Origin: Candidatus Campbellbacteria bacterium RIFOXYC2_FULL_35_25
Lineage (GTDB): Bacteria; Patescibacteriota; Minisyncoccia; Phycocordibacterales; UBA12079
Assembly: GCA_001774495.1 (NCBI GenBank)
Contig: MFAE01000002.1
Span: 1 to 40,371, forward strand
Direction of reading: 5' to 3'
DNA: 40,371 nucleotides
The number at the start of each line of letters is the position of its first letter. The first letter of the stretch is position 1. The translations under genes were made by a program, and so were the position numbers. A model generated the notes under the pieces. That model had not been told where the DNA came from. It saw only the letters and a program-made list of their open reading frames with translations, and did not search any database. Positions 1 through 40,371 of this stretch are shown in pieces.

Positions 1-2
1 AA

Positions 3-143
3 GTCACCTATGATGTTACAGATACAGCTGGCAATCCAGCCAGCAAAGTTACCCGCACAGTTGTTGTAGTAGCCCCAGTGTCAGAAGAAGTATCAGAAGT
101 TGTATCAGAAGAAGTGTCCACAACGACGGAGGCGCAGATTTAA
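3..143 (+). CDS. 3' end of a surface protein with an Ig-like (DUF5011-type) domain, partial
   Basis: Frame from position 3 reads VTYDVTDTAGNPASKVTRTVVVVAP... to TAA at 141-143; TYxVTDxAGN...VTRTV is typical of DUF5011 Ig-like repeats. Confidence 0.65.
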   Translation, partial: VTYDVTDTAGNPASKVTRTVVVVAPVSEEVSEVVSEEVSTTTEAQI

Positions 144-161
144 TAATTTATTTTTAAGAAA

Positions 162-186
162 AAAAGGGCTGTCCGACAGCCCTTTT
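162..186 (+). terminator. Intrinsic terminator hairpin
   Basis: AAAAGGGCTGTC/GACAGCCCTTTT inverted repeat after the stop codon. Confidence 0.75.
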
Positions 187-382
187 CTTAATGCTTGCTT
201 ATTTTGGTTTGTTTCTATAGACTGATTTTGCGTAATCATGCTTAGCGTTTAGTATATATTTTGCATAAAAATATATCTTGAGCGGTAAAGCGGGATCAGC
301 CTGTTTTATCCTGCCGGGCAACTGGTGGGGTAGTCGTCACAGACTACTATCTTTAGTTCTTTTTAAAGAAGGAGGTATCGTC

Positions 383-1411
383 ATGATTCAAACACAAGCG
401 TTGGAACTGTTAAAAAGGTCTCGCCTATTTTCTTCGTCGTGTGGTGTGGATTTGAAAATCCACAAGATGGATTTTCCGTTTAGATCGGGCACAATTTGGC
501 TTGAGCATTTGAGTAACGAAGGAAAAGATCTCTACCGTGGACTAGAGCTTATTGTCCGACGTTATATGAGATTTTGCGCTGAGCAGATCGTAAATAGTCC
601 TGGCCAAAAAGAAAAACATATCAACAGGCTTTGGGACGGAGTTTTTTCTTTTGCGGAAGATTTTAAACCAGAGGAAGTTTTTGAAAAAATATCTTCCGGT
701 TCGGAGTATTTTGATATCCCGATCAGTATCAACAATTCTGTGTTGAGGGTCAGGAGGTTTGGCAATTGTATCGGTATCAACGTGCTTCAGAATGGGAAAA
801 TTCACCAAGCAGGTTCTCTGATAATGGCTGGGATGTGCGACGAGGAAAAACGTGTTGTGGCAACTTTTGCCCATCGGATTGAGTGCTCAATCAAATTACC
901 CAGAAAACAGGGAAAAGAAAATTCTGTAGATGTGGATTTTGGCGAAGTACACACCCAAATTTCAAATGCTTGTCGGCATATTGAATGGGACCACCCATCA
1001 AAATGGTTTTCTGACCTTATTGGACGTTACGTTTCAGTCTGTTATTCCTCAGTTGGCTGTGAGGACGGGGTTGTCGTCGGGCGTCTGGGAGAGACTGAAA
1101 TTCACGCCGTAGTTGCTCATTCCGAAGAAAAGGAGCATGATTTCAGGAGAACTCCACAGTGGAGGAAGGGAAATACAACCCTCTTTCCAGAAAATCCTTT
1201 AATGTGCAATTTTGCCGATGGAGGTGACTTGTGTTTGTTGTTGATGGCACATAGTGGTCTTAAGAGTTATAACACCTTCGATGATTTTGATACTTCTCTT
1301 GATATCGCCCAATTGCAGTACCACCTCAGGATAGCTGGATCAGTTTTATTTACGCAGCTTTCCTGTATGTCAAAAGTTGACGAAATGGGGAGGACTTCTG
1401 CTTATCTGTGA
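383..1411 (+). CDS. Hypothetical protein (stand-alone cassette)
   Basis: Long ORF; start moved to ATG 383 because of AAGGAGG upstream; promoter-like TTGCTT-N17-TAGACT at 195-223; terminator at 1424-1456. Confidence 0.7.
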   Translation: MIQTQALELLKRSRLFSSSCGVDLKIHKMDFPFRSGTIWLEHLSNEGKDLYRGLELIVRRYMRFCAEQIVNSPGQKEKHINRLWDGVFSFAEDFKPEEVFEKISSGSEYFDIPISINNSVLRVRRFGNCIGINVLQNGKIHQAGSLIMAGMCDEEKRVVATFAHRIECSIKLPRKQGKENSVDVDFGEVHTQISNACRHIEWDHPSKWFSDLIGRYVSVCYSSVGCEDGVVVGRLGETEIHAVVAHSEEKEHDFRRTPQWRKGNTTLFPENPLMCNFADGGDLCLLLMAHSGLKSYNTFDDFDTSLDIAQLQYHLRIAGSVLFTQLSCMSKVDEMGRTSAYL

Positions 1412-1423
1412 TTTTGTTGTTTT

Positions 1424-1456
1424 AACACCTTGCCTCTCTGGGGCAAGGTGTTTTTT
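1424..1456 (+). terminator. Intrinsic terminator
   Basis: AACACCTTGCC/GGCAAGGTGTT stem followed by a T run. Confidence 0.75.
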
Positions 1457-1458
1457 GT

Positions 1459-1488
1459 TTGACTTATTAAGTTGTATTATGATAAGAT
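1459..1488 (+). promoter_or_regulatory. Sigma70-type promoter for the rpsN-secY fragment
   Basis: TTGACT-N18-TAAGAT with extended -10 TG. Confidence 0.55.
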
Positions 1489-1520
1489 AGTCCTCGAGCT
1501 TGTAGAAGCTTTTTATATTT

Positions 1521-1706
1521 ATGGCGAAAAAATCAGTAATAGCTAGAGCAAATAAAACACCTAAATTTTCAACGAGAATAGTGAGAAGATGTTTTAAGTG
1601 TGGAAGAAAGCACGGCTACATGAGAGATTTTGATCTTTGCCGTATATGTTTTAGAGAGTATGCTAACGAGGGAAAAATCCCAGGAGTAACAAAATCTTCT
1701 TGGTAA
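1521..1706 (+). CDS. rpsN: 30S ribosomal protein S14, Zn-binding type Z
   Basis: 61 aa, RCFKCGR...LCRICFRE...IPGVTKSSW. Confidence 0.98.
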
Positions 1707-1766
1707 TCATTTAATAAATAAACGATTAGGCTGTAACACATAAGTGTTAGACGCTAAACGTACAAT

Positions 1767-2156
1767 ATGGATAAAATTTCAAATTTAATAATAAGTATAA
1801 AGAATGCAAGTAATGCTCGAAAAGAGTATGCTTCTGTTCCTTTTTCTAAATTCAAGTTAGAAATCGCAGAACTTTTACAGAAAGAAAATTATATAAAATC
1901 AGTTTCAAAAAAAGGGAAGAAAGTGAAGAAAACTTTAGAACTTGAAATTTCCTATAACGAAGATAAATCTCCAAAAATCACGGATGTTAAAAGAGTTTCA
2001 AAACTTTCAAAGAGAATTTATTTTGGAGTAAAAGACATCAGAACAGTAAAGGGAGGAAAAGGTCTTTTGGTTTTATCAACTCCGAAAGGAATTTTGACAG
2101 ATAGACAGGCTAGAAAAGAAGGTGTAGGAGGAGAAGCATTATTTAAAATTTGGTAA
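1767..2156 (+). CDS. rpsH: 30S ribosomal protein S8
   Basis: RVSKLSKRIY, LSTPKGILTD...GVGGE; operon position. Confidence 0.98.
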   Translation: MDKISNLIISIKNASNARKEYASVPFSKFKLEIAELLQKENYIKSVSKKGKKVKKTLELEISYNEDKSPKITDVKRVSKLSKRIYFGVKDIRTVKGGKGLLVLSTPKGILTDRQARKEGVGGEALFKIW

Positions 2157-2160
2157 TAAT

Positions 2161-2694
2161 ATGAGTAGAATAGGAAAAAAAGAAATAGAAATACCGGAAA
2201 AAACAGAAGTCGTTATAGTAAACGGTGAATTAAGGGTGAAAGGACCTTTGGGAGAATTGGTAAGGAAACTAAGACCAGAGATTGTTGTGAAGCAGGAAAA
2301 TAATATAATCACACTAGAAAAGGTTGAGGATACTGTTTTTACAAGAGCTTTGTGGGGAACTTATGCTTCACATATTTCTAATATGATTGCTGGAGTAAAT
2401 AAACCTTTTGAAAAGAAATTAATAGTAGAAGGAGTTGGTTTCAAGTCTAATGTTAAGGGTGAAGATTTGGTTATGAGTTTAGGCTTTTCTCACGATGTTA
2501 TAATCGCGATACCTAAAGATTTGACTGTTACCGTTGAAAAAAATATTATAACAATATCAGGTATTGATAAAGAAAGAGTTGGTAGTTTTACGGCAGATAT
2601 CAGAGTAAAAAAGAAACCAGAACCTTACAAGGGTAAAGGAATCAGATATGAAGGTGAAATTATCAGAAGAAAACAAGGGAAGAAAACAGCTTAA
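2161..2694 (+). CDS. rplF: 50S ribosomal protein L6
   Basis: MSRIGKK, PEPYKGKGIRY. Confidence 0.98.
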   Translation: MSRIGKKEIEIPEKTEVVIVNGELRVKGPLGELVRKLRPEIVVKQENNIITLEKVEDTVFTRALWGTYASHISNMIAGVNKPFEKKLIVEGVGFKSNVKGEDLVMSLGFSHDVIIAIPKDLTVTVEKNIITISGIDKERVGSFTADIRVKKKPEPYKGKGIRYEGEIIRRKQGKKTA

Positions 2695-2701
2695 TTAAAA
2701 T

Positions 2702-3049
2702 ATGAGTACAACAAAGGTAGAAAAAAGAAATAGAAGGCGCAATCGTATTAGAGCCAAAATAACTGGAACAAGTAAAGTTCCTAGGTTAAGCGTGTTCAAA
2801 TCAAACAAAGCTATTTACGTTCAAATTATTGATGATGAGAATGGCAAGACATTAGTTTCTTATTCTTCTGAAAAGGTAAAGGGAGAAAAAGATCCTGCAA
2901 AAAAAGCGCAAAAAATTGGTAGTGATTTGGCTAAAATGGCGTTAGAGAAAAAAATAAAAAAGGTTGTTTTTGACAGAGGTGGTTATATTTATACAGGGAA
3001 AGTTAAGGCTATAGCTGATGGAGCAAGAGAAGGAGGTCTTGAGTTTTAA
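2702..3049 (+). CDS. rplR: 50S ribosomal protein L18
   Basis: [16 protein letters not shown]...GAREGGLEF. Confidence 0.98.
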
Positions 3050-3081
3050 TTGATAGTTACTAGTTACTAATTTCTAAAAAA

Positions 3082-3720
3082 ATGGAAGAAACAAAAGAAA
3101 AAAATAATAACGATTCAGTAGGAGAAGTAAAAGAAATTACTCCTGTTACTCCTATTACTCCGGTTGTTGCTACTCCCATTACTCCTGTTGTTGCTGAGAG
3201 CGCAACTACAGCAGGGGCTCCTTCCTCCGAAAGGACTTTTAAGAAAAATGTAAGACCAAGAAAACCTAGAGAACGTTTTGAAAGACAAAAACCAGAATTT
3301 GATCAAAAGATTATTAACATCAGAAGAGTTACTCGTGTTGTTAAGGGAGGTAGAAGGTTTAGTTTTAGTGTTGCTATGGTAATCGGGAACAGAAAAGGAT
3401 CAGTAGGTGTTGGTATTGGGAAGGGATCTGATACAGCTTTGGCTATAGAAAAAGCAATTCGAGATGCTAAAAAGAATTTACTTAAATTAAAATTGACCGA
3501 CAACATGTCTATTCCTTACGAAGTAGAGGCTAAGTACTGTTCTTCCAGTGTTGTTATTAGACCAGCGAAAGGAAGAGGTATTGTGGCAGGAAGCTCCGCT
3601 AGAGACGTTTTAGAATTGGCAGGAATTACAGAGGTGGGCGCAAAATTTTTATCGAGAAGCAAGAATAAATTAAATAATGCTCAAGTGGCTATAGAAGCCC
3701 TAAGAGAATTTGAAATGTAA
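3082..3720 (+). CDS. rpsE: 30S ribosomal protein S5 with low-complexity N-terminal extension
   Basis: IRRVTRVVKGGRRFSF, GRGIVAG. Confidence 0.97.
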   Translation: MEETKEKNNNDSVGEVKEITPVTPITPVVATPITPVVAESATTAGAPSSERTFKKNVRPRKPRERFERQKPEFDQKIINIRRVTRVVKGGRRFSFSVAMVIGNRKGSVGVGIGKGSDTALAIEKAIRDAKKNLLKLKLTDNMSIPYEVEAKYCSSSVVIRPAKGRGIVAGSSARDVLELAGITEVGAKFLSRSKNKLNNAQVAIEALREFEM

Positions 3721-3736
3721 TTATATAGATTTGTTA

Positions 3737-3796
3737 ATAAATTTCGCGAAGCGAAATTTATACTACAAACTACTCACTACTAACTACAAACTAAAA
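3737..3796. repeat. Heptamer/hairpin element (rpsE-rplO)
   Basis: ATAAATTTCGC-GAA-GCGAAATTTAT followed by ACTACAA ACTACTC ACTACTA ACTACAA ACTAAAA. Confidence 0.85.
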
Positions 3797-3800
3797 AAAT

Positions 3801-4232
3801 ATGCAACTTCATAACATACAAAAGAATAAAAATAATAAAAAAAGCATCCGTGTTGGGCGTGGTGGAAAGAGAGGAAAAACTTCCGGTAAAGGACATAAAG
3901 GACAAAACGCAAGAACTGGAAACAGCGGACGACCAGAGATTAGGGATATGATCAAGAAAATTCCTAAGCTAAGAGGTTATAATTTTAAATCTAGAAAAGA
4001 TAATGCTGTTCCTGTTAATTTGTCAGCTCTTGATAAGACTTTTGAGAAAGACGCTATTGTTAATCCTAAAGAGTTAGTTAAAGAAGGTGTCGTGAAAAGA
4101 AAAAGTGGGAAGATGCCAGTTATAAAGATATTAGCAACTGGTGAAATAACAAAAAAAATTACGGTGTCAGGTTGTACTTTTTCTGAAATGGCAAAGGAAA
4201 AAATAGAAAAAGCAGGAGGAACGATTAAGTAG
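3801..4232 (+). CDS. rplO: 50S ribosomal protein L15
   Basis: RVGRGGKRGKTSGKGHKGQNAR...KIEKAGG. Confidence 0.98.
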   Translation: MQLHNIQKNKNNKKSIRVGRGGKRGKTSGKGHKGQNARTGNSGRPEIRDMIKKIPKLRGYNFKSRKDNAVPVNLSALDKTFEKDAIVNPKELVKEGVVKRKSGKMPVIKILATGEITKKITVSGCTFSEMAKEKIEKAGGTIK

Positions 4233-4313
4233 TCTATAGTTGGTAGTCTATAGTCTATAGAATTTCGATAGTTTGTAATTTAACACTATAAACTATAAAC
4301 TATCGACTAAAAC
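4233..4313. repeat. Heptamer inverted-array element (rplO-secY)
   Basis: TCTATAG TTGGTAG TCTATAG TCTATAG ... CTATAAA CTATAAA CTATCGA CTAAAAC. Confidence 0.85.
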
Positions 4314-4316
4314 ATT

Positions 4317-5585
4317 ATGAATTTTGCGAATAAATTAAACCTAATAATAAAAGATAGTAACCTAAGAAAAAGGATCCTTTATTTGTTAGGTTTTTTAGTT
4401 TTGTTTAGAGTATTAGCGGCTATTCCTGTTCCTGGAGTTGATGTTGCTAAATTACAAGAATTTTTCTCAAACAACCAATTCTTTGGTTTGATGAACATTT
4501 TTTCTGGGGGTGGTTTGTCTGGGCTATCTATCATAATGTTGGGGGTTGGTCCTTATATTACATCATCAATTATTATGCAGTTGATGACAATGATGTCTTC
4601 AAGATTAAAACAGCTTTATCATGAAGAAGGAGAAGCCGGGAAGAAAAAATTTAGTCAGTATTCAAGGTTATTAACTATTCCTTTGGCAGTTGTTCAGGGG
4701 TATGCCTTTCTTACTCTTTTGCAAAGGCAGGGAATTTTGGATAGTCTAGGTTTATTTGAGATGCTAACAAACATAAGTGTTATTGTGGCTGGTTCTGTTT
4801 TGTTAGTTTGGATTGGTGAGTTAATGTCAGAATTTTCTATTGGTAATGGAGTTTCTATAATAATTTTTGCGGGTATAGTTGCTGGTTTACCAACGGCTGT
4901 GAGTCAGAACATTTTTGCTTTTGATATTGCGCAATTACCACTTTATATTGCCTTTTTGTTCCTAGCCGTTTTGATCGTGGCGGGGGTTGTTGTTGTAACG
5001 GAAGCGGAGAGACCTATTCCTATTCAGTATTCAAAAAGAGTTAGAGGGATGAAAGTTTATGGTGGTGTTTCCACATACTTGCCGCTAAGAGTGAACCAAG
5101 CGGGCGTTATTCCTATTATTTTTGCTCTATCAATTTTGTTATTTCCTCAGATGATATTCAATTTTTTGGTGAATGTTAACAATGCCACACTGGTTAAGTT
5201 TTCAGAATTCGTGTTAGGTATTTTGAATAATGGTTGGTTTTACTCTATCTTTTATTTTATCCTAGTATTTTTGTTTACTTATTTTTATACAGCCGTTACA
5301 TTTGACCCAGAAGCTATCGCAACTAACTTACAAAGGAGCGGAGCCTTTATCCCAGGGATACGACCAGGAGCAAATACTTCTCAATACATCGGTAAAGTTT
5401 TGACCAGAATTACATTTGTTGGAGCTTTGTTCCTTGGCTTTATTGCAGTTTTGCCTTTAGTGATGAAAGCTATAACAGGTATCGCTTCTCTGGCTATTGG
5501 GGGAACCGCTCTTTTGATTGTGGTTTCTGTTGTACTGGATTTGGTTAAGAAGGTGGATGGGCAGGTATCAATGAGAGAATACTAA
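4317..5585 (+). CDS. secY: Preprotein translocase subunit SecY
   Basis: LGVGPYITSSII, GNGVSIIIFAGI, FIPGIRPG, GGTALLIVV; multiple TM segments. Confidence 0.98.
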   Translation: MNFANKLNLIIKDSNLRKRILYLLGFLVLFRVLAAIPVPGVDVAKLQEFFSNNQFFGLMNIFSGGGLSGLSIIMLGVGPYITSSIIMQLMTMMSSRLKQLYHEEGEAGKKKFSQYSRLLTIPLAVVQGYAFLTLLQRQGILDSLGLFEMLTNISVIVAGSVLLVWIGELMSEFSIGNGVSIIIFAGIVAGLPTAVSQNIFAFDIAQLPLYIAFLFLAVLIVAGVVVVTEAERPIPIQYSKRVRGMKVYGGVSTYLPLRVNQAGVIPIIFALSILLFPQMIFNFLVNVNNATLVKFSEFVLGILNNGWFYSIFYFILVFLFTYFYTAVTFDPEAIATNLQRSGAFIPGIRPGANTSQYIGKVLTRITFVGALFLGFIAVLPLVMKAITGIASLAIGGTALLIVVSVVLDLVKKVDGQVSMREY

Positions 5586-5646
5586 GTTAGTTTTTAGTTG
5601 ATAGTTTTTAGTTTTTAGAAAAAATTCGCCAGAAGGCGATTTTTTT
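5586..5646. repeat. Heptamer/hairpin element after secY
   Basis: TTTTTAG TTGATAG TTTTTAG TTTTTAG then AAAAAATTCGCC-AGAA-GGCGATTTTTT. Confidence 0.75.
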
Positions 5647-5662
5647 ATTTTTAAACTTTATA

Positions 5663-5698
5663 AAAACGAACAACTCAACAGGTTGAGTTGTTCGTTTT
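5663..5698 (+). terminator. Terminator-like hairpin after secY
   Basis: AAAACGAACAACTCAAC-AG-GTTGAGTTGTTCGTTTT. Confidence 0.7.
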
Positions 5699-5758
5699 GG
5701 ATTTGAGGGTGATTGTAATATAATGAAAGTTGTTATTAAGTTAAAAATTTCTAATAAG

Positions 5759-6352
5759 ATGAAAAATCAAACATTCATATTTATAGGTAGATCTGGTTGT
5801 GGTAAGGGAACTCAAATTGACCTTTTATCAGAAAGATTAAAAAAAGATACTCCTGACATAGGCATTAATTATATTAGTACAGGGAAAGACTTAAGAAAAT
5901 TTTGGGCAGAGGAAGGCTACTCGCAAACTCTTTCTAAAGAAATCGTTGAAAATGGTGATTTACAGCCAGAATTTTTGGTGACTTATCTTTGGGGTAAAGA
6001 TTTGGTGGAAGATATGAAAGGTAACGAGCATCTCATTTTAGATGGAACTCCTCGCCGTTTGAACGAAGCCGAAGTGCTTGATTCAGCGATAAGATTTTAT
6101 AAAAGAGAGAATCCAATTGTTATTTACATGAATGTTTCTAGAGAATGGGCGATTGATAGATTGATGGGGCGAGGACGAGCCGATGATACTGTAGAAGGTG
6201 TAAGTAAAAGATTAGATTGGTTTGATCGCGATGTTATCCCTGCTATTGAATATTTAAAAAATAATTCTACTTATAAATTTCTAGACATAAATGGCGAACA
6301 AACTATTGAAGAAGTGAACAAAGAGATTATGGAGAAGGTTTATGGGGTATAA
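5759..6352 (+). CDS. adk: Adenylate kinase / NMP kinase (short LID type)
   Basis: P-loop GRSGCGKGTQ, ISTG, LDGTPR, GRADD; follows secY; start at ATG 5759 preferred. Confidence 0.9.
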   Translation: MKNQTFIFIGRSGCGKGTQIDLLSERLKKDTPDIGINYISTGKDLRKFWAEEGYSQTLSKEIVENGDLQPEFLVTYLWGKDLVEDMKGNEHLILDGTPRRLNEAEVLDSAIRFYKRENPIVIYMNVSREWAIDRLMGRGRADDTVEGVSKRLDWFDRDVIPAIEYLKNNSTYKFLDINGEQTIEEVNKEIMEKVYGV

Positions 6353-6360
6353 TTAAACTA

Positions 6361-7125
6361 ATGATTTATTCTGAAGCAGAAATAAATATCTTACGTGAAG
6401 GGGGTAAAAGACTCGCTTATGTTTTAGGTGAAGTTGCAAAAAAAACTGTTCCAGGAGTAAAAATTTTTGAATTAAATGATTATGCCGAGAAACTTATTCT
6501 GGAAGGAGGTGATACGCCTGCTTTTTTGAATTATAAACCAGAGGGGTCTGGCTTTCCTTATCCTGCAAGTCTGTGCGTTTCGGTTAATGAGGGGATTGTT
6601 CACGGTATTTCAAATGGCAACAGTAGGGTTTTAAAGGATGGTGACGTCGTTGGTCTTGATCTTGGTCTTAGACACAATGGTTTTGTTACAGACATGGCGG
6701 TAACTGTTGGAGTAGGCAAGGTAGATAATGAGTCTAGGAAGCTCATAGAAGCCACAAAACAGGCTCTCTATGAAGGAATTGGACAAGCTAGGGCGGGAAA
6801 CACAACTGGCGATATAGGCCACGCCGTAGCTGAATTTGGAAAAAAAGCCAGGTTTAATGTAGCTGAAGATTTGGGAGGTCACGGTGTTGGAAAAAATGTC
6901 CACGAAGAACCTTTCATCCCCAATTTTGGCAGAAAAGGAAGTGGAGATAAATTAAGGTCAGGTATGGTTTTGGCGATTGAACCGATGTTGAATGCGGGTA
7001 CAAAAAGAATTGTTTTAGATGATGATGGATACACTTTCAATACTGCCGATGGAAAAAAGAGTGCTCACTTTGAACACACTATTTTGATAACTAATGGGGA
7101 ACCAGAGATTTTAACAAAGATTTAA
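6361..7125 (+). CDS. map: Type I methionine aminopeptidase
   Basis: CVSVNEGIVHG, GHGVG..VHEEP, AIEPM, SAHFEHT. Confidence 0.97.
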   Translation: MIYSEAEINILREGGKRLAYVLGEVAKKTVPGVKIFELNDYAEKLILEGGDTPAFLNYKPEGSGFPYPASLCVSVNEGIVHGISNGNSRVLKDGDVVGLDLGLRHNGFVTDMAVTVGVGKVDNESRKLIEATKQALYEGIGQARAGNTTGDIGHAVAEFGKKARFNVAEDLGGHGVGKNVHEEPFIPNFGRKGSGDKLRSGMVLAIEPMLNAGTKRIVLDDDGYTFNTADGKKSAHFEHTILITNGEPEILTKI

Positions 7126-7239
7126 CCAAGACCAAGACCAAGACCAAGACCAAGACCAAGACCAAGACCAAGACCAAGACCAAGGCCAAGGCCAAGACCA
7201 AGACCAAGGCCAAGGCCAAGGCCAAGGTTAGGGTTAGGG
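7126..7239. repeat. Hexamer tandem repeat CCAAG(A/G) x17 followed by TTAGGG x2
   Basis: Read directly: 11 CCAAGA and 6 CCAAGG units at 7126-7227, then two TTAGGG. Confidence 0.95.
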
Positions 7240-7284
7240 TTTTTATTGAATAATAATTTTAAATAATTTATAATTTAATTTTAA

Positions 7285-7326
7285 TCTTTCTGATAAAAAT
7301 AGCGGTCGCTATTTTTATCAGAAAGA
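7285..7326. repeat. Palindrome upstream of the PaaX/Cas2-like gene
   Basis: 20-bp perfect arms TCTTTCTGATAAAAATAGCG-GT-CGCTATTTTTATCAGAAAGA. Confidence 0.9.
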
Positions 7327-7359
7327 ATATCAAAGTATGGGTAAAAGAATTATATAAAA

Positions 7360-7938
7360 ATGGAAAAAATAAAGAAAAAAAGAAAGTTACGGGTTCCTGT
7401 TAAAAAAATTATTTTGGCTACCATTGCAATAGCTGGTCTCGTATCTGTAGCTGTTGTTGCCCCAAATGCTTTGCAGGCCATCGGGTATTTTTCTGGAAAT
7501 AAGAAATATAAAAAATATGATCAAAAATATTATGTTAACAGCGTAGTTGGCGGGTTGTTAAAAAAAGATTTAATTAAACTCGAAATAAAAAATGGTAAAA
7601 AATACATTCGTTTAACAAAGAAAGGAGAGCAAGAGTTAGCCCGATTAGAATTAAATGATTTTAAAATAAAAAAGCCAAAAAAATGGGATAAAAAGTGGCG
7701 GATTGTAATTTTTGATATTAAAGAGACAAGGAAAGGTACTAGGACTATTTTAAGAAGCACATTGAGTAGATTAGGTTTTGTAAAATTACAAAATAGTGTT
7801 TGGGTATTTCCTTATGATTGCAAAGAATTAATTGTAATGATGAAATCCAGTTTATTTTTAGGTAAAGATGTCTTGTATATGACTGTAGAAAAGATAGAGA
7901 ATGATAAATGGCTAAAAGAAGTTTTTGGGTTGAAATAA
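7360..7938 (+). CDS. PaaX-family / Cas2-like protein (wHTH plus ferredoxin-like domain), common in CPR
   Basis: IRLTKKG wing, KWDKKWRIVIFDI, LGFVKLQNSVWVFPYDC. Confidence 0.8.
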   Translation: MEKIKKKRKLRVPVKKIILATIAIAGLVSVAVVAPNALQAIGYFSGNKKYKKYDQKYYVNSVVGGLLKKDLIKLEIKNGKKYIRLTKKGEQELARLELNDFKIKKPKKWDKKWRIVIFDIKETRKGTRTILRSTLSRLGFVKLQNSVWVFPYDCKELIVMMKSSLFLGKDVLYMTVEKIENDKWLKEVFGLK

Positions 7939-7980
7939 TTCTGATAAAAATGACGGCCGTCATTTTTATCAGAATTATTT
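7933..7980. repeat. 48-bp perfect palindrome downstream of the PaaX/Cas2-like gene
   Basis: AAATAATTCTGATAAAAATGACGG|CCGTCATTTTTATCAGAATTATTT; shares its core with 7285-7326. Confidence 0.9.
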
Positions 7981-8057
7981 TTTTGCTAAAGATCTTTTGT
8001 TTTTAACGTTTGGTTATGTTAATATATTGGCAATATTAACTTAATTTTTATAGAATT

Positions 8058-8663
8058 ATGGAACATTTTAGTAAAGAGAAAACATTAGTCATGGTTAAAC
8101 CAGACGGGATACAAAGAACTTTGGTTGGCGAAATTATTAAACGTTACGAAAGAGTCGGTCTTAAACTAGTTGGCTTAAAGATGATTGCTCCTAGTAAGGA
8201 GAAAATTGAGGAACACTATACCCTTGACCCAGAATGGAGAAGAATAACAGGAGAAAAGACAATAGAAAGTTATAAAAAAAAGGGCTTACAACCACCTTCA
8301 GAAAATCCTTTGGAGATTACTGCTATTATATTAGAAAATCTTAAAAAATATATGACAAGCGGTCCTGTTATTGCTATGGTTTGGCAAGGGGCCCACGCAG
8401 TTAAGATTTCAAGGAAGATTGTTGGTGGGACAGAGCCGTTCACTTCAGACGTTGGTACTATTCGGGGAGATTTTGTTCTAGATTCCTACCAAATGTCGGA
8501 TGCAGACGGGAGAGCTGTTCGGAATTTAATCCATGCCTCTGGTTCGGTTGAAGAAGCCGAAAAAGAAATAAAACATTGGTTTGAAGAAAGTGAAATTATA
8601 AGTTACAGGTTGGTACAAGAGCAAATGCTTTACGACGTAAACATCGACGGTATTTTTGAATAA
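8058..8663 (+). CDS. ndk: Nucleoside diphosphate kinase
   Basis: TLVMVKPDG, SGPVIAMVW, GTIRGDF, NLIHASGS. Confidence 0.96.
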   Translation: MEHFSKEKTLVMVKPDGIQRTLVGEIIKRYERVGLKLVGLKMIAPSKEKIEEHYTLDPEWRRITGEKTIESYKKKGLQPPSENPLEITAIILENLKKYMTSGPVIAMVWQGAHAVKISRKIVGGTEPFTSDVGTIRGDFVLDSYQMSDADGRAVRNLIHASGSVEEAEKEIKHWFEESEIISYRLVQEQMLYDVNIDGIFE

Positions 8664-8743
8664 TTTTTTAATACTTTAAAATATTTCTTTTTACCGGAAT
8701 CGAGCATCCTTTTGCATCGTTGCCTCTACTTGGTTAAACGACT

Positions 8744-9433
8744 ATGGCTCAAAAAAAAGTTTGGGAAAAAGAATATCAAAATCCAAAGTTAGTGACAGGC
8801 TATGATAAGCCTCAGGCTTTTTTTCTTAAATTTTTGAAATATATAAAAAAGGATTTGGGTTTGAATCTGGGAAATTTTAGAATTCTTGACTTAGGTTCTG
8901 GCACAGGAAGGAATGCTAATTACCTTGCTCAAAAGGGAGCCCAAGTAATTGGAATAGAAATTTCTGATACAGCAATAAATTTAGCTAAAAACAGAGCAAA
9001 AGAAATTGGGGCGGAGACCAAATATATCAAACAGAGTATTGGCGAAAAATACCCCTTTGATGATAAAAGTTTTGATTTAGTTGTCGATATTACTTCATCC
9101 AATTCCTTGGATGAGAATGAAAGAGAGATTTATCTTTCTGAAGTTTTTAGGGTTTTGAAAAAAGATGGAATATTTTTTGTGCGAGCTTTGTGCAAGGACG
9201 GGGATAAAAATGCAAAATTTCTTTTGAAAAATAATTCTGGGAAGGAAAAAGATACTTATATAATGCCAGAGACATGTTTGGTTGAGAGAGTTTTTTCAAA
9301 AGATGATTTTATTCAAATTTATTCAAAATATTTTAAAATATTAAAAATGGAAAAAACAGAAAGTTATTCCACGATAAATAATCGCCAATTTAAAAGAAAT
9401 TTTTGGTTAGTTACTTTGATTCCTGGGCAATAA
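8744..9433 (+). CDS. Class I SAM-dependent methyltransferase
   Basis: ILDLGSGTGRN, PFDDKSFDLV, RVLKKDG. Confidence 0.9.
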   Translation: MAQKKVWEKEYQNPKLVTGYDKPQAFFLKFLKYIKKDLGLNLGNFRILDLGSGTGRNANYLAQKGAQVIGIEISDTAINLAKNRAKEIGAETKYIKQSIGEKYPFDDKSFDLVVDITSSNSLDENEREIYLSEVFRVLKKDGIFFVRALCKDGDKNAKFLLKNNSGKEKDTYIMPETCLVERVFSKDDFIQIYSKYFKILKMEKTESYSTINNRQFKRNFWLVTLIPGQ

Positions 9434-9562
9434 GCATTGTAATATAAGGGGCAGTCCACGCTCTGGTTATTTTGGTAAACAGTATTTGTTTTGTAGATTA
9501 CAAAACAAAAATAAATTTGCTTCAAGTATTGCAAGATTCTGTGGGGGTGTATAATTGTAGTA

Positions 9563-9682
9563 GAGCTATTTGGAACATTCCTACTAAAGCATCACAAGGG
9601 AATTCGTCGTATTGTTGCATTCAGGTGTAGCGCTCGGAATACCCACCTATGTAAAGAATAGGGATGGTGCTCCAGATAGTTC
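9563..9682 (+). ncRNA. Putative structured ncRNA, family unknown
   Basis: TATAAT at 9550-9555; ends pair (GAGCTATTTGGA/TCCAGATAGTTC); internal stem TTGCAT..AGGTG/CACCT ATGTAA; long hairpin at 9685-9750. Confidence 0.45.
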
Positions 9683-9809
9683 GTAGAAAAACCAGCACCG
9701 TATTTGGAATTAATTTAGAAAAATAATTTCAAATACGGAGCTGGTTTTCTAAATTTTGGTGGTTATTGATAGGGAGGACTTTTTGAATAAGTTTAGTATA
9801 ATATATCAA

Positions 9810-10208
9810 GTGAAAAAAAATCTTTTCATATTTAATTTCGTTTTAATTTTTCTGATAGCCACACTTCACATACTGGCTATTAATTTTTTCTTGTACTGGA
9901 AATTCTGGTGGTTTGATATCCTTTTACATTTCTTGGGGGGTTTGTGGGTTGGTCTTAGTTTTTTGCAATTTTATTTTTTTTCTAATTTAATAAAGATTAA
10001 GAAAAAAAGTAATTTATTTATTTTTATTTTTTCTGTTCTGACTGTTTTGTTTGTTGGTCTTGGTTGGGAAATTTTTGAGTTTATTATAGGGGTTAATTTC
10101 TCTGAAAATTATTGGTCTGATACTATTTTAGATTTAATCATGGATACTGTTGGGGCACTGACAGTTTCTTTGCTTTTTATAAAACTAAAGATTTCAGCTT
10201 TTGAATAA
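9810..10208 (+). CDS. Membrane protein (VanZ/DUF2238-like)
   Basis: DILLHFLGG, WEIFE, DTILDLIMD motifs with about 4 TM helices; GTG start 7 nt after TATAAT. Confidence 0.7.
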   Translation: MKKNLFIFNFVLIFLIATLHILAINFFLYWKFWWFDILLHFLGGLWVGLSFLQFYFFSNLIKIKKKSNLFIFIFSVLTVLFVGLGWEIFEFIIGVNFSENYWSDTILDLIMDTVGALTVSLLFIKLKISAFE

Positions 10209-10255
10209 AATTTGTTAGAATACTTAATATAATATAATATAATATAATTTTTAAT

Positions 10256-10888
10256 ATGGAAATAAAAGAAAATAGTAATTTTAAAATAAAGCTTTGTGTA
10301 TCTGGTGCCGCTGAGACAGGGCATTGTGGTGCAGCGGCTTTCGACATAGCAGAAGAGTTAGGAAGAGAAATTGCTAAGCACGATGCAATTTTGGTAACGG
10401 GAGCAACCACAGGATTTCCATTACAAGCAGCTAAGGGAGCAAAAGAAGCCGGTGGAATCTCCATTGGTTTCTCACCAGCGTCAAGCGAGTACGAACATAG
10501 AAATATCTATAGATTACCCGTAGATTACATGGACTTGATGGTTTATACAGGTTTCGGTTACCCAGGGAGGGATTTGTTCCTAACAAGGGCTTCTGACGCC
10601 GTTTTGATAGGCTGCGGCAGGATAGGAACAATTCATGAGTTTACTGTTGCTTATGAAGATAAAAAACCAATAGGTATTTTAGAGGGAGACTGGACAATGG
10701 ATGAGACAATAAGAACTATAATGGAAAGAAGCAACAGACATAATGATAAGGTAGTTTTCGACACCGACCCAGCAAGGTTGGTTGAAAAAGTTATAGAATT
10801 GGTTAAGAAAGATAAAGAGGGGATAAACAGAGCTTACAAAAATTCAGAAGATTTTAATGGTGATTATTGCGTTGACCGGATATTTTAA
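10256..10888 (+). CDS. LOG/SLOG family Rossmann-fold protein
   Basis: LVTGATTG, GAKEAGG, IGTIHEF. Confidence 0.85.
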   Translation: MEIKENSNFKIKLCVSGAAETGHCGAAAFDIAEELGREIAKHDAILVTGATTGFPLQAAKGAKEAGGISIGFSPASSEYEHRNIYRLPVDYMDLMVYTGFGYPGRDLFLTRASDAVLIGCGRIGTIHEFTVAYEDKKPIGILEGDWTMDETIRTIMERSNRHNDKVVFDTDPARLVEKVIELVKKDKEGINRAYKNSEDFNGDYCVDRIF

Positions 10889-10902
10889 GAAATAAACAAA
10901 TA

Positions 10903-10944
10903 AAATAAAAAACCGCAGGAGCTGACTCCTGCGGTTTTTTATTT
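10903..10944. terminator. Bidirectional terminator between convergent genes
   Basis: TAAAAAACCGCAGGAG-CTGA-CTCCTGCGGTTTTTTA. Confidence 0.85.
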
Positions 10945-10946
10945 AT

Positions 10947-11291
10947 TTATTTAACTTGTTCGGTAATTCTCTGGAAAGTTTCAGGATGATTTTCTGCGAT
11001 ATCGGCTAATATTTTTCTGTTTAAACCAACTTCGTTTTTCGTTAATGTTCCTATAAATTTACTGTATGTAAATCCTAAAGCTCTCAATCCTGCATTCATT
11101 TTTACTTGCCATAGTTTTCTGAAATCACCCTTCTTCTTTCTTCTGTGAGCAAAAGCGTGAACTCCAGCATGCAAGATAGCCTCATGAGCTTGCGCTTCTT
11201 TCGTTGAGCGACCATTACGATAACCCTTTGCTAGACCTAGCATCTTTTTTCGTCTCTTTAATGAAGTTGTTCCTCTTTTTACTCTTGTCAT
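10947..11291 (-). CDS. rplT: 50S ribosomal protein L20
   Basis: MTRVKRG, AKGY, RRKKKGDFRKLW, LNRKILADIA. Confidence 0.98.
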   Translation of the reverse strand: MTRVKRGTTSLKRRKKMLGLAKGYRNGRSTKEAQAHEAILHAGVHAFAHRRKKKGDFRKLWQVKMNAGLRALGFTYSKFIGTLTKNEVGLNRKILADIAENHPETFQRITEQVK

Positions 11292-11314
11292 ATATTAGTT
11301 TTTAGAACTTAGAA

Positions 11315-11494
11315 TTATTTTAAAAATCTACTTTTTGATTTCGATGTCATCACTATTGAGGTCATCTTCCTCTTTTTTAGGTTTTGTGACCCAGTTGCCT
11401 TAGCATTAAAATGTCCCTGGCCTATTTTCCTAGAGCTAAGTTTCCCGTTTTTACTTACTTTTATTCTTTTTTGGAATGATTTGTTTGTTTTCAT
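11315..11494 (-). CDS. rpmI: 50S ribosomal protein L35 (below the ORF-track length cutoff)
   Basis: Manual translation MKTNKSFQKRIKVSKNGKLSSRKIGQGHFNAK...; lies between infC and rplT. Confidence 0.93.
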   Translation of the reverse strand: MKTNKSFQKRIKVSKNGKLSSRKIGQGHFNAKATGSQNLKKRKMTSIVMTSKSKSRFLK

Positions 11495-11618
11495 GTTTTT
11501 TTGAAAAAAGCGTTAATTAACACAGATATTTTCAATCCCACTATATTACATTATAAAACTTAATTTTTCAAGCCTTTTAATGAATCTAGACAAGTGTTAG
11601 TGTTAATTTAGGGATTCT

Positions 11619-12134
11619 TTATTTTTTCTCTAGTACCATTGTTAACCCTTTGGGGCTCTTTTTTGGGCCATCGGCAACTTTGTATTCCTCGGTGATTAGA
11701 TGCAGGACTCGGTCCATTCTTTCTTTCAAAAAATCGATTTGCATATATTTTGTTCGTCCTATTAAGAATAAGTCTAATTTTATTCTATTTCCTTCTTTTA
11801 ACCACTTAGATATATTTTTAGCCTTTAGTTCCAAGTCATGTTCACCGGTTCCCACTTTTACTTGGACAACCTTTGTTTCTGTTACATGAGATTTCGCCTT
11901 TGCTACCTTTGCCTTCTTTTTTTCATCGTATTGAAATTTACCATAATCCATTATTTTTGCAATGGGAGGATTAGTATTGGGTGATGTTTCTATAAGATCT
12001 AAATTCATCTCACGAGCTTTTAGCAAAGCATCTCGAGTCTTCATAACGCCCATGTTTTCAGCGTTGGGTCCAATAATTCTTACTTCTTCGGATCTTATTG
12101 CTTCGTTTATCCTTGTTTGTGGTTTATATGCCAT
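11619..12134 (-). CDS. infC: Translation initiation factor IF-3
   Basis: RINEAIR, PPIAKIMDYGKFQY, HDLELK. Confidence 0.97.
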   Translation of the reverse strand: MAYKPQTRINEAIRSEEVRIIGPNAENMGVMKTRDALLKAREMNLDLIETSPNTNPPIAKIMDYGKFQYDEKKKAKVAKAKSHVTETKVVQVKVGTGEHDLELKAKNISKWLKEGNRIKLDLFLIGRTKYMQIDFLKERMDRVLHLITEEYKVADGPKKSPKGLTMVLEKK

Positions 12135-12290
12135 TTATTTTTTATTTCTTGTATTTTTGTTGGGGCTCAAAATTATTTAGAAAAGTCCTTAAATACGCTT
12201 TACTTATAACATAAAATTACAGAAAAATCAAAGTCTTGGCAACTCCAAACTGCGAGATAATTTTAAAATACAGTATGGCATAATATAAGA

Positions 12291-12893
12291 ATGTTGAATT
12301 CGGAGGATAAGATTAAATTACTGTTGAGGGAGGTTAATAACGATTTGTTGAATTTTAAAAAATCTCCCTTATATAAATACAGAATAGAAAATAAGAACCT
12401 ACCGGTATTCGGCGAGGGAAGTTGTCGTGCGAGGATTATGTTTATTGGAGAAGCCCCTGGAAAAAAAGAATCCCAAACAGGACGTCCTTTTTGTGGGGCA
12501 TCAGGAAAAATGTTAGATGTTCTATTAGAATCTGTTGGTTTAAAAAGAGAAGATGTTTACATAACTAACATAGTGAAAGATCGACCTCCAGAAAACAGAG
12601 ATCCGTCAAAAGAGGAAATTGAGATGTATAGTTCGTTTTTAGACAGGCAGATAAAAATTATTCAGCCAAAGATTATTGCGACCCTTGGGCGTTTTTCTAT
12701 GAATTATATAATGCGTCATTTTGGGTTAGAGGATGAGATAGAAATAATAAGTAAAGCACACGGGAAATCTTACGAAGCTAAATTTTCCTACGGAAAAGTA
12801 AAAATAATTCCTTTGTATCATCCAGCGGTTGCTTTATACAATGGAGGAATGCGAAAAGTGTTAAAAAAAGATTTCAAAATTTTAGCGGAATAA
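12291..12893 (+). CDS. Uracil-DNA glycosylase, family 4 type
   Basis: GEAPG, GRPFCGASG, RPPENRDP, YHPA. Confidence 0.92.
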   Translation: MLNSEDKIKLLLREVNNDLLNFKKSPLYKYRIENKNLPVFGEGSCRARIMFIGEAPGKKESQTGRPFCGASGKMLDVLLESVGLKREDVYITNIVKDRPPENRDPSKEEIEMYSSFLDRQIKIIQPKIIATLGRFSMNYIMRHFGLEDEIEIISKAHGKSYEAKFSYGKVKIIPLYHPAVALYNGGMRKVLKKDFKILAE

Positions 12894-12968
12894 TTGATTT
12901 TTTTTGCAAGAAGAGTATATTAATTTATAGAAATTTTCTTTCGTAACCAATTTTTTGAGGAGACATAT

Positions 12969-13166
12969 ATGAAATTTCAAATAAAATTTCGGTATTTCGG
13001 TCGTTGGCATTCTCCTTCAAAAAAACAAAAAAAGATTTTAGATGCACGGATAACAATATCAGGTATTAAATCGGAACTTTGGGATATCCTTGTTCAAGGC
13101 AAGCCTATCGCTATGAGAGAGTCTGTTTTGGGAGCTGAATATTGGTTGAGGGTGGCTAAATGGTAG
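12969..13166 (+). CDS. Small hypothetical protein
   Basis: GAGGAG SD upstream; hairpin terminator directly downstream. Confidence 0.5.
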   Translation: MKFQIKFRYFGRWHSPSKKQKKILDARITISGIKSELWDILVQGKPIAMRESVLGAEYWLRVAKW

Positions 13167-13268
13167 TTTGGCAGTCTCGTGTATGTATACATATACGAGG
13201 CTGCTTTTTATTAGAATATATATAATGTAAAAATTTTAAAATTTTGAAAGAAATGTTAATATAAAAAT

Positions 13269-14684
13269 ATGAATAAACTACAAACAACACTACAAAGCAC
13301 AACCTTAAGGGTTATTTTTATTGCTATTTTAGCTCTTCTTTTACTTATCCCCGTAGGGATGGTTAAGTCTGTGATTTATGAGAGACAGGCAAATCGTGAA
13401 TTAGCCATTCAAGATATTACTTCAAAATGGGGGGAAGAACAGGTTGTTGCTGGGCCAATTTTAACAGTGCCGTATGACTTGTATCGAATAATAGATGGGA
13501 AACAAATTAAAGAAATAGCTTATGCCCATTTTTTACCTGAGACTTTAAATATTGAAACTACTGTTTCTCCTGAATTGCGATCTCGTGGTATTTATGATGC
13601 TGTGGTTTATTCTTCAAATATTTCTGTATCGGGAGATTTCGAAAAGCCCGACTTTGCTTTTCTTGGAATTAATTCCCAATTTGTTCATTGGAACGGTGCT
13701 TTTATTGCTATTGGTATTTCCGACATTAGAGGTTTAGAAGAAAGAACCGATTTCAAATTAAATAATCAAAATGTTAAATTTGTTTCAGGAATTATCACAG
13801 ACGATGTGATTAGGAATATTAGTAGTTTTAATCAACCAACATTTAGCCAATATGAAGAAAAAGTTAGGGCTATTACGGTGAATGGAATGGAAGGGGGAAG
13901 TGCTTCTGGCTTGAGTGTGAATGTCCCCGCTAATTCTCTTTATTCAAAAAGTAATTTTTCCTTTGATTTGAAGTTGAAAGGAAGTGGAAGATTGGCTTTT
14001 GCTCCTGTGGGGAAAACAACTGATGTGAAGGTTTCTTCAGAATGGGTTTCTCCAAGTTTCGACGGCTCTTTTTTGCCAGACAATAGAGAGGTGGATAACT
14101 CTGGCTTTACGAGTGATTGGCATGTTTTGGATTTGAATAGAAATTATCCCCAAGCTTGGGTAGGGAGTAATTATGGGATTTACGATTCTGTTTTTGGTGT
14201 GAGTCTTATTAACCCAGTTGATGGTTATCAGAAATCAGATCGTTCTGTTAAGTACGCTTTGCTTATTATCGCTCTTACTTTCTTGATTTTTCTATCTTTT
14301 GAAATGTTTAATAGAAAGAAAATTCACCCGATTCAATATATTTTAGTTGGTTTGGCTCTTGTACTTTTTTACGCTTTGTTAATTTCTACCTCAGAGATTT
14401 TAGGGTTTAACATTGCTTATGGAATTGCCGGAACCGCGACCATTGGGCTTATTCTCCTTTATTCCCTAACTGTTTTGAAGGAAAAAAAATTTGTAGCAAT
14501 AGAAGGGGGAGTTTTGATTTTCTTATATGCTTTTATTTATATCTTACTTCAATTAGAAGATTACGCTTTGCTTATCGGCAGTGTGGGGTTGTTCTTAATT
14601 CTTGCAACAATTATGTATCTCTCAAGAAAAGTCGATTGGTATTTATTGGATGGCAGAGGAGAACAAGACAAAATTGATTTATAA
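13269..14684 (+). CDS. creD: Cell envelope integrity protein CreD
   Basis: GPILTVPY, SPSFDGSFLP, RSVKYA, IHPIQYILVG, EDYALLIGS. Confidence 0.93.
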   Translation: MNKLQTTLQSTTLRVIFIAILALLLLIPVGMVKSVIYERQANRELAIQDITSKWGEEQVVAGPILTVPYDLYRIIDGKQIKEIAYAHFLPETLNIETTVSPELRSRGIYDAVVYSSNISVSGDFEKPDFAFLGINSQFVHWNGAFIAIGISDIRGLEERTDFKLNNQNVKFVSGIITDDVIRNISSFNQPTFSQYEEKVRAITVNGMEGGSASGLSVNVPANSLYSKSNFSFDLKLKGSGRLAFAPVGKTTDVKVSSEWVSPSFDGSFLPDNREVDNSGFTSDWHVLDLNRNYPQAWVGSNYGIYDSVFGVSLINPVDGYQKSDRSVKYALLIIALTFLIFLSFEMFNRKKIHPIQYILVGLALVLFYALLISTSEILGFNIAYGIAGTATIGLILLYSLTVLKEKKFVAIEGGVLIFLYAFIYILLQLEDYALLIGSVGLFLILATIMYLSRKVDWYLLDGRGEQDKIDL

Positions 14685-14781
14685 AAAATAACAAAAAACT
14701 TCCAGTAACTAAGTTACTGGAAATTTTTTGTTATCGGAGAGCATAGTTTGAATTTTCCTTTTTGGGTTTATAATATAAAAA

Positions 14782-15672
14782 ATGAAATTCCAAAAAAATT
14801 TTAAATTATATATTCTTGGTTTGTTTCTTTGCTTCAATTTTTTAATTTGGTATGGGGTTTTGGCTGAAGAAAGAAAAGAACTTATCGTAGCCTTTTTAGA
14901 CGTTGGGCAGGGGGATGCTATTTTTATTGAAGCTCCAAGCGGGAAACAGGTTTTGATAGATGGAGGACAAAATAGGCAGTTTATTAGTAAATTGTCAGAA
15001 GTGATGCCTTTTTATGATAGGTCAATTGATATGGTTGTTTTGACTCACCCTGATGAGGACCACGTTGGTGGGCTGCCTTCAGTATTAGAAAATTACACGG
15101 TTGATTTTGTTTTAGAACCAGGAGTCAACTCTGACAATGCCACTTATATAAAATTTGAAGATTTGATTAAAGAAAAAGGTATTGAGAAAGTTTTGGCTCG
15201 ACAAGGTATGAGTATTTGTTTAGACAATCTCCCAGGAACTAAGTCCCTGTCAGATTGCGGGGTTTTGTTGGAGGTTTTGTTTCCTAATCAAGATGCTTCG
15301 GAATTTGATACAAATTTGGCTTCGGTCGTTTTAAAATTAACCAATGGAGACAATTCATTTTTATTTACAGGAGATTCTCCCAAAAGTATTGAAAAATATC
15401 TTGTAGATGTTTTGGGGGATAACCTCGATGTAGATGTTTTAAAATTGGGACACCACGGTTCAAAGACTTCTAATTCGGATTTATTTTTGGGTTTTACTAG
15501 TCCAGAATATGCGATTGCTTCAGTTGGTTTAAATAATAGTTACGGGCACCCACATAAGGAAGTTTTGGATTTGTTGGAAAAGTTTGGAGTGAATTTGTTG
15601 AGAACAGATGAAGAGGGAACTATTATATTTAAAAGTGATGGGGTGAGTGATTTGAAGGTTGGAAGTTTATAA
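14782..15672 (+). CDS. ComEC/Rec2-like metallo-beta-lactamase-fold hydrolase
   Basis: FLDVGQGDA, THPDEDHVGG, GHHGSKTS, YGHPH. Confidence 0.9.
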   Translation: MKFQKNFKLYILGLFLCFNFLIWYGVLAEERKELIVAFLDVGQGDAIFIEAPSGKQVLIDGGQNRQFISKLSEVMPFYDRSIDMVVLTHPDEDHVGGLPSVLENYTVDFVLEPGVNSDNATYIKFEDLIKEKGIEKVLARQGMSICLDNLPGTKSLSDCGVLLEVLFPNQDASEFDTNLASVVLKLTNGDNSFLFTGDSPKSIEKYLVDVLGDNLDVDVLKLGHHGSKTSNSDLFLGFTSPEYAIASVGLNNSYGHPHKEVLDLLEKFGVNLLRTDEEGTIIFKSDGVSDLKVGSL

Positions 15673-15718
15673 AGTATCGTCGAGTTCTTTTTGTTTAATT
15701 TTTGATATAATTTATTTT

Positions 15719-15958
15719 ATGAAAAAAATATTATTAATAATAACATCAATAATTTTAGCACTAGTAATAACCGCTACCTTTATGCAAGTAATTTCGGTTA
15801 TCTTTTATTCTGCGCAACTCTTGCTGAAGGGCTCAGAGTTATTTGTTACATTGGCATTTGCTTCTATGATTCCGATAGGCATTTTTTTCGTCCATGTTCT
15901 TTTTAAGAGTTATAAAATTATTTTTAATAAATTAAGTCAGTTGGAAGTATTTAAGTAA
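15719..15958 (+). CDS. Small membrane protein
   Basis: Two hydrophobic helices; ATG 7 nt after TGaTATAAT. Confidence 0.55.
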   Translation: MKKILLIITSIILALVITATFMQVISVIFYSAQLLLKGSELFVTLAFASMIPIGIFFVHVLFKSYKIIFNKLSQLEVFK

Positions 15959-16044
15959 TAAGTGATAGGGACATATTTCGGAATTAAAAAAGGTGTAGCA
16001 CCGTAAGATGCTACACCCTCGGGGGTCTTCCTCAGACCTTGGTG

Positions 16045-16293
16045 TTATTGGGTGATCAGATATCCATACCCCAGACTTTGGCATGTGCCGTCGAACATCG
16101 GTGAAAGCCGAGCGGCCTCCATGAGAGATCTTGTCTGAGTATCAGACAAGATTCTCTCGTCGGCTTCTGTTTGGGTAAGAGCGAATATCAGAAGCTCTTC
16201 TTCCGACATCTGCTCAATAGCAGTTTTTTTGCCACCAAACGGCACAACGGATCCAGAAATCTCTCTAATACGTGCCCTTAATGCAGTTCCCAT
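16045..16293 (-). CDS. Hypothetical protein (stand-alone cassette)
   Basis: G-rich SD upstream, TTGACA on the minus strand upstream, hairpins downstream. Confidence 0.55.
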   Translation of the reverse strand: MGTALRARIREISGSVVPFGGKKTAIEQMSEEELLIFALTQTEADERILSDTQTRSLMEAARLSPMFDGTCQSLGYGYLITQ

Positions 16294-16437
16294 GGATTCT
16301 TCCCCCTAGTACTTTGTTTGGATACCATTCCCATTTCCGTTCACAATAATAACCCCGATTTACTTTTCTGTCAATGACAGAAGATAATAACTAAATTAAA
16401 AACCCCTAGTATCCATTAAGAATACTAGGGGTTTTTA

Positions 16438-16563
16438 AAATAATTTCAAATTTGGATGAAGAACGAGGAGTTGAGAAAAAATTTTTAGAGCCTTATTTGT
16501 TATAAGGTGAATAGAAATTTTTTTGAAAGACGACAAAGTTATGCGCCAAATTTGGAATTATTT
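16438..16563 (-). repeat. ~125-bp hairpin element, copy after rpmB
   Basis: Reverse complement matches the architecture of 18591-18716 and 23173-23293 (CGAGGAG...GAGC-stem-GTGA...CGACAAAG). Confidence 0.85.
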
Positions 16564-16803
16564 AATTAGGCCGGCTTTTTTAAGTGTGGCAAAAGCCCCA
16601 TTCTTATTGATAGTCTTAATAGCTTTAGTTGAGATAGTTAGCCTCATTGTTTTGTTTAATTCAGGAATAAAAATCTTCTTTTTTTGTAGGTTAGCTTTCC
16701 TTCTTTTCATCCCAGTGGGATTAAATTTGGTAGCACGAACACGATTGCTGTATCCTCCAGCCATCTTTGTATTTTTTCCTGTTATTGGGCAAGTTTTTGA
16801 CAT
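16558..16803 (-). CDS. rpmB: 50S ribosomal protein L28
   Basis: MSKTCPITGK...KRRKANLQKKK...ISTKAIKTINKNG. Confidence 0.93.
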   Translation of the reverse strand: MSKTCPITGKNTKMAGGYSNRVRATKFNPTGMKRRKANLQKKKIFIPELNKTMRLTISTKAIKTINKNGAFATLKKAGLIK

Positions 16804-16876
16804 AATTAATTTAATTTAAGTGATTGTTATGGTATCATAGGGTTAATTATTTTGCAATAAAAATTTATTTATATTT

Positions 16877-17494
16877 ATGGAAGTTGATTTTATATTTTCA
16901 ATAGTAATACTAATTATGTCGGTTGTGGTACACGAAGTGTCTCATGGATATACTGCCTATCTTTTTGGTGACCCTACCGCAAAGTTAGCGGGTCGACTTA
17001 CTCTTAATCCTTTTAAGCATCTAGATTTGCAGGGTTCGTTAATTATTCCTGCCATCGCTTATTATTTCACAGGTTTTATTTTTGGTTGGGCTAAACCGGT
17101 TCCTTATAATCCTTATAACTTAAAAAATGCAAAAGTTGGTGAGCCGATGGTGGCACTAGCGGGTCCTTTGTCTAATTTTCTTGTGGCTATCATTTTTGGA
17201 GTCCTAATTCGTTTTAGTGGGGAATTGGGTCTTGCCTCGGATTCTTTCATTAAAGCTACTGGCATGATCGTTTTAATTAATTTGGTTTTAGGCCTTTTTA
17301 ATCTAATTCCTATTCCTCCTTTAGATGGTTCAAAAGTACTTTTTGGCATTTTACCTCACAATTTAATAAAAGTTAGATACTTCTTAGAAAAGAATTATAT
17401 TTGGTTAATTTTGTTCTTTATTTTTTTCCTTTGGAAATTCCTTACTCCAGTAATTTCTCTTTTATTTTTCTTGATTACAGGGGTTGGGTTGTAG
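16877..17494 (+). CDS. Site-2 protease family (M50) membrane metalloprotease
   Basis: HEVSHG, ALAGPLSN, FNLIPIPPLDG. Confidence 0.93.
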   Translation: MEVDFIFSIVILIMSVVVHEVSHGYTAYLFGDPTAKLAGRLTLNPFKHLDLQGSLIIPAIAYYFTGFIFGWAKPVPYNPYNLKNAKVGEPMVALAGPLSNFLVAIIFGVLIRFSGELGLASDSFIKATGMIVLINLVLGLFNLIPIPPLDGSKVLFGILPHNLIKVRYFLEKNYIWLILFFIFFLWKFLTPVISLLFFLITGVGL

Positions 17495-17612
17495 CTGGTG
17501 GCTGTAAGCTTAAAAATGTTTGCATTTTGTTTCATAATATAGTAGATTTATAGCTGTTCAGTTTTGGAGTTTTTTCGAAAACTAAGAATCAAGAACTAAA
17601 AAATAAAAAAAG

Positions 17613-18023
17613 ATGTCAACAGTTAATCAATTACTAAAAAAGAGAAGAAAAAAAGATCCTAGAAAACCTAAGGCTATTGCTTTGAGCAAGGGTTTTAATC
17701 TTAAGAAAAATAAACCAACAACTTACCCATCTCCTTTCAAAAGGGGGGTTTGTGTTAAAGTAACTACCAAGACTCCAAAGAAGCCTAACTCAGCAGTTAG
17801 AAAGATTGCTAGAGTTCGTCTGACAAATGGAATGGAGGTAACAGCATATATTCCAGGAATGGGACACACACTTCAAGAGCACTCAGTTGTTATGCTAAGA
17901 GGGGGAAGAGTAAAAGACGTAGGAATTCGTTATACAATTGTCCGCGGAAAATTAGATACAACAGGAGTTGAAAAGAGAAGACAGAGCAGAAGTTTGTACG
18001 GGGCTAAAAAACCAAAGAATTAG
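17613..18023 (+). CDS. rpsL: 30S ribosomal protein S12
   Basis: [23 protein letters not shown]. Confidence 0.98.
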
Positions 18024-18118
18024 TAAGTAGTTGGTAGTGAGTAGTGAGTAGCAAAAAATTTGCAAAGCAAATTTTTTAAAAAGCTGTAAACTGTGAGCTG
18101 TCAGCTGTAAACTTAAAA
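18024..18118. repeat. Heptamer/hairpin element (rpsL-rpsG)
   Basis: 4x NNNGTAG, AAAAAATTTGC-AAA-GCAAATTTTTT, 4x CTGTNAR. Confidence 0.9.
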
Positions 18119-18121
18119 AAT

Positions 18122-18592
18122 ATGAGAAGACCAATAAAAGACAAAAGAAATATTCAACCAGACAGAGTTCATGACTCATTGGTTTTAGAGCGTTTTATAA
18201 ATTATGTTATGTGTGACGGTAAAAAAAGTGTCGCAAGAAAAGTAGTTTATGGTGCTTTAGAAAATATAAAAGAAAAAGCAAAAACAAAAGACCCTATTGA
18301 AGTTTTCAATGGAGCTATAAAAAATGCTGGTCCTTTAATGGAAGTTAAGTCTAGAAGAATCGGAGGAGCTAACTATCAGGTACCTAGAGAAGTTCCAGAA
18401 AAGAGAAGATTAGCCCTTGCTATGAGATGGATTCTTGAGGCAGCTAGAGCAAAAAAAGGATCTTCAATGAGTAAAAGATTGGCTGATGAATTGATTGCTG
18501 CAAATAATAATGAAGGAGAGGTTATAAAGAAGAAAGAGAATGTACACAAGATGGCTGACGCGAACAAAGCTTTTGCTCATTTTGCATGGTAA
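18122..18592 (+). CDS. rpsG: 30S ribosomal protein S7
   Basis: EVKSRRIGGANYQVP, HKMADANKAFAHF. Confidence 0.98.
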   Translation: MRRPIKDKRNIQPDRVHDSLVLERFINYVMCDGKKSVARKVVYGALENIKEKAKTKDPIEVFNGAIKNAGPLMEVKSRRIGGANYQVPREVPEKRRLALAMRWILEAARAKKGSSMSKRLADELIAANNNEGEVIKKKENVHKMADANKAFAHFAW

Positions 18593-18716
18593 AATAATTT
18601 TAAATTTAGAGAAATTCTTTGTCGACTTTGAAAAAAACTCCCTCACAGTATTTAAAATACGGCTCGGGAGTTTTTTTCTTGTCTCCTCGAATTTCATTTA
18701 AATTTAAAGTTATTTT
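18591..18716 (+). repeat. ~125-bp hairpin element, copy after rpsG
   Basis: TAAATTT..CTTTGTCG..TCACAGTATTTAAAATACGGCTC..CTCCTCG..AAATTTA. Confidence 0.85.
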
Positions 18717-18905
18717 TTGTCATGCAAAATATTATTTTTATTTAGGGAGAATTTATTGCTAAAAGCAATAAATTGATATATAGTATTACGCAATTAATCG
18801 TTTTACGATTTTTTTGTTTGGCAACAAAAATTTAAAAATTATTTATAAGAAATTAATAATAGTTTTTTGTTTTTTCTAAAAACTAAAAACTAGCAACTAA
18901 AAACT

Positions 18906-21056
18906 ATGAGCAGAGATTACCCATTGGAAAAAGTTAGAAATATTGGAATTATTGCCCACATTGATGCGGGAAAAACAACTGTGTCCGAAAGAGTTCTTTT
19001 TTACACAGGACTTTCGCATAAAATCGGTGAAGTTCACGAAGGTGAAGCTACTATGGACTGGATGGAACAGGAGAGAGAAAGGGGTATCACAATTACTTCT
19101 GCTGCTGTTACAACATTTTGGACGCCAACTTATGCTACAGGTAATGACTCTTTGAAACATCGTTTTAATATTATCGATACTCCTGGACACGTTGACTTCA
19201 CCGCTGAGGTGGAAAGGTCTCTTAAAGTTTTAGACGGAGGTGTAGTCGTTTTCGACGGTGTAGCCGGAGTAGAATCACAATCAGAAACCGTTTGGAGACA
19301 AGCTGATAAATATAAAGTTCCTAGGATTTGTTTCATCAATAAATTAGATAGAACTGGTGCTTCTTTCGATAGGTCTTTCAAGTCCATTATAGATAGACTA
19401 ACACCTAACGCTGTTAGAGCTCAATTGCCTATAGGAGAAGAGGGAAATCACGAAGGTGTAGTGGATCTTTTAACGATGAAAGCTTACTACTTTGAAGGAA
19501 ATATGGGGATGGATGTTAGGGAAGATGAGATTCCCGCAGACATGAAAGCCGAGGCTGAAAAATTCAGAGGAGAATTTATTGAAAAAATTGTTGAAAACGA
19601 CGAGGCGTTAATGAATGATTATCTAGAAGGGAAAGAAATTCCTCTTGATAAACTAAAAGCGACCTTGAGAAAAGGAGTAATTGCTTTGCAAATAATTCCT
19701 GTTTTTACAGGTTCTGCTCTAAAAAATAAGGGAGTTCAAAAAATGCTAGACGCCGTTGTTGATTATCTTCCTTCTCCACTCGATGTCCCTGCTATTAAAG
19801 GAATCGATCCTAAGACAGATAAAGAAGTTGAAAGACCTTCTGATGACAATGCTCCTTTTGCAGCTTTGGCTTTCAAATTGCAAACAGACCCGTTCGTAGG
19901 ACAATTAACTTTTTTTAGAGTTTATTCAGGAACTGTTGAAGCTGGTTCATACATTTACAATTCAACAACTGGTGAAAAAGAAAGACTAGGAAGAATCGTG
20001 AGAATGCATGCCAACGACAGAGAAGAGGTAAAGAAAGTTTATGCTGGAGAAATTGCAGCCGCTGTTGGTCTAAAAAGTACAAGAACATCAGATACTTTGT
20101 GTGATGAAAACAATCCAGTTATTCTAGAGAAGATTGAATTTATGAAACCTGTTGTGGCCGTAAGAATTGAACCTAAGACTAAGGCTGACCAAGAAAAGAT
20201 GGGGTTAGCTTTGAAGAAACTATCAGATGAAGATCCAACTTTCACAATAAATACAGATGCTGAAACTATGGAAACTATTATTGCTGGTATGGGAGAACTT
20301 CACTTGGAAGTTTTGGTAGACAGAATGAGAAGAGAATTTGGTGTTGAAGCTAATATCGGTAAACCTCAGGTTGCCTATAGAGAAACGATTCAAATACCAT
20401 CTTCTGCCGAAGTCAAATATGTTAAGCAGTCTGGAGGTAAGGGTCAGTATGGTCATGTTAAGATTAGAATTAAACCGTTAGAAAAATTAACAGAAGAAGA
20501 GATAAAGAACCTTCCTAAAAATACTAAGAGATTTGATGGAGGAATAGAATTTGTTAACAGTATTAAAGGAGGAGTTATTCCACAGGAATATATTCCTGCT
20601 GTAGAAAAAGGAATTAAAGAAGGAATGGAAAGAGGGGTTGTGGCTGGTTATAAGATGGTGGATGTTTCAACAGAATTATATGATGGTACTTACCACGACG
20701 TAGACTCATCAGAAATTGCTTTCAAGATTGCTGCATCACAAGCTTTTCAAGAAGCAGCAAGAAAAGCTAACCCAGTTTTACTTGAGCCCATTATGAAAGT
20801 CGAGGTTGTTACCCCAGAAGAATTTATGGGAGACGTAACTGGAAACCTAAGTTCAAAGAGAGGTCAAATTGATTCAATGGACGACAGAGGAGGGAACAGA
20901 GTAGTGAATGCTAAAGTTCCGTTGTCAGAAATGTTTGGGTACACAACTACTTTAAGGTCTATGACAGAAGGAAGAGCTTCTTCAACAATGGAGTTTGACC
21001 ACTATGATGTTGTTCCTGTTAATGTAGCTAAGGAGATAGTTGAGAAGAGGAAATAG
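18906..21056 (+). CDS. fusA: Elongation factor G
   Basis: [29 protein letters not shown]. Confidence 0.99.
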
Positions 21057-21091
21057 AAAGTAGATTTAGTCTTTTTAATTTACAAAAAGTT

Positions 21092-21121
21092 AAAAAAATA
21101 CCGCTCGAGCGGTATTTTTTT
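21092..21121 (+). terminator. Terminator after fusA
   Basis: AAAAAAATACCGC-TCGA-GCGGTATTTTTTT. Confidence 0.8.
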
Positions 21122-21176
21122 TAATCACATTTTTTCTAGTTTTATTTTTTAAAAAAAGTTATAATTCTTTTATAAT

Positions 21177-21458
21177 ATGGAAATAATAAATTTTGATATT
21201 GTAATGCTTGTTGTCATGATTGCCTCTTCCATTTGGGTATTCTTTATGATATCCGGTTATGGGGGAGTCATCGGGACTTCCTTTAAGACTATTGGGTGGG
21301 GGGCTATTTTTTTAGCAGGTTCTCATATATTTGAAGAATTAGCACATAAATTTATTACCTCGGAAATTAGTCAAACTTATGGTTTGTTGTATCACTCCAT
21401 AGAATTAGTTGGTTTTTTGATGATTATTTTTGGGCTTAGGATGTTGGTTAAAAAATAA
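21177..21458 (+). CDS. Small 3-TM membrane protein, paralog 1
   Basis: GYGGVIGTSFKTIGWGA motif shared with the next gene. Confidence 0.75.
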   Translation: MEIINFDIVMLVVMIASSIWVFFMISGYGGVIGTSFKTIGWGAIFLAGSHIFEELAHKFITSEISQTYGLLYHSIELVGFLMIIFGLRMLVKK

Positions 21459-21526
21459 AATTTTTTGTTTCAAATGATTGTTGTTGGTTTTCGAATATTA
21501 ATAGATTATGTTATTATTATAAAATT

Positions 21527-21814
21527 ATGGAAGTTTCTTTCTCAGTAGTTGTAGATTTAATCTTTTTTTCAATTCTTGTTGGTTCATCTCTTTTGCTTTT
21601 TATTATGCTTAGGGGGTACGGAGGCTCAATTGGTAAAAGTTTCGGGATAATTGGATGGGGAGCCCTCGTCTTTGGTTTTGCTTGTATATTAGAAAAATTC
21701 TTGCTCCAATTTTTTGGTTCTTATGGAAGTTTAATTAGTATTTTTAAAAATTTTCTTGATGCCACGGCATTACTTTTAATTTTATACGGATTTAAGTCGT
21801 TTTTAGGTAAATAG
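21527..21814 (+). CDS. Small 3-TM membrane protein, paralog 2
   Basis: GYGGSIGKSFGIIGWGA. Confidence 0.75.
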   Translation: MEVSFSVVVDLIFFSILVGSSLLLFIMLRGYGGSIGKSFGIIGWGALVFGFACILEKFLLQFFGSYGSLISIFKNFLDATALLLILYGFKSFLGK

Positions 21815-21851
21815 ATTTTTTTAGGAATGTTCGGAACTTCTCGAACAATTC

Positions 21852-21879
21852 TTGACTATTATTTATCTTTTGCTATTAT
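21852..21879 (+). promoter_or_regulatory. tuf promoter
   Basis: TTGACT-N16-TATTAT with extended TG. Confidence 0.55.
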
Positions 21880-21973
21880 ATGAGGGTAACGCAGTAGCGT
21901 TTATTTTTATATTTAATCACTTGCGTTAAAAGCGCGGTGTTAAAGTTATTATTAATAATTTAAAAAAAAAATT

Positions 21974-23170
21974 ATGGCAACTGAAGAATATAACAGAGAC
22001 AAGCCTCACGTAAATGTGGGAACCATCGGTCACGTTGACCACGGAAAGACAACTCTTACTGCAGCTATACTGCACGTTCTTAACCTAGCAGGAAACAAGG
22101 TTAAGTTGAGAGGTATTGATGATATTGATAATGCTCCAGAAGAAAAGGAGAGAGGAATTACAATTGCTCTTTCTCACAATGAGTATGAAACAAATGCTAG
22201 ACACTATGCTCATATCGATGCGCCAGGTCACGCAGACTACATCAAGAACATGATTACCGGTGCCGCTCAAATGGACGGTGCGATTTTAGTAGTTGCAGCA
22301 AACGACGGTGCTATGCCACAAACAAGAGAACACATCCTTTTGGCAAAGCAAGTTGGTGTACCTAAGATTATTGTTTTCTTAAACAAGATTGACCTTGTTG
22401 ACGATCCGGAGATGGTAGAATTGGTAGAAGAAGAAGTTAAAGACATGTTGAATCAATATGAATATGATGGAGATAATACTCCTTTCATCAAAGGTTCCGC
22501 TGTTAAAGCTCTTGAGACAACAGCAGTAACAGATGAATGGGCAGTACCAATCCTTGAATTAACAAAACAATTAGATGAATACATCCCTGTTCCTGTAAGA
22601 GATACAGACAAACCTTTCCTTATGCCAGTTGAAGATATTTTCTCAATTGAAGGAAGAGGAACAGTTTGTACTGGAAAGATTGAAAGAGGTATCATAAAAG
22701 TTGGTGAAGAAATTGCTATCGTTGGTATTAAAGACACTGTTAAGACAACAGTTACAGGTATCGAGATGTTCAACAAATCACTTTCAGAAGGACAGGCTGG
22801 GGACAACGCTGGTATTCTTCTAAGAGGAGTTAAGAAAGAAGATATCACAAGAGGACAGGTTCTTGCTAAACCAGGAACTGTTACACCTCATACAGATTTT
22901 GAAGCAGAAGTTTTGGTTCTAAAGAAAGAGGAAGGAGGACGACATACACCATTCTTCTCAGGATACAAACCTCAGTTCTACATCAGAACAACTGACGTTA
23001 CTGGAGAAGTTACTTTGAAAGAAGGTGTTGAAATGGTTATGCCAGGAGATACCGCTGTGTTCAAAGTTAAATTACATTCTCCAATTGCTCTTGAAGAACA
23101 ACAAAGATTTGCTGTTCGTGAAGGAGGGAGAACTGTTGGAGCCGGAGTAGTCACAAAAATCACCGCCTAA
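21974..23170 (+). CDS. tuf: Elongation factor Tu
   Basis: [38 protein letters not shown]. Confidence 0.99.
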
Positions 23171-23172
23171 GC

Positions 23173-23293
23173 AAGATTTCTAAATTTGACTCCTGACTTT
23201 GTCGGTATCAAGAAAATTTATTTCGCCGTATTGAAATACGCCTCAATAAATTTTCTCTCACCTCCTCGTCATGCATTCAAATTTAAAAATCTT
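23173..23293 (+). repeat. ~125-bp hairpin element, copy after tuf
   Basis: TAAATTT..CTTTGTCG..TCGCCGTATTGAAATACGCCTC..CTCCTCG..AAATTTA. Confidence 0.85.
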
Positions 23294-23397
23294 TATCTTT
23301 GCCCAAACTTTTGAAATTTATCGATTTGTCATTTTGCGCCTCATTTGGGACGCAAAAGTGACAGATTGATATAAAAAGAGTATAGTTAAAAAAAATT

Positions 23398-23751
23398 ATG
23401 GAAGAAACAACAAAAACAAAAAAGGTAGATAAGAAAGTTGATATTATTCAAAAACTTAGAATAAGAGTTTTTGCTTATGAGCATAAAATTTTAGACTCAT
23501 CTATAAAGCAAATTATAGATACAGCTTTAAGATTTGACGCTAATATTAGCGGACCGATTCCTTTGCCAACAGAAATAAAGAAATATACCGTTAACCGGTC
23601 TTCTTTTGTTCACAAGGATGCAAGAGAGCAATTTGAAATGAGGGTTCACCGAAGATTAATTGATATTTTGAATCCATCAGCAAAAATAATTGAGGCTCTT
23701 ACGAATCTTAGTTTACCTTCGGGAGTATCTATCGACGTTAAAATAATGTAG
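23398..23751 (+). CDS. rpsJ: 30S ribosomal protein S10
   Basis: GPIPLPT, HKDAREQFEMRVHRRLIDI. Confidence 0.98.
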   Translation: MEETTKTKKVDKKVDIIQKLRIRVFAYEHKILDSSIKQIIDTALRFDANISGPIPLPTEIKKYTVNRSSFVHKDAREQFEMRVHRRLIDILNPSAKIIEALTNLSLPSGVSIDVKIM

Positions 23752-23754
23752 TTT

Positions 23755-23877
23755 TATTTGCCCATTTTTACGTCATCTGCAAAAAATTTTCAATCACAAA
23801 ATTTTCACAATAGGATAACTATTGCTCAAATTTTGTTCAATCAAATTTTTCGCATCTAACCCAAAAATGAACAAATA
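23755..23877 (+). repeat. Related ~123-bp hairpin element after rpsJ
   Basis: Long interrupted inverted repeat with a TCAC-stem-CTC apex and a TCAATC/TCAATC internal loop. Confidence 0.65.
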
Positions 23878-23888
23878 TTGAATTTTAG

Positions 23889-23941
23889 AAATCAGCGTGA
23901 AGTTTTTTAAAACTTTGTTTTAAAAAACTTCACGCTGATTT
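23889..23941. terminator. 25-bp-arm perfect inverted repeat (terminator-like)
   Basis: AAATCAGCGTGAAGTTTTTTAAAAC-TTT-GTTTTAAAAAACTTCACGCTGATTT. Confidence 0.7.
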
Positions 23942-24105
23942 TGTTTTTATAGTCTTTGCGAGCGATAGCGAAGCAATCCAGAAGCAATCGAGAATCATTG
24001 ACAAAGTTTGACTGTTTGTGTATGTTTATTGTGTAATTAGTTCGTTTTTTATGAATAGTGGCAACATCCGTTTAGGATAGCCACACAACAGGGGAGGTTA
24101 GTACC

Positions 24106-24723
24106 ATGGGTACAAAAGCCGAAGAACAAGCAAAAAAATCCATTTTTTCTGTAGCAGTCGTTGCGGTTGAATTGGCAAAATTGTTTGAGAGAGCAGGGGC
24201 GAGTTTAGAGGAAATTGCCGATATCGCTCGAAGAGGAAATGAAGGATTTGCTCGGCAGTGTCTTGGTTTGTACCGTGGCACTCACGAGTTTGTTGAAATG
24301 TTCGACCCCACGACCTTAATCGACCGTAAAGGACTCTGGCTTTCCTCAAATTTTCAAAAAGACATTTTGTCGGTTGCAAAAAAGACGATAAGAGTTTCTT
24401 TGGAAACATCTTACTTTGATCTTGATAAACGAGAGGCAGACGTCGAGTTCAGGGGTCGTCTTGGTAAGAACCATGTTTTTACAGCCACAGAGTTTTGTCT
24501 TTGGCTCGACCAAAAAACTGCTCTTCAACCAAATGGAGAAGAAGGAGAGCTTTTAAAGAGAAATTTCTGTTACGTTTGCGGGGTTGATAATGAGGTCTTT
24601 GTTGTGCATGTTGATTGGTATGCCGGCGATCGGGAGTGGGTCGTGCGTGCTTATTCATTGGAGGGCGGTCCTGGGTCTTCTGGTAGTCGTGCCTTTTCTC
24701 GCAACAGTATCTTGGCAAAATAA
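24106..24723 (+). CDS. Probable DGR target (variable) protein with CLec-like C-terminus
   Basis: QPNGEEGELL..NFCYV..V.VDW....W.V.A......GSRAFSRN; only 9 A in 24601-24700; own SD (GGAGG), promoter at 23998-24026 and downstream hairpin. Confidence 0.65.
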   Translation: MGTKAEEQAKKSIFSVAVVAVELAKLFERAGASLEEIADIARRGNEGFARQCLGLYRGTHEFVEMFDPTTLIDRKGLWLSSNFQKDILSVAKKTIRVSLETSYFDLDKREADVEFRGRLGKNHVFTATEFCLWLDQKTALQPNGEEGELLKRNFCYVCGVDNEVFVVHVDWYAGDREWVVRAYSLEGGPGSSGSRAFSRNSILAK

Positions 24724-24807
24724 TCCTTTTTGACCCTTTGTACCCTTACCCCCTTGGAAGCTTTGACGAAAGTCGAGGTAACCAAGGGGTTTTGTTTTAA
24801 ATTTGTT

Positions 24808-24896
24808 CTTATTACTTACTACTTAATACCCGTCTACCACTGCGAGGCACAAGCGGGCAGGCTTATTACTAGAAATTTTAGTTCTACTAAAATTTT
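24808..24896. repeat. Heptamer/hairpin element interrupted by a 33-nt GC-rich insert
   Basis: CTTATTA CTTACTA CTTAATA [24829-24861] CTTATTA then AAATTTTAGT-TCT-ACTAAAATTT. Confidence 0.7.
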
Positions 24897-25021
24897 ACTT
24901 GATTTTCTTTTCGATTTGTGTAGAATATAAGGATTATAAAAAAGGTTTGAGCCTTTTTTGTTTTTAAGGATTGATTCGGGGAATTCGAATTTAATTCGTA
25001 GTATTCGGATTATATAATTTT

Positions 25022-25639
25022 ATGAAATTTATTCTGGGAACAAAAGAACAAATGACGCAAGTCTTCAACAAAGAAGGTGTGGTTTTTCCTGTTACAATTA
25101 TAAGTGCAGGACCAATTACAGTAACCCAGATTAAAAACAAAGAAGGGGATGGTTACGAATCTATCCAAGTTGGCTACGGAGAAAAGAAAGAAAAAAATAT
25201 AAACAAACCTATGAAGGGACATTTGAAGGATTTGGGAAATTTTAGATATTTGAAAGAATTTTCTAATCCAGACAATACTCCTTTTGAAGTAAAAGTTGGT
25301 GACAAGATCGACGTTTCTTCTTTTAAAGAAGGGGAAGAAGTTGTTGTTTCATCAATCAGCAAAGGTAAGGGTTTCCAAGGTGTTGTGAAGAGACACAATT
25401 TCTCAGGAGGTCCTCGTTCACATGGGCAGAAACACAGCGAGAGAAAGCCAGGTTCAATCGGCTCCACAGGCCCTCAGAAGGTGTTTAAGGGAACAAGGAT
25501 GGCTGGAAGGATGGGAAGTGACAGGGTGACTGTTAAAAATCTTGAAATCGTTCAAATTGATAAAGAGAATAACCGAATATTAATAAAAGGAGCAATTTCT
25601 GGAAGACGAGGAACTTTAGTAGAAATAGTATCTACATAG
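25022..25639 (+). CDS. rplC: 50S ribosomal protein L3
   Basis: SKGKGFQGVVKRHNF, PGSIG, RMAGRMG. Confidence 0.98.
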   Translation: MKFILGTKEQMTQVFNKEGVVFPVTIISAGPITVTQIKNKEGDGYESIQVGYGEKKEKNINKPMKGHLKDLGNFRYLKEFSNPDNTPFEVKVGDKIDVSSFKEGEEVVVSSISKGKGFQGVVKRHNFSGGPRSHGQKHSERKPGSIGSTGPQKVFKGTRMAGRMGSDRVTVKNLEIVQIDKENNRILIKGAISGRRGTLVEIVST

Positions 25640-25743
25640 TTTACAGATGACAGTTTACAGTTTACAGAGCAAATTTTGGCTAAAGCTAAAATTTTCCAGA
25701 AAGAAAAACTGTAAACTGTAAACTGTAAACTGTAAACTTAAAA
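25640..25743. repeat. Heptamer/hairpin element (rplC-rplD)
   Basis: 4x NTNACAG, AAATTTTGGC-TAAA-GCTAAAATTT, 4x CTGTAAA. Confidence 0.9.
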
Positions 25744-25746
25744 ATT

Positions 25747-26523
25747 ATGAAAACAGATATCTACAATCAAAACGGAAAAAAAACAGGTGAAATTTCATTA
25801 CCAGAGTCTGTTTTTGGTGTTGCTTTTAATAATGATTTGGTTCACCAGGTGGTGGTTTCTATGATGTCCAATAAGAGAGCCCCTATTTCTCATACAAAAG
25901 ACAGGGGAGAAGTTAGCGGAGGAGGTATAAAGCCATGGAGACAAAAAGGAACAGGACGAGCAAGACATGGTTCTAGCCGTTCACCGATTTGGCGTGGTGG
26001 AGGTGTAACTTTTGGCCCAACAAACGAAAAGAATTACAGTAGAAAAATAAACAAGAAAACAAACACAAAGGCTCTTTACACCGTTTTGTCACAGAAGTAC
26101 AGAGACGGAGAAATTCTTTTTGTGGATAATTTTGAATTAAAAGAACCTAAATCAAAAGATGCAAGAAATATTGTTTCTGATTTGAGCAACGTAAAAGGTT
26201 TTGAAGGGATGCTTTCCAAGAGAAAAAATTCACTACACATTGCTTTGGGAGACAAAGACAAGAACGTAGAAAAAAGTTTTAATAACTTTGGGAATATTCA
26301 AATTGGTGAAGTAAGAAATTTAAATATTTTAAATATTTTAAATTATAAATATTTGGTTATTTCTAATCCAGATAAAAGTATTGAATTCTTGACTGGTAAA
26401 AAAGGCGTTGAAAAAAACAAAGAAACAAAAACAGTTAAGAAAGTAGAAAAAAAAGAAGTAGTAAAAGAGGTAGAAGCAAAAGTTAAAGAAACAAAAGCTA
26501 AAAAAACAACAGTTAAAAAATAA
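25747..26523 (+). CDS. rplD: 50S ribosomal protein L4 with Lys/Glu-rich tail
   Basis: KPWRQKGTGRARHGS.RSPIWRGGG. Confidence 0.98.
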   Translation: MKTDIYNQNGKKTGEISLPESVFGVAFNNDLVHQVVVSMMSNKRAPISHTKDRGEVSGGGIKPWRQKGTGRARHGSSRSPIWRGGGVTFGPTNEKNYSRKINKKTNTKALYTVLSQKYRDGEILFVDNFELKEPKSKDARNIVSDLSNVKGFEGMLSKRKNSLHIALGDKDKNVEKSFNNFGNIQIGEVRNLNILNILNYKYLVISNPDKSIEFLTGKKGVEKNKETKTVKKVEKKEVVKEVEAKVKETKAKKTTVKK

Positions 26524-26532
26524 AGGTGATGT

Positions 26533-26589
26533 AAAAAAATTTGCGAAGCAAAATTTTTACTAAAAACTATCAACTATCAACTAAAAACT
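26533..26589. repeat. Heptamer/hairpin element (rplD-rplW)
   Basis: AAAATTTGC-GAA-GCAAAATTTT then CTAAAAA CTATCAA CTATCAA CTAAAAA CT-ATG. Confidence 0.9.
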
Positions 26590-26898
26590 ATGAAAAACGT
26601 TTCAGATATAAAAAATAATATAGGTAAATCAGAAGGAGTAATTTTGAATCCGAGAATTACAGAAAAGTCTTCAGATAAAACTGCTGAAAATGTTTATGTT
26701 TTTGATGTTTCTCTTAGGGCAAATAAGGTACAAATAAAAGAAGCAATAAAAAATATCTATAAAGTTGAACCTAGAAAAATTAATGTTAGTAAAGTAGTAG
26801 CAAAGAACGTTTTCTCAAGAGGGAGAAAAGGGGTTAAGACAGGAGGAAAAAAGGCTTTTGTTTTCTTGAAGAAAGGAGACAAGATAGACATAATTTAA
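26590..26898 (+). CDS. rplW: 50S ribosomal protein L23
   Basis: PRITEKS, ANKVQIKEAI, KKAFVFLKKG. Confidence 0.96.
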   Translation: MKNVSDIKNNIGKSEGVILNPRITEKSSDKTAENVYVFDVSLRANKVQIKEAIKNIYKVEPRKINVSKVVAKNVFSRGRKGVKTGGKKAFVFLKKGDKIDII

Positions 26899-26899
26899 G

Positions 26900-26987
26900 C
26901 TAACAGATTACAGCTGACAGCTGACAGCAAAAAATTTGCGAAGCAAATTTTTAAAAAGGCTGTAAACTGTAAACTGTGAGCTGTAAG
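26900..26987. repeat. Heptamer/hairpin element (rplW-rplB)
   Basis: 4x NTNACAG, AAAAATTTGC-GAA-GCAAATTTTT, 4x CTGTRAR. Confidence 0.9.
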
Positions 26988-27053
26988 CTTCATTAATAAT
27001 TAAAGTTCGCAATAGCTGATAATTATTGCAGGCCGTAGAGCCGATATAAAAAC

Positions 27054-27896
27054 ATGAAGATAAATAAACCAACAACACCATCAAGAAGACACATGACCGG
27101 TATAAATTACCGAGATTTTTTGACAGCTTCTGAACCACATAAAGCTCTTACGAAAGGTGGAAAGAGGGGGGTAGGAAGAAACGCTTTCGGAAGAATCACA
27201 ACAAGACACAAAGGAGGAGGTCATAAGAGAAAATATCGTCAAATTGATTTTAAATATAATAAATTTAATATTCCAGCAAAGGTAGAAACTGTTGAGTATG
27301 ATCCATACAGATCAGGTTTTATTGCTTTGGTATGTTACGAGGACGGAGAAAGAAGATATGTTTTAGCTCCAAAATCTGTGAAGGTTGGAGACAAGATGAT
27401 TGTTTCAGAAAAGGCAGAATTGAAAGCTGGAAACAGAGTAATGCTAAAAAATGCTCCCGTTGGTACTTATGTTTACAATGTTGAGATAAAACCGTTGGGT
27501 GGAGCAAAGATTGCAAGGTCAGCTGGAAATTATGCAGAAGTAATTGCTCATGACTCTGGATACATGCACCTAAAGATGCCTTCATCAGAAATTAGAAAAG
27601 TTTTAGATACTTGTTGGGCTTCTATTGGAGAAGTTTCAAATGATGAACATAAATTGGTTGTTATTGGAAAAGCCGGAAGATCTCGATGGATGGGAATAAG
27701 GCCAACCGTTAGAGGTAGTGCCATGAACCCAGTTGACCACCCTTATGGAGGCGGAGAAGGAAAGTCAGGACGAGGTTTGAGAAGAGCCAAGACAAAGTGG
27801 GGCAAGCCATCAGGAAAGGGTCAAAAGACAAGAACACCGAAGAAATATTCAAATCAACTTGTTGTTAGAAGGAGAAAGGTTGGTAAGAAGCGATAA
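27054..27896 (+). CDS. rplB: 50S ribosomal protein L2
   Basis: GGGHKR, EYDPYRS, RPTVRGSAMNPVDHPYGGGEG. Confidence 0.99.
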   Translation: MKINKPTTPSRRHMTGINYRDFLTASEPHKALTKGGKRGVGRNAFGRITTRHKGGGHKRKYRQIDFKYNKFNIPAKVETVEYDPYRSGFIALVCYEDGERRYVLAPKSVKVGDKMIVSEKAELKAGNRVMLKNAPVGTYVYNVEIKPLGGAKIARSAGNYAEVIAHDSGYMHLKMPSSEIRKVLDTCWASIGEVSNDEHKLVVIGKAGRSRWMGIRPTVRGSAMNPVDHPYGGGEGKSGRGLRRAKTKWGKPSGKGQKTRTPKKYSNQLVVRRRKVGKKR

Positions 27897-27929
27897 TTAT
27901 TTTAATTCAAAGTTTGAAATTATTTAAAC

Positions 27930-27963
27930 AAAAAAACAATGGTTAAGGCCATTGTTTTTTTTT
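27930..27963 (+). terminator. Terminator ending the S10 fragment after rplB
   Basis: AAAAAAACAATGG...CCATTGTTTTTTT. Confidence 0.75.
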
Positions 27964-27977
27964 GTGTTTTTAAACTA

Positions 27978-28006
27978 TTGACACTATTAAATAAGTAGCA
28001 TATAAT
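27978..28006 (+). promoter_or_regulatory. Consensus sigma70 promoter
   Basis: TTGACA-N17-TATAAT, a perfect match. Confidence 0.8.
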
Positions 28007-28012
28007 GTAAGT

Positions 28013-28197
28013 AAGAAAGAGAGTTGATTGTAACTTTTTGGTGAAGTTTTCCAAATCACTCCCCGTTCGCGCCCGGCGGAACCGGCTGTGGATGAAAGCT
28101 CCACGTAAGAGGGGTGGTAGGCTGAGTTCTTATAGCCGAACCACGTATCTAGAGAGTGATGCTGTGAGAAACCCCGTCGATTGGATGACGGGGTTTT
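28013..28197 (+). ncRNA. Putative stand-alone structured ncRNA, family unknown
   Basis: GC-rich multi-stem core at 28055-28160 between a perfect promoter and terminator AAACCCCGTC...GACGGGGTTTT. Confidence 0.55.
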
Positions 28198-28253
28198 CGC
28201 GTCTATCAGGAATCGTTTTTGCTACTAGGCTTAATAATTGATATTATATTACC

Positions 28254-29258
28254 ATGGTACAAAAAGTTCCTCCTAAAAATATAAAAGATATTGAGTTATC
28301 TCCTAAATCAATGACTATTGGCCTGTTGTCTTTGTTGGGTTTAGTCACTATATTTTTTAGTTTTTCTAGTTATATAAAATACAAAGAAAGAACAACTTTA
28401 AATAATGAGCAAGTCCAAACCTTACTTTCAAATTACGAAAAAAATCTTGAAGACCTTCAAAAAGAAGTTAATTCTTTAAGATTGGAAAGTGAGGGTGAGG
28501 TTTATGAAATAAAGAGAAAGTTAGCCGAAGAGGAAACTGTTAGAAAAGCGATTGAGCAAGAAAAACAATTTCAGGAAAAAATTTCTCAAGAAAAAATTAA
28601 TAATTTGGAAGCACGGCTTTCAGAAACCAGTTTGTCTCAGGACCTGACCTCTATAATAAAGCAATGGGAACCACTTATTGTTTATATAGCTTGTGACTCT
28701 AAATTAGCCAATTCTAATACTCACTATGATACTAGTGGTTCAGGCATAATGCTGAAATTCGAAGGAGAAGATGTAAAGGTTTTAACAAATAGGCATGTTT
28801 TACAAAGTCCCGATTCTTATAATTTAAGATTTTGTAGTATTGAGTTGCCCGATGGTAATTCAGAATATTCTGTTGGCATTGGAGATATTGAAGTCTCTGT
28901 TTCTGAGTATGATTGGGGAACTCTAAGTATAAAAAATCCTGATGTTTATACTTCGAAACTAACATCAACTTTGCCAAAATTTTGTGAGCAAAGGCCGTCT
29001 TTAGGAGACGAAATAGTCGTACTAGGCTTCCCTGGTATTGGGTCTACGGATAGCGTCACTGCTACCGACGGCATAATTGCAGGTTTTGATGGAAATTATT
29101 TTATAACTTCAGCAAAAGTAGACCAAGGCAATTCTGGCGGCGCTGCGATTTTAACAAAAAATAATTGTTTATTAGGGATTCCGACATTTGCTTCCTTGGG
29201 ACAAGTAGAGTCTCTGGCTAGAATTTTAGATATTTGGACTGTAATTGTTAAAAAATAA
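28254..29258 (+). CDS. Membrane-anchored trypsin-like (S1) serine protease with coiled-coil stalk
   Basis: N-terminal TM, coiled coil, LTNRHV, GFPG, GNSGG. Confidence 0.88.
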   Translation: MVQKVPPKNIKDIELSPKSMTIGLLSLLGLVTIFFSFSSYIKYKERTTLNNEQVQTLLSNYEKNLEDLQKEVNSLRLESEGEVYEIKRKLAEEETVRKAIEQEKQFQEKISQEKINNLEARLSETSLSQDLTSIIKQWEPLIVYIACDSKLANSNTHYDTSGSGIMLKFEGEDVKVLTNRHVLQSPDSYNLRFCSIELPDGNSEYSVGIGDIEVSVSEYDWGTLSIKNPDVYTSKLTSTLPKFCEQRPSLGDEIVVLGFPGIGSTDSVTATDGIIAGFDGNYFITSAKVDQGNSGGAAILTKNNCLLGIPTFASLGQVESLARILDIWTVIVKK

Positions 29259-29349
29259 GGCAAAAATTTGACTTGTATATATTTAAAATGTTATCTTCAC
29301 GTAAGAAGCTTAATTCAGTTCTTTTTAACTAAGGAGAAAGGAGGCCCTT

Positions 29350-30036
29350 ATGAAGATAAAAATTTTTTGTTCCGTGTCGTTTATTGTTTTTTTCTTATGG
29401 ACAGGAAACATTTGGGCCTTTGAAAAATTGGAAATTTCTAGAGGCGTAGAATGGAAAGCTTTCGTTCACAGCAATCTTGTTTTAGGAGAAACTGAAGCGA
29501 ACAAAAACCCCCGTTATTTTAATGGCATGCGGGTTAAGCCTAAGTCTGTTTCCGGGGCTTATGTTTACGGCACTCAGCTTGAGTGGAATAAGTCTGACTG
29601 GGAAATAAATTTTGATTTGAAAGGCAAGTTAGAGTTGGCTCTTAATAAGATTGGGAATTTAGAATTTTCGACACAAGTCAAAAGAGGAGGGGAGTTTGGT
29701 TATCTATCCGTTGATACACAATGGTCAGAAGATCTTTTTCGGGTAGGTTTTAATTTTGAGCAAAAAAATTCTAGAACAACTCTAAAAAATGTTTTTTATT
29801 ACGTAGACAATGGTGTTTTTGGAGGAAATTTGTTTGTCGGGTATCTCCCTTCAAAATGGGTAGAATTTCACGCCCAGATTAGTGGGGAGAAAAATGTTCA
29901 AGAGTCGTTTAAAGCAGTTTGGGTGAATGGTTTAACCTTTTCATTCCCTCGGCAGATGAGTCTTTCGTTCGATTATGAAATCCACGAAAATCAGGAGGCT
30001 GATGCAATACAGGTTTGCTGGAAGTTCCTTTTTTGA
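29350..30036 (+). CDS. Secreted beta-rich hypothetical protein
   Basis: Signal peptide, amphipathic strands, C-terminal Phe; AAGGAGG SD; terminator at about 30059-30100. Confidence 0.7.
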   Translation: MKIKIFCSVSFIVFFLWTGNIWAFEKLEISRGVEWKAFVHSNLVLGETEANKNPRYFNGMRVKPKSVSGAYVYGTQLEWNKSDWEINFDLKGKLELALNKIGNLEFSTQVKRGGEFGYLSVDTQWSEDLFRVGFNFEQKNSRTTLKNVFYYVDNGVFGGNLFVGYLPSKWVEFHAQISGEKNVQESFKAVWVNGLTFSFPRQMSLSFDYEIHENQEADAIQVCWKFLF

Positions 30037-30408
30037 TTATTCTTCTTAGATTTTTGGGAGGTCGGAAGTTCAGCTTATGGCTGAACCTCCGACCTTTTTT
30101 CTATATTTTGATAGCATATATTAATGAAAAGTTGCTAGTCGGGGGTATTTTCCTTAGGCTTGAAAAATGTATCCGAATTACTGAATGTTAAATGATAGGG
30201 AAATGACTAGACAAGAAAGGAGTTATGATGTGGACTATCTTGCTTAAGTAGTATATATCTAGCAAAGTTTAACAATTTTGATATAATATAGATTATTATT
30301 AACAAAAGTTTTTAGATAGCAGTTTTTAGTTTTTAGAGATAGTGAAAACTTTGCTTTACAAATTTTCACTTACTACTCGATATTAGATGTTTGCTACTTA
30401 TTTATATT

Positions 30409-30618
30409 ATGAACAATACAGTAAAATGGGTAATAGGAGTAATTGTTGTTGCAGCAATAGTTTGGTTTGGTTTCATGAACAAATCAGAAGTTAAAGAAGA
30501 AGCAATAACAGAAGACACAACAACAGAAGAGGTTATGGATGTTGAAGTGAATATAGACGTTGTAGATCCAGGAGTTTCTGCAGATACAGAAGTTCCTACT
30601 GAAGAAGTAGCTCAATAA
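30409..30618 (+). CDS. Small membrane-anchored acidic protein
   Basis: N-terminal TM plus Glu/Thr-rich tail; followed by a terminator at about 30635-30678. Confidence 0.7.
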   Translation: MNNTVKWVIGVIVVAAIVWFGFMNKSEVKEEAITEDTTTEEVMDVEVNIDVVDPGVSADTEVPTEEVAQ

Positions 30619-30775
30619 TAAATTTATTATTGATATAAAATAAAAAACTACCTGTACAGGTAGTTTTTTATTTTATATTGCTATCTTAGAATTTTTTATT
30701 ATATTTTGATATTATAATAGTATCCTATTTTAGGTACTTTCAGCTTTATAAATTTTTAACTTTTTACTAATTTTT

Positions 30776-31672
30776 ATGCCAGAGTTACCAGAGGTACAAA
30801 CAATCGTGAATGATTTGAATAAGAAAGTTGTTGACCAGCAAATCATTGATTTTTGGAGTGATTGGAAAAAGAATGTTCGTCCAAGTTTTTTGAAATTTAA
30901 AAAAAAAGTTTCCGGAGCAAAAATCTTGGGGGTGAGGAGAAGGGGGAAACATATTGTTATTGATTTAGGTAATAAAAACTCGATTATTATTCATTTAAAA
31001 ATGTCAGGACACCTCTTGTACAAGCCGACAGCTGACAGCTTACAGCTAACAGCTAGAAGAAATTTTGGCTCCGCCAAAATTTCTTCTAAAAATGATTATT
31101 TTGAAGAGAGGGTGAATCAATATGTGCACCATAAATTCAGTTTGAAAAGTGGAGCAACTTTGGAATTTTCAGATATGAGAAAGTTTGGGTGGCTGTGGGT
31201 TGTTGCGACTGATGAAGTGGAAAATATTAAAGAAATTAAAAAATTAGGAATTGATGCTATGAGTGAAAATTTTAGTTTAAAAATTTTAAAAGATATTTTG
31301 AAAAGAAAGGTAAAAAGTATTATAGGAATTGTTCTTTTAGATCAAGGATTAATTGCAGGAATTGGTAACATTTACCGAAGTGAAATTTTATTTGAGGCAG
31401 AGGTTAATCCAAAAAGAAAAATTTTAACACTAAAAGAAAAAGAGATTGAAAAAATTTTTAAGGCAATAAATTTAATATTAAAAAAAGCAGTAAGAATGAG
31501 GGGGACTTCTGATGTTGATTATCGTGATACAGAAGGGAAGCCTGGCAGTTTCCAAAATGTTTTGAGAGTATACGGGAGAGACGGAGAAAGGTGCTTGGGG
31601 TGTAGAGGTTTGGTAATAAGGGAAAAGCTTGGACAAAGAAGCATATTCTTTTGCCCAAAGTGTCAGAAATAA
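30776..31672 (+). CDS. mutM: Formamidopyrimidine-DNA glycosylase
   Basis: MPELPEV, HLKMSG, DMRKFG, GIGNIY..E, C-terminal Zn finger. Confidence 0.97.
   Translation: MPELPEVQTIVNDLNKKVVDQQIIDFWSDWKKNVRPSFLKFKKKVSGAKILGVRRRGKHIVIDLGNKNSIIIHLKMSGHLLYKPTADSLQLTARRNFGSAKISSKNDYFEERVNQYVHHKFSLKSGATLEFSDMRKFGWLWVVATDEVENIKEIKKLGIDAMSENFSLKILKDILKRKVKSIIGIVLLDQGLIAGIGNIYRSEILFEAEVNPKRKILTLKEKEIEKIFKAINLILKKAVRMRGTSDVDYRDTEGKPGSFQNVLRVYGRDGERCLGCRGLVIREKLGQRSIFFCPKCQK
31025..31088. repeat. Heptamer/hairpin element in frame inside mutM
   Basis: CCGACAG CTGACAG CTTACAG CTAACAG then TAGAAGAAATTTTGGC-TCC-GCCAAAATTTCTTCTA. Confidence 0.88.
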
Positions 31673-31704
31673 ATTACTTATAATATGTGTTAAAATTTGG
31701 TGAT

Positions 31705-32616
31705 ATGAAAAGTTTAAAAACCATTCGTTACGTTACAGAAAGCCACTATTTAATCATCGGCCTAGCTTTTATTGTCGGCCTATTATTTTCGGAGGGGATC
31801 CTGTGGGCTTCGGTTTATACGAAATTAATTCTGGCGACGATATTTTTTCTTAGCTCTATTAAAATTGATTTAAAAGAAGTTAAGGATTATTTAAACGATA
31901 AATTGTTGATTGCTTTTCTCTCTGTGGCATCTCTTTTTATATTACCTATCGTTGTTTATTATATAACTAATTTACTCTATCCCTCCCTTGCCGTGGCCTT
32001 CTTGATATTATCAGCGGTTCCTGTCGGCATGACGGCCCCTCTGCTTTCAGAAATTATTGGTGGTAAGTATGGTCTAACCTTGGTACTTACAGTGGTCACT
32101 TCTTTGTTGGCTCCTGTCACGTTACCTTTTATCCTTAACTTTTTAGCGGGGGCTTCCGTAAGTATTGATGCTCTTGGTATGTTCATTTTGTTAGCAAAAG
32201 TTATTTACGCTCCTTTTATTTTAGCCCAAATACTAAAGAGGTTTTGGCAGAAGAAAATAGACAAAATCTCTGTTTCTTTCAAGCCGTTATCTGTTTTGTT
32301 ACTAGGCGCTCTTATCGCTATTATCGTAGCAAAGCAATCCCACGTCATCATTGAGGGGTTTGACCTTCTTTATATAAGTTTATTATTTTTGTTTTTTCTT
32401 GTATTACATTTTGTTGGATACTTTATTGTTTTTTGGAAAAGTAAAAGTGAAAAAATTGCGGTCGCAATTTGTTTTACCTATATGAATTTTACCTTAGCGA
32501 TTGAGTTGGTAAATGAATTTTTTTCTGAGCCAGAGATTATTGTTCCAGTGGTACTTTCTATTGTCCCATGGACGATAATATTCATCCCTTTCAAACATAT
32601 TTCCCAAAAATTATAG
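31705..32616 (+). CDS. Bile acid:sodium symporter (BASS) family transporter
   Basis: About 9-10 TM, AVPVGMTAP, TSLLAPVTLP, MNFTLA. Confidence 0.85.
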   Translation: MKSLKTIRYVTESHYLIIGLAFIVGLLFSEGILWASVYTKLILATIFFLSSIKIDLKEVKDYLNDKLLIAFLSVASLFILPIVVYYITNLLYPSLAVAFLILSAVPVGMTAPLLSEIIGGKYGLTLVLTVVTSLLAPVTLPFILNFLAGASVSIDALGMFILLAKVIYAPFILAQILKRFWQKKIDKISVSFKPLSVLLLGALIAIIVAKQSHVIIEGFDLLYISLLFLFFLVLHFVGYFIVFWKSKSEKIAVAICFTYMNFTLAIELVNEFFSEPEIIVPVVLSIVPWTIIFIPFKHISQKL

Positions 32617-32654
32617 GGTGGTGATTTACCTCAATTTTTTGATATAATTAGTTT

Positions 32655-33242
32655 ATGAGTAAATATCAAGAAAAACAGTTTAATATGAATCTTCTTAGTG
32701 GGATATCAGAAAAACAAACAGAAGAACATTTAAAGCTTTATGCTGGCTATGTAAAACATGCCAATTTAATTCTAGAAAAAATAGAAGAGCTATCTGGTGA
32801 AGAGGGGGATAATTCTTACGTCATTTCTGAACTCAGAAGAAGGTTTAGTTTTGAGTTTAATGGCATGAGGATGCACGAATATTATTTTGAAAGTTTAGAA
32901 AAGGGTTCCAAAGGATTAAGTGATAGTAGTAAATTAGCGGAGTCAATTGGAAATCTAGATTCCTTTGTAGAAGAATTCAAACTTGTAGGGATGACTAGGG
33001 GAATAGGTTGGGTGGTAGCTTATTTTGACGAACCAAAGGACTCTATTCAAATAGCTTGGGTGGGGGACCACGAATTAGGACAATTAGGAGGGCTTCCAAT
33101 CATTTTAGTTATGGATATGTGGGAGCATGCTTTTATGGTTGATTATCTGCCAAGCGAAAAGAAGAAATACATTGAAGCTTTTTTTGATAACATTAATTGG
33201 GATGTCGTTGAAGAAAGATTTAATAAATTAAATATAAAATAA
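32655..33242 (+). CDS. Fe/Mn superoxide dismutase family protein
   Basis: EHLKLYAGYV, HEYYF, GIGW, DMWEHAF. Confidence 0.92.
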   Translation: MSKYQEKQFNMNLLSGISEKQTEEHLKLYAGYVKHANLILEKIEELSGEEGDNSYVISELRRRFSFEFNGMRMHEYYFESLEKGSKGLSDSSKLAESIGNLDSFVEEFKLVGMTRGIGWVVAYFDEPKDSIQIAWVGDHELGQLGGLPIILVMDMWEHAFMVDYLPSEKKKYIEAFFDNINWDVVEERFNKLNIK

Positions 33243-33243
33243 T

Positions 33244-33864
33244 ATGTCTAAAAAAAATAAAATTTTGTTAATCTTTGGTTTCATTCTTGTATTTTTTGGT
33301 TTATTTGTTTTGCGAGGGAATGAGGATGACTGGATTTGCCAAAATGGGGAATGGATAAAACACGGGAATCCTTCTGCAGAAATGCCAATTGGATTATGCC
33401 CAGGAGCTTTGATTGAAAGTTTTGAAGATTGTGTCAAAGCAGGAAATCCAGTAATGGAAAGTTATCCTAGACAATGTCGTAGTGGGGAAAATTTTTTTGT
33501 TGAGGGTATCGGCAATGAATTAGAAAAAATGGATTTGATTCGTTTGGATAACCCAAGACCTAATCAGGTGCTAAAAAGCCCTCTTGTAATTAGGGGTGAG
33601 GCTAGGGGGACTTGGTTTTTTGAAGCAGTTTTTCCTATTGTTTTAACTGATTGGGATGGAAGAATAATTGCCCAGAGCTATGCTACCGCCAAGGGTGATT
33701 GGATGACAGAAGATTTTGTTCAATTTGAGGGAATACTAGAATTTGAAAATCCAGAAAATATTGGTGATTTTTCTAGAAGAGGAGCATTGATATTACAAAA
33801 AGATAACCCTAGTGGTTTACCAGAGCACGATGATGCTTTAGAAATTTCTATTAGGTTTGAATAA
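33244..33864 (+). CDS. Membrane-anchored Gmad2 Ig-like domain protein
   Basis: SFEDCVKAGNPVMESYPRQC, GEARGTWFFEA.FP, KDNPSG. Confidence 0.8.
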   Translation: MSKKNKILLIFGFILVFFGLFVLRGNEDDWICQNGEWIKHGNPSAEMPIGLCPGALIESFEDCVKAGNPVMESYPRQCRSGENFFVEGIGNELEKMDLIRLDNPRPNQVLKSPLVIRGEARGTWFFEAVFPIVLTDWDGRIIAQSYATAKGDWMTEDFVQFEGILEFENPENIGDFSRRGALILQKDNPSGLPEHDDALEISIRFE

Positions 33865-33958
33865 CTCCAATTTTTGAAAAAAACATTCACGTATTCAACT
33901 TAATGCCTGGATGTTTTTTATTGGATATATTTGGGGTTTATGTTAACTTATATCTATT

Positions 33959-35755
33959 ATGGAAGAAGATAAAAAACAAATAATCTGGGACTTAACCTCT
34001 CTTTTAAGCGGAGATAATGACCCTAAAATAGAAGAAGAAAAAAAACTTATAGAGCAGGAAGCTTATGGGTTTATAAATAAATGGAAAGATAGAGATGATT
34101 ATCTTCAAGAGCCCTCCATACTTAAAGAAGCTTTAGACGAATCTGAAAAGATGTCCCGAAATTACGGTGACGTCGGTTTTTATTTTTGGTTACGAACATC
34201 ACAGGATCAAAATAATCCAGAATTGAAGGCTAAAGAAAACAAGTTACATGATTTTTATCAAAAAATAGCGAACGATATGCGATTTTTTGGAATGAGGGTG
34301 GCAAAAATTCCTGAGTCAGAGCAAGGTAAATTTTTAGAGTACGAAGGGTTGAATGAATACAAACATTATTTAGAAACATCTTTTACTGAAGCAAAATATT
34401 TATTGAGTGAGAAGGAAGAAAATATTTTGTCTCTTGAATCAAAAGCCGGTTTTTCAAATTGGGTGGATATGGTGGAAAGTTTTTTGTCGAAAGAGGAAGG
34501 GGAGATAATTTCTGAAAATAGTGAAAGAGAAATAAAACCTTTGGCAGAAATAATGAGCTTGTTGAGTAGCCAGAGCAAAGAAACGAGAGATTCGGCGAGT
34601 GAAGTACTAAATAAAATTCTTAAAAAACATTCTGATGTGGCAGAACATGAAATTAATTCCATACTGCACTCTAAAAAAGTTGATGACGATCTCCGGGGGA
34701 TTGAAAGGCCTGATTTAGAAAGGCACATTAGTGATGATATTGATAGTGAGGTAGTTGATGCCTTGATCGATTCTGTTTCAAGCCGTTTTGATACTGCTAA
34801 AAAATTCTATCAGTTAAAAGCAAAGTTGATGGGGGTAGATAAATTAAAGTACCACGAAAGAAATGTGCCTTATGGAAATATTGATAAGAAATATTCTTAT
34901 GAAGATGCTTCCAACTTAGTCTTGAAAGTATTTAAAAAATTAGATAAACAATTTTTTGATATTTATGACGGGTTTATAAAAAAAAGTCAGATAGACGTTT
35001 ATCCAAGAAAAAACAAAAGGGACGGGGCTTTTTGTGCCGGTAATTTAATTACTCAACCGACATATATTTTATTAAATCATGCGGATAAATTGCACGATGT
35101 TCTGACCATCGCTCACGAAGCGGGACATGGTATAAATAGTGAATTAATGAAGGAAAAACAAAATGCATTAAATTTTGGGACCCCTATGGCAACAGCCGAG
35201 GTCGCCAGTACTTTTATGGAAGATTTTGTTCTTGAGGATATTTTAGAGGGGGCAGACGATGAGTTGCGACTCGCAATAATGGTAGACAAGTTAAATGGTG
35301 ATATCTCTACTATATTTAGACAAATTGCTTGCTATCAATTTGAGCAGGAATTACACAAAGATTTTAGAGAAAAAGGTTATTTATCAAAAGAAGATATCGG
35401 TAAAATATTTCAAAAAAATATGTCTGCTTATATGGGCGATTTCGTTGAGCAGTCAGAAGGGTCAGAAAACTGGTGGATTTATTGGGGTCATATTAGAAGT
35501 TTCTTTTATGTTTATTCTTATGCTAGTGGTTTATTAATTTCAAAATCAATGCAAAATTCTGTGAAAGAAGACCCAAAGTTTATTGAGGAGGTAAAAGAAT
35601 TTTTGTCTGCAGGATTATCAGATTCTCCAAAAAATATTTTTAAAAAATTGGGTATCGATATTACAGATAAAAACTTTTGGAAAAAAGGATTGGATGAAGT
35701 TGACGCACTTTTAAATGAAACCGAAACTTTGGCTAAAAAATTGGGGAAGATCTAA
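33959..35755 (+). CDS. pepF: M3 family oligoendopeptidase F
   Basis: KRDGAFC, HEAGH, AEVASTF.E, FYVYSYA. Confidence 0.92.
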   Translation: MEEDKKQIIWDLTSLLSGDNDPKIEEEKKLIEQEAYGFINKWKDRDDYLQEPSILKEALDESEKMSRNYGDVGFYFWLRTSQDQNNPELKAKENKLHDFYQKIANDMRFFGMRVAKIPESEQGKFLEYEGLNEYKHYLETSFTEAKYLLSEKEENILSLESKAGFSNWVDMVESFLSKEEGEIISENSEREIKPLAEIMSLLSSQSKETRDSASEVLNKILKKHSDVAEHEINSILHSKKVDDDLRGIERPDLERHISDDIDSEVVDALIDSVSSRFDTAKKFYQLKAKLMGVDKLKYHERNVPYGNIDKKYSYEDASNLVLKVFKKLDKQFFDIYDGFIKKSQIDVYPRKNKRDGAFCAGNLITQPTYILLNHADKLHDVLTIAHEAGHGINSELMKEKQNALNFGTPMATAEVASTFMEDFVLEDILEGADDELRLAIMVDKLNGDISTIFRQIACYQFEQELHKDFREKGYLSKEDIGKIFQKNMSAYMGDFVEQSEGSENWWIYWGHIRSFFYVYSYASGLLISKSMQNSVKEDPKFIEEVKEFLSAGLSDSPKNIFKKLGIDITDKNFWKKGLDEVDALLNETETLAKKLGKI

Positions 35756-35855
35756 AAGAGTTAAGAACCCATAATTAATATCTCACAGTTTTTTAATTTT
35801 AAATCCCCAGAGCAAGCTCTGGGGATTTGGTACACCTATTCGGTTGCGGAGTTTT

Positions 35856-36185
35856 TTAATGCGGGCCAAATGATACATGAAGACCTGCATTCCTGGATCC
35901 TTGTGCCACGGCTAACTTTGTTTTCTGCGAGTCGTTAGAATATACAATAATTTCTTGAACAGTCGTATTGTCTCTAATAGATAACATAATATTGGAACCG
36001 ATATCCCCAATTTTGACCCTTTTTTGTCCATTAGCTGATTTTAACCCTGCTTTGATAAAACCAATCTGAATCTTTGTAACTTCTGAAAGTTCGTTGGCAA
36101 TATCCACCACAGTTCCTGCCGCGGGGATAACTGTGGTGTGGCTGTTACAATATTTACCCCCCGATCTAGTATTTTTTGTTGACAT
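35856..36185 (-). CDS. DUF2103-like small protein
   Basis: SHTTVI...KIQIGFIK...QEIIVY; SD upstream. Confidence 0.6.
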   Translation of the reverse strand: MSTKNTRSGGKYCNSHTTVIPAAGTVVDIANELSEVTKIQIGFIKAGLKSANGQKRVKIGDIGSNIMLSIRDNTTVQEIIVYSNDSQKTKLAVAQGSRNAGLHVSFGPH

Positions 36186-36389
36186 AATTTTTCTCCTTCC
36201 TTCTTTTCTATTTGAAAAAAATTATTTTTTTCTAAGTTTATTTAATACTATAATTGCTCCAATGTCAAACTCTACTGAGAAAACTTGGCTACATTTTATC
36301 TTTGTGATATTGTAACCAAAGAAAAAATTGTCTAGCATCGGTTACTATTGAAATATTAATAATAAAGACAATCAAGAGAGGGGAATGGA

Positions 36390-36800
36390 ATGAATATAAT
36401 TGTAAGAGCTTTTTTTATAGCAGTAACTTTCGTTGGGTGGGCGGTGATGAGTAAATACTGCAGACAAAATTTTGCTTGGTCAGCATCAATCGTTTTCTTC
36501 TTTACAGCCGTTCCTGTTCTTATTTTATCCCGAGCAACTTTGCTGAGTATCCCAGTGCCAGATATTAAATCATTTTTAATTTTGTCTGTTGCAGGTGCGT
36601 TGAATGGGTTTGGTGTTTATTTTTATTCTCAAACTCTTGAAAGAGCAGGAAACCAGAGCGGCGCTTTTATTGTTACAGTGTCTGTTGTTATGGTTATGGT
36701 TGCTCCACTACTAGCATATTTTGTTAATGGGGAAGTTATCAATCTTAAACAAACTGCTGGTTTGGTGTGTGCTATATCAGCGGTCTATTTATTAAGTTGA
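36390..36800 (+). CDS. Single-domain EamA/DMT-like membrane protein
   Basis: About 5 TM, LAYFVNGEVINLKQTAGL. Confidence 0.7.
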   Translation: MNIIVRAFFIAVTFVGWAVMSKYCRQNFAWSASIVFFFTAVPVLILSRATLLSIPVPDIKSFLILSVAGALNGFGVYFYSQTLERAGNQSGAFIVTVSVVMVMVAPLLAYFVNGEVINLKQTAGLVCAISAVYLLS

Positions 36801-36955
36801 TTGGTGGTTAATCCCCTAAAGTTTACAAGGCTCGCTTCCGTGAGGAATAAGCGAGCCTTTTTGTTTTTAAAAAAATAAATCCCCAGGGGTCGCTTACGCA
36901 ACCCTAGGGGATTTGTGTTTTCGGCCTTTACACTGGTTAAGTGCAAAGGCGGGAG

Positions 36956-37042
36956 TCAACCTCCTCCGCAGCCAGAGCAGCATTTTCCGCGACAGTGGGC
37001 AATCCGGGGGATGGTGAACCTTCTCATGTGCATTTTCCTCAC
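36956..37042 (-). CDS. 28-aa basic, Cys-rich peptide (not in ORF track)
   Basis: AAGGAGG then GTG start; MRKMHMRRFTIPRIAHCRGKCCSGCGGG*; TTGACA-N16-TATTAT upstream; hairpin at 36878-36914. Confidence 0.55.
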   Translation of the reverse strand: MRKMHMRRFTIPRIAHCRGKCCSGCGGG

Positions 37043-37188
37043 GGTAGTTCCTCCTTCGTTGGGGGTTGGTGAGAACAACTTTATAAGAATAATAGATGAA
37101 AGATTTTTTTTGTCAATGTTTTTCTGTTTAGTAAAAAATTATTTTGTAGGTTGAACTTTTTGGTTTTTTTGTTATATTTAAAAATAAT

Positions 37189-37587
37189 ATGGTTAAAAAA
37201 GAAATAAATTTTGATTCGAAGAAAATTAAACACCTTGAATTTATCCAAGATATTATTGAGAGAATGATAAAGAGCTCCTTTTTGTTTAAGGGGTGGTGTT
37301 TGACTGTTTTGTTCAGTTTGATCACTTTTTCTAACGGCTCTGCGCATCAGTCAAAAGGAGTTTTTTATGCGGTTATTCTTTCTTTTTTCCTTATTGATGT
37401 TTATTTTGCCTATAAAGAGGAATCATATATAAATTTGTATAATAAAGTTAGAACAAATGAGACCACTGATTTTAGTTTAAAAATCCAAAAGATGTCAAAG
37501 AAAGCCTTCACCGATTCCTTGACCGCTTTTCCAAATTATTTTTTCTATTTATTTTTGATGTTAATGGTTTATTTACTGCATCTTTAG
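37189..37587 (+). CDS. Membrane protein, HLEFIQxxIxRM...KGW family
   Basis: HLEFIQDIIERM, FLFKGW, D.YF..KE..Y..LY..VR. Confidence 0.7.
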   Translation: MVKKEINFDSKKIKHLEFIQDIIERMIKSSFLFKGWCLTVLFSLITFSNGSAHQSKGVFYAVILSFFLIDVYFAYKEESYINLYNKVRTNETTDFSLKIQKMSKKAFTDSLTAFPNYFFYLFLMLMVYLLHL

Positions 37588-37793
37588 ATGTTAGTTGATT
37601 TAAATTTTTTAAAAGAGTACTATTTTTTGTAGATAGTGGTGGGTTAAAAGTACTTAAATTTTGCTAAAAAGGAGGGCTGAGGTATGTATGGCATCGCAAA
37701 AGGCGCCGTTATAATTGCTCTTCTTTTTAATTCTGCTTTTCTTAATGACCGCGAGAGAGAGAAGAAGGAAGTTTTTTGGTTAATGCTGGTTTA

Positions 37794-37989
37794 ATGAAGG
37801 TTTATGAAACACAACAAGCGTCTGCTGTTGAGAAAAGCAACATACCATGTCCCAGATGTTTCGTGGGGAGAATCGCTTACCACAAAAATAGAAACTCTCT
37901 GAGGGAGAGTAACAAATTACTGCAGTTGCAGTAATCCAAAATGTCGGCGGAATGAAGAGGAAAAAAAGTATGTAGTTTTTTTGGGTTAG
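37794..37989 (+). pseudogene. Possible frameshifted Zn-ribbon gene remnant
   Basis: CPRC in one frame and CSNPKC in the adjacent frame. Confidence 0.3.
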
Positions 37990-38080
37990 GGCAGGGGTCG
38001 CGAGACCCATGTTTTTCATTCTATTAATACTCTTAAAAAACCTGCTATAATAATACTATTATAAATTTAAATATTTTTTT

Positions 38081-39076
38081 ATGGATTTTTTAAATAAATT
38101 TGACCTAAAGTCTATTCCTATTTTTAAGATTTTAGGAATTGGACTCCTTGGGATTGTTTTCCTTACCGTAGCCATATCTTTTATTGGTTTTGGTTTTCGA
38201 ACAGCTTTTAATGGAAGTACCGGCTATAGCAGTGACTCCTCTTCGTCTAATAGCGGAATGATAGCTCCTTCAAGTTTGTCAGTAAGAAACGTTGCTACTG
38301 AAATGGCTCAGGATAGCAGTGTCGGGATGTATGATGAAAAAGATTTTGAAGTTACTGAGTATTCCGCCGTTATTAAGACGGGGAAGTTTAAAAAGACCTG
38401 TTCCAATGTGGAAGTTTTGAAAGGTCTAGACTATGTTGTTTTTGAGAGTAGCAACAAAAATGATACAAGCTGTTACTATACTTTTAAGGTTAAGAACGAT
38501 AAGGCCGATGAGGTATTAGGTGTGATTCAAGGACTTAAACCAGAGTCTTTACAAACAAATAAATTTACATTGAAAAACGTTATTGACGACTATACAAGCG
38601 AGATTGAAATCTTAACTAAAAAATTAGCCTCCGTTGAAAAAACCTTAACGGACGCTCAGAGTGCGTATGATCAAGTTACCGTTCTTGCAACAAGAAATCA
38701 GGATGTTGCAAGTTTGGCTAAAATAATTGAAAGTAAAATACAGTTAATCGAAAGATTGACACAAGAGAGGCTTAATACTAAAGAAAGAATAGACCGACTT
38801 AATCAAAGCAAGGCCGAACAAATTGATAGAGTGGATTATACTCTGTTTAGTGTTAGCGTTTACGATATTGTTATCTTTGATTTGAAGCAAATAAAAAACT
38901 CTTGGGTTTACGAATTGAAACAATTTGTGAACGAGTTTAATTCAATGATTCAGAATATTACAGTAGGTTTGGGTACCTATCTTTTCCAGTTGATACAAAT
39001 CATTATTTACCTATTTATTGCATTGTTTGTTGTAAAGTATGGGTGGAAGGCTGTTAAGAAAATTTGGAGAGCTTAA
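38081..39076 (+). CDS. DUF4349-like membrane protein with coiled coil
   Basis: N- and C-terminal TM, central coiled coil, RVDYTLFSV. Confidence 0.7.
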   Translation: MDFLNKFDLKSIPIFKILGIGLLGIVFLTVAISFIGFGFRTAFNGSTGYSSDSSSSNSGMIAPSSLSVRNVATEMAQDSSVGMYDEKDFEVTEYSAVIKTGKFKKTCSNVEVLKGLDYVVFESSNKNDTSCYYTFKVKNDKADEVLGVIQGLKPESLQTNKFTLKNVIDDYTSEIEILTKKLASVEKTLTDAQSAYDQVTVLATRNQDVASLAKIIESKIQLIERLTQERLNTKERIDRLNQSKAEQIDRVDYTLFSVSVYDIVIFDLKQIKNSWVYELKQFVNEFNSMIQNITVGLGTYLFQLIQIIIYLFIALFVVKYGWKAVKKIWRA

Positions 39077-39188
39077 CCAATTAGTGGCGCGGTAGCCTTG
39101 CGGATGTATTAAAAAATAACGTTAGAATAGTGATATTCTAACGTTATTTTTGTGTGAAAAGATTTAATAAACTTACCTTATTTTCTTG

Positions 39189-39216
39189 TTGACTTTTTTT
39201 TTAGTTTGTATATACT
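39189..39216 (+). promoter_or_regulatory. Promoter of the stand-alone 23S rRNA transcript
   Basis: TTGACT-N16-TATACT; boxA-like TTCATTGAAAA near 39405. Confidence 0.55.
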
Positions 39217-39638
39217 AGGTGACATACTTTATATGATAAATAAAGATAACTTTAATAAGCGGAAAAAGTAATAGGCATTTGATATTGTCTGTTAAACTAC
39301 CGCTTTAGTAAGCGGATTTTTTATTAAAATTTTGTTGTTCGTGCTCAGTTTCAGCTTGCTGAAACTGAGCACGGATAGTAAGAAAGAAATGGCGGTAAGA
39401 TAGATTCATTGAAAATTGAATAATCAAAATTCATCCATGGAATCGGATGGGTTTTGTATGGGTCTTTAGTTTTAAATTATTTATAATTTAAGATTTTAGA
39501 TCTGTAGGTAAAATTAACAATTTGTTGTAAAACAAATTGTTGCATAATCACAGAAAAAAGAACCTCGAAAGGTTCGGTGTTTCAGATATTGAATTATCGT
39601 CTGAAACATTTTAAAAAATTGCGTTTTTTAAATTTCCT

Positions 39639-40371
<733 letters not shown>

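Follow-up and report, generated by a model that had tools for sequence, protein, structure and literature searches.

Introduction

Several families of short repeats invite comparison with the element described here. The STRR of Cyanobacteria is a heptamer repeat. The RPE of Rickettsia and the Correia elements of Neisseria are small non-autonomous palindromic repeats which form hairpins once transcribed, and which can also interrupt RNA genes and, in frame, conserved protein-coding genes; we know of none that is heptamer-built or packed at start and stop codons. To our knowledge, REP sequences have no heptamer periodicity either.

Among published systems, the TAACTGA heptamer repeat of Beggiatoaceae comes closest. 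According to the available portions of its description (MacGregor 2015, PMC4679880), these direct repeats occur in marine Beggiatoaceae, some Cyanobacteria and Bacteroidetes as sets of 2–6 tandem 7-nt units, about 170 per genome. Most are 'forward' and end ~1 nt upstream of RBS-less starts, including those of fusA, L3, S4 and S1; a minority is reverse and directly follows stop codons, and a few lie within ORFs. Their spread across the phylogeny is patchy and no function is assigned to them in these portions (PMC4679880). Contiguous TTTTGAA/TTCAAAA heptamers near start codons or promoters have been reported in Nostoc (bioRxiv 10.1101/2022.06.06.494920), in the accessible text of which a regulatory role is proposed and no binder is identified.

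The window considered here is a whole stretch of 40,371 nucleotides from Candidatus Campbellbacteria bacterium RIFOXYC2_FULL_35_25, a tiny groundwater bacterium. An earlier note on this DNA had interpreted heptamer arrays and mini-hairpins at its translation-gene junctions as a non-autonomous mobile or recombinogenic element or a periodic protein-binding site, possibly the empty form of four-helix-bundle gene cassettes.

Results

The heptamer arrays of the earlier note are real and far above chance, in the window as in the genome. The window contains 22 matches to three consecutive TAG-N4 units (TAGNNNNTAGNNNNTAG) for an expectation of 0.24, a count that none of 100 shuffles attained; the CAG version of the three-unit motif matches 12 times (0.07 expected), and merging TAG and CAG matches gives 16 arrays. 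Across the studied 782-kb genome (G000) there are 151 YAG arrays against 25–43 in 10 shuffles, which makes a restriction to translation-gene junctions too narrow. Arrays number 202 in G000 (shuffles 24) and 239 in its sister genome G005 (shuffles 17). A period of 7 returns 810 periodic trinucleotide hits compared with 7–214 for periods 5, 6, 8 and 9. Heptamer units total 785 in the genome count, or about 1 per kb, and the length of YAG arrays peaks at 31 nt (55/151) and 24 nt (54/151). The units are degenerate, with the YAG/CTR anchor and the period as their only fixed parts; several heptamer families stand side by side within one genome, and the units inside a single array resemble each other.

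The element is about 30–110 bp long, modular and palindromic in form, and has at most three modules: a left arm, made of four to five NNNN-YAG heptamers directly after a stop codon; a hairpin with an A-run on one side and a T-run on the other, in many cases a mini-hairpin of the GC-GNA-GC type; and a right arm, made of CTR-NNNN heptamers directly before a start codon. Arrays point outward with their inner end toward the hairpin, and most are lone, without a partner arm. The mini-hairpins have just two G-C pairs, and a terminator scan of 17000–32000 picked up none of the mini-hairpins located there.

Four spacers of the window hold a YAG array, a centre and a CTR array (4230–4309, 18021–18107, 25637–25732 and 26904–26983; arrays are on the plus strand unless stated). 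Between rplO and secY, the rplO stop codon is the first TAG of the trailer array (4230–4260), and the leader array (4286–4309) lies 7 nt upstream of the secY ATG (4317); the AAATTT-GC-NNN-GC-AAATTT hairpin that had been assigned to 4233–4313 is absent there. The trailer array at 18021–18051 opens with the rpsL TAG stop and is followed by the mini-hairpin aaaaaatttgc-AAA-gcaaatttttt (18053–18077, read directly and folded) and a CTG-N4 leader array (18084–18117), whose degenerate tail (taaactt-aaaaaat) leads up to the rpsG ATG (18122). Between rplC and rplD, a trailer array opening with the rplC TAG stop (25637–25667), the central hairpin aaattttggc-taaa-gctaaaattt (25671–25695, read directly and folded) and a leader array of CTGTAAA units plus tail (25709–25742) precede the rplD ATG (25747). 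The fourth begins 5 nt past the rplW stop with a CAG-N4 trailer array (26904–26927), continues with the mini-hairpin aaaaaatttgc-GAA-gcaaattttt (26929–26952, read directly and folded) and ends with a CTG-N4 right arm (26960–26983) 70 nt upstream of the rplB ATG, the sequence in between being conserved in the genus.

Partial forms are also present. Hairpin and right array alone occur at 3737–3793, where the mini-hairpin aaatttcgc-GAA-gcgaaattt (3737–3761, read directly) precedes a CTA-N4 leader array with 5 anchors (3763–3793) that ends 7 nt upstream of the rplO ATG (3801), and at 26533–26590, where the mini-hairpin aaaaaaatttgc-GAA-gcaaaattttt (26533–26558, read directly) precedes a leader array (26560–26590) that runs in register into the rplW ATG. 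Left array and hairpin make up 5588–5646: the trailer array (5588–5618) lies 2 nt past the secY stop, and the adjoining A-run, GC hairpin and T-run (aaaaaattcgcc-agaa-ggcgattttttt, 5619–5646) are terminator-like by eye only, lying outside the scanned range. A left array of TAG and CAG units with an imperfect hairpin (30313–30372) is found upstream of the small ORF 30409–30618, and a lone right array (18876–18906) is in register with the fusA ATG (CT-ATG). Remnants fill the spacer ahead of ORF 3082–3720 (leader array CTAGTTA CTAATTT CTAAAAAA, 3050–3081), directly follow the stop of ORF 16877–17494 (CTG type, GCTGGTG GCTGTAA GCTTAAAAA, 17495–17522) and, on the minus strand, form a short leader array with 3 anchors (11296–11312) ahead of the minus-strand ORF 10947–11291. 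A CAG array with the hairpin aaattttggc-tcc-gccaaaattt (31029–31087) lies in frame within fpg as an insertion missing from 5 of the 10 relatives aligned; the earlier note, which listed it at 31025–31088, had not remarked on this position in a coding sequence. Otherwise the arrays lie where they had been noted, give or take a few bases, including the register of left arrays with the TAG stops of rplO, rpsL and rplC (4230, 18021 and 25637) and the CTAAAAA-CT-ATG run into fusA and rplW (18876 and 26560); the names of all these genes were confirmed. A proposed copy at 24808–24896 proved to be just a weak three-unit CTT-type stretch.

The outer end of an array lies ≤20 nt from a gene boundary in 65/109 cases and the inner end in 11/108, distances to starts being approximate because genes were called roughly, from ATG alone and from 70 aa upward. 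This adjacency extends to long spacers, with 23 cases observed against 6.5 expected at 100–200 nt, 6 against 1.3 at 200–400 nt and 8 against 1.0 above 400 nt, and the placement is replicated in G005 (90/197 vs 20). Arrays border 81 genes, 44 with a leader only, 30 with a trailer only and 7 with both; those recognisable from the listed N-termini are housekeeping genes. Leader arrays contain 5–7% G and trailer arrays 5–12% C, and families are skewed by position: the leader:trailer ratio of the TAGTTTT family is 26:8 in G000 and 31:11 in G005, while TAGTGAG prefers trailers (trailer:leader 20:5). On the outward strand, 67% and 85% of arrays have stops in all three frames compared with 6% of array-free 28-mers, an enrichment partly inherent in selecting TAG anchors; in an anchor-free set the figures are 52/70 outward and 28/70 inward. 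As CAG- and AAG-anchored units often have no stop codon, a three-frame-stop role is not general.

Array-bearing spacers are linked by 91 HSPs, with copies ~90% identical at unrelated loci. The entire rpsL-rpsG element shares 89.5% identity over 95 nt with an element on contig C1; with a copy inside the 16S rRNA gene it shares 90% over 51 nt, where a 130-nt insertion at a helix tip contains a full element; an insertion of different dialect occupies that tip in G005. Sister genomes differ in the presence or absence of arrays, each having its own heptamer dialect. The rplD-rplW spacer measures 66 nt in G000, 134 nt in G002 and 2 nt in both G005 and G006; one ~95-nt element recurs at ≥5 junctions of G002. 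The in-frame fpg insertion is present in G000, G002 and G004, and the array of a tsaD-like gene has switched dialect between G000 and G005. Copies outside spacers sit in tolerant places, namely the tip of the 16S helix and, on proteins, surface loops in Fpg and in LeuS- and TsaD-like products, the protein identities having been read from motifs. Among more distant Patescibacteria only 4/73 have rpsL-rpsG arrays, and the distribution is patchy. Dispersed copies, presence and absence at orthologous junctions and the fpg and 16S copies thus support a mobile or recombinogenic element. The cassette idea was not supported: 17 junctions in 4 genomes gave no gene-filled allele flanked by arrays, the small variable ORFs of the window match no helical-bundle family as had been suggested for the cargo, and the recognised array-bearing genes are housekeeping ones.

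The window contains no mobilising enzyme, as had been stated; elsewhere in the genome there are six Y1/RAYT-like genes. These score below the NCBIfam REP_Tyr_transpos cut-off and have GC-rich hairpins of their own as flanks (1–6 copies each), not arrays. Across 41 relatives, the number of Y1 genes does not go with the number of arrays (20 array hits without any Y1 in G023, 5 Y1 without any array hit in G035). Searches for TnpB, DDE_Tnp_1, rve and IS110 found none, and no enzyme tied to array mobility is identified among the candidates checked.

The host 16S rRNA, like that of G005, has no CCUCC anti-Shine–Dalgarno tail, and few genes (126/785) are preceded by an SD-like 4-mer. A TATAAT peak 6–9 nt upstream of ATG is read as a sign that leaderless transcripts are frequent. 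A four-domain S1 protein and RNase III are present.

Discussion

We tentatively favour, with a probability of about 0.42, a mosaic element akin to REP/BIME, RPE or MITE and kept at gene boundaries, whose arms act as G-poor leader and three-frame stop; it may be spreading while doubling as gene punctuation. Such an element would have spread or been homogenised via copy-and-paste or gene conversion, and its copies would persist wherever harmless or helpful. The stop-side arm would provide stop codons in all three frames and also a C-poor spacer before a bidirectional terminator-like hairpin. The start-side arm would form a G-poor, A-rich, unstructured 5′ leader, which would suit SD-independent initiation, with the four-domain S1 protein as one possible mediator. 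Acting on the transcribed strand, selection might then sort heptamer families into surviving leaders and trailers.

Neither a target-site duplication nor a clean empty site could be defined. Homology between copies extends to the stop and start codons, so an immobile host module fits at least as well here as an inserted element. As a whole we consider such a cis-regulatory module unlikely. CTR arrays would be an SD-independent leader code, for example by offering S1 or a cold-shock protein a standby site, and YAG arrays with their hairpin a 3′-end module, the likeness of copies and the dialects arising from slippage and co-evolution with a trans-acting reader. The tight placement at starts and stops, long spacers included, the G-poor leaders, the skewed families and the missing anti-SD all agree with it, as does the parallel of TAACTGA repeats ending ~1 nt before RBS-less starts of fusA, L3, S4 and S1 in the available text of PMC4679880. 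Leader positions are conserved between G000 and G005 orthologues (shared 14/47 vs 36/400, odds ratio 4.3, p = 2e-4), and an array precedes rpsG in 5/7 genus members, G006 having non-CTA ATTTATA heptamers there and G001 none. However, 70% of G000 leader arrays are absent at their G005 counterparts, and most related lineages of similar biology have no arrays, G001 of the same genus having just 3 hits. No start or stop codon borders the copies within 16S and coding sequences, and complete composite copies recur at ~90% identity in unrelated contexts.

It is more doubtful that the arrays are periodic sites for an oligomeric nucleic-acid-binding protein which modulates termination at the hairpins or marks gene boundaries on DNA. 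HutP, the model for this, binds UAG-N4-UAG-N4-UAG beside a terminator, and the NAG-N4 period, the 4–5 units in arrays of defined length (31 and 24 nt peaks), the A-run/T-run hairpins directly downstream and the dialects, if they co-evolved with a reader, would all be in keeping with it. Rho was not found in a search of the host, which would leave the control of termination to hairpins. A HutP search of the genome, on the other hand, gave no match even at E ≤ 1 and no candidate protein was identified; a single reader does not explain several coexisting families, and for half of the arrays NAG is readable only on the antisense strand of the leader.

We think it improbable that the arms pair in polycistronic mRNA as a long interrupted helix for stop-start coupling or RNase III cleavage. 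The sense-strand fold does pair the arms in 3/4 window elements (z-scores −3.2 to −9 over the four) with the stop and start codons at the foot of the helix, the host encodes RNase III, and the sense strand is the more stable in 8/12 full G000 elements. This advantage is nevertheless not significant (n = 25, Wilcoxon p = 0.12; p = 0.45 against background spacers). Complementarity of the inner 4 nt is 44% for arms of the same spacer compared with 47 ± 3% for random pairs, some spacers combine non-complementary families, and lone arrays are the majority.

A role as DNA uptake or recombination signals like Neisseria DUS or Haemophilus USS, with species dialects and inverted pairs forming terminators, is very improbable. 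Patescibacteria rely on DNA uptake, and the genome-specific dialects, the inverted arms around terminator-like hairpins and the density of ~1 unit per kb (785 in 782 kb) fit such signals, but unrelated families coexist in a single genome, and the strict outward orientation and start/stop adjacency would be unexpected. Neutral replication slippage in AT-rich spacers, with neither function nor mobility, is already disfavoured and has an equally slim chance: copy number at rplC-rplD differs by 7-nt steps between G005 and G006 and units are alike within an array, yet expansion is confined to period 7, array sizes are defined (24–31 nt), orientation and placement are non-random, and composite copies with hairpin recur.

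The preferred mosaic element can be set beside the known systems. It shares with the HutP site of the Bacillus hut operon NAG triplets at 4-nt spacing beside a terminator hairpin, and differs in its ~200 sites instead of one, in having half of its NAG only on the antisense strand and in the missing homologue. The likeness to RPE and Correia elements lies in form and in the occurrence within genes. From the cyanobacterial heptamers it differs in unit and phylum, and mirrored arms with a central hairpin are not described in the accessible accounts of those repeats. Like REP/BIME sequences, it consists of extragenic, transcribed, palindromic units mixed as intergenic mosaics, family-specific in sequence, with a GTAG motif beside the hairpin in the TAGTGAG/TAGTTGG family and six Y1/RAYT-like genes in the genome; here, though, those genes have other hairpins at their flanks, stay below the REP_Tyr_transpos cut-off and do not track the arrays in number. 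The nearest likeness remains TAACTGA, which in register reads CTGATAA, a CTR-N4 unit. Tandem TAACTGA is absent from G000 and G005, and units here are degenerate, with the YAG/CTR anchor and period alone fixed. Trailers nearly match leaders in frequency (36 vs 50), copies reach into 16S rRNA in a host without anti-SD, and, in contrast to the Beggiatoaceae repeats, the arms are paired around a mini-hairpin and composite copies are dispersed whole.

Abundance and anatomy of the heptamer arrays

The genome under study (782,376 bases in 15 contigs, ~35% G+C, the window covering bases 1–40,371 of contig C2) has as its closest named relatives, judged by ribosomal protein S7, Patescibacteria labelled Nomurabacteria, Paceibacterota and similar (60–67% identity). 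Genes for ribosomal proteins and translation lie in the window, and comparison with NCBIfam confirmed rplO, secY, rpsL, rpsG, fusA, rplC, rplD, rplW, rplB and fpg. A 23S rRNA gene starts at its end (39640–40371); the 16S rRNA gene lies far off on the same contig, outside the window (C2:85725–87306). Genes were called crudely, from ATG starts alone and with a minimum of 70 aa, giving 786 genes and 80% coverage.

Tandem 7-nt units, of the form NNNN-YAG after stop codons (trailers) and CTR-NNNN before start codons (leaders), are well above chance. The window contains 22 matches to TAG-N4-TAG-N4-TAG where 0.24 would be expected, and 12 to the CAG version (0.07 expected); merging both sets of matches gives 16 arrays. 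Genome-wide there are 151 YAG arrays with at least three anchors compared with 25–43 in ten shuffles; allowing any NAG anchor and requiring at least four, 202 are found against 24 in one shuffle, and 239 against 17 in the sister genome G005, which is complete. Array lengths peak at 31 nt (55/151) and 24 nt (54/151). Trinucleotides repeated at period 7 number 810 and 794 in the two genomes, while periods 5, 6, 8 and 9 yield 7–214. An anchor-free scan returned 64 period-7 regions in each genome, but only 12 and 4 regions for periods 6 and 8 in the genome under study and 9 and 2 in G005.

In a full element a left YAG arm and a right CTR arm, inverted in form, enclose a hairpin. On its inner side an array may face either a GC-GNA-GC mini-hairpin or a stronger hairpin of the A-run/GC/T-run type, and some arrays have neither. 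The sequence d(GCGAAGC) forms an unusually stable DNA mini-hairpin, and TTTGC-NNN-GCAAA with GAA, TTC or AAA in the middle occurs 7, 6 and 3 times in the genome. An intrinsic terminator has a GC-rich stem followed by a T-run, whereas the mini-hairpins, with their A-run and T-run, hold only two G-C pairs, and a terminator scan of 17000–32000 flagged none of those lying in that stretch; some other arrays do face strong terminators. The hairpin loop was considered as a marker of replication or transcription bias and abandoned, the 41 hairpins of G005 being unbiased (19 GNA, 22 TNC). Direct reading bore out the anatomy described in the earlier note at most of its listed places, the exceptions being 4233–4313, where the AAATTT-GC hairpin is absent, 24808–24896, which is a weak match only, and 31025–31088, where a copy is present but lies in frame inside fpg.

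Arrays lie at gene boundaries with a fixed polarity

The restriction to translation-gene junctions that had been claimed is too narrow, the 151 YAG arrays being spread genome-wide. An array is found at an end of 81 genes (44 with a leader only, 30 with a trailer only, 7 with both), and those recognized by their listed N-termini are housekeeping genes encoding ribosomal proteins, tRNA synthetases, EF-G, LepA, TypA, FtsZ, DnaN and SecY. The outer side of the array (5′ on the YAG strand) is within 20 nt of a gene boundary in 65/109 cases, the inner side in 11/108. Among these 65 boundary arrays, 31 are trailers following a stop codon, 11 of which use its TAG as an anchor, and 34 are leaders whose sense strand reads CTR-N4, at −1 to 20 nt upstream of an ATG. 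As first read from the sequence, the arrays after rplO, rpsL and rplC take the TAG stop of the gene as their first anchor, and those upstream of fusA and rplW continue into the ATG. In the set with any NAG anchor, 50 leaders lie near starts, and 56 in G005. The boundary bias holds in long spacers (observed versus expected, 23 vs 6.5 at 100–200 nt, 6 vs 1.3 at 200–400 nt and 8 vs 1.0 above 400 nt) and is replicated in G005 (90/197 vs 20).

Leaders contain 5–7% G and trailers 5–12% C on the sense strand. The heptamer families are skewed as well: TAGTTTT favours leaders over trailers (26:8, and 31:11 in G005), while TAGTGAG (20:5) and, in G005, AAGGAGT (11:1) favour trailers. Stops in all three frames occur on the outward strand of 67% and 85% of arrays compared with 6% of array-free 28-mers, an enrichment partly built in because TAG is the anchor; in the anchor-free set the figures are 52/70 outward and 28/70 inward, and CAG or AAG units frequently lack a stop codon. 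A promoter role was rejected: a −10-like hexamer lies within 40 nt upstream in only 14/42 leader arrays, and the last hexamer position in the arrays lacks T. Three paralogous genes on contig C8 (21377–21874, 67259–67888 and 68428–69003) have called N-termini that are array-derived peptides (LLTTHYSLQT...) directly preceding a KSGFTLIE-type prepilin motif; the true start of these genes may lie further downstream, with the array as its leader.

Translation signals of the host

The 3′ end of 16S rRNA reads GGAUUAUUUCAAAU, where the usual bacterial sequence is GGAUCACCUCCUU, and lacks the CCUCC anti-Shine–Dalgarno, which is also absent in G005. Only 126/785 genes have a Shine–Dalgarno-like 4-mer upstream, and no alternative complementary to the 16S tail is enriched upstream of starts. 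TATAAT peaks 6–9 nt upstream of ATG (71 sites genome-wide), a placement that suggests frequent leaderless transcripts. The genome encodes RNase III, a single cold-shock protein at C9:31979–32164 and, at C12:13382–14380, a protein of 390 aa that has four S1 domains; Rho was not detected in a genome search.

Dispersal, turnover and copies outside spacers

BLAST comparison of array-bearing spacers gave 91 HSPs. The whole rpsL-rpsG element is 89.5% identical over 95 nt to an element on contig C1, 90% over 61 nt to the rplW-rplB element and 90% over 51 nt to a copy inside the 16S gene; coding DNA within the genus is ~73–81% identical. Each genome has its own heptamer dialect, and the congener G002 carries a near-identical ~95-nt element at no fewer than five junctions. 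The rpsL-rpsG spacer holds a 98-nt full element in the genome under study. G003 and G004 have purine heptamers there, together with the same mini-hairpin and a CTA array; G005 has a CTA array of 36 nt, G006 has ATTTATA heptamers, G002 a different repeat with a CTA array, and G001 an empty 13 nt. Likewise, the rplD-rplW spacer is 66 nt long in the genome under study; G005 and G006 have 2 nt there, and the 134 nt of G002 form a full element. Leader arrays are shared by orthologues of the genome under study and G005 more often than expected (14/47 vs 36/400, odds ratio 4.3, p = 2e-4), with 70% absent at the G005 orthologue; trailers are shared at 5/35 vs 24/412 (p = 0.07). Across the order the arrays are patchy, and at rpsL-rpsG they occur in 4/73 more distant Patescibacteria.

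Copies also enter genes. In fpg of the genome under study, G002 and G004, an array with hairpin is inserted in frame after HLKMSGHLLYK; it is absent from G001, G005 and the relatives G009, G011 and G012, and at this position G005 and G009 carry small palindromes of other kinds. Inside a leuS-like gene lies an array with a 5-residue gap relative to G005, and a tsaD-like gene carries an equal-length array that encodes a peptide in a different dialect in each of the two genomes. One helix tip of the 16S gene, 4 nt in the Rfam model, carries 130 nt of inserted sequence; the insertion contains a full element with a mini-hairpin identical to that of rpsL-rpsG. In G005 this tip is likewise enlarged, by ~150 nt in that genome's own AAG/CTT dialect.

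The four-helix cargo cassettes suggested in the earlier note were not seen at the 17 junctions compared in four genomes, in array-bearing genes or among small ORFs of the window. The fusA-tuf, rpsG-fusA and rplB-downstream junctions (21177–21814 and orthologous regions) contain 0 to 5 small unannotated ORFs across the four genomes compared.

Other repeats were encountered. A separate palindromic dispersed repeat of ~125 nt lies 3′ of rpsG (18590–18720), matches its own reverse at 75% and has many copies in the genome and across the genus, with a similar copy, by eye, after tuf (~23171–23300). Purine-rich repeats of ~8-nt period (CAGAAGAA-like) directly follow stop codons at C8:653–823, C14:684–931 and C7:659–924, with copies 95% identical over 141 nt. 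A short motif pair, GTCTTTGCGAG ... GAAGCAATCCAG, recurs in spacers at C2:84764–84939, C10:5762–5913 and C5:103285–103382 and in the fpg insertion of G004.

Candidate mobilizing enzymes

Six genes resemble Y1/RAYT transposases (C13:11–685, C6:2462–3115, C6:20018–20701, C6:114905–115582, C10:24050–24736 and C7:5858–6520), with REP_Tyr_transpos as best NCBIfam match, under the cut-off. For five of them a GC-rich palindrome particular to the gene stands on either side, present in 1–6 genome copies (one has six on contig C6), and heptamer arrays flank none of the six. Among 41 relatives, Y1 counts do not follow array counts (0 Y1 genes and 20 array matches in G023, 5 and 0 in G035, 5 and 3 in G001). 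A RAYT was therefore rejected as mobilizer, its flanking hairpins being few and unlike the arrays. Searches of the genome for TnpB, DDE_Tnp_1, rve and IS110 gave no match.

A model and its alternatives

Dispersal, dialects, presence/absence and the rRNA and coding-loop copies together resemble the profile of a REP/BIME-, RPE- or MITE-like repeat family; outward polarity, adjacency in long spacers, composition, family skew and partial positional conservation form the profile of a transcribed, selected module. From both sets we therefore favour, tentatively (probability about 0.42), a mosaic element that spreads or is homogenized and is retained at gene boundaries, its arms acting as a leader independent of Shine–Dalgarno pairing and as a three-frame stop and spacer. 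Spread or homogenization would proceed by copy-and-paste or gene conversion. At the RNA level, the arm at a start would provide an unstructured leader for initiation, and the arm at a stop would supply stops in three frames and a spacer ahead of a terminator-like hairpin.

A module serving the host in cis without any mobility would have the second profile in its favour and the repeat-family profile to account for, and we think it unlikely. The strict period would also suit a protein-binding site, a more doubtful reading; a HutP-type antiterminator site needs a HutP-family protein, and HutP (PF09021) had no match at E ≤ 1 in this genome, rated 100% complete. We also entertain, as an improbable proposal, that in bacteria lacking the anti-Shine–Dalgarno tail CUA-N4 arrays have taken its place as a putative code recruiting ribosomes to leadered and operon-internal genes. 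Each of the four OB domains in the host S1 protein might read one heptamer or, more boldly, arrays might pair with the heptamer-bearing expansion segment at the 16S helix tip; on this view mRNA leaders and the ribosome would have co-evolved, giving each genome its own dialect.

A long RNA helix between the arms is less probable still. The arms often fold as a long interrupted helix, but same-spacer arms are no more complementary over the inner 4 nt than different-spacer arms (44% vs 47 ± 3%, 16 two-arm spacers), so that covariation was rejected, and folding stability gives the sense strand no significant advantage over the antisense (25 full elements of two genomes, p = 0.12), nor does the difference exceed that of array-free spacers (p = 0.45). 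Non-complementary families are combined within some spacers, and the two arms behave as separate modules. Pairing of a leader with the trailer of the same gene, compared by eye for rplO and rplW only, gave no match and was dropped. We give scarcely any credence to DNA uptake signals, and as little to neutral slippage, against which only period 7 is expanded and composite copies recur at ~90% identity; a small part of the probability is assigned to none of these readings.

Should the arrays aid translation or termination, they would show operon punctuation without Shine–Dalgarno sequences in an ultra-small bacterium; were they purely selfish, a repeat family would be thriving in a streamlined 0.78-Mb genome and entering even rRNA and housekeeping proteins. 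In genomes of this phylum they may also break assemblies and shift start-codon calls.

Comparison with known systems

In literature searches no paper turned up that describes heptamer arrays, or anti-Shine–Dalgarno loss, for Patescibacteria, and a term search of PMC12641178 and PMC6851277 gave nothing relevant. STRR and Correia elements are further known repeats. In REP/BIME systems the dispersed repeat flanks the RAYT gene and tracks the enzyme across genomes, whereas the arrays do neither; a GTAG-type head is found beside the hairpin in the TAGTGAG/TAGTTGG family, and other families have ATAG, TTAG or ACAG. MITEs have terminal inverted repeats; the arms here are inverted in form (YAG on the left, CTR on the right), and their inner 4 nt are no more complementary than in random arm pairs. 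No target-site duplication is visible at the fpg, 16S or spacer copies, and no related autonomous element was found in the searches for TnpB, DDE_Tnp_1, rve and IS110. RPEs are selfish palindromes with in-frame copies in conserved protein genes and copies in RNA genes, matched here by the fpg, leuS-like, tsaD-like and 16S copies.

Heptamer repeats beside start codons, for which no mechanism has been established, are reported from Beggiatoaceae, Cyanobacteria and Bacteroidetes (MacGregor 2015, PMC4679880). Our arrays agree with the TAACTGA repeats described there in period, CTR-N4 register and placement before starts without a ribosome binding site, including the 2–6 forward heptamers that end a few nucleotides from such starts. 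TAACTGA occurs singly 84 times in the genome under study and 59 times in G005 but never as a tandem pair, and the array family is therefore distinct. With ~200 arrays in 782 kb, no anti-Shine–Dalgarno, Rho not found, likely leaderless transcripts, strict array orientation at both gene ends, and turnover and dialects between sister genomes, the present genome offers a cleaner case than the earlier heptamer repeats; of these, the TAACTGA repeats are the closest published case, from a different family.

Follow-up and report, generated by a model that had tools for sequence, protein, structure and literature searches.

The closest described counterparts of the locus analysed here are the REP/RAYT systems, in which, according to the accessible parts of PMC2817692 and PMC5581495, a gene lies between two cognate palindromes that coevolve with it. 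RAYTs have a low duplication rate and are inherited mostly vertically (PMC5581495, accessible part). At the protein level the nearest described families are the PaaX repressors, built of PF07848, PF20803 and PF08223 and represented by PDB entries 8A39 and 3L09, and the Cas2/VapD nucleases, whose active site consists of a strand-1 Asp pair and a turn equivalent to the QxS motif (PMC10491678, accessible part). Cas2 is itself placed within the VapD interferase family in the accessible text of PMC6452270, which also states that its active site is dispensable in CRISPR adaptation and that its scaffold role does not depend on the Asp. Here we describe a family of small proteins, called mini-PaaX, that we set apart because it does not qualify as a member of the PaaX, Cas2, RAYT, IS or integron families. 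No description of it was found in the literature searched (most subscription journals lay outside the search), and PMC6744442 contains no occurrence of PaaX, Cas2 or palindrome.

The window, that is, the whole stretch of 40,371 nucleotides under analysis, belongs to a 782-kb CPR assembly (the source genome, G000). The gene and its surroundings are organized as follows:

7246..7274, + strand: possible sigma-70 promoter, a 10/12 consensus match only, just upstream of the upstream site
7288..7323, no strand: upstream cognate site, a 36-bp palindrome with centre CGGTCG, AGCGGTCGCT
7360..7938, + strand: mini-PaaX gene, 192 aa, wHTH plus Cas2-like domain, without the PaaX C-terminal domain
7393..7659, + strand: winged-helix domain, residues ~12-100 (structure model and fold comparison)
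Residues 52-68 of the protein: recognition helix, covarying with site positions 14-17
7678..7896, + strand: Cas2-like (PaaX_M) domain, residues 107-179 (Pfam)
7714..7716, + strand: D119 codon, the Asp that ends strand 1 and corresponds in position to the catalytic Asp of Cas2/VapD
7789..7797, + strand: Q144-N145-S146 codons, a Cas2-type QxS motif whose x predicts the centre class
7939..7974, no strand: downstream cognate site with centre CGGCCG, GACGGCCGTC

The ORF starts with the ATG at 7360 and ends with a TAA at 7936-7938. The initial annotation had reported two 36-bp cores bracketing this gene, and both were recovered exactly as given, at 7288-7323 and 7939-7974; allowing up to 3 mismatches, the core matched twice in the window and never in 100 shuffles. 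Pairing extends beyond the cores, reaching 7285-7326 around the upstream site and 7933-7980 around the downstream one, where a T run follows, and the downstream site may double as a terminator. The upstream palindrome had been placed 33 nt before the ATG, which is right for the end of the extended hairpin, and the downstream one over the stop codon, which is likewise right for the extended hairpin, the 36-bp core beginning immediately past the TAA. Two more copies of this site family are found in the genome (C5:20207 and C5:59987). The number of promoter matches in the region, 7 vs 4.4 +/- 2.0 in shuffles, was not significant. Other long, terminator-like hairpins stand at operon ends in the window, at 5663-5698, 10903-10944 and 16396-16438.

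Upstream of the gene lies map, after which infA-rpmJ-rpsM had been expected. This order was not found: in 18 of 18 map loci of this family a methyltransferase gene and/or ndk follow map, and a variable insert is common. The slot (window 7126-8057; L112-L128) is a hot spot in this family and presumably holds mini-PaaX (2/18), a RAYT-like gene, a TlyA-like gene or RelB/RelE-like pairs, or is empty; the order of ndk and the methyltransferase gene, as we take them to be, is also swapped. Neighbour names such as map, ndk, leuS, aspS and dprA are assumed by us from the sequence, except for the genes named by Pfam. From the map stop codon, an array of about 17 copies of the hexamer (A/G)CCAAG, the only such array in the genome, occupies window positions 7125-7245 and grades into GGTTAG units.

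Long perfect palindromes are frequent in the source genome, which holds well over 200 of them in many families. For this reason hairpins at the flanks of a gene are unremarkable there, two matched ones are remarkable, and matched pairs are the right control. Hairpins centred on CG-RY-CG number 11: 2 at the window gene, 2 at a paralog on contig C5 (56% identical to the window gene, with sites of different arms) and 7 solitary. A scan for other ORFs between matched palindromes, not exhaustive since its G+C filter missed the window gene itself, returned only two, both Y1_Tnp (RAYT-like) genes. These genes (C6:2462-3154 and C7:5858-6520) lie between matched TGTCGGACA-centred palindromes and represent CPR REP/RAYT systems. 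A separate family of 30-bp palindromes centred on CTATAG/CTGCAG, untied to mini-PaaX in this genome, occurs at C2:81076-83042, C2:108061 and C9:16548.

Bracketing by matched palindromes is a trait of the family. We collected 277 loci with 223 distinct genes. Of these genes, 199 had 250 nt or more on each side and were scored for sites with a C[GT]RY[AC]G centre and at least 11/18 pairs, a pattern derived from these same data. The initial annotation had made its reading depend on homologs being flanked each by its own palindrome pair, and this is what we observed: of the 199 genes, 175 had a site upstream, 163 had one downstream and 157 had both, compared with 7 of 553 control windows at other genes. 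Among more distant homologs, matched pairs were found at 23 of 34 in an unanchored search. The downstream site of a gene was the top match to its own upstream site in 140 of 166 cases (identity 82% vs 37%); the arms are private to each gene around a fixed C(G/T)RY(A/C)G centre, whose class is the same in both sites of a gene and which shows no strand preference. Imperfect flanking pairs were direct copies in 50 and inverted copies in 14 of 84 cases (kin among them not being independent), and they shared centre orientation in 20 of 27; among asymmetric pairs, 28 of 70 had opposed centre orientation.

In 45 genes the centre of the upstream site lies 18 nt ahead of the ATG, and this site often covers a -10 box or the ATG; TATAAT was present on the top strand of 46 of 166 upstream sites vs 17 downstream ones. 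This location, often with TATAAT, together with the autoregulation of PaaX, makes autorepression through the upstream site probable. The earlier suggestion of paired operators for autoregulation thus gains support from the upstream copy.

The genes next to family members are unrelated (403 neighbours in 301 clusters, the largest of 8, the largest clusters being presumably housekeeping genes), and the paa catabolic genes show no link among them. Paralogs are at most 81-82% identical, with no near-identical ones, and close homologs are mostly vertical orthologs, which indicates slow movement. A head-to-head inverted duplication of a family gene, at G055:C85 (L050, L211), is probably an assembly artefact at palindromes; L050 was left out of the evidence.

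The proposal that the protein has a wHTH-like and a Cas2-like half was borne out by Pfam and by the structure model. PaaX_M matched residues 107-179 with 68 bits, CRISPR_Cas2 scored 19.8 bits, below its cut-off, and TIGR02277, the PaaX equivalog, reached 35 bits against a cut-off of 264. PaaX_C had no Pfam match in the 192-aa protein, and no HUH (Y1_Tnp), tyrosine- or serine-recombinase domain was detected in domain profile searches. The absence of cas1, also noted earlier, extends to the whole source genome (0 Cas1 matches), and no CRISPR array was found within window positions 6500-9000. The system appears to be neither CRISPR nor PaaX. The predicted structure (pLDDT 81) had PaaX 8A39 as its best match (E 4.9e-5), followed by wHTH proteins and Cas2, and residues 12-100 superpose on the wHTHs of MarR, PadR, TubR and AspA (Z ~11, rmsd ~2 over 73-84 residues). 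A sequence search of the C-terminal half against the PDB returned only 3KFW, at E 1.6, and the homodimer prediction scored 0.24, under the mark of 0.42.

Among 166 homologs, D119, E122, R128, S146 and C154 are present in 100% and Q144 in 99%. These D/E/R/QxS/C residues are absent from PaaX; that of E. coli (8A39) has Ser at the D119 position and APS in place of QxS. As Cas2 does not need its Asp for the scaffold role, the conservation of D119 could be structural. The family is large, with 3,594 clusters at 50% identity (E <= 1e-10). Its gene occurs in 66 of 201 genomes of the order, in 0-10 copies, and in 70 of 251 genomes across the phylum, so that two thirds of the genomes searched are without it; no relative was found among 9 candidate viral contigs. 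Databases often label these proteins 'CRISPR-associated endonuclease Cas2'.

Two other roles could be read from the protein and its distribution. One is a VapD-like nuclease toxin silenced by its own sites and released upon DNA loss or attack, in addiction or abortive defence. The invariant Asp and QxS, the patchy, multi-copy presence of the gene and the TA pairs that fill the same map-ndk slot in relatives would suit it, as would the membership of Cas2 in the VapD interferase family (PMC6452270, accessible part). Such a toxin seems improbable to us, since there is no antitoxin or conserved neighbour, the dispersed sites described below would go unexplained, and residue 145, which belongs to the putative active-site motif, covaries with the centre of the site, which makes the site itself the likely substrate. 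The other is a chromosome-organising or membrane-tethering protein, similar to AspA, TubR or MatP, acting on dispersed sites. The wHTH resembles those of AspA and TubR, and the N-terminal stretch is hydrophobic, with a 19-residue mean of at least 1.8 in 80% of the 166 homologs. A membrane anchor was dismissed because this stretch forms helix 1, strand 1 and helix 2 of the wHTH in the model, and an organiser that two thirds of the searched genomes lack, with erratic site numbers and a specificity that differs by paralog, is quite improbable.

The way in which the site is read can be approached from its half-sites. Their identity is U-shaped and about equal across sites and within one hairpin (78-82%), which points to readout of the sequence. 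Among the four half-sites of a gene, high identity at the centre gives way to a dip at positions 5-9, followed by 81-96% at positions 11-18 and a drop at 19-20. In imperfect pairs, two-by-two differences were of the direct-repeat type in 113 cases vs 42 that preserve pairing and 39 of the inverted type. In near-perfect pairs, to which the window pair belongs, all 44 preserve pairing. Many sites pair poorly yet match each other. The compensatory AG..CT to GA..TC change pointed out in the initial annotation is real, but it is no proof of hairpin function because the family conserves half-site sequence and not pairing; it would represent a local perfecting of the hairpin.

Residues of the protein covary with bases of the site. 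Residue 145 goes with the centre: Asn is found with CGGTCG/CGACCG in 54 of 59 cases and Asp with CTATAG in 50 of 58, and in held-out homologs Gln corresponds mostly to CGGCCG and Asp mostly to CTATAG. K/R125 covaries with position 4 (median p 0.002 over independent pairs), D129 with position 5 (p 0.008) and, in the recognition helix, R61 with position 14 (p 0.04) and residue 57 with positions 16-17. Residue 145 changed in the same direction in 4.6 of 5 independent pairs and residue 57 offered one such pair, in both cases too few for significance. The independent-pair test used a tree built without the covarying columns, and three mismatched controls gave p 0.4-1. The upstream site of the window gene obeys this code; for position 4, K125 predicts G, but the downstream site and both solitary copies carry A, and the centre of the downstream site is CGGCCG. 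The correspondence is collinear, the Cas2-like domain going with the centre and the recognition helix with the outer boxes; given this spatial order, the protein is likely to read its site in duplex form. We consider it very probable that the protein binds its cognate site specifically.

This bears on the alternative that the palindromes are RNA terminators or generic hairpins unrelated to the protein. Hairpins number hundreds in the genome, a T run follows the downstream copy, and the 44 of 44 pairing-preserving differences of near-perfect pairs are what such hairpins would show. Yet the excess of bracketed homologs over control windows, the private arms with their residue-base code, the poorly pairing sites that still match each other and a centre without strand preference make this alternative highly improbable.

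Cognate sites are also dispersed away from the genes. Counts were made with a loose pattern that catches about half of the true sites and includes the flanking ones; they reached 5 or more in 26 of 66 gene-bearing genomes vs 3 of 135 others, and in 10 genomes they surpassed twice the gene number by 5 or more. A counter-example is G108, with 29 sites and no family gene found at E 0.01; the gene has apparently been lost, was left unassembled or is too diverged. The 29 matches comprise at least 4 site families with mixed half-sites. A palindrome scattered genome-wide independently of the gene had been named as evidence against the original reading: it is scattered, but it follows the gene family. 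Solitary sites are 7 in the source genome, 17 in the complete genome G005 and 51 in the 742 kb of G006 that were covered, and 3, 6 and 33 of them, respectively, belong to the family of a resident gene. Their variation is greatest at positions 5-8. Some of them are grouped in mixed arrays: in the source genome, three solitary sites of three families lie within 250 bp (C5:19962-20207, L456) upstream of a dprA-like gene, and similar mixed arrays occur in G006 C26, C37 and C41, one of them duplicated as a block, so that it is present at two loci. Accessory ORFs with a shared 3' hairpin, a possible cargo, are repeatedly seen beside or between sites (G006 C37:11340-11930 and C41:54583-55290; G005 near 263564).

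Solitary sites are not placed like operators, as 14 of the 52 intervals that hold them (27%) are between convergent genes, compared with 28% for other hairpins and 13% for site-free intervals. They were not enriched beside accessory genes (23/52 vs 191/442 and 548/1130 intervals, with crude ORF calls). No convincing in-frame copy was found inside conserved genes in three genomes and 56 further loci, and no consistent target-site duplication at 129 solitary sites; one 11-bp direct repeat was seen in the comparison of close relatives described next.

Genes and sites turn over among close relatives. G005 and G006, with flanks 80-95% alike, share none of 12 gene loci (2 + 10) and differ in many site-bearing blocks of 45-144 bp with ragged ends. 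At all seven loci that were aligned between them, the gene unit is missing and no residual site is left; the C8/C39 cases of this comparison are partial losses. At the map locus, the gene is present in 2 of 18 genomes of the family, with different arms, and the other 16 have no site. Empty alleles with a single palindrome, a further check proposed with the original reading, were thus not found for the gene itself at 16 of 18 map loci and 7 of 7 aligned loci, and the lack of a palindrome in empty gene alleles shows that the unit is no simple att-cassette. What is gained and lost is a unit of the gene with both matched palindromes, along with solitary copies. A solitary site at aspS in the source genome was considered as an empty allele of the aspS-linked genes of relatives and rejected because it lies at the opposite end of aspS. 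Joints at site centres were not found in contigs of runs X1, X2, X4 and X10 (window 7230-9500) nor, for the paralog region, in those of X1, X10, X11 and X15; contigs lose rare variants and break at palindromes, so the missing excised form is weak evidence. A related strain in run X10 lacks a 258-aa ORF upstream of the paralog region (L455:4315-5297, G000 C5), with a joint about 190 bp from the nearest site.

One locus displays a filled and an empty state with a crossover at the centre. Positions 646131 and 647054 of G005 are hybrid sites in which the outer halves belong to one family (A) and the inner halves to another (B), the latter being that of a resident G005 gene; the outer halves of the two hybrids match each other and so do the inner ones. 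Between them lies a 923-bp cargo with a non-family ORF, and both centres have the same direction. The orthologous place in G006 (C18, flanks 88% alike) has one A|A palindrome and no cargo. The arrangement is then A|A in G006 vs A|B-cargo-B|A in G005, with the breakpoint within 8 bp around the centre. Slippage loss could yield the empty allele but not the hybrid arrangement, and the pattern is the one expected when a circle that bears B integrates at an A site (attB x attP). Three genomes yielded one such clean pair; in another fusion, of two sites near their centres, the joint lies 3 nt off. The predominance of direct over inverted copies among imperfect flanking pairs is in keeping with integration by crossover at the centre. 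The view of the palindromes as recombination or mobility ends is therefore favoured by this pair and by the gain and loss of genes and sites, although not in the form of a simple att-cassette.

The main rival is a pure repressor with host-driven turnover of its sites, i.e. a truncated PaaX without catalysis whose sites are operators that loop as a pair, the solitary ones being a regulon or copies moved by host recombination or hairpin instability. It agrees with PaaX as the best fold match, with the position and TATAAT content of the upstream sites, and with the variation of solitary sites at positions 5-8, as though they were still bound. PaaX also binds a site of 39 bp, TGATTC-N27-GAATCA, and is a repressor of its own promoter (accessible part of PMC9493321). 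However, it is not evident what purpose a regulator would serve that has no cargo, no ligand domain and no conserved target, and the second site at the 3' end of the gene, the solitary sites between convergent genes, the turnover among close relatives, the invariance of Cas2 active-site positions that PaaX has lost and the A|B-cargo-B|A insertion do not fit it. We regard this rival as unlikely.

What is firm in these results is that the gene is bracketed, that the arms are private, that residues and bases covary, that cognate sites are dispersed and turn over, and that one pair shows a crossover at the centre. The explanation to which we lean, by a little more than even, is a mobile, self-repressing module of the REP/RAYT kind whose protein cuts or recombines at the centre of the site; we would likewise give somewhat better than an even chance to catalysis, or a licensing of recombination, at that centre. 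Weighing against it are a protein with no detected HUH, tyrosine- or serine-recombinase domain, the single clean centre crossover, empty gene alleles that have no site, the ragged ends of site-bearing blocks, the absence of near-identical paralogs, the opposed centres of 28 of 70 asymmetric pairs, the missing excised form and the many sites of G108. A protein dimer would bind each 36-38-bp site, with the two winged helices reading the outer 8-bp boxes (positions 11-18) and the Cas2-like dimer, with its paired D119/QxS residues, sitting on the centre. Binding at the upstream site would repress the gene's own promoter. Rare catalytic events at the centre, or a recruited host enzyme, would integrate or excise site-bounded DNA and could seed new sites, and paralogs would diverge in specificity so that each retains a site family to itself, in the manner of RAYTs and their REPs. 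It is possible, if somewhat short of an even chance, that the family represents thousands of Cas2-fold, winged-helix-guided site-specific recombinases or nucleases that, throughout the phylum, move palindrome-bounded DNA in CPR bacteria under a readable amino-acid-to-base code, this DNA being their own gene, cargo genes and bare sites.

The labels 'Cas2' and 'PaaX' carried by thousands of CPR proteins both appear to be wrong. Should the Cas2-like domain indeed act on the centre, the protein would be a site-specific DNA enzyme of 190 residues that is specific for 36 bp and comes with a natural library of variants, and genome engineering would be an obvious field of use. DNA rearrangement would also gain a new class of enzyme, and a living Cas2 homolog would be seen at work on a mobile element without Cas1. 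Cas2 would then gain a role in mobile DNA, which bears on its origin and on the purpose of its nuclease site as discussed in the accessible part of PMC6452270. If binding alone holds, a major CPR repeat family would be explained and a protein-DNA code would be at hand; if catalysis fails, the system would rank as a novel kind of autoregulated repressor.

Compared with insertion sequences, the mini-PaaX family lacks near-identical copies and a consistent target-site duplication. With the site-specific recombination cassettes (integron attC, Xer/dif modules and attP x attB) it shares one cargo-gene locus with the pattern of attB plus attP giving attL and attR, and a site of two half-sites around a short, often asymmetric core. 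It differs from them in the lack of a tyrosine or serine recombinase domain in its protein, in its site-free empty gene alleles and in site gains that are mostly ragged blocks. The ferredoxin-like fold, the strand-1 Asp and the QxS-type turn are shared with Cas2/VapD proteins, including the stand-alone BPSL1038; here the domain is fused to a wHTH, has a sequence-specific cognate site and occurs in a genome without Cas1. As PaaX is described in the accessible literature, it resembles our family in the wHTH plus Cas2-like domain, in a long two-box palindromic site of similar length and in autoregulation. Unlike PaaX, mini-PaaX has neither the C-terminal domain nor paa genes nearby, it has its own sites on both sides of the gene, and its Cas2-like domain apparently also reads bases. 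REP/RAYT systems differ more deeply in their protein, an HUH/Y1 transposase unrelated to the wHTH plus Cas2-like protein. Their repeats differ too, as the mini-PaaX repeat has a fixed centre and variable arms, is apparently read as duplex, lacks the GTAG-type foot that is a feature of REPs, numbers tens of sites instead of hundreds of copies and tends to flank its gene in direct rather than inverted copies. Yet, as far as the accessible parts of the RAYT papers go, both have a gene between two cognate, coevolving palindromes, cognate repeats that are abundant where the gene is present (G108 excepted), repeat mosaics, slow movement and mostly vertical inheritance.

Follow-up and report, generated by a model that had tools for sequence, protein, structure and literature searches.

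ERIC, known since 1990-91 and in daily use for typing, and RPE-1 of Rickettsia, a textbook case of repeats making protein sequence, are among the closest described counterparts of the repeat reported here, and IS5-family elements, which enter the argument below as candidate partners, target YTAR. According to the relevant portions of the reviews, ERIC and RPE-1 are separate, lineage-specific MITEs for which those portions name no partner enzyme; ERIC is placed in Enterobacteriaceae and Vibrionaceae and RPE-1 is given a length of ~150 bp (PMC10969869), and an orientation-dependent RNase E destabilisation is attributed to ERIC (PMC2229807, PMC10969869). A literature search, covering main texts of papers outside subscription, turned up no publication that treats these repeats as one group; members may be listed in the MITE catalogue of PMC11602168.

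The window analysed here, a 40,371-nucleotide stretch of a 782-kb Candidatus Campbellbacteria genome (hereafter G000), carries long hairpins directly after four genes. These are likely copies of a non-autonomous MITE belonging to an old superfamily that would include ERIC and Rickettsia RPE-1, mobilized by the steps proposed below (rough probability, 0.6). The initial annotation had proposed a MITE-like element, and the family is indeed dispersed, multi-copy, short and non-coding, with an end-to-end fold; kinship with ERIC and RPE-1 and the spread across phyla are absent from its interpretation.

Three of the hairpins, as had been noticed from the sequence alone, are real and are full family members with the expected motifs and stem pairs. 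Scores refer to models R1, R2 and R3, progressively broader; ERIC and RPE-1 were scored with a model built without them. The element at 16435..16565 (106.6 bits), whose purine (G-A) strand is the plus strand, overlaps the stop codon of rpmB (L28; 16558..16803, minus strand), a gene opposed to the contig GC skew; the rpmB mRNA carries the pyrimidine strand. A separate, terminator-like hairpin lies just beyond it (16395..16437, minus strand), and the element thus sits between stop codon and terminator. Downstream of rpsG (S7; 18122..18592, plus strand), the element at 18590..18718 (G-A strand minus, 118.3 bits) runs from the stop codon onward, with pairing that reaches ~10 bases into the final rpsG codons, and the corresponding site in a congener, G005, is without an element. 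After tuf (EF-Tu; 21974..23170, plus strand), the element at 23170..23297 (G-A strand minus, 123.3 bits) lies beyond the stop codon, and a diverged copy occupies the same site in G005. Host-gene names were verified by NCBIfam, with the rpmB L28 match, at 44.6 bits, below the cut-off of 48.3.

The fourth hairpin, after rpsJ (S10; 23398..23751, plus strand), lies at 23752..23881 on the minus strand and retains the rod, the apical G-A module, and the strand and position typical of the family, with A/T pairing in place of the basal internal loop. The sequence profile does not detect it. With R1 it reaches 36 bits; its R3 score of 23 bits falls short of the 26 bits attained by plain, AT-rich terminators of the window. 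Among 16 relatives examined, three have a match at the rpsJ site, two of them congeners with clear members (54.9 and 44.3 bits) and the third a congener with a weak profile match, so that calling this hairpin a more distant relative is correct if the phrase is taken to mean a decayed copy. The copies of G000 and the two congeners keep rod and apex, and the basal loop has been remodelled differently in each.

Genome-wide, the repeat is an imperfect palindrome of ~127 bp. An iterated profile returned 31 matches at E<1e-5, 28 of them full length, whereas the best match in a locally shuffled genome reached only E=1.6. The copies are 46-88% identical (median 63%), and none of the 28 lies inside a long ORF, save for overlap with last codons. 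Covariation of the stems, claimed at the outset from a handful of copies, holds across the family: 36 of 47 stem pairs show changes on both sides in the 28 copies, a number reached in 0 of 500 shuffles, and pairing of 93.5% falls to 36-51% when the partners are slid. Two purine-rich internal loops are conserved on one strand, bearing out the purine-rich antisense loops with tandem G-A pairs proposed earlier, and this antisense strand, rather than the mRNA strand, is the better-folding one in 27 of 28 copies under RNA parameters and in all 28 under DNA parameters. The apical pairs are nearly invariant, an identical pair occupying four positions in 79-84 of 85 rows, a count that is partly circular, since the search pattern behind about half of these rows itself requires those pairs. 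Loop signatures pointing to either RNA or DNA were not found. No described Rfam family matches the element at gathering score, and 13 loci from other taxa returned only CssrA and t44, both in one E. coli locus. Among 60 related genomes, the number of matches ranges from 0 to 47 per genome.

Mobility shows in the comparison of orthologous sites, and young copies in three genomes of other phyla are bounded by TA. Among 458 reciprocal-best gene pairs of G000 and G005, the element follows both partners in 3, only the G000 gene in 19 and only the G005 gene in 13. In young units of Nitrospira (N. defluvii), TA is found at both ends in 16 of 16, mostly in a CTA...TAR context, and of 20 near-identical copies in genomes G578 and G566, all 20 start with TA on the left and 18 also carry it on the right (by eye); tandem copies have one TA in common and nest at element ends. 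In G000, TA is fixed at neither end and the outer arms are highly variable, and with copies only 46-88% identical, duplication of TA is not demonstrable in this genome, where spreading of the element appears to have halted. No alignable empty site was found among the orthologous gene pairs compared or in contigs of four sequencing runs.

A candidate partner was found in N. defluvii. A 1.3-kb element there codes for a transposase of the IS5 family (NF033581, 279 bits; cut-off 140), and its inverted ends, flanked by TA, are almost the same as those of the young units. The IS5-family element is without the repeat core, and the young unit is a ~205-bp composite carrying an additional 85-bp left module, suggesting that the core is perhaps cargo there. 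Neither an IS5-family transposase nor ends of the N. defluvii type were found in G000 or its relatives; DDE_Tnp_1, DDE_3 and DDE_Tnp_4 have no match in G000, and DDE_Tnp_1 is present in 11 of 61 genomes, where 0 of 12 such loci have element-like ends. No autonomous partner was found for the subfamilies of G578/G566 and Patescibacteria, most half-matches considered as such reflecting contig breaks or internal deletions. Scans of viral and metagenome sequences yielded no autonomous partner, and one query of plasmids gave no match. A single viral contig matched the core pattern. One GTDB pattern match is likely due to chance, the genome concerned having 0 matches.

The folded core is also present in Nitrospirota, Rokubacteria, delta-proteobacteria and Acidobacteria. 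In E. coli, copies containing the published ERIC primer sequences score 17-47 bits on the purine strand, as in the family, and the ERIC purine strand gives the top model match at 14 of the 15 loci under R1 and at all 15 under R2 and R3. As the models broaden, the top ERIC score climbs from 29 to 37 to 47 bits, while the remaining matches at these loci stay at or below 12 bits; only 8 of the 15 ERICs exceed the 26 bits of the AT-rich window terminators. Filtered genome-wide searches of E. coli K-12 gave 0 matches with R1, R2 and R3, sequence profiles of element and ERIC did not match in either direction, and blastn of the element against E. coli genomes found nothing. In Rickettsia, an RPE-1 copy was recovered by R3 genome-wide on its purine strand (43.5 bits, E 1.2e-6), its translation matching TIGR01045 (42.8 against a cut-off of 30), and one RPE-1 that is inserted in frame reaches 24 bits on its coding strand. 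The recurrence of the folded core across phyla and its resemblance to ERIC and RPE-1 make it likely that repeats so far described separately form a single old family.

Taken together, the copies are best read as part of an old MITE superfamily that targets TA and has a conserved single-strand fold. Under this proposal, a DDE transposase acting in trans, and resembling that of IS5 in Nitrospira at least, would insert the element at TA/YTAR and duplicate the TA. In gene-dense genomes, the TA of TAA and TAG stop codons would be among the few gene-sparing sites, and copies would be retained mainly where the weakly folding pyrimidine strand is the mRNA strand. As long as the lineage spreads, selection would act on the strongly folding purine strand, probably in the role of a single-stranded intermediate or a protein-binding fold, and the basal loop would decay once a copy is stranded. 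Arms that differ wholly between lineages count against this account, as they are unexplained by simple TIR recognition.

The strongest rival is one that we consider unlikely: a mobilizer, comparable to HUH/RAYT or another nuclease that acts on REPINs, would recognize the folded single-strand core and cut at TA, the "inverted repeats" being the closing stem only and the IS5 likeness in Nitrospira a later capture. The core is conserved across phyla and the arms are not, the apical pairs hardly vary (with the circularity noted above), the fold is strand-specific and tandem copies nest at element ends, all of which would fit such an enzyme. However, young copies have symmetric TA-TIR ends, and no Y1, reverse-transcriptase or transposase domain was found in the 60 scanned of 138 neighbouring ORFs. 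The association with RAYT/IS200-type genes that the initial annotation put forward for checking was not supported: the element flanks 0 of the six Y1 genes of G000, which have their own, unrelated palindromes, and Y1 presence does not track the element, with element-rich relatives (one with 23 matches, two with 9 each) having no Y1 match. As to other candidates, the one reverse-transcriptase gene and the full copy closest to it are ~15 kb apart with no link shown, and the single match to a standalone GIY-YIG falls within a 413-aa frame.

The placement of the copies bears on a second and still less probable rival, in which they serve mainly as 3' UTR RNA elements, or antisense RNAs, that the host has domesticated and keeps by selection to tune how fast the upstream message decays, an effect reported for Yersinia ERIC. 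The element begins at a co-oriented stop codon in 24 of 28 copies, so that the fixed orientation first seen in the window extends genome-wide, and orientation at stop codons is near-fixed (24 versus 1 in G000, 16 versus 1 in G005). Some sites, at secF, rplK and rpsG, are kept across genera or families; the RNase E effect described for ERIC (PMC2229807, PMC10969869) would be a precedent; and on the purine strand G-U exceeds A-C by 99 to 24. Yet this excess shrinks to 41 against 23 without four conserved G-U columns, the mRNA strand is usually not the well-folding one, the majority of sites are species-specific, the basal loop is lost in stranded copies, and apical loops of 145 cores show no GNRA/UNCG enrichment. 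A role as terminator was rejected, a separate terminator-like hairpin following 5 of 28 copies, similar to 69 of 436 background genes. Codon adaptation, a weak proxy, did not bear out the suggested preference for highly expressed genes (20 hosts against 429 others, p=0.16); ribosomal-protein or elongation-factor genes make up 7 of 24 hosts. Stop-codon type is no discriminating test, since TGA is rare in G000 (15 of 436 background genes). Replichore polarity was also rejected: orientation follows the GC skew switch in G005, yet 5 of 28 G000 copies oppose the contig skew, and 4 of these sit behind lagging-strand genes (rpmB, rny, typA and efp), for which reason gene-linked orientation is preferred. 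A role in tuning the upstream message can be compatible, as a side effect, with the TA-targeting MITE. Finally, that stem covariation is largely mutational, template switching at quasi-palindromes copying one arm onto the other and yielding pairing without selection on the fold, is very improbable: far arms of several copies and ordinary G005 terminators after rpsG and efp mirror the last codons of the host gene (by eye) and internal loops are "perfected" in decayed rpsJ copies, but the process would erase asymmetric internal loops that instead persist across phyla and leaves the strand asymmetry unexplained, although it may be the source of part of the covariation score.

A deeper and decidedly tentative reading extends the TA-targeting superfamily: ERIC, RPE-1 and the repeats of Patescibacteria, Nitrospirota, Rokubacteria, delta-proteobacteria, Acidobacteria and Planctomycetota may derive from one ancient folded module, one strand of which would be read by a conserved, putative factor enabling copy-out from single-stranded nucleic acid, with interchangeable arms borrowing the host's TA-targeting transposase. 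If true, this would supply the missing amplification mechanism of ERIC and RPE. With a common core, a common polarity at stop codons and, in a non-pathogenic host, a candidate partner of the IS5 family, two questions become testable, namely what moves these elements and why the fold of one strand is conserved.

Among known systems, ERIC (also IRU or RU-1; a 127-bp MITE) is like the element in length, end-to-end rod and purine-strand fold, in its apical GAG-C...G-TGA module and basal RAGGM/RACGM loop at equal spacing, and in the end that adjoins stop or start codons; its polarity equals that of the family, a co-oriented stop adjoining 5 of 15 copies and an opposite start the same end in 4 of 15. 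It differs in its arms, in a central stem with bulges of its own and in fixed TA termini, not shown in G000, and the host range of the element extends far beyond Enterobacteriaceae and Vibrionaceae. RPE-1 is longer and often in frame within genes, whereas the window copies are extragenic. REP/REPIN sequences with RAYT resemble the element as extragenic hairpins after genes with a conserved single-strand fold, but the element is much longer, is without the GTAG tag and flanks no RAYT. As for the IS5 family, one of its elements in N. defluvii shares TA-flanked inverted repeats with the young units of that genome and differs in the core, which it does not carry.

The hairpins that the initial annotation placed after rpmB, rpsG and tuf proved to be three full elements under R1, the narrowest of three successively broader covariance models (R1, R2 and R3), none of them built with ERIC. 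The window corresponds to contig C2 of a genome of 782 kb and 35% GC, in which an iterated sequence profile recovered 31 matches, 28 of them full length; the best match in the shuffled-genome control had an E of 1.6. These copies share at most 88% pairwise identity, with variable outer arms. The covariation proposed for the stems held in 36 of 47 pairs, a level reached in 0 of 500 shuffles, and sliding the partners brought pairing in the stems of the source-genome copies down to 36-51%. As had also been suggested, the loops of the antisense strand can be read as tandem G-A pairs, a geometry predicted from sequence. The consensus folds at -48.8 kcal/mol on the strand opposite the mRNA versus -29.2 kcal/mol on the other strand, and the former is the better folder in 27/28 copies as RNA and 28/28 as DNA. 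Comparison with Rfam, called for in the same annotation, gave no match for the element. The repeat is a genuine family and a new variant within a known class of repeats. Three head-to-tail copies, two of them rearranged, follow rnhA at C8:30921-31267.

The fixed orientation relative to the host gene extends well beyond the window: by ORFs from our own simple caller (one host being a doubtful 73-aa ORF), 24 of the 28 copies start -30 to +20 bases from the stop codon of an ORF in the same orientation, whose mRNA carries the pyrimidine strand. Two copies lie upstream of an opposite gene's start, by 4 and 47 bases (pnp and topA), two are distant from any gene, and the sole opposite-orientation case concerns an ORF antisense to a tRNA, which is considered spurious. 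At stop codons of the congener G005, orientation is 16 versus 1. Replichore-set orientation was dropped; the element's orientation tracks the gene instead. Hosts include secA, secD, secF, mreB, recJ, rny, pgk, tkt, rseP and rnhA, along with rpmG, rplK, rplL and efp (the names secA and typA were assigned from sequence). Targeting to highly expressed genes, part of the original proposal, failed to emerge, hosts being no different by a codon-bias proxy (p=0.16).

The hairpin after rpsJ, once described as a distant relative, is indeed related and is best read as a decayed copy. It was not picked up by the sequence profile in the source genome, and the broad model R3 gives it only 23 bits; the same site holds clear members in two congeners (54.9 and 44.3 bits) and a weak member in a third. 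The basal loop has been remodelled in a different way in each congener. Decay of this kind suggests that the loop is dispensable for the persistence of a copy.

Nearby, the window holds two more long single-copy hairpins (23305-23373, between tuf and rpsJ, and 23887-23944, after rpsJ) and a short imperfect palindrome (23951-23990) that resembles CGTC-type REPs and has related copies in G005 flanks. Short tandem repeats of ~7 bases lie upstream of rpsG and fusA (18024-18120 and 18875-18905), and fusA is separated from tuf by two ORFs (21177-21814) for small hydrophobic products of 93 and 95 aa, neither with an NCBIfam match. Elsewhere in the genome, ARAGORN predicted a tRNA-Ile with a TAT anticodon (C8:49468-49541), which is uncommon among bacteria.

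Across 458 orthologous pairs between the source genome and G005, 3 element sites are common to both, with 19 found only in the former and 13 only in the latter. Surveys with R1 under strict filters gave matches in at least 28/60 relatives, at least 24/150 genomes of the class and at least 9/150 of the phylum. A GTDB scan with a pattern for the core, the folded centre bearing the apical and basal loop modules, found at least 122 stretches, 80 of those listed with flanks; taxa among the listed matches were Nitrospira, Rokubacteria/Methylomirabilota, delta-proteobacteria, Acidobacteria, Planctomycetes, Rickettsiales and Patescibacteria. R2 matched 44 of 46 stretches tested from these 80, and gave 41 matches in N. 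defluvii; R3 matched in 33/121 genomes in the order of a further genome, G355, and in 37/151 in its phylum. Stop-codon abutment was seen again in core-pattern loci of other taxa. About half of the rows in the 85-row alignment were retrieved with the pattern itself, which makes the motif conservation seen there partly circular. Several copies carry, at varying positions, a nested ~20-bp GC-rich palindrome of the CCTGCC...GGCAGG type (G005 C1:179599, 445330 and 452290; L051:2707-2851; L061:2764-2905).

At a probability of roughly 0.6, the element is a MITE that targets TA and relies on DDE transposases acting in trans. Stop codons would then be tolerated TA sites for insertion, orientation would be filtered by selection acting on mRNA, and the conserved purine-strand fold, with a putative role as DNA or RNA, may serve the spreading lineage. 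Among near-identical young copies in two further genomes, G578 and G566, the left end bears TA in 20/20 and the right end in 18/20 (by eye), and adjoining tandem copies of these subfamilies have one TA in common. The young ~205-bp units of N. defluvii combine the hairpin with an 85-bp left module, and 16/16 are bounded by TA on both sides. Matching ends occur on a 1.3-kb element that codes for an IS5-family transposase with an early stop; this 1.3-kb element lacks the core. DDE_Tnp_1, DDE_3 and DDE_Tnp_4 had no match in the source genome. Nitrospira loci gave 39 pattern matches, in which TA marks the gene-side end 23 times and the far hairpin end 4 times; this fits composites or decay, but also a one-sided target. 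We think it unlikely that an HUH-like enzyme reading the core moves the element.

Six RAYT-like Y1 transposase genes (L022-L027; C13:11, C6:2462, C6:20018, C6:114905, C10:24050 and C7:5858) occur in the source genome, most of them lying between two copies of a short perfect palindrome particular to that gene, as does one reverse transcriptase (C8:10561-11172), a 371-aa frame under all NCBIfam cut-offs.

An RNA function selected by the host is more doubtful still. Mutational pairing is the least probable account; in its favour, hairpins in the genus extend into flanking codons, a real caveat to which the covariation score is thereby open. After rpsG and efp in G005, ordinary terminators have been lengthened to palindromes reaching back to pair with the final codons of the gene (by eye), which suggests frequent template switching in the genus.

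The weight of the finding lies in the proposed unification of ERIC and RPE-1 and in a testable candidate partner for the proposed MITE, rather than in the four hairpins. No paper joining ERIC, RPE-1 and these repeats was found in the main-text literature searched. For RPE-1, a genome-wide R3 match (L420; 43.5 bits, E 1.2e-6) has a reading frame that exceeds the cut-off of TIGR01045, the RPE-1 family model; a scan of 28 frames placed 2 above this cut-off, one of them from an adjacent gene that carries a copy in frame, with 1 weak and 25 without a match.

ERIC was represented by 15 E. coli K-12 copies, several of which carry the published ERIC primers (PMC13521548). No sequence-profile match joined the element to these copies, and filtered genome-wide searches of E. 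coli K-12 gave 0 matches. The unfiltered best match falls on the purine strand of ERIC in 14/15 loci with R1 and 15/15 with both R2 and R3, and none is listed on the reverse strand with any model in the 15 loci. The top ERIC score climbs from 29 to 37 to 47 bits (R1, R2, R3), the comparators being other matches in the same loci, at 12 bits or less; only 8/15 copies score above the window's terminators (26 bits). The 3' half of the ERIC copy at E. coli rpsB overlaps with a match to the Rfam family CssrA (RF02798; L100:1575-1684). When aligned to the models, ERIC copies match both loop modules. Polarity, a line independent of model scores, is the same in ERIC as in the element: 5/15 copies lie at a co-oriented stop and 4/15 at an opposite start, in each case with the same end. 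In 2/15, the mRNA instead bears the purine strand, 11-15 bases past a stop.

What the first reader, a model, noticed from the sequence alone, without database searches (positions are those of the whole stretch)
31025..31088. Heptamer/hairpin element translated in frame inside mutM
Seen: four CNNACAG units plus a perfect 16-bp-arm hairpin (minus-strand apex GC-GGA-GC) lie within the mutM ORF just after HLKMSGHLLY, encoding roughly PTADSLQLTARRNFGSAKISS. The heptamers match those at rplW-rplB (CTAACAG, CTGACAG). Inference: the element inserted into a tolerant loop and became protein sequence, analogous to Rickettsia palindromic elements in ORFs. This is the best evidence here that the family moves and is not just an operon spacer.
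Basis: partly seen in the sequence, partly recalled or inferred. Interest (0 to 1): 0.75.

Follow-up and report, generated by a model that had tools for sequence, protein, structure and literature searches.

The report
Repeat-and-hairpin DNA translated inside fpg
A 64-base piece of this tiny bacterium's between-gene repeat DNA (four 7-base repeats plus a perfect hairpin) sits in frame inside an intact DNA-repair gene and is read as a floppy surface loop, at a spot where related bacteria carry many different repeats of this kind or none.

Summary
Window 31025-31052 holds four tandem CNNACAG heptamers. Window 31054-31088 is a perfect 16-bp-arm hairpin. Both lie in frame in an intact Fpg/MutM gene (30776-31672).

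The block is one arm plus the central hairpin of a cassette family specific to this genus. In intergenic form the cassette is: inverted heptamer arrays around a hairpin, or around a small four-helix-bundle (IVP) gene. The genome holds 128 period-7 arrays, against at most 13 for any other period from 4 to 12.

The block extends a beta-hairpin loop by about 15 residues relative to short-loop relatives, and AlphaFold2 models it as disordered. In 25 orthologues the loop varies from 8 to 74 residues. Rows carrying the hairpin module do not form one clade (AU p 9e-8), so gain or loss recurred. LeuRS, TsaD, a glycosyltransferase and a prepilin peptidase also carry in-frame arrays.

Transposition itself is not shown. 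The closest described relatives are the TAACTGA and cyanobacterial heptamer repeats, and, by analogy only, the Rickettsia palindromic elements.

This scan has noted in-frame heptamer hairpins before on other DNA: 464 notes in at least 387 genomes hold the search words. I rate it a new variant of a known kind, of moderate interest.

The parts
30776..31672 (+). Host gene fpg/mutM (298 aa), intact: N-terminal PELPEV, H2TH domain, C4 zinc finger
   Evidence: ORF. Pfam PF01149, PF06831 and PF06827. Invariant P2, E3, K58, M76 and four Cys. PDB Fpg matches at E 1e-45.
31025..31052 (+). Four tandem heptamers CNNACAG. They are the reverse-complement orientation of the genome's CTGTNNN arrays. They are translated as PTADSLQLT.
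   Evidence: The third unit carries T at the position where the G or A of its neighbours would give an in-frame TGA or TAA (read).
31054..31088 (.). Perfect hairpin with 16-bp arms and a 3-nt loop, translated as (A)RRNFGSAKISS(K)
   Evidence: I13. RNA fold. The same hairpin with one compensatory pair is in G004. 25 nt are 100% identical to L016.
31070..31072 (.). Hairpin loop TCC. A roughly 95%-identical strain reads GGA here, the reverse complement, which is a loop flip.
   Evidence: table 3, contig record 22 of run X7.
26900..26987 (+). Intergenic cassette between rplW and rplB: CNNACAG-type array, small hairpin, CTGTNNN array
   Evidence: Fold -33.7 kcal/mol, z -4.7. Flanking genes.
25640..25736 (+). 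Intergenic cassette between rplC and rplD: TTTACAG-type array, hairpin, four CTGTAAA units ending 8 nt before the rplD start
   Evidence: 30 nt of its left array are 100% identical to the array inside the fpg of metagenome locus L036.
18021..18111 (+). Intergenic cassette between rpsL and rpsG: TAGTGAG-type array, hairpin, CTGTNNN array, then the start codon

Best explanation
The 64-bp block is a copy of one arm (a heptamer array) plus the central hairpin of this genus's heptamer-array/hairpin cassettes.

Between genes, these cassettes are built as follows: stop codon, reverse-oriented array, hairpin or a small four-helix-bundle (IVP) gene, forward-oriented array, start codon.

Inside fpg the block is simply translated. 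It lengthens the loop between two beta strands of the N-terminal domain by about 15 residues relative to short-loop relatives, and by about 25 relative to Lactococcus Fpg. It most likely leaves the enzyme working.

It survives because its length keeps the frame and because the units that fall in the dangerous phase avoid TGA and TAA.

The loop is a recurrent site of gain, loss and replacement of such modules across the family.

Shown: the anatomy, the in-frame reading, the indel relative to orthologues, the non-monophyly of module carriers, module identity across loci and genomes, and the genome-wide family.

Inferred: that the block came from an intergenic cassette by copying (transposition-like, or templated repair or conversion); that it is neutral for Fpg; and that the hairpin stays perfect through palindrome dynamics (arm-to-arm correction, loop flips) rather than through a function of its own.
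For: Anatomy and frame.

Indel: the loop spans 8-74 residues in 25 orthologues. The gap is 25 residues longer than in L. lactis Fpg (query 80-125 against chain 79-99).

Structure: AlphaFold2 mean pLDDT 82.5, but below 50 for residues 88-115, between strands 79-83 and 117-123.

Recurrent change: the six hairpin-module rows need at least 5 state changes on the tree, and holding them as one clade is rejected (AU p 9.4e-8). Filled and short sister pairs are well supported.

Copying between loci:
- The best non-self match of the block spans the array-to-hairpin junction of an intergenic cassette at G000 C11:23478-23520 (44 nt, 91%, E 1.6e-7).
- The fpg insert of metagenome locus L036 (host protein only 63% identical) is made of three modules. 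Each is 94-100% identical to intergenic copies in this genome.

Genome-wide family:
- 128 period-7 arrays, against at most 13 for any other period from 4 to 12, and 1 in a shuffle.
- Of 45 arrays within 25 nt upstream of a start, 35 are forward, 5 reverse and 5 ambiguous. Of 41 just after a stop, 27 are reverse and 8 forward.

The unit flavour tracks the genome:
- Four-unit CTGT-type arrays: 33 hits here, 0-8 in the other six genus members, and 1 of 34 genomes outside the genus.
- The AAAGTCA flavour: 0 here, but 2-9 hits in the genomes that carry it in LeuRS.

Other in-frame cases: LeuRS, TsaD, a GT4 glycosyltransferase and an A24 peptidase.

Frame filter: all fpg matches in 29 genomes are stop-free.
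Against: - No defined element ends, target-site duplication or mobilising enzyme was tied to this block.
- The hairpin alone has no other close copy in the genome, only 11-14-nt seeds.
- Six Y1-transposase-like genes exist, but their flanking hairpins are of other types.
- Short-loop relatives of other genera already have a hairpin at this codon position, kept by compensatory changes (11-17 of 17 pairs). Part of the structure may therefore be old and local rather than inserted.
- In LeuRS some arrays occupy loops of unchanged length (30 aa). That fits in-place conversion better than insertion.
- The group tested was named after I had seen the quick tree.
- Gene calls used for the orientation counts are crude: the longest ATG ORFs.
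- No expression or protein data exist.
Confidence: 0.72

Rival explanations
1. Local origin. The array grew in place by 7-nt replication slippage, and the hairpin grew by template switching at a hairpin that was already in this loop. No DNA came from other loci.
For: - Family orthologues with same-length short loops carry a hairpin at the same codons, with compensatory changes (17, 13, 15, 11 and 11 of 17 pairs).
- The outer 6 bp of the window's stem resemble that older hairpin (my reading; weak).
- LeuRS arrays sit in loops of unchanged length.
- A polymerase-linked preference for 7-nt slippage has been proposed (Mrazek et al. 2007, as summarised in the introduction of PMC4679880, read).
Against: - A 44-nt, 91% match across the array-to-hairpin junction with an intergenic cassette.
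- All three modules of the L036 insert are 94-100% identical to intergenic copies in this genome, although the host proteins are 63% identical.
- Unit flavours are shared between in-ORF and intergenic arrays of the same genome and differ between genera.
- The units within the array differ from each other, which slippage alone does not give.
Confidence: 0.15
2. The block is a working cis-element inside the gene. Candidate roles: an RNA or DNA hairpin used for processing, pausing or attenuation; an antisense copy of the hairpin-plus-forward-array module that normally precedes start codons; or a slippage-prone switch that turns Fpg off and raises the mutation rate.
For: - The hairpin is kept perfect or repaired. 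There is one compensatory pair between this genome and G004, compensatory pairs across genera, and a loop flip in a 95%-identical strain with a 12-bp stem kept.
- On the minus strand the block has the usual order: hairpin, four CTGTNNN units, CTT.
- In L036 the reading frame is shifted by one base after a five-unit array.
Against: - Several close orthologues have neither array nor hairpin here (L005, L012, L027, L003), so nothing at this site is indispensable.
- The L036 shift can equally be a slip or an error in its run of seven A, or a dead gene.
- The units here are not identical, so slippage should be rare.
- No plausible minus-strand ORF follows the block.
Confidence: 0.1
3. The block is not part of the protein. 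It would be removed from the RNA or bypassed by the ribosome, like an intron or a translational hop.
For: A strong hairpin sits in the mRNA. Hairpin-containing bypass elements are known from phage T4 gene 60 and yeast mitochondria (recalled, not checked here).
Against: - Inserts of many lengths at this site all keep the frame and lack stops in 29 of 29 genomes with a match and in 25 of 25 aligned proteins.
- The third unit avoids an in-frame stop.
- Neither constraint would apply to untranslated DNA.
Confidence: 0.03

Closest known systems
TAACTGA heptamer direct repeats of marine Beggiatoaceae, also in some Cyanobacteria and Bacteroidetes (MacGregor 2015, PMC4679880; abstract and sections 3, 15 and 16 read)
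   Same: - Short tandem 7-nt arrays at many loci.
- Most lie a few bases upstream of start codons that lack a Shine-Dalgarno site.
- They occur inside ribosomal-protein operons.
- Some lie inside ORFs, where they are read through (LSVISYQ there; LSAISYK-like and LTA-like peptides here).
- The mechanism of spread is unknown.
   Different: - Here the units are degenerate (a fixed CTGT or ACT core with 3-4 free positions) and come in many flavours per genome.
- Arrays come as inverted pairs around a hairpin or an IVP gene.
- In-ORF copies sit in internal loops of conserved enzymes. In that paper they lie mostly at protein ends or in hypothetical ORFs.
- The host is a CPR/Patescibacteria genome of 0.78 Mb.
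Cyanobacterial heptamer repeats (STRR; contiguous heptamers near start codons in Nostoc PCC 7120, bioRxiv 10.1101/2022.06.06.494920; abstract and passages read)
   Same: Tandem heptamers dispersed over the genome near start codons and promoters. A yet unidentified binding partner is suspected.
   Different: That work concerns upstream regions and reporter assays. It describes no translated hairpin-plus-array blocks in enzyme loops. The STRR unit sequences are recalled from memory, not checked here.
Rickettsia palindromic elements (Ogata et al. 2000, as summarised in PMC10969869, passage read, and in PMC3184786)
   Same: Palindromic repeat DNA inserted in frame in unrelated housekeeping genes and translated. 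It is tolerated because it lands in permissive parts of the fold.
   Different: RPEs are 100-150 bp elements of ten sequence families, each encoding a conserved peptide, and are restricted to Rickettsia. The block here is 64 bp and modular (tandem heptamers plus a short perfect hairpin). It has no high-copy near-identical family and shows rapid turnover at one site.
REP elements with their RAYT (Y1) transposases
   Same: Short hairpin repeats. This genome has six Y1_Tnp genes. At least one (G000 C6:2462-3169) is flanked on both sides by a hairpin type that also occurs in frame in two other ORFs.
   Different: The fpg hairpin is not the type that flanks any of the six Y1 genes. It is not high-copy. 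It has no GTAG or CGTC head; the head motif is taken from the title and abstract listing of PMC3733652.
Intervening-sequence-like cassettes that enclose 23S_rRNA_IVP (four-helix-bundle) genes
   Same: In this genome, IVP genes lie between inverted heptamer arrays of the same flavours as the short cassettes. This is clear for 3 of the 7 matches. Two more have inverted non-heptamer repeats. The short hairpin cassettes therefore look like gene-less versions.
   Different: The fpg block has one arm only and no gene. No activity of IVP proteins on such arrays is known.

Membership tests
Heptanucleotide tandem-repeat arrays (long simple-sequence repeats; TAACTGA type; STRR) | Three or more head-to-tail units of 7 nt | tested here: met
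   Four units at 31025-31052.
Heptanucleotide tandem-repeat arrays (long simple-sequence repeats; TAACTGA type; STRR) | Many loci per genome, with period 7 in clear excess over other periods | tested here: met
   128 arrays of period 7, against 4, 2, 13, 2, 5, 0, 0 and 4 for periods 4-6 and 8-12. A shuffle gives 1.
Heptanucleotide tandem-repeat arrays (long simple-sequence repeats; TAACTGA type; STRR) | Mostly intergenic, just upstream of start codons, with a preferred orientation | tested here: met
   Met for the family. 45 of 128 arrays lie within 25 nt of an ATG-ORF start: 35 forward, 5 reverse, 5 ambiguous (crude gene calls). The copy under study is inside an ORF.
Heptanucleotide tandem-repeat arrays (long simple-sequence repeats; TAACTGA type; STRR) | Unit sequence TAACTGA (for the Beggiatoaceae family proper) | tested here: not met
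   Units are CCGACAG, CTGACAG, CTTACAG and CTAACAG. The kind is the same; the family is different.
Rickettsia palindromic elements | Element of about 100-150 bp belonging to one of the RPE sequence families | tested here: not met
   The block is 64 bp and only its 35-bp hairpin is palindromic. No RPE sequences were compared.
Rickettsia palindromic elements | In-frame insertion in unrelated conserved genes | tested here: met
   fpg, LeuRS, TsaD, a GT4 glycosyltransferase and an A24 peptidase carry arrays. 12 of 233 perfect hairpins lie deep in open frames.
Rickettsia palindromic elements | Many copies encoding one conserved peptide | tested here: not met
   The RRNFGSAKISS-type peptide is seen only in Fpg orthologues. 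The best paralogue in the genome is a 44-nt intergenic match.
REP/RAYT | Cognate Y1 transposase gene flanked by the same hairpin | tested here: not met
   Six Y1_Tnp ORFs. Their flanks carry other hairpins.
REP/RAYT | High-copy, near-identical short palindromes with a GTAG or CGTC head | tested here: not met
   No close second copy of the hairpin. No such head next to it.
MITE | Terminal inverted repeats at both ends | tested here: not met
   Intergenic cassettes have inverted arrays. The fpg copy has only one array.
MITE | Target-site duplication | tested here: inconclusive
   Comparing filled G002 with short G003 gives no clean ends. About 23 nt of the short allele are replaced rather than flanked.
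Fpg/MutM (host gene) | N-terminal Pro-Glu catalytic start, H2TH motif, C4 zinc finger | tested here: met
   Pfam domains. Invariant P2, E3, K58 and C273, C276, C293, C296. PDB Fpg matches.

The most novel reading that the evidence does not exclude
The heptamer-array/hairpin cassettes are a live, genus-wide mobile system. Its full form carries the four-helix-bundle (IVP, Avd-like) gene between inverted heptamer arrays. Its gene-less forms use exposed hairpin tips as landing sites, including tips inside coding DNA. They leave or are replaced cleanly. Loops of core enzymes such as Fpg and LeuRS therefore act as long-term homes in which the nucleic-acid element, not the protein, is what is being maintained (perfect stems, loop flips, compensatory arms).
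Probability: 0.25. Interest if true: 0.7.

Novelty: new variant of a known kind. Interest (0 to 1): 0.5.

Why it matters
Three points make this worth recording.

First, simple 7-base repeats and short hairpins, usually treated as spacer or regulatory DNA, repeatedly become protein sequence in core enzymes of an ultra-small (CPR) bacterium. The same protein loops are reused across genera.

Second, this gives a concrete, testable route by which reduced genomes gain and lose loop sequence.

Third, it links three poorly understood things:
- heptamer arrays in front of start codons;
- perfect intragenic palindromes;
- the four-helix-bundle 'intervening sequence' genes.

Practical consequences: such blocks break metagenome assemblies (contigs end at 31022 and 31055). 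They can also mislead alignments, indel-based phylogeny and structure prediction of CPR proteins.

Tried and rejected
- Expression. The look-up of sequencing runs listed no RNA holder for the stretch, so nothing can be said on transcription.
- Population variation. Only Logan contigs could be laid. They showed no indel at the block in runs X2, X4, X6 and X7. Contigs drop rare variants, and two runs break at the repeat, so unit-number variation remains untested.
- Y1 transposases as mobilisers of this hairpin. Six genes were found, but none is flanked by the fpg-type hairpin. Rejected for this block; kept for other in-ORF hairpins.
- Reverse transcriptase as the source of the arrays. The single RT sits next to an Avd-like gene and looks like a diversity-generating retroelement. 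Variation within units is not restricted to adenines. The idea was dropped.
- 'In-ORF arrays are always in reverse orientation.' Not true. fpg and LeuRS are reverse, while the glycosyltransferase, the A24 peptidase and one TsaD array are forward.
- Clean insertion ends from the G002/G003 sister pair: not obtained.
- Literature. Searches returned no paper describing in-frame heptamer-plus-hairpin blocks in CPR enzyme loops. Subscription journals are not covered.
- The AU test group was chosen after the quick tree was seen, so its p-value is descriptive.

Full report
**Observation**

Window 31025-31088 reads CCGACAGCTGACAGCTTACAGCTAACAGCTAGAAGAAATTTTGGCTCCGCCAAAATTTCTTCTA.
- The first 28 bases are four tandem heptamers of the form CNNACAG. 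Tandem Repeats Finder gives period 7, 4.6 copies.
- Positions 31054-31069 and 31073-31088 are 16-nt arms, 100% complementary, around the loop TCC.
- The block lies in the + strand ORF 30776..31672 and is read as PTADSLQLTARRNFGSAKISS right after HLKMSGHLLYK.
- The ORF is an Fpg/MutM glycosylase by Pfam (PF01149, PF06831, PF06827) and by matches to solved Fpg structures (E 1e-45).

Chance does not explain it.
- The double-heptamer pattern occurs 13 times in the window against 0.82 expected.
- A shuffled genome gives 1-3 perfect hairpins with arms of 12 or more, none longer than 14, against 233 observed.
- The RNA fold has z -6.7.

**The family it belongs to**

The window is contig C2:1-40371 of a 782,376-bp, 15-contig genome of 35% G+C. 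Names on homologues and earlier notes place it in the Campbellbacteria (Patescibacteria/CPR).

Period-7 tandem arrays are a striking property of this genome: 128 arrays, against 4, 2, 13, 2, 5, 0, 0 and 4 for periods 4-6 and 8-12, and 1 in a shuffle. Units have a fixed core (CTGT, ACT, GCT) and three or four free positions, and they come in many flavours.

With crude gene calls:
- 45 of 128 arrays end within 25 nt upstream of an ATG-ORF start. 35 of these are in one 'forward' orientation, 5 reverse and 5 ambiguous.
- Of 41 arrays just after a stop codon, 27 are reverse and 8 forward.

The typical intergenic cassette is therefore: stop codon, reverse array, short A/T-rich hairpin, forward array, CTT plus a few A/T, start codon. 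This is seen between rplC-rplD, rplW-rplB and rpsL-rpsG in the window. The two arrays can pair through their cores into a long interrupted stem.

The genome has seven matches to the four-helix-bundle family 23S_rRNA_IVP.
- For three of them the gene sits exactly where the hairpin sits, between inverted heptamer arrays, one pair being TTTACAG/CTGTAAA.
- Two more lie between inverted repeats of another period.

The fpg block is thus 'reverse array plus hairpin', which is half of a cassette.

**Is it an insertion?**

Yes, relative to relatives.
- In an alignment of 25 Fpg proteins of 57-100% identity, the stretch after HLKMSGHLL[YF]K spans 8 to 74 residues. 11 of 25 have 10 or fewer.
- Against Lactococcus Fpg, the segment between the matched blocks is 44 residues here and 19 there.

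DNA of genus members shows the states directly:
- G003 and G001 have short loops.
- G005 has a short loop with a 9-bp hairpin.
- G004 has four CNNACAG-type units, the same hairpin with one compensatory A-T to C-G pair, and a further GC-rich module.
- G002 has worn heptamers, the hairpin and the GC-rich module.
- G006 has a different heptamer flavour and no hairpin.

Other orthologues carry separate inserts in three other loops.

AlphaFold2 with this alignment gives a confident Fpg fold (mean pLDDT 82.5, pTM 0.79). Residues 88-115 fall below pLDDT 50 and have no secondary structure, between strands 79-83 and 117-123. Catalytic P2, E3 and K58, the wedge residues and the four zinc-finger cysteines are invariant. 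The gene looks functional, and the block is best read as a floppy loop extension.

**Does it move?**

On a tree built without the insert columns, the six proteins with the hairpin-coded peptide (P0001, P0002, P0003, P0006, P0009, P0015) are scattered.
- At least 5 state changes are needed, and forcing one clade costs 138 log-likelihood units (AU p 9.4e-8).
- I named the group after seeing the quick tree.
- Well-supported sister pairs combine a filled and a short loop: P0015/P0019, P0006/P0014 and P0003/P0007.

Within this genome, the best non-self match of the block runs across the array-to-hairpin junction of an intergenic cassette at C11:23478-23520 (44 nt, 91%, E 1.6e-7). On its own strand that cassette precedes a start codon.

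The most telling case is metagenome locus L036, whose Fpg is only 63% identical in protein. It carries in the same loop an array, a hairpin and a GC-rich module, each matched by intergenic copies in this genome:
- array: 100% over 30 nt to the rplC-rplD spacer of the window;
- hairpin: 100% over 31 nt to C10:21195-21225;
- GC-rich module: 94-97% over 34-36 nt to C8:71681-71714 and C10:5813-5848.

The modules are thus far better conserved than the genes that host them.

Unit flavour follows the genome, not the gene.
- Four-unit CTGT arrays give 33 hits here, 0-8 in the other six genus members, and hits in only 1 of 34 genomes outside the genus, with 0 for the reversed control.
- The LeuRS loop between WIGKSEGA and VFTTRPDT holds CNNACAG-type units here and in G004. 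It holds AAAGTCA units in four genomes of three other genera, and AGAATTC, AGAATCA or AAGTTTC types elsewhere.
- AAAGTCA arrays occur at several loci in just those genomes and not in this one.

All this points to copying or homogenisation between loci. It does not show the mechanism.

**Other in-frame cases**

Nine of 128 arrays lie in frames open for at least 40 codons on both sides.
- By Pfam, five arrays in four further genes sit in LeuRS, TsaD (two arrays), a GT4 glycosyltransferase and an A24 prepilin peptidase.
- Twelve of 233 perfect hairpins lie in frames open for at least 50 codons on both sides.
- Two of these, in different genes, belong to the hairpin type that flanks a Y1-transposase-like gene at C6:2462-3169 on both sides.
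- In-ORF arrays occur in both orientations. What they share is avoidance of stops. In fpg, the third unit has T where the G or A of its neighbours would give TGA or TAA in frame.
- All fpg matches in 29 genomes are stop-free.
- The one exception seen is L036, where the frame shifts by one base after a five-unit array and a run of seven A. This may be slippage, an assembly error or a dead gene.

**The hairpin**

It is not merely decaying.
- A contig of a roughly 95%-identical strain spans the gene with 54 differences.
- That contig keeps the four heptamers unchanged and reads GGA for TCC in the loop, which is a flip of the loop.
- It has five changes at the outer stem that leave a 12-bp stem.

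In other genera of the family, same-length short loops carry a hairpin at the same codons. Of the 17 pairs defined on L011, 17, 13, 15, 11 and 11 are kept in five orthologues, with several changes on both sides. Across 70 orthologous genes, a perfect hairpin with arms of 9 or more lies in this loop in 11 genes and anywhere else in the gene in 4 (two pairs of loci are duplicates).

There are two possible explanations: selection on a nucleic-acid structure, or self-correction of palindromes by arm-to-arm template switching. I favour the second. Several close orthologues have no hairpin or array at all (L003, L005, L012, L027).

**Comparison with what is known**

- The nearest described phenomenon is the TAACTGA heptamer repeats of Beggiatoaceae and some Cyanobacteria and Bacteroidetes. 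They are short arrays directly upstream of start codons that lack a Shine-Dalgarno site. They include sites inside ribosomal-protein operons, with some copies read through inside ORFs, and their mechanism of spread is unknown (PMC4679880).
- Contiguous heptamers near start codons in Nostoc affect expression in reporter assays (bioRxiv 10.1101/2022.06.06.494920).
- Rickettsia palindromic elements are the classic case of repeats translated inside housekeeping genes (PMC10969869; PMC3184786). They are longer elements with defined sequences, so the likeness is functional, not familial.
- REP/RAYT and MITE membership tests fail for this block.
- My literature searches found no description of such blocks in CPR enzymes.
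- This scan has noted in-frame heptamer hairpins many times on other DNA.

**Verdict**

The thing is a translated fragment of a genus-specific heptamer-array/hairpin cassette in a hypervariable Fpg loop. It is a new variant of a known kind. The mechanism of spread and the reason for hairpin maintenance remain open.

Noticed in passing
G000 C6:2462-3169 (L108); also L105, L106, L107, L109, L110: Six Y1-transposase-like (PF01797) ORFs of 228-256 aa in a 0.78-Mb genome, each with its own flanking hairpin. The hairpin type around C6:2462-3169 also occurs in frame in two other ORFs (C6:70374-70402 and C6:119904-119930).
   Followed up: partly
L156 (G000 C8:66904-67221), L157 (C13:23522-23830), L158 (C11:12813-13121): Four-helix-bundle 23S_rRNA_IVP genes sit between inverted heptamer arrays, in the place where short cassettes have a hairpin. 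There are seven IVP matches in all.
   Followed up: partly
L163 (G000 C8:10561-11172) and L162 (C8:9980-10279): The genome's single reverse transcriptase lies next to a weak IVP/Avd-like match. This looks like a diversity-generating retroelement.
   Followed up: no
L036:601-1534: In a metagenome relative, the fpg frame shifts by one base after a five-unit heptamer array, a run of seven A, a hairpin and a GC-rich module. Removing one 7-nt unit, or one A, would restore the frame.
   Followed up: partly
L132 (G002 C8:20744-22066): The LeuRS of genus member G002 carries a roughly 211-residue extra domain at the same loop that holds heptamer arrays in relatives. Its sequence (GHSRGG motif) looks like a serine hydrolase fold. 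It is bordered by a GC-rich repeat-coded peptide.
   Followed up: no
window 23889-23941, 7933-7980, 30633-30678: Three long perfect palindromes (25-, 24- and 23-nt arms). The last lies just upstream of fpg, behind the preceding small ORF.
   Followed up: no
window 7125-7226: Seventeen tandem copies of the hexamer ACCAAG (96% matches), starting at the end of ORF 6361..7125.
   Followed up: no
A1 columns 60-83, 103-113, 222-231, 385-398: Individual Fpg orthologues (P0014, P0015/P0017, P0009) carry further private inserts in three other loops and in the zinc-finger region. Some have peptides typical of GC-rich palindromes.
   Followed up: no
G000 C10:5813-5848, C8:71681-71714, C2:59360-59393, C2:87787-87824, C5:66956-66988: A GC-rich module of about 35 nt is dispersed at five or more loci of this genome. 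It is found translated inside the fpg loop of G002, G004 and L036.
   Followed up: partly
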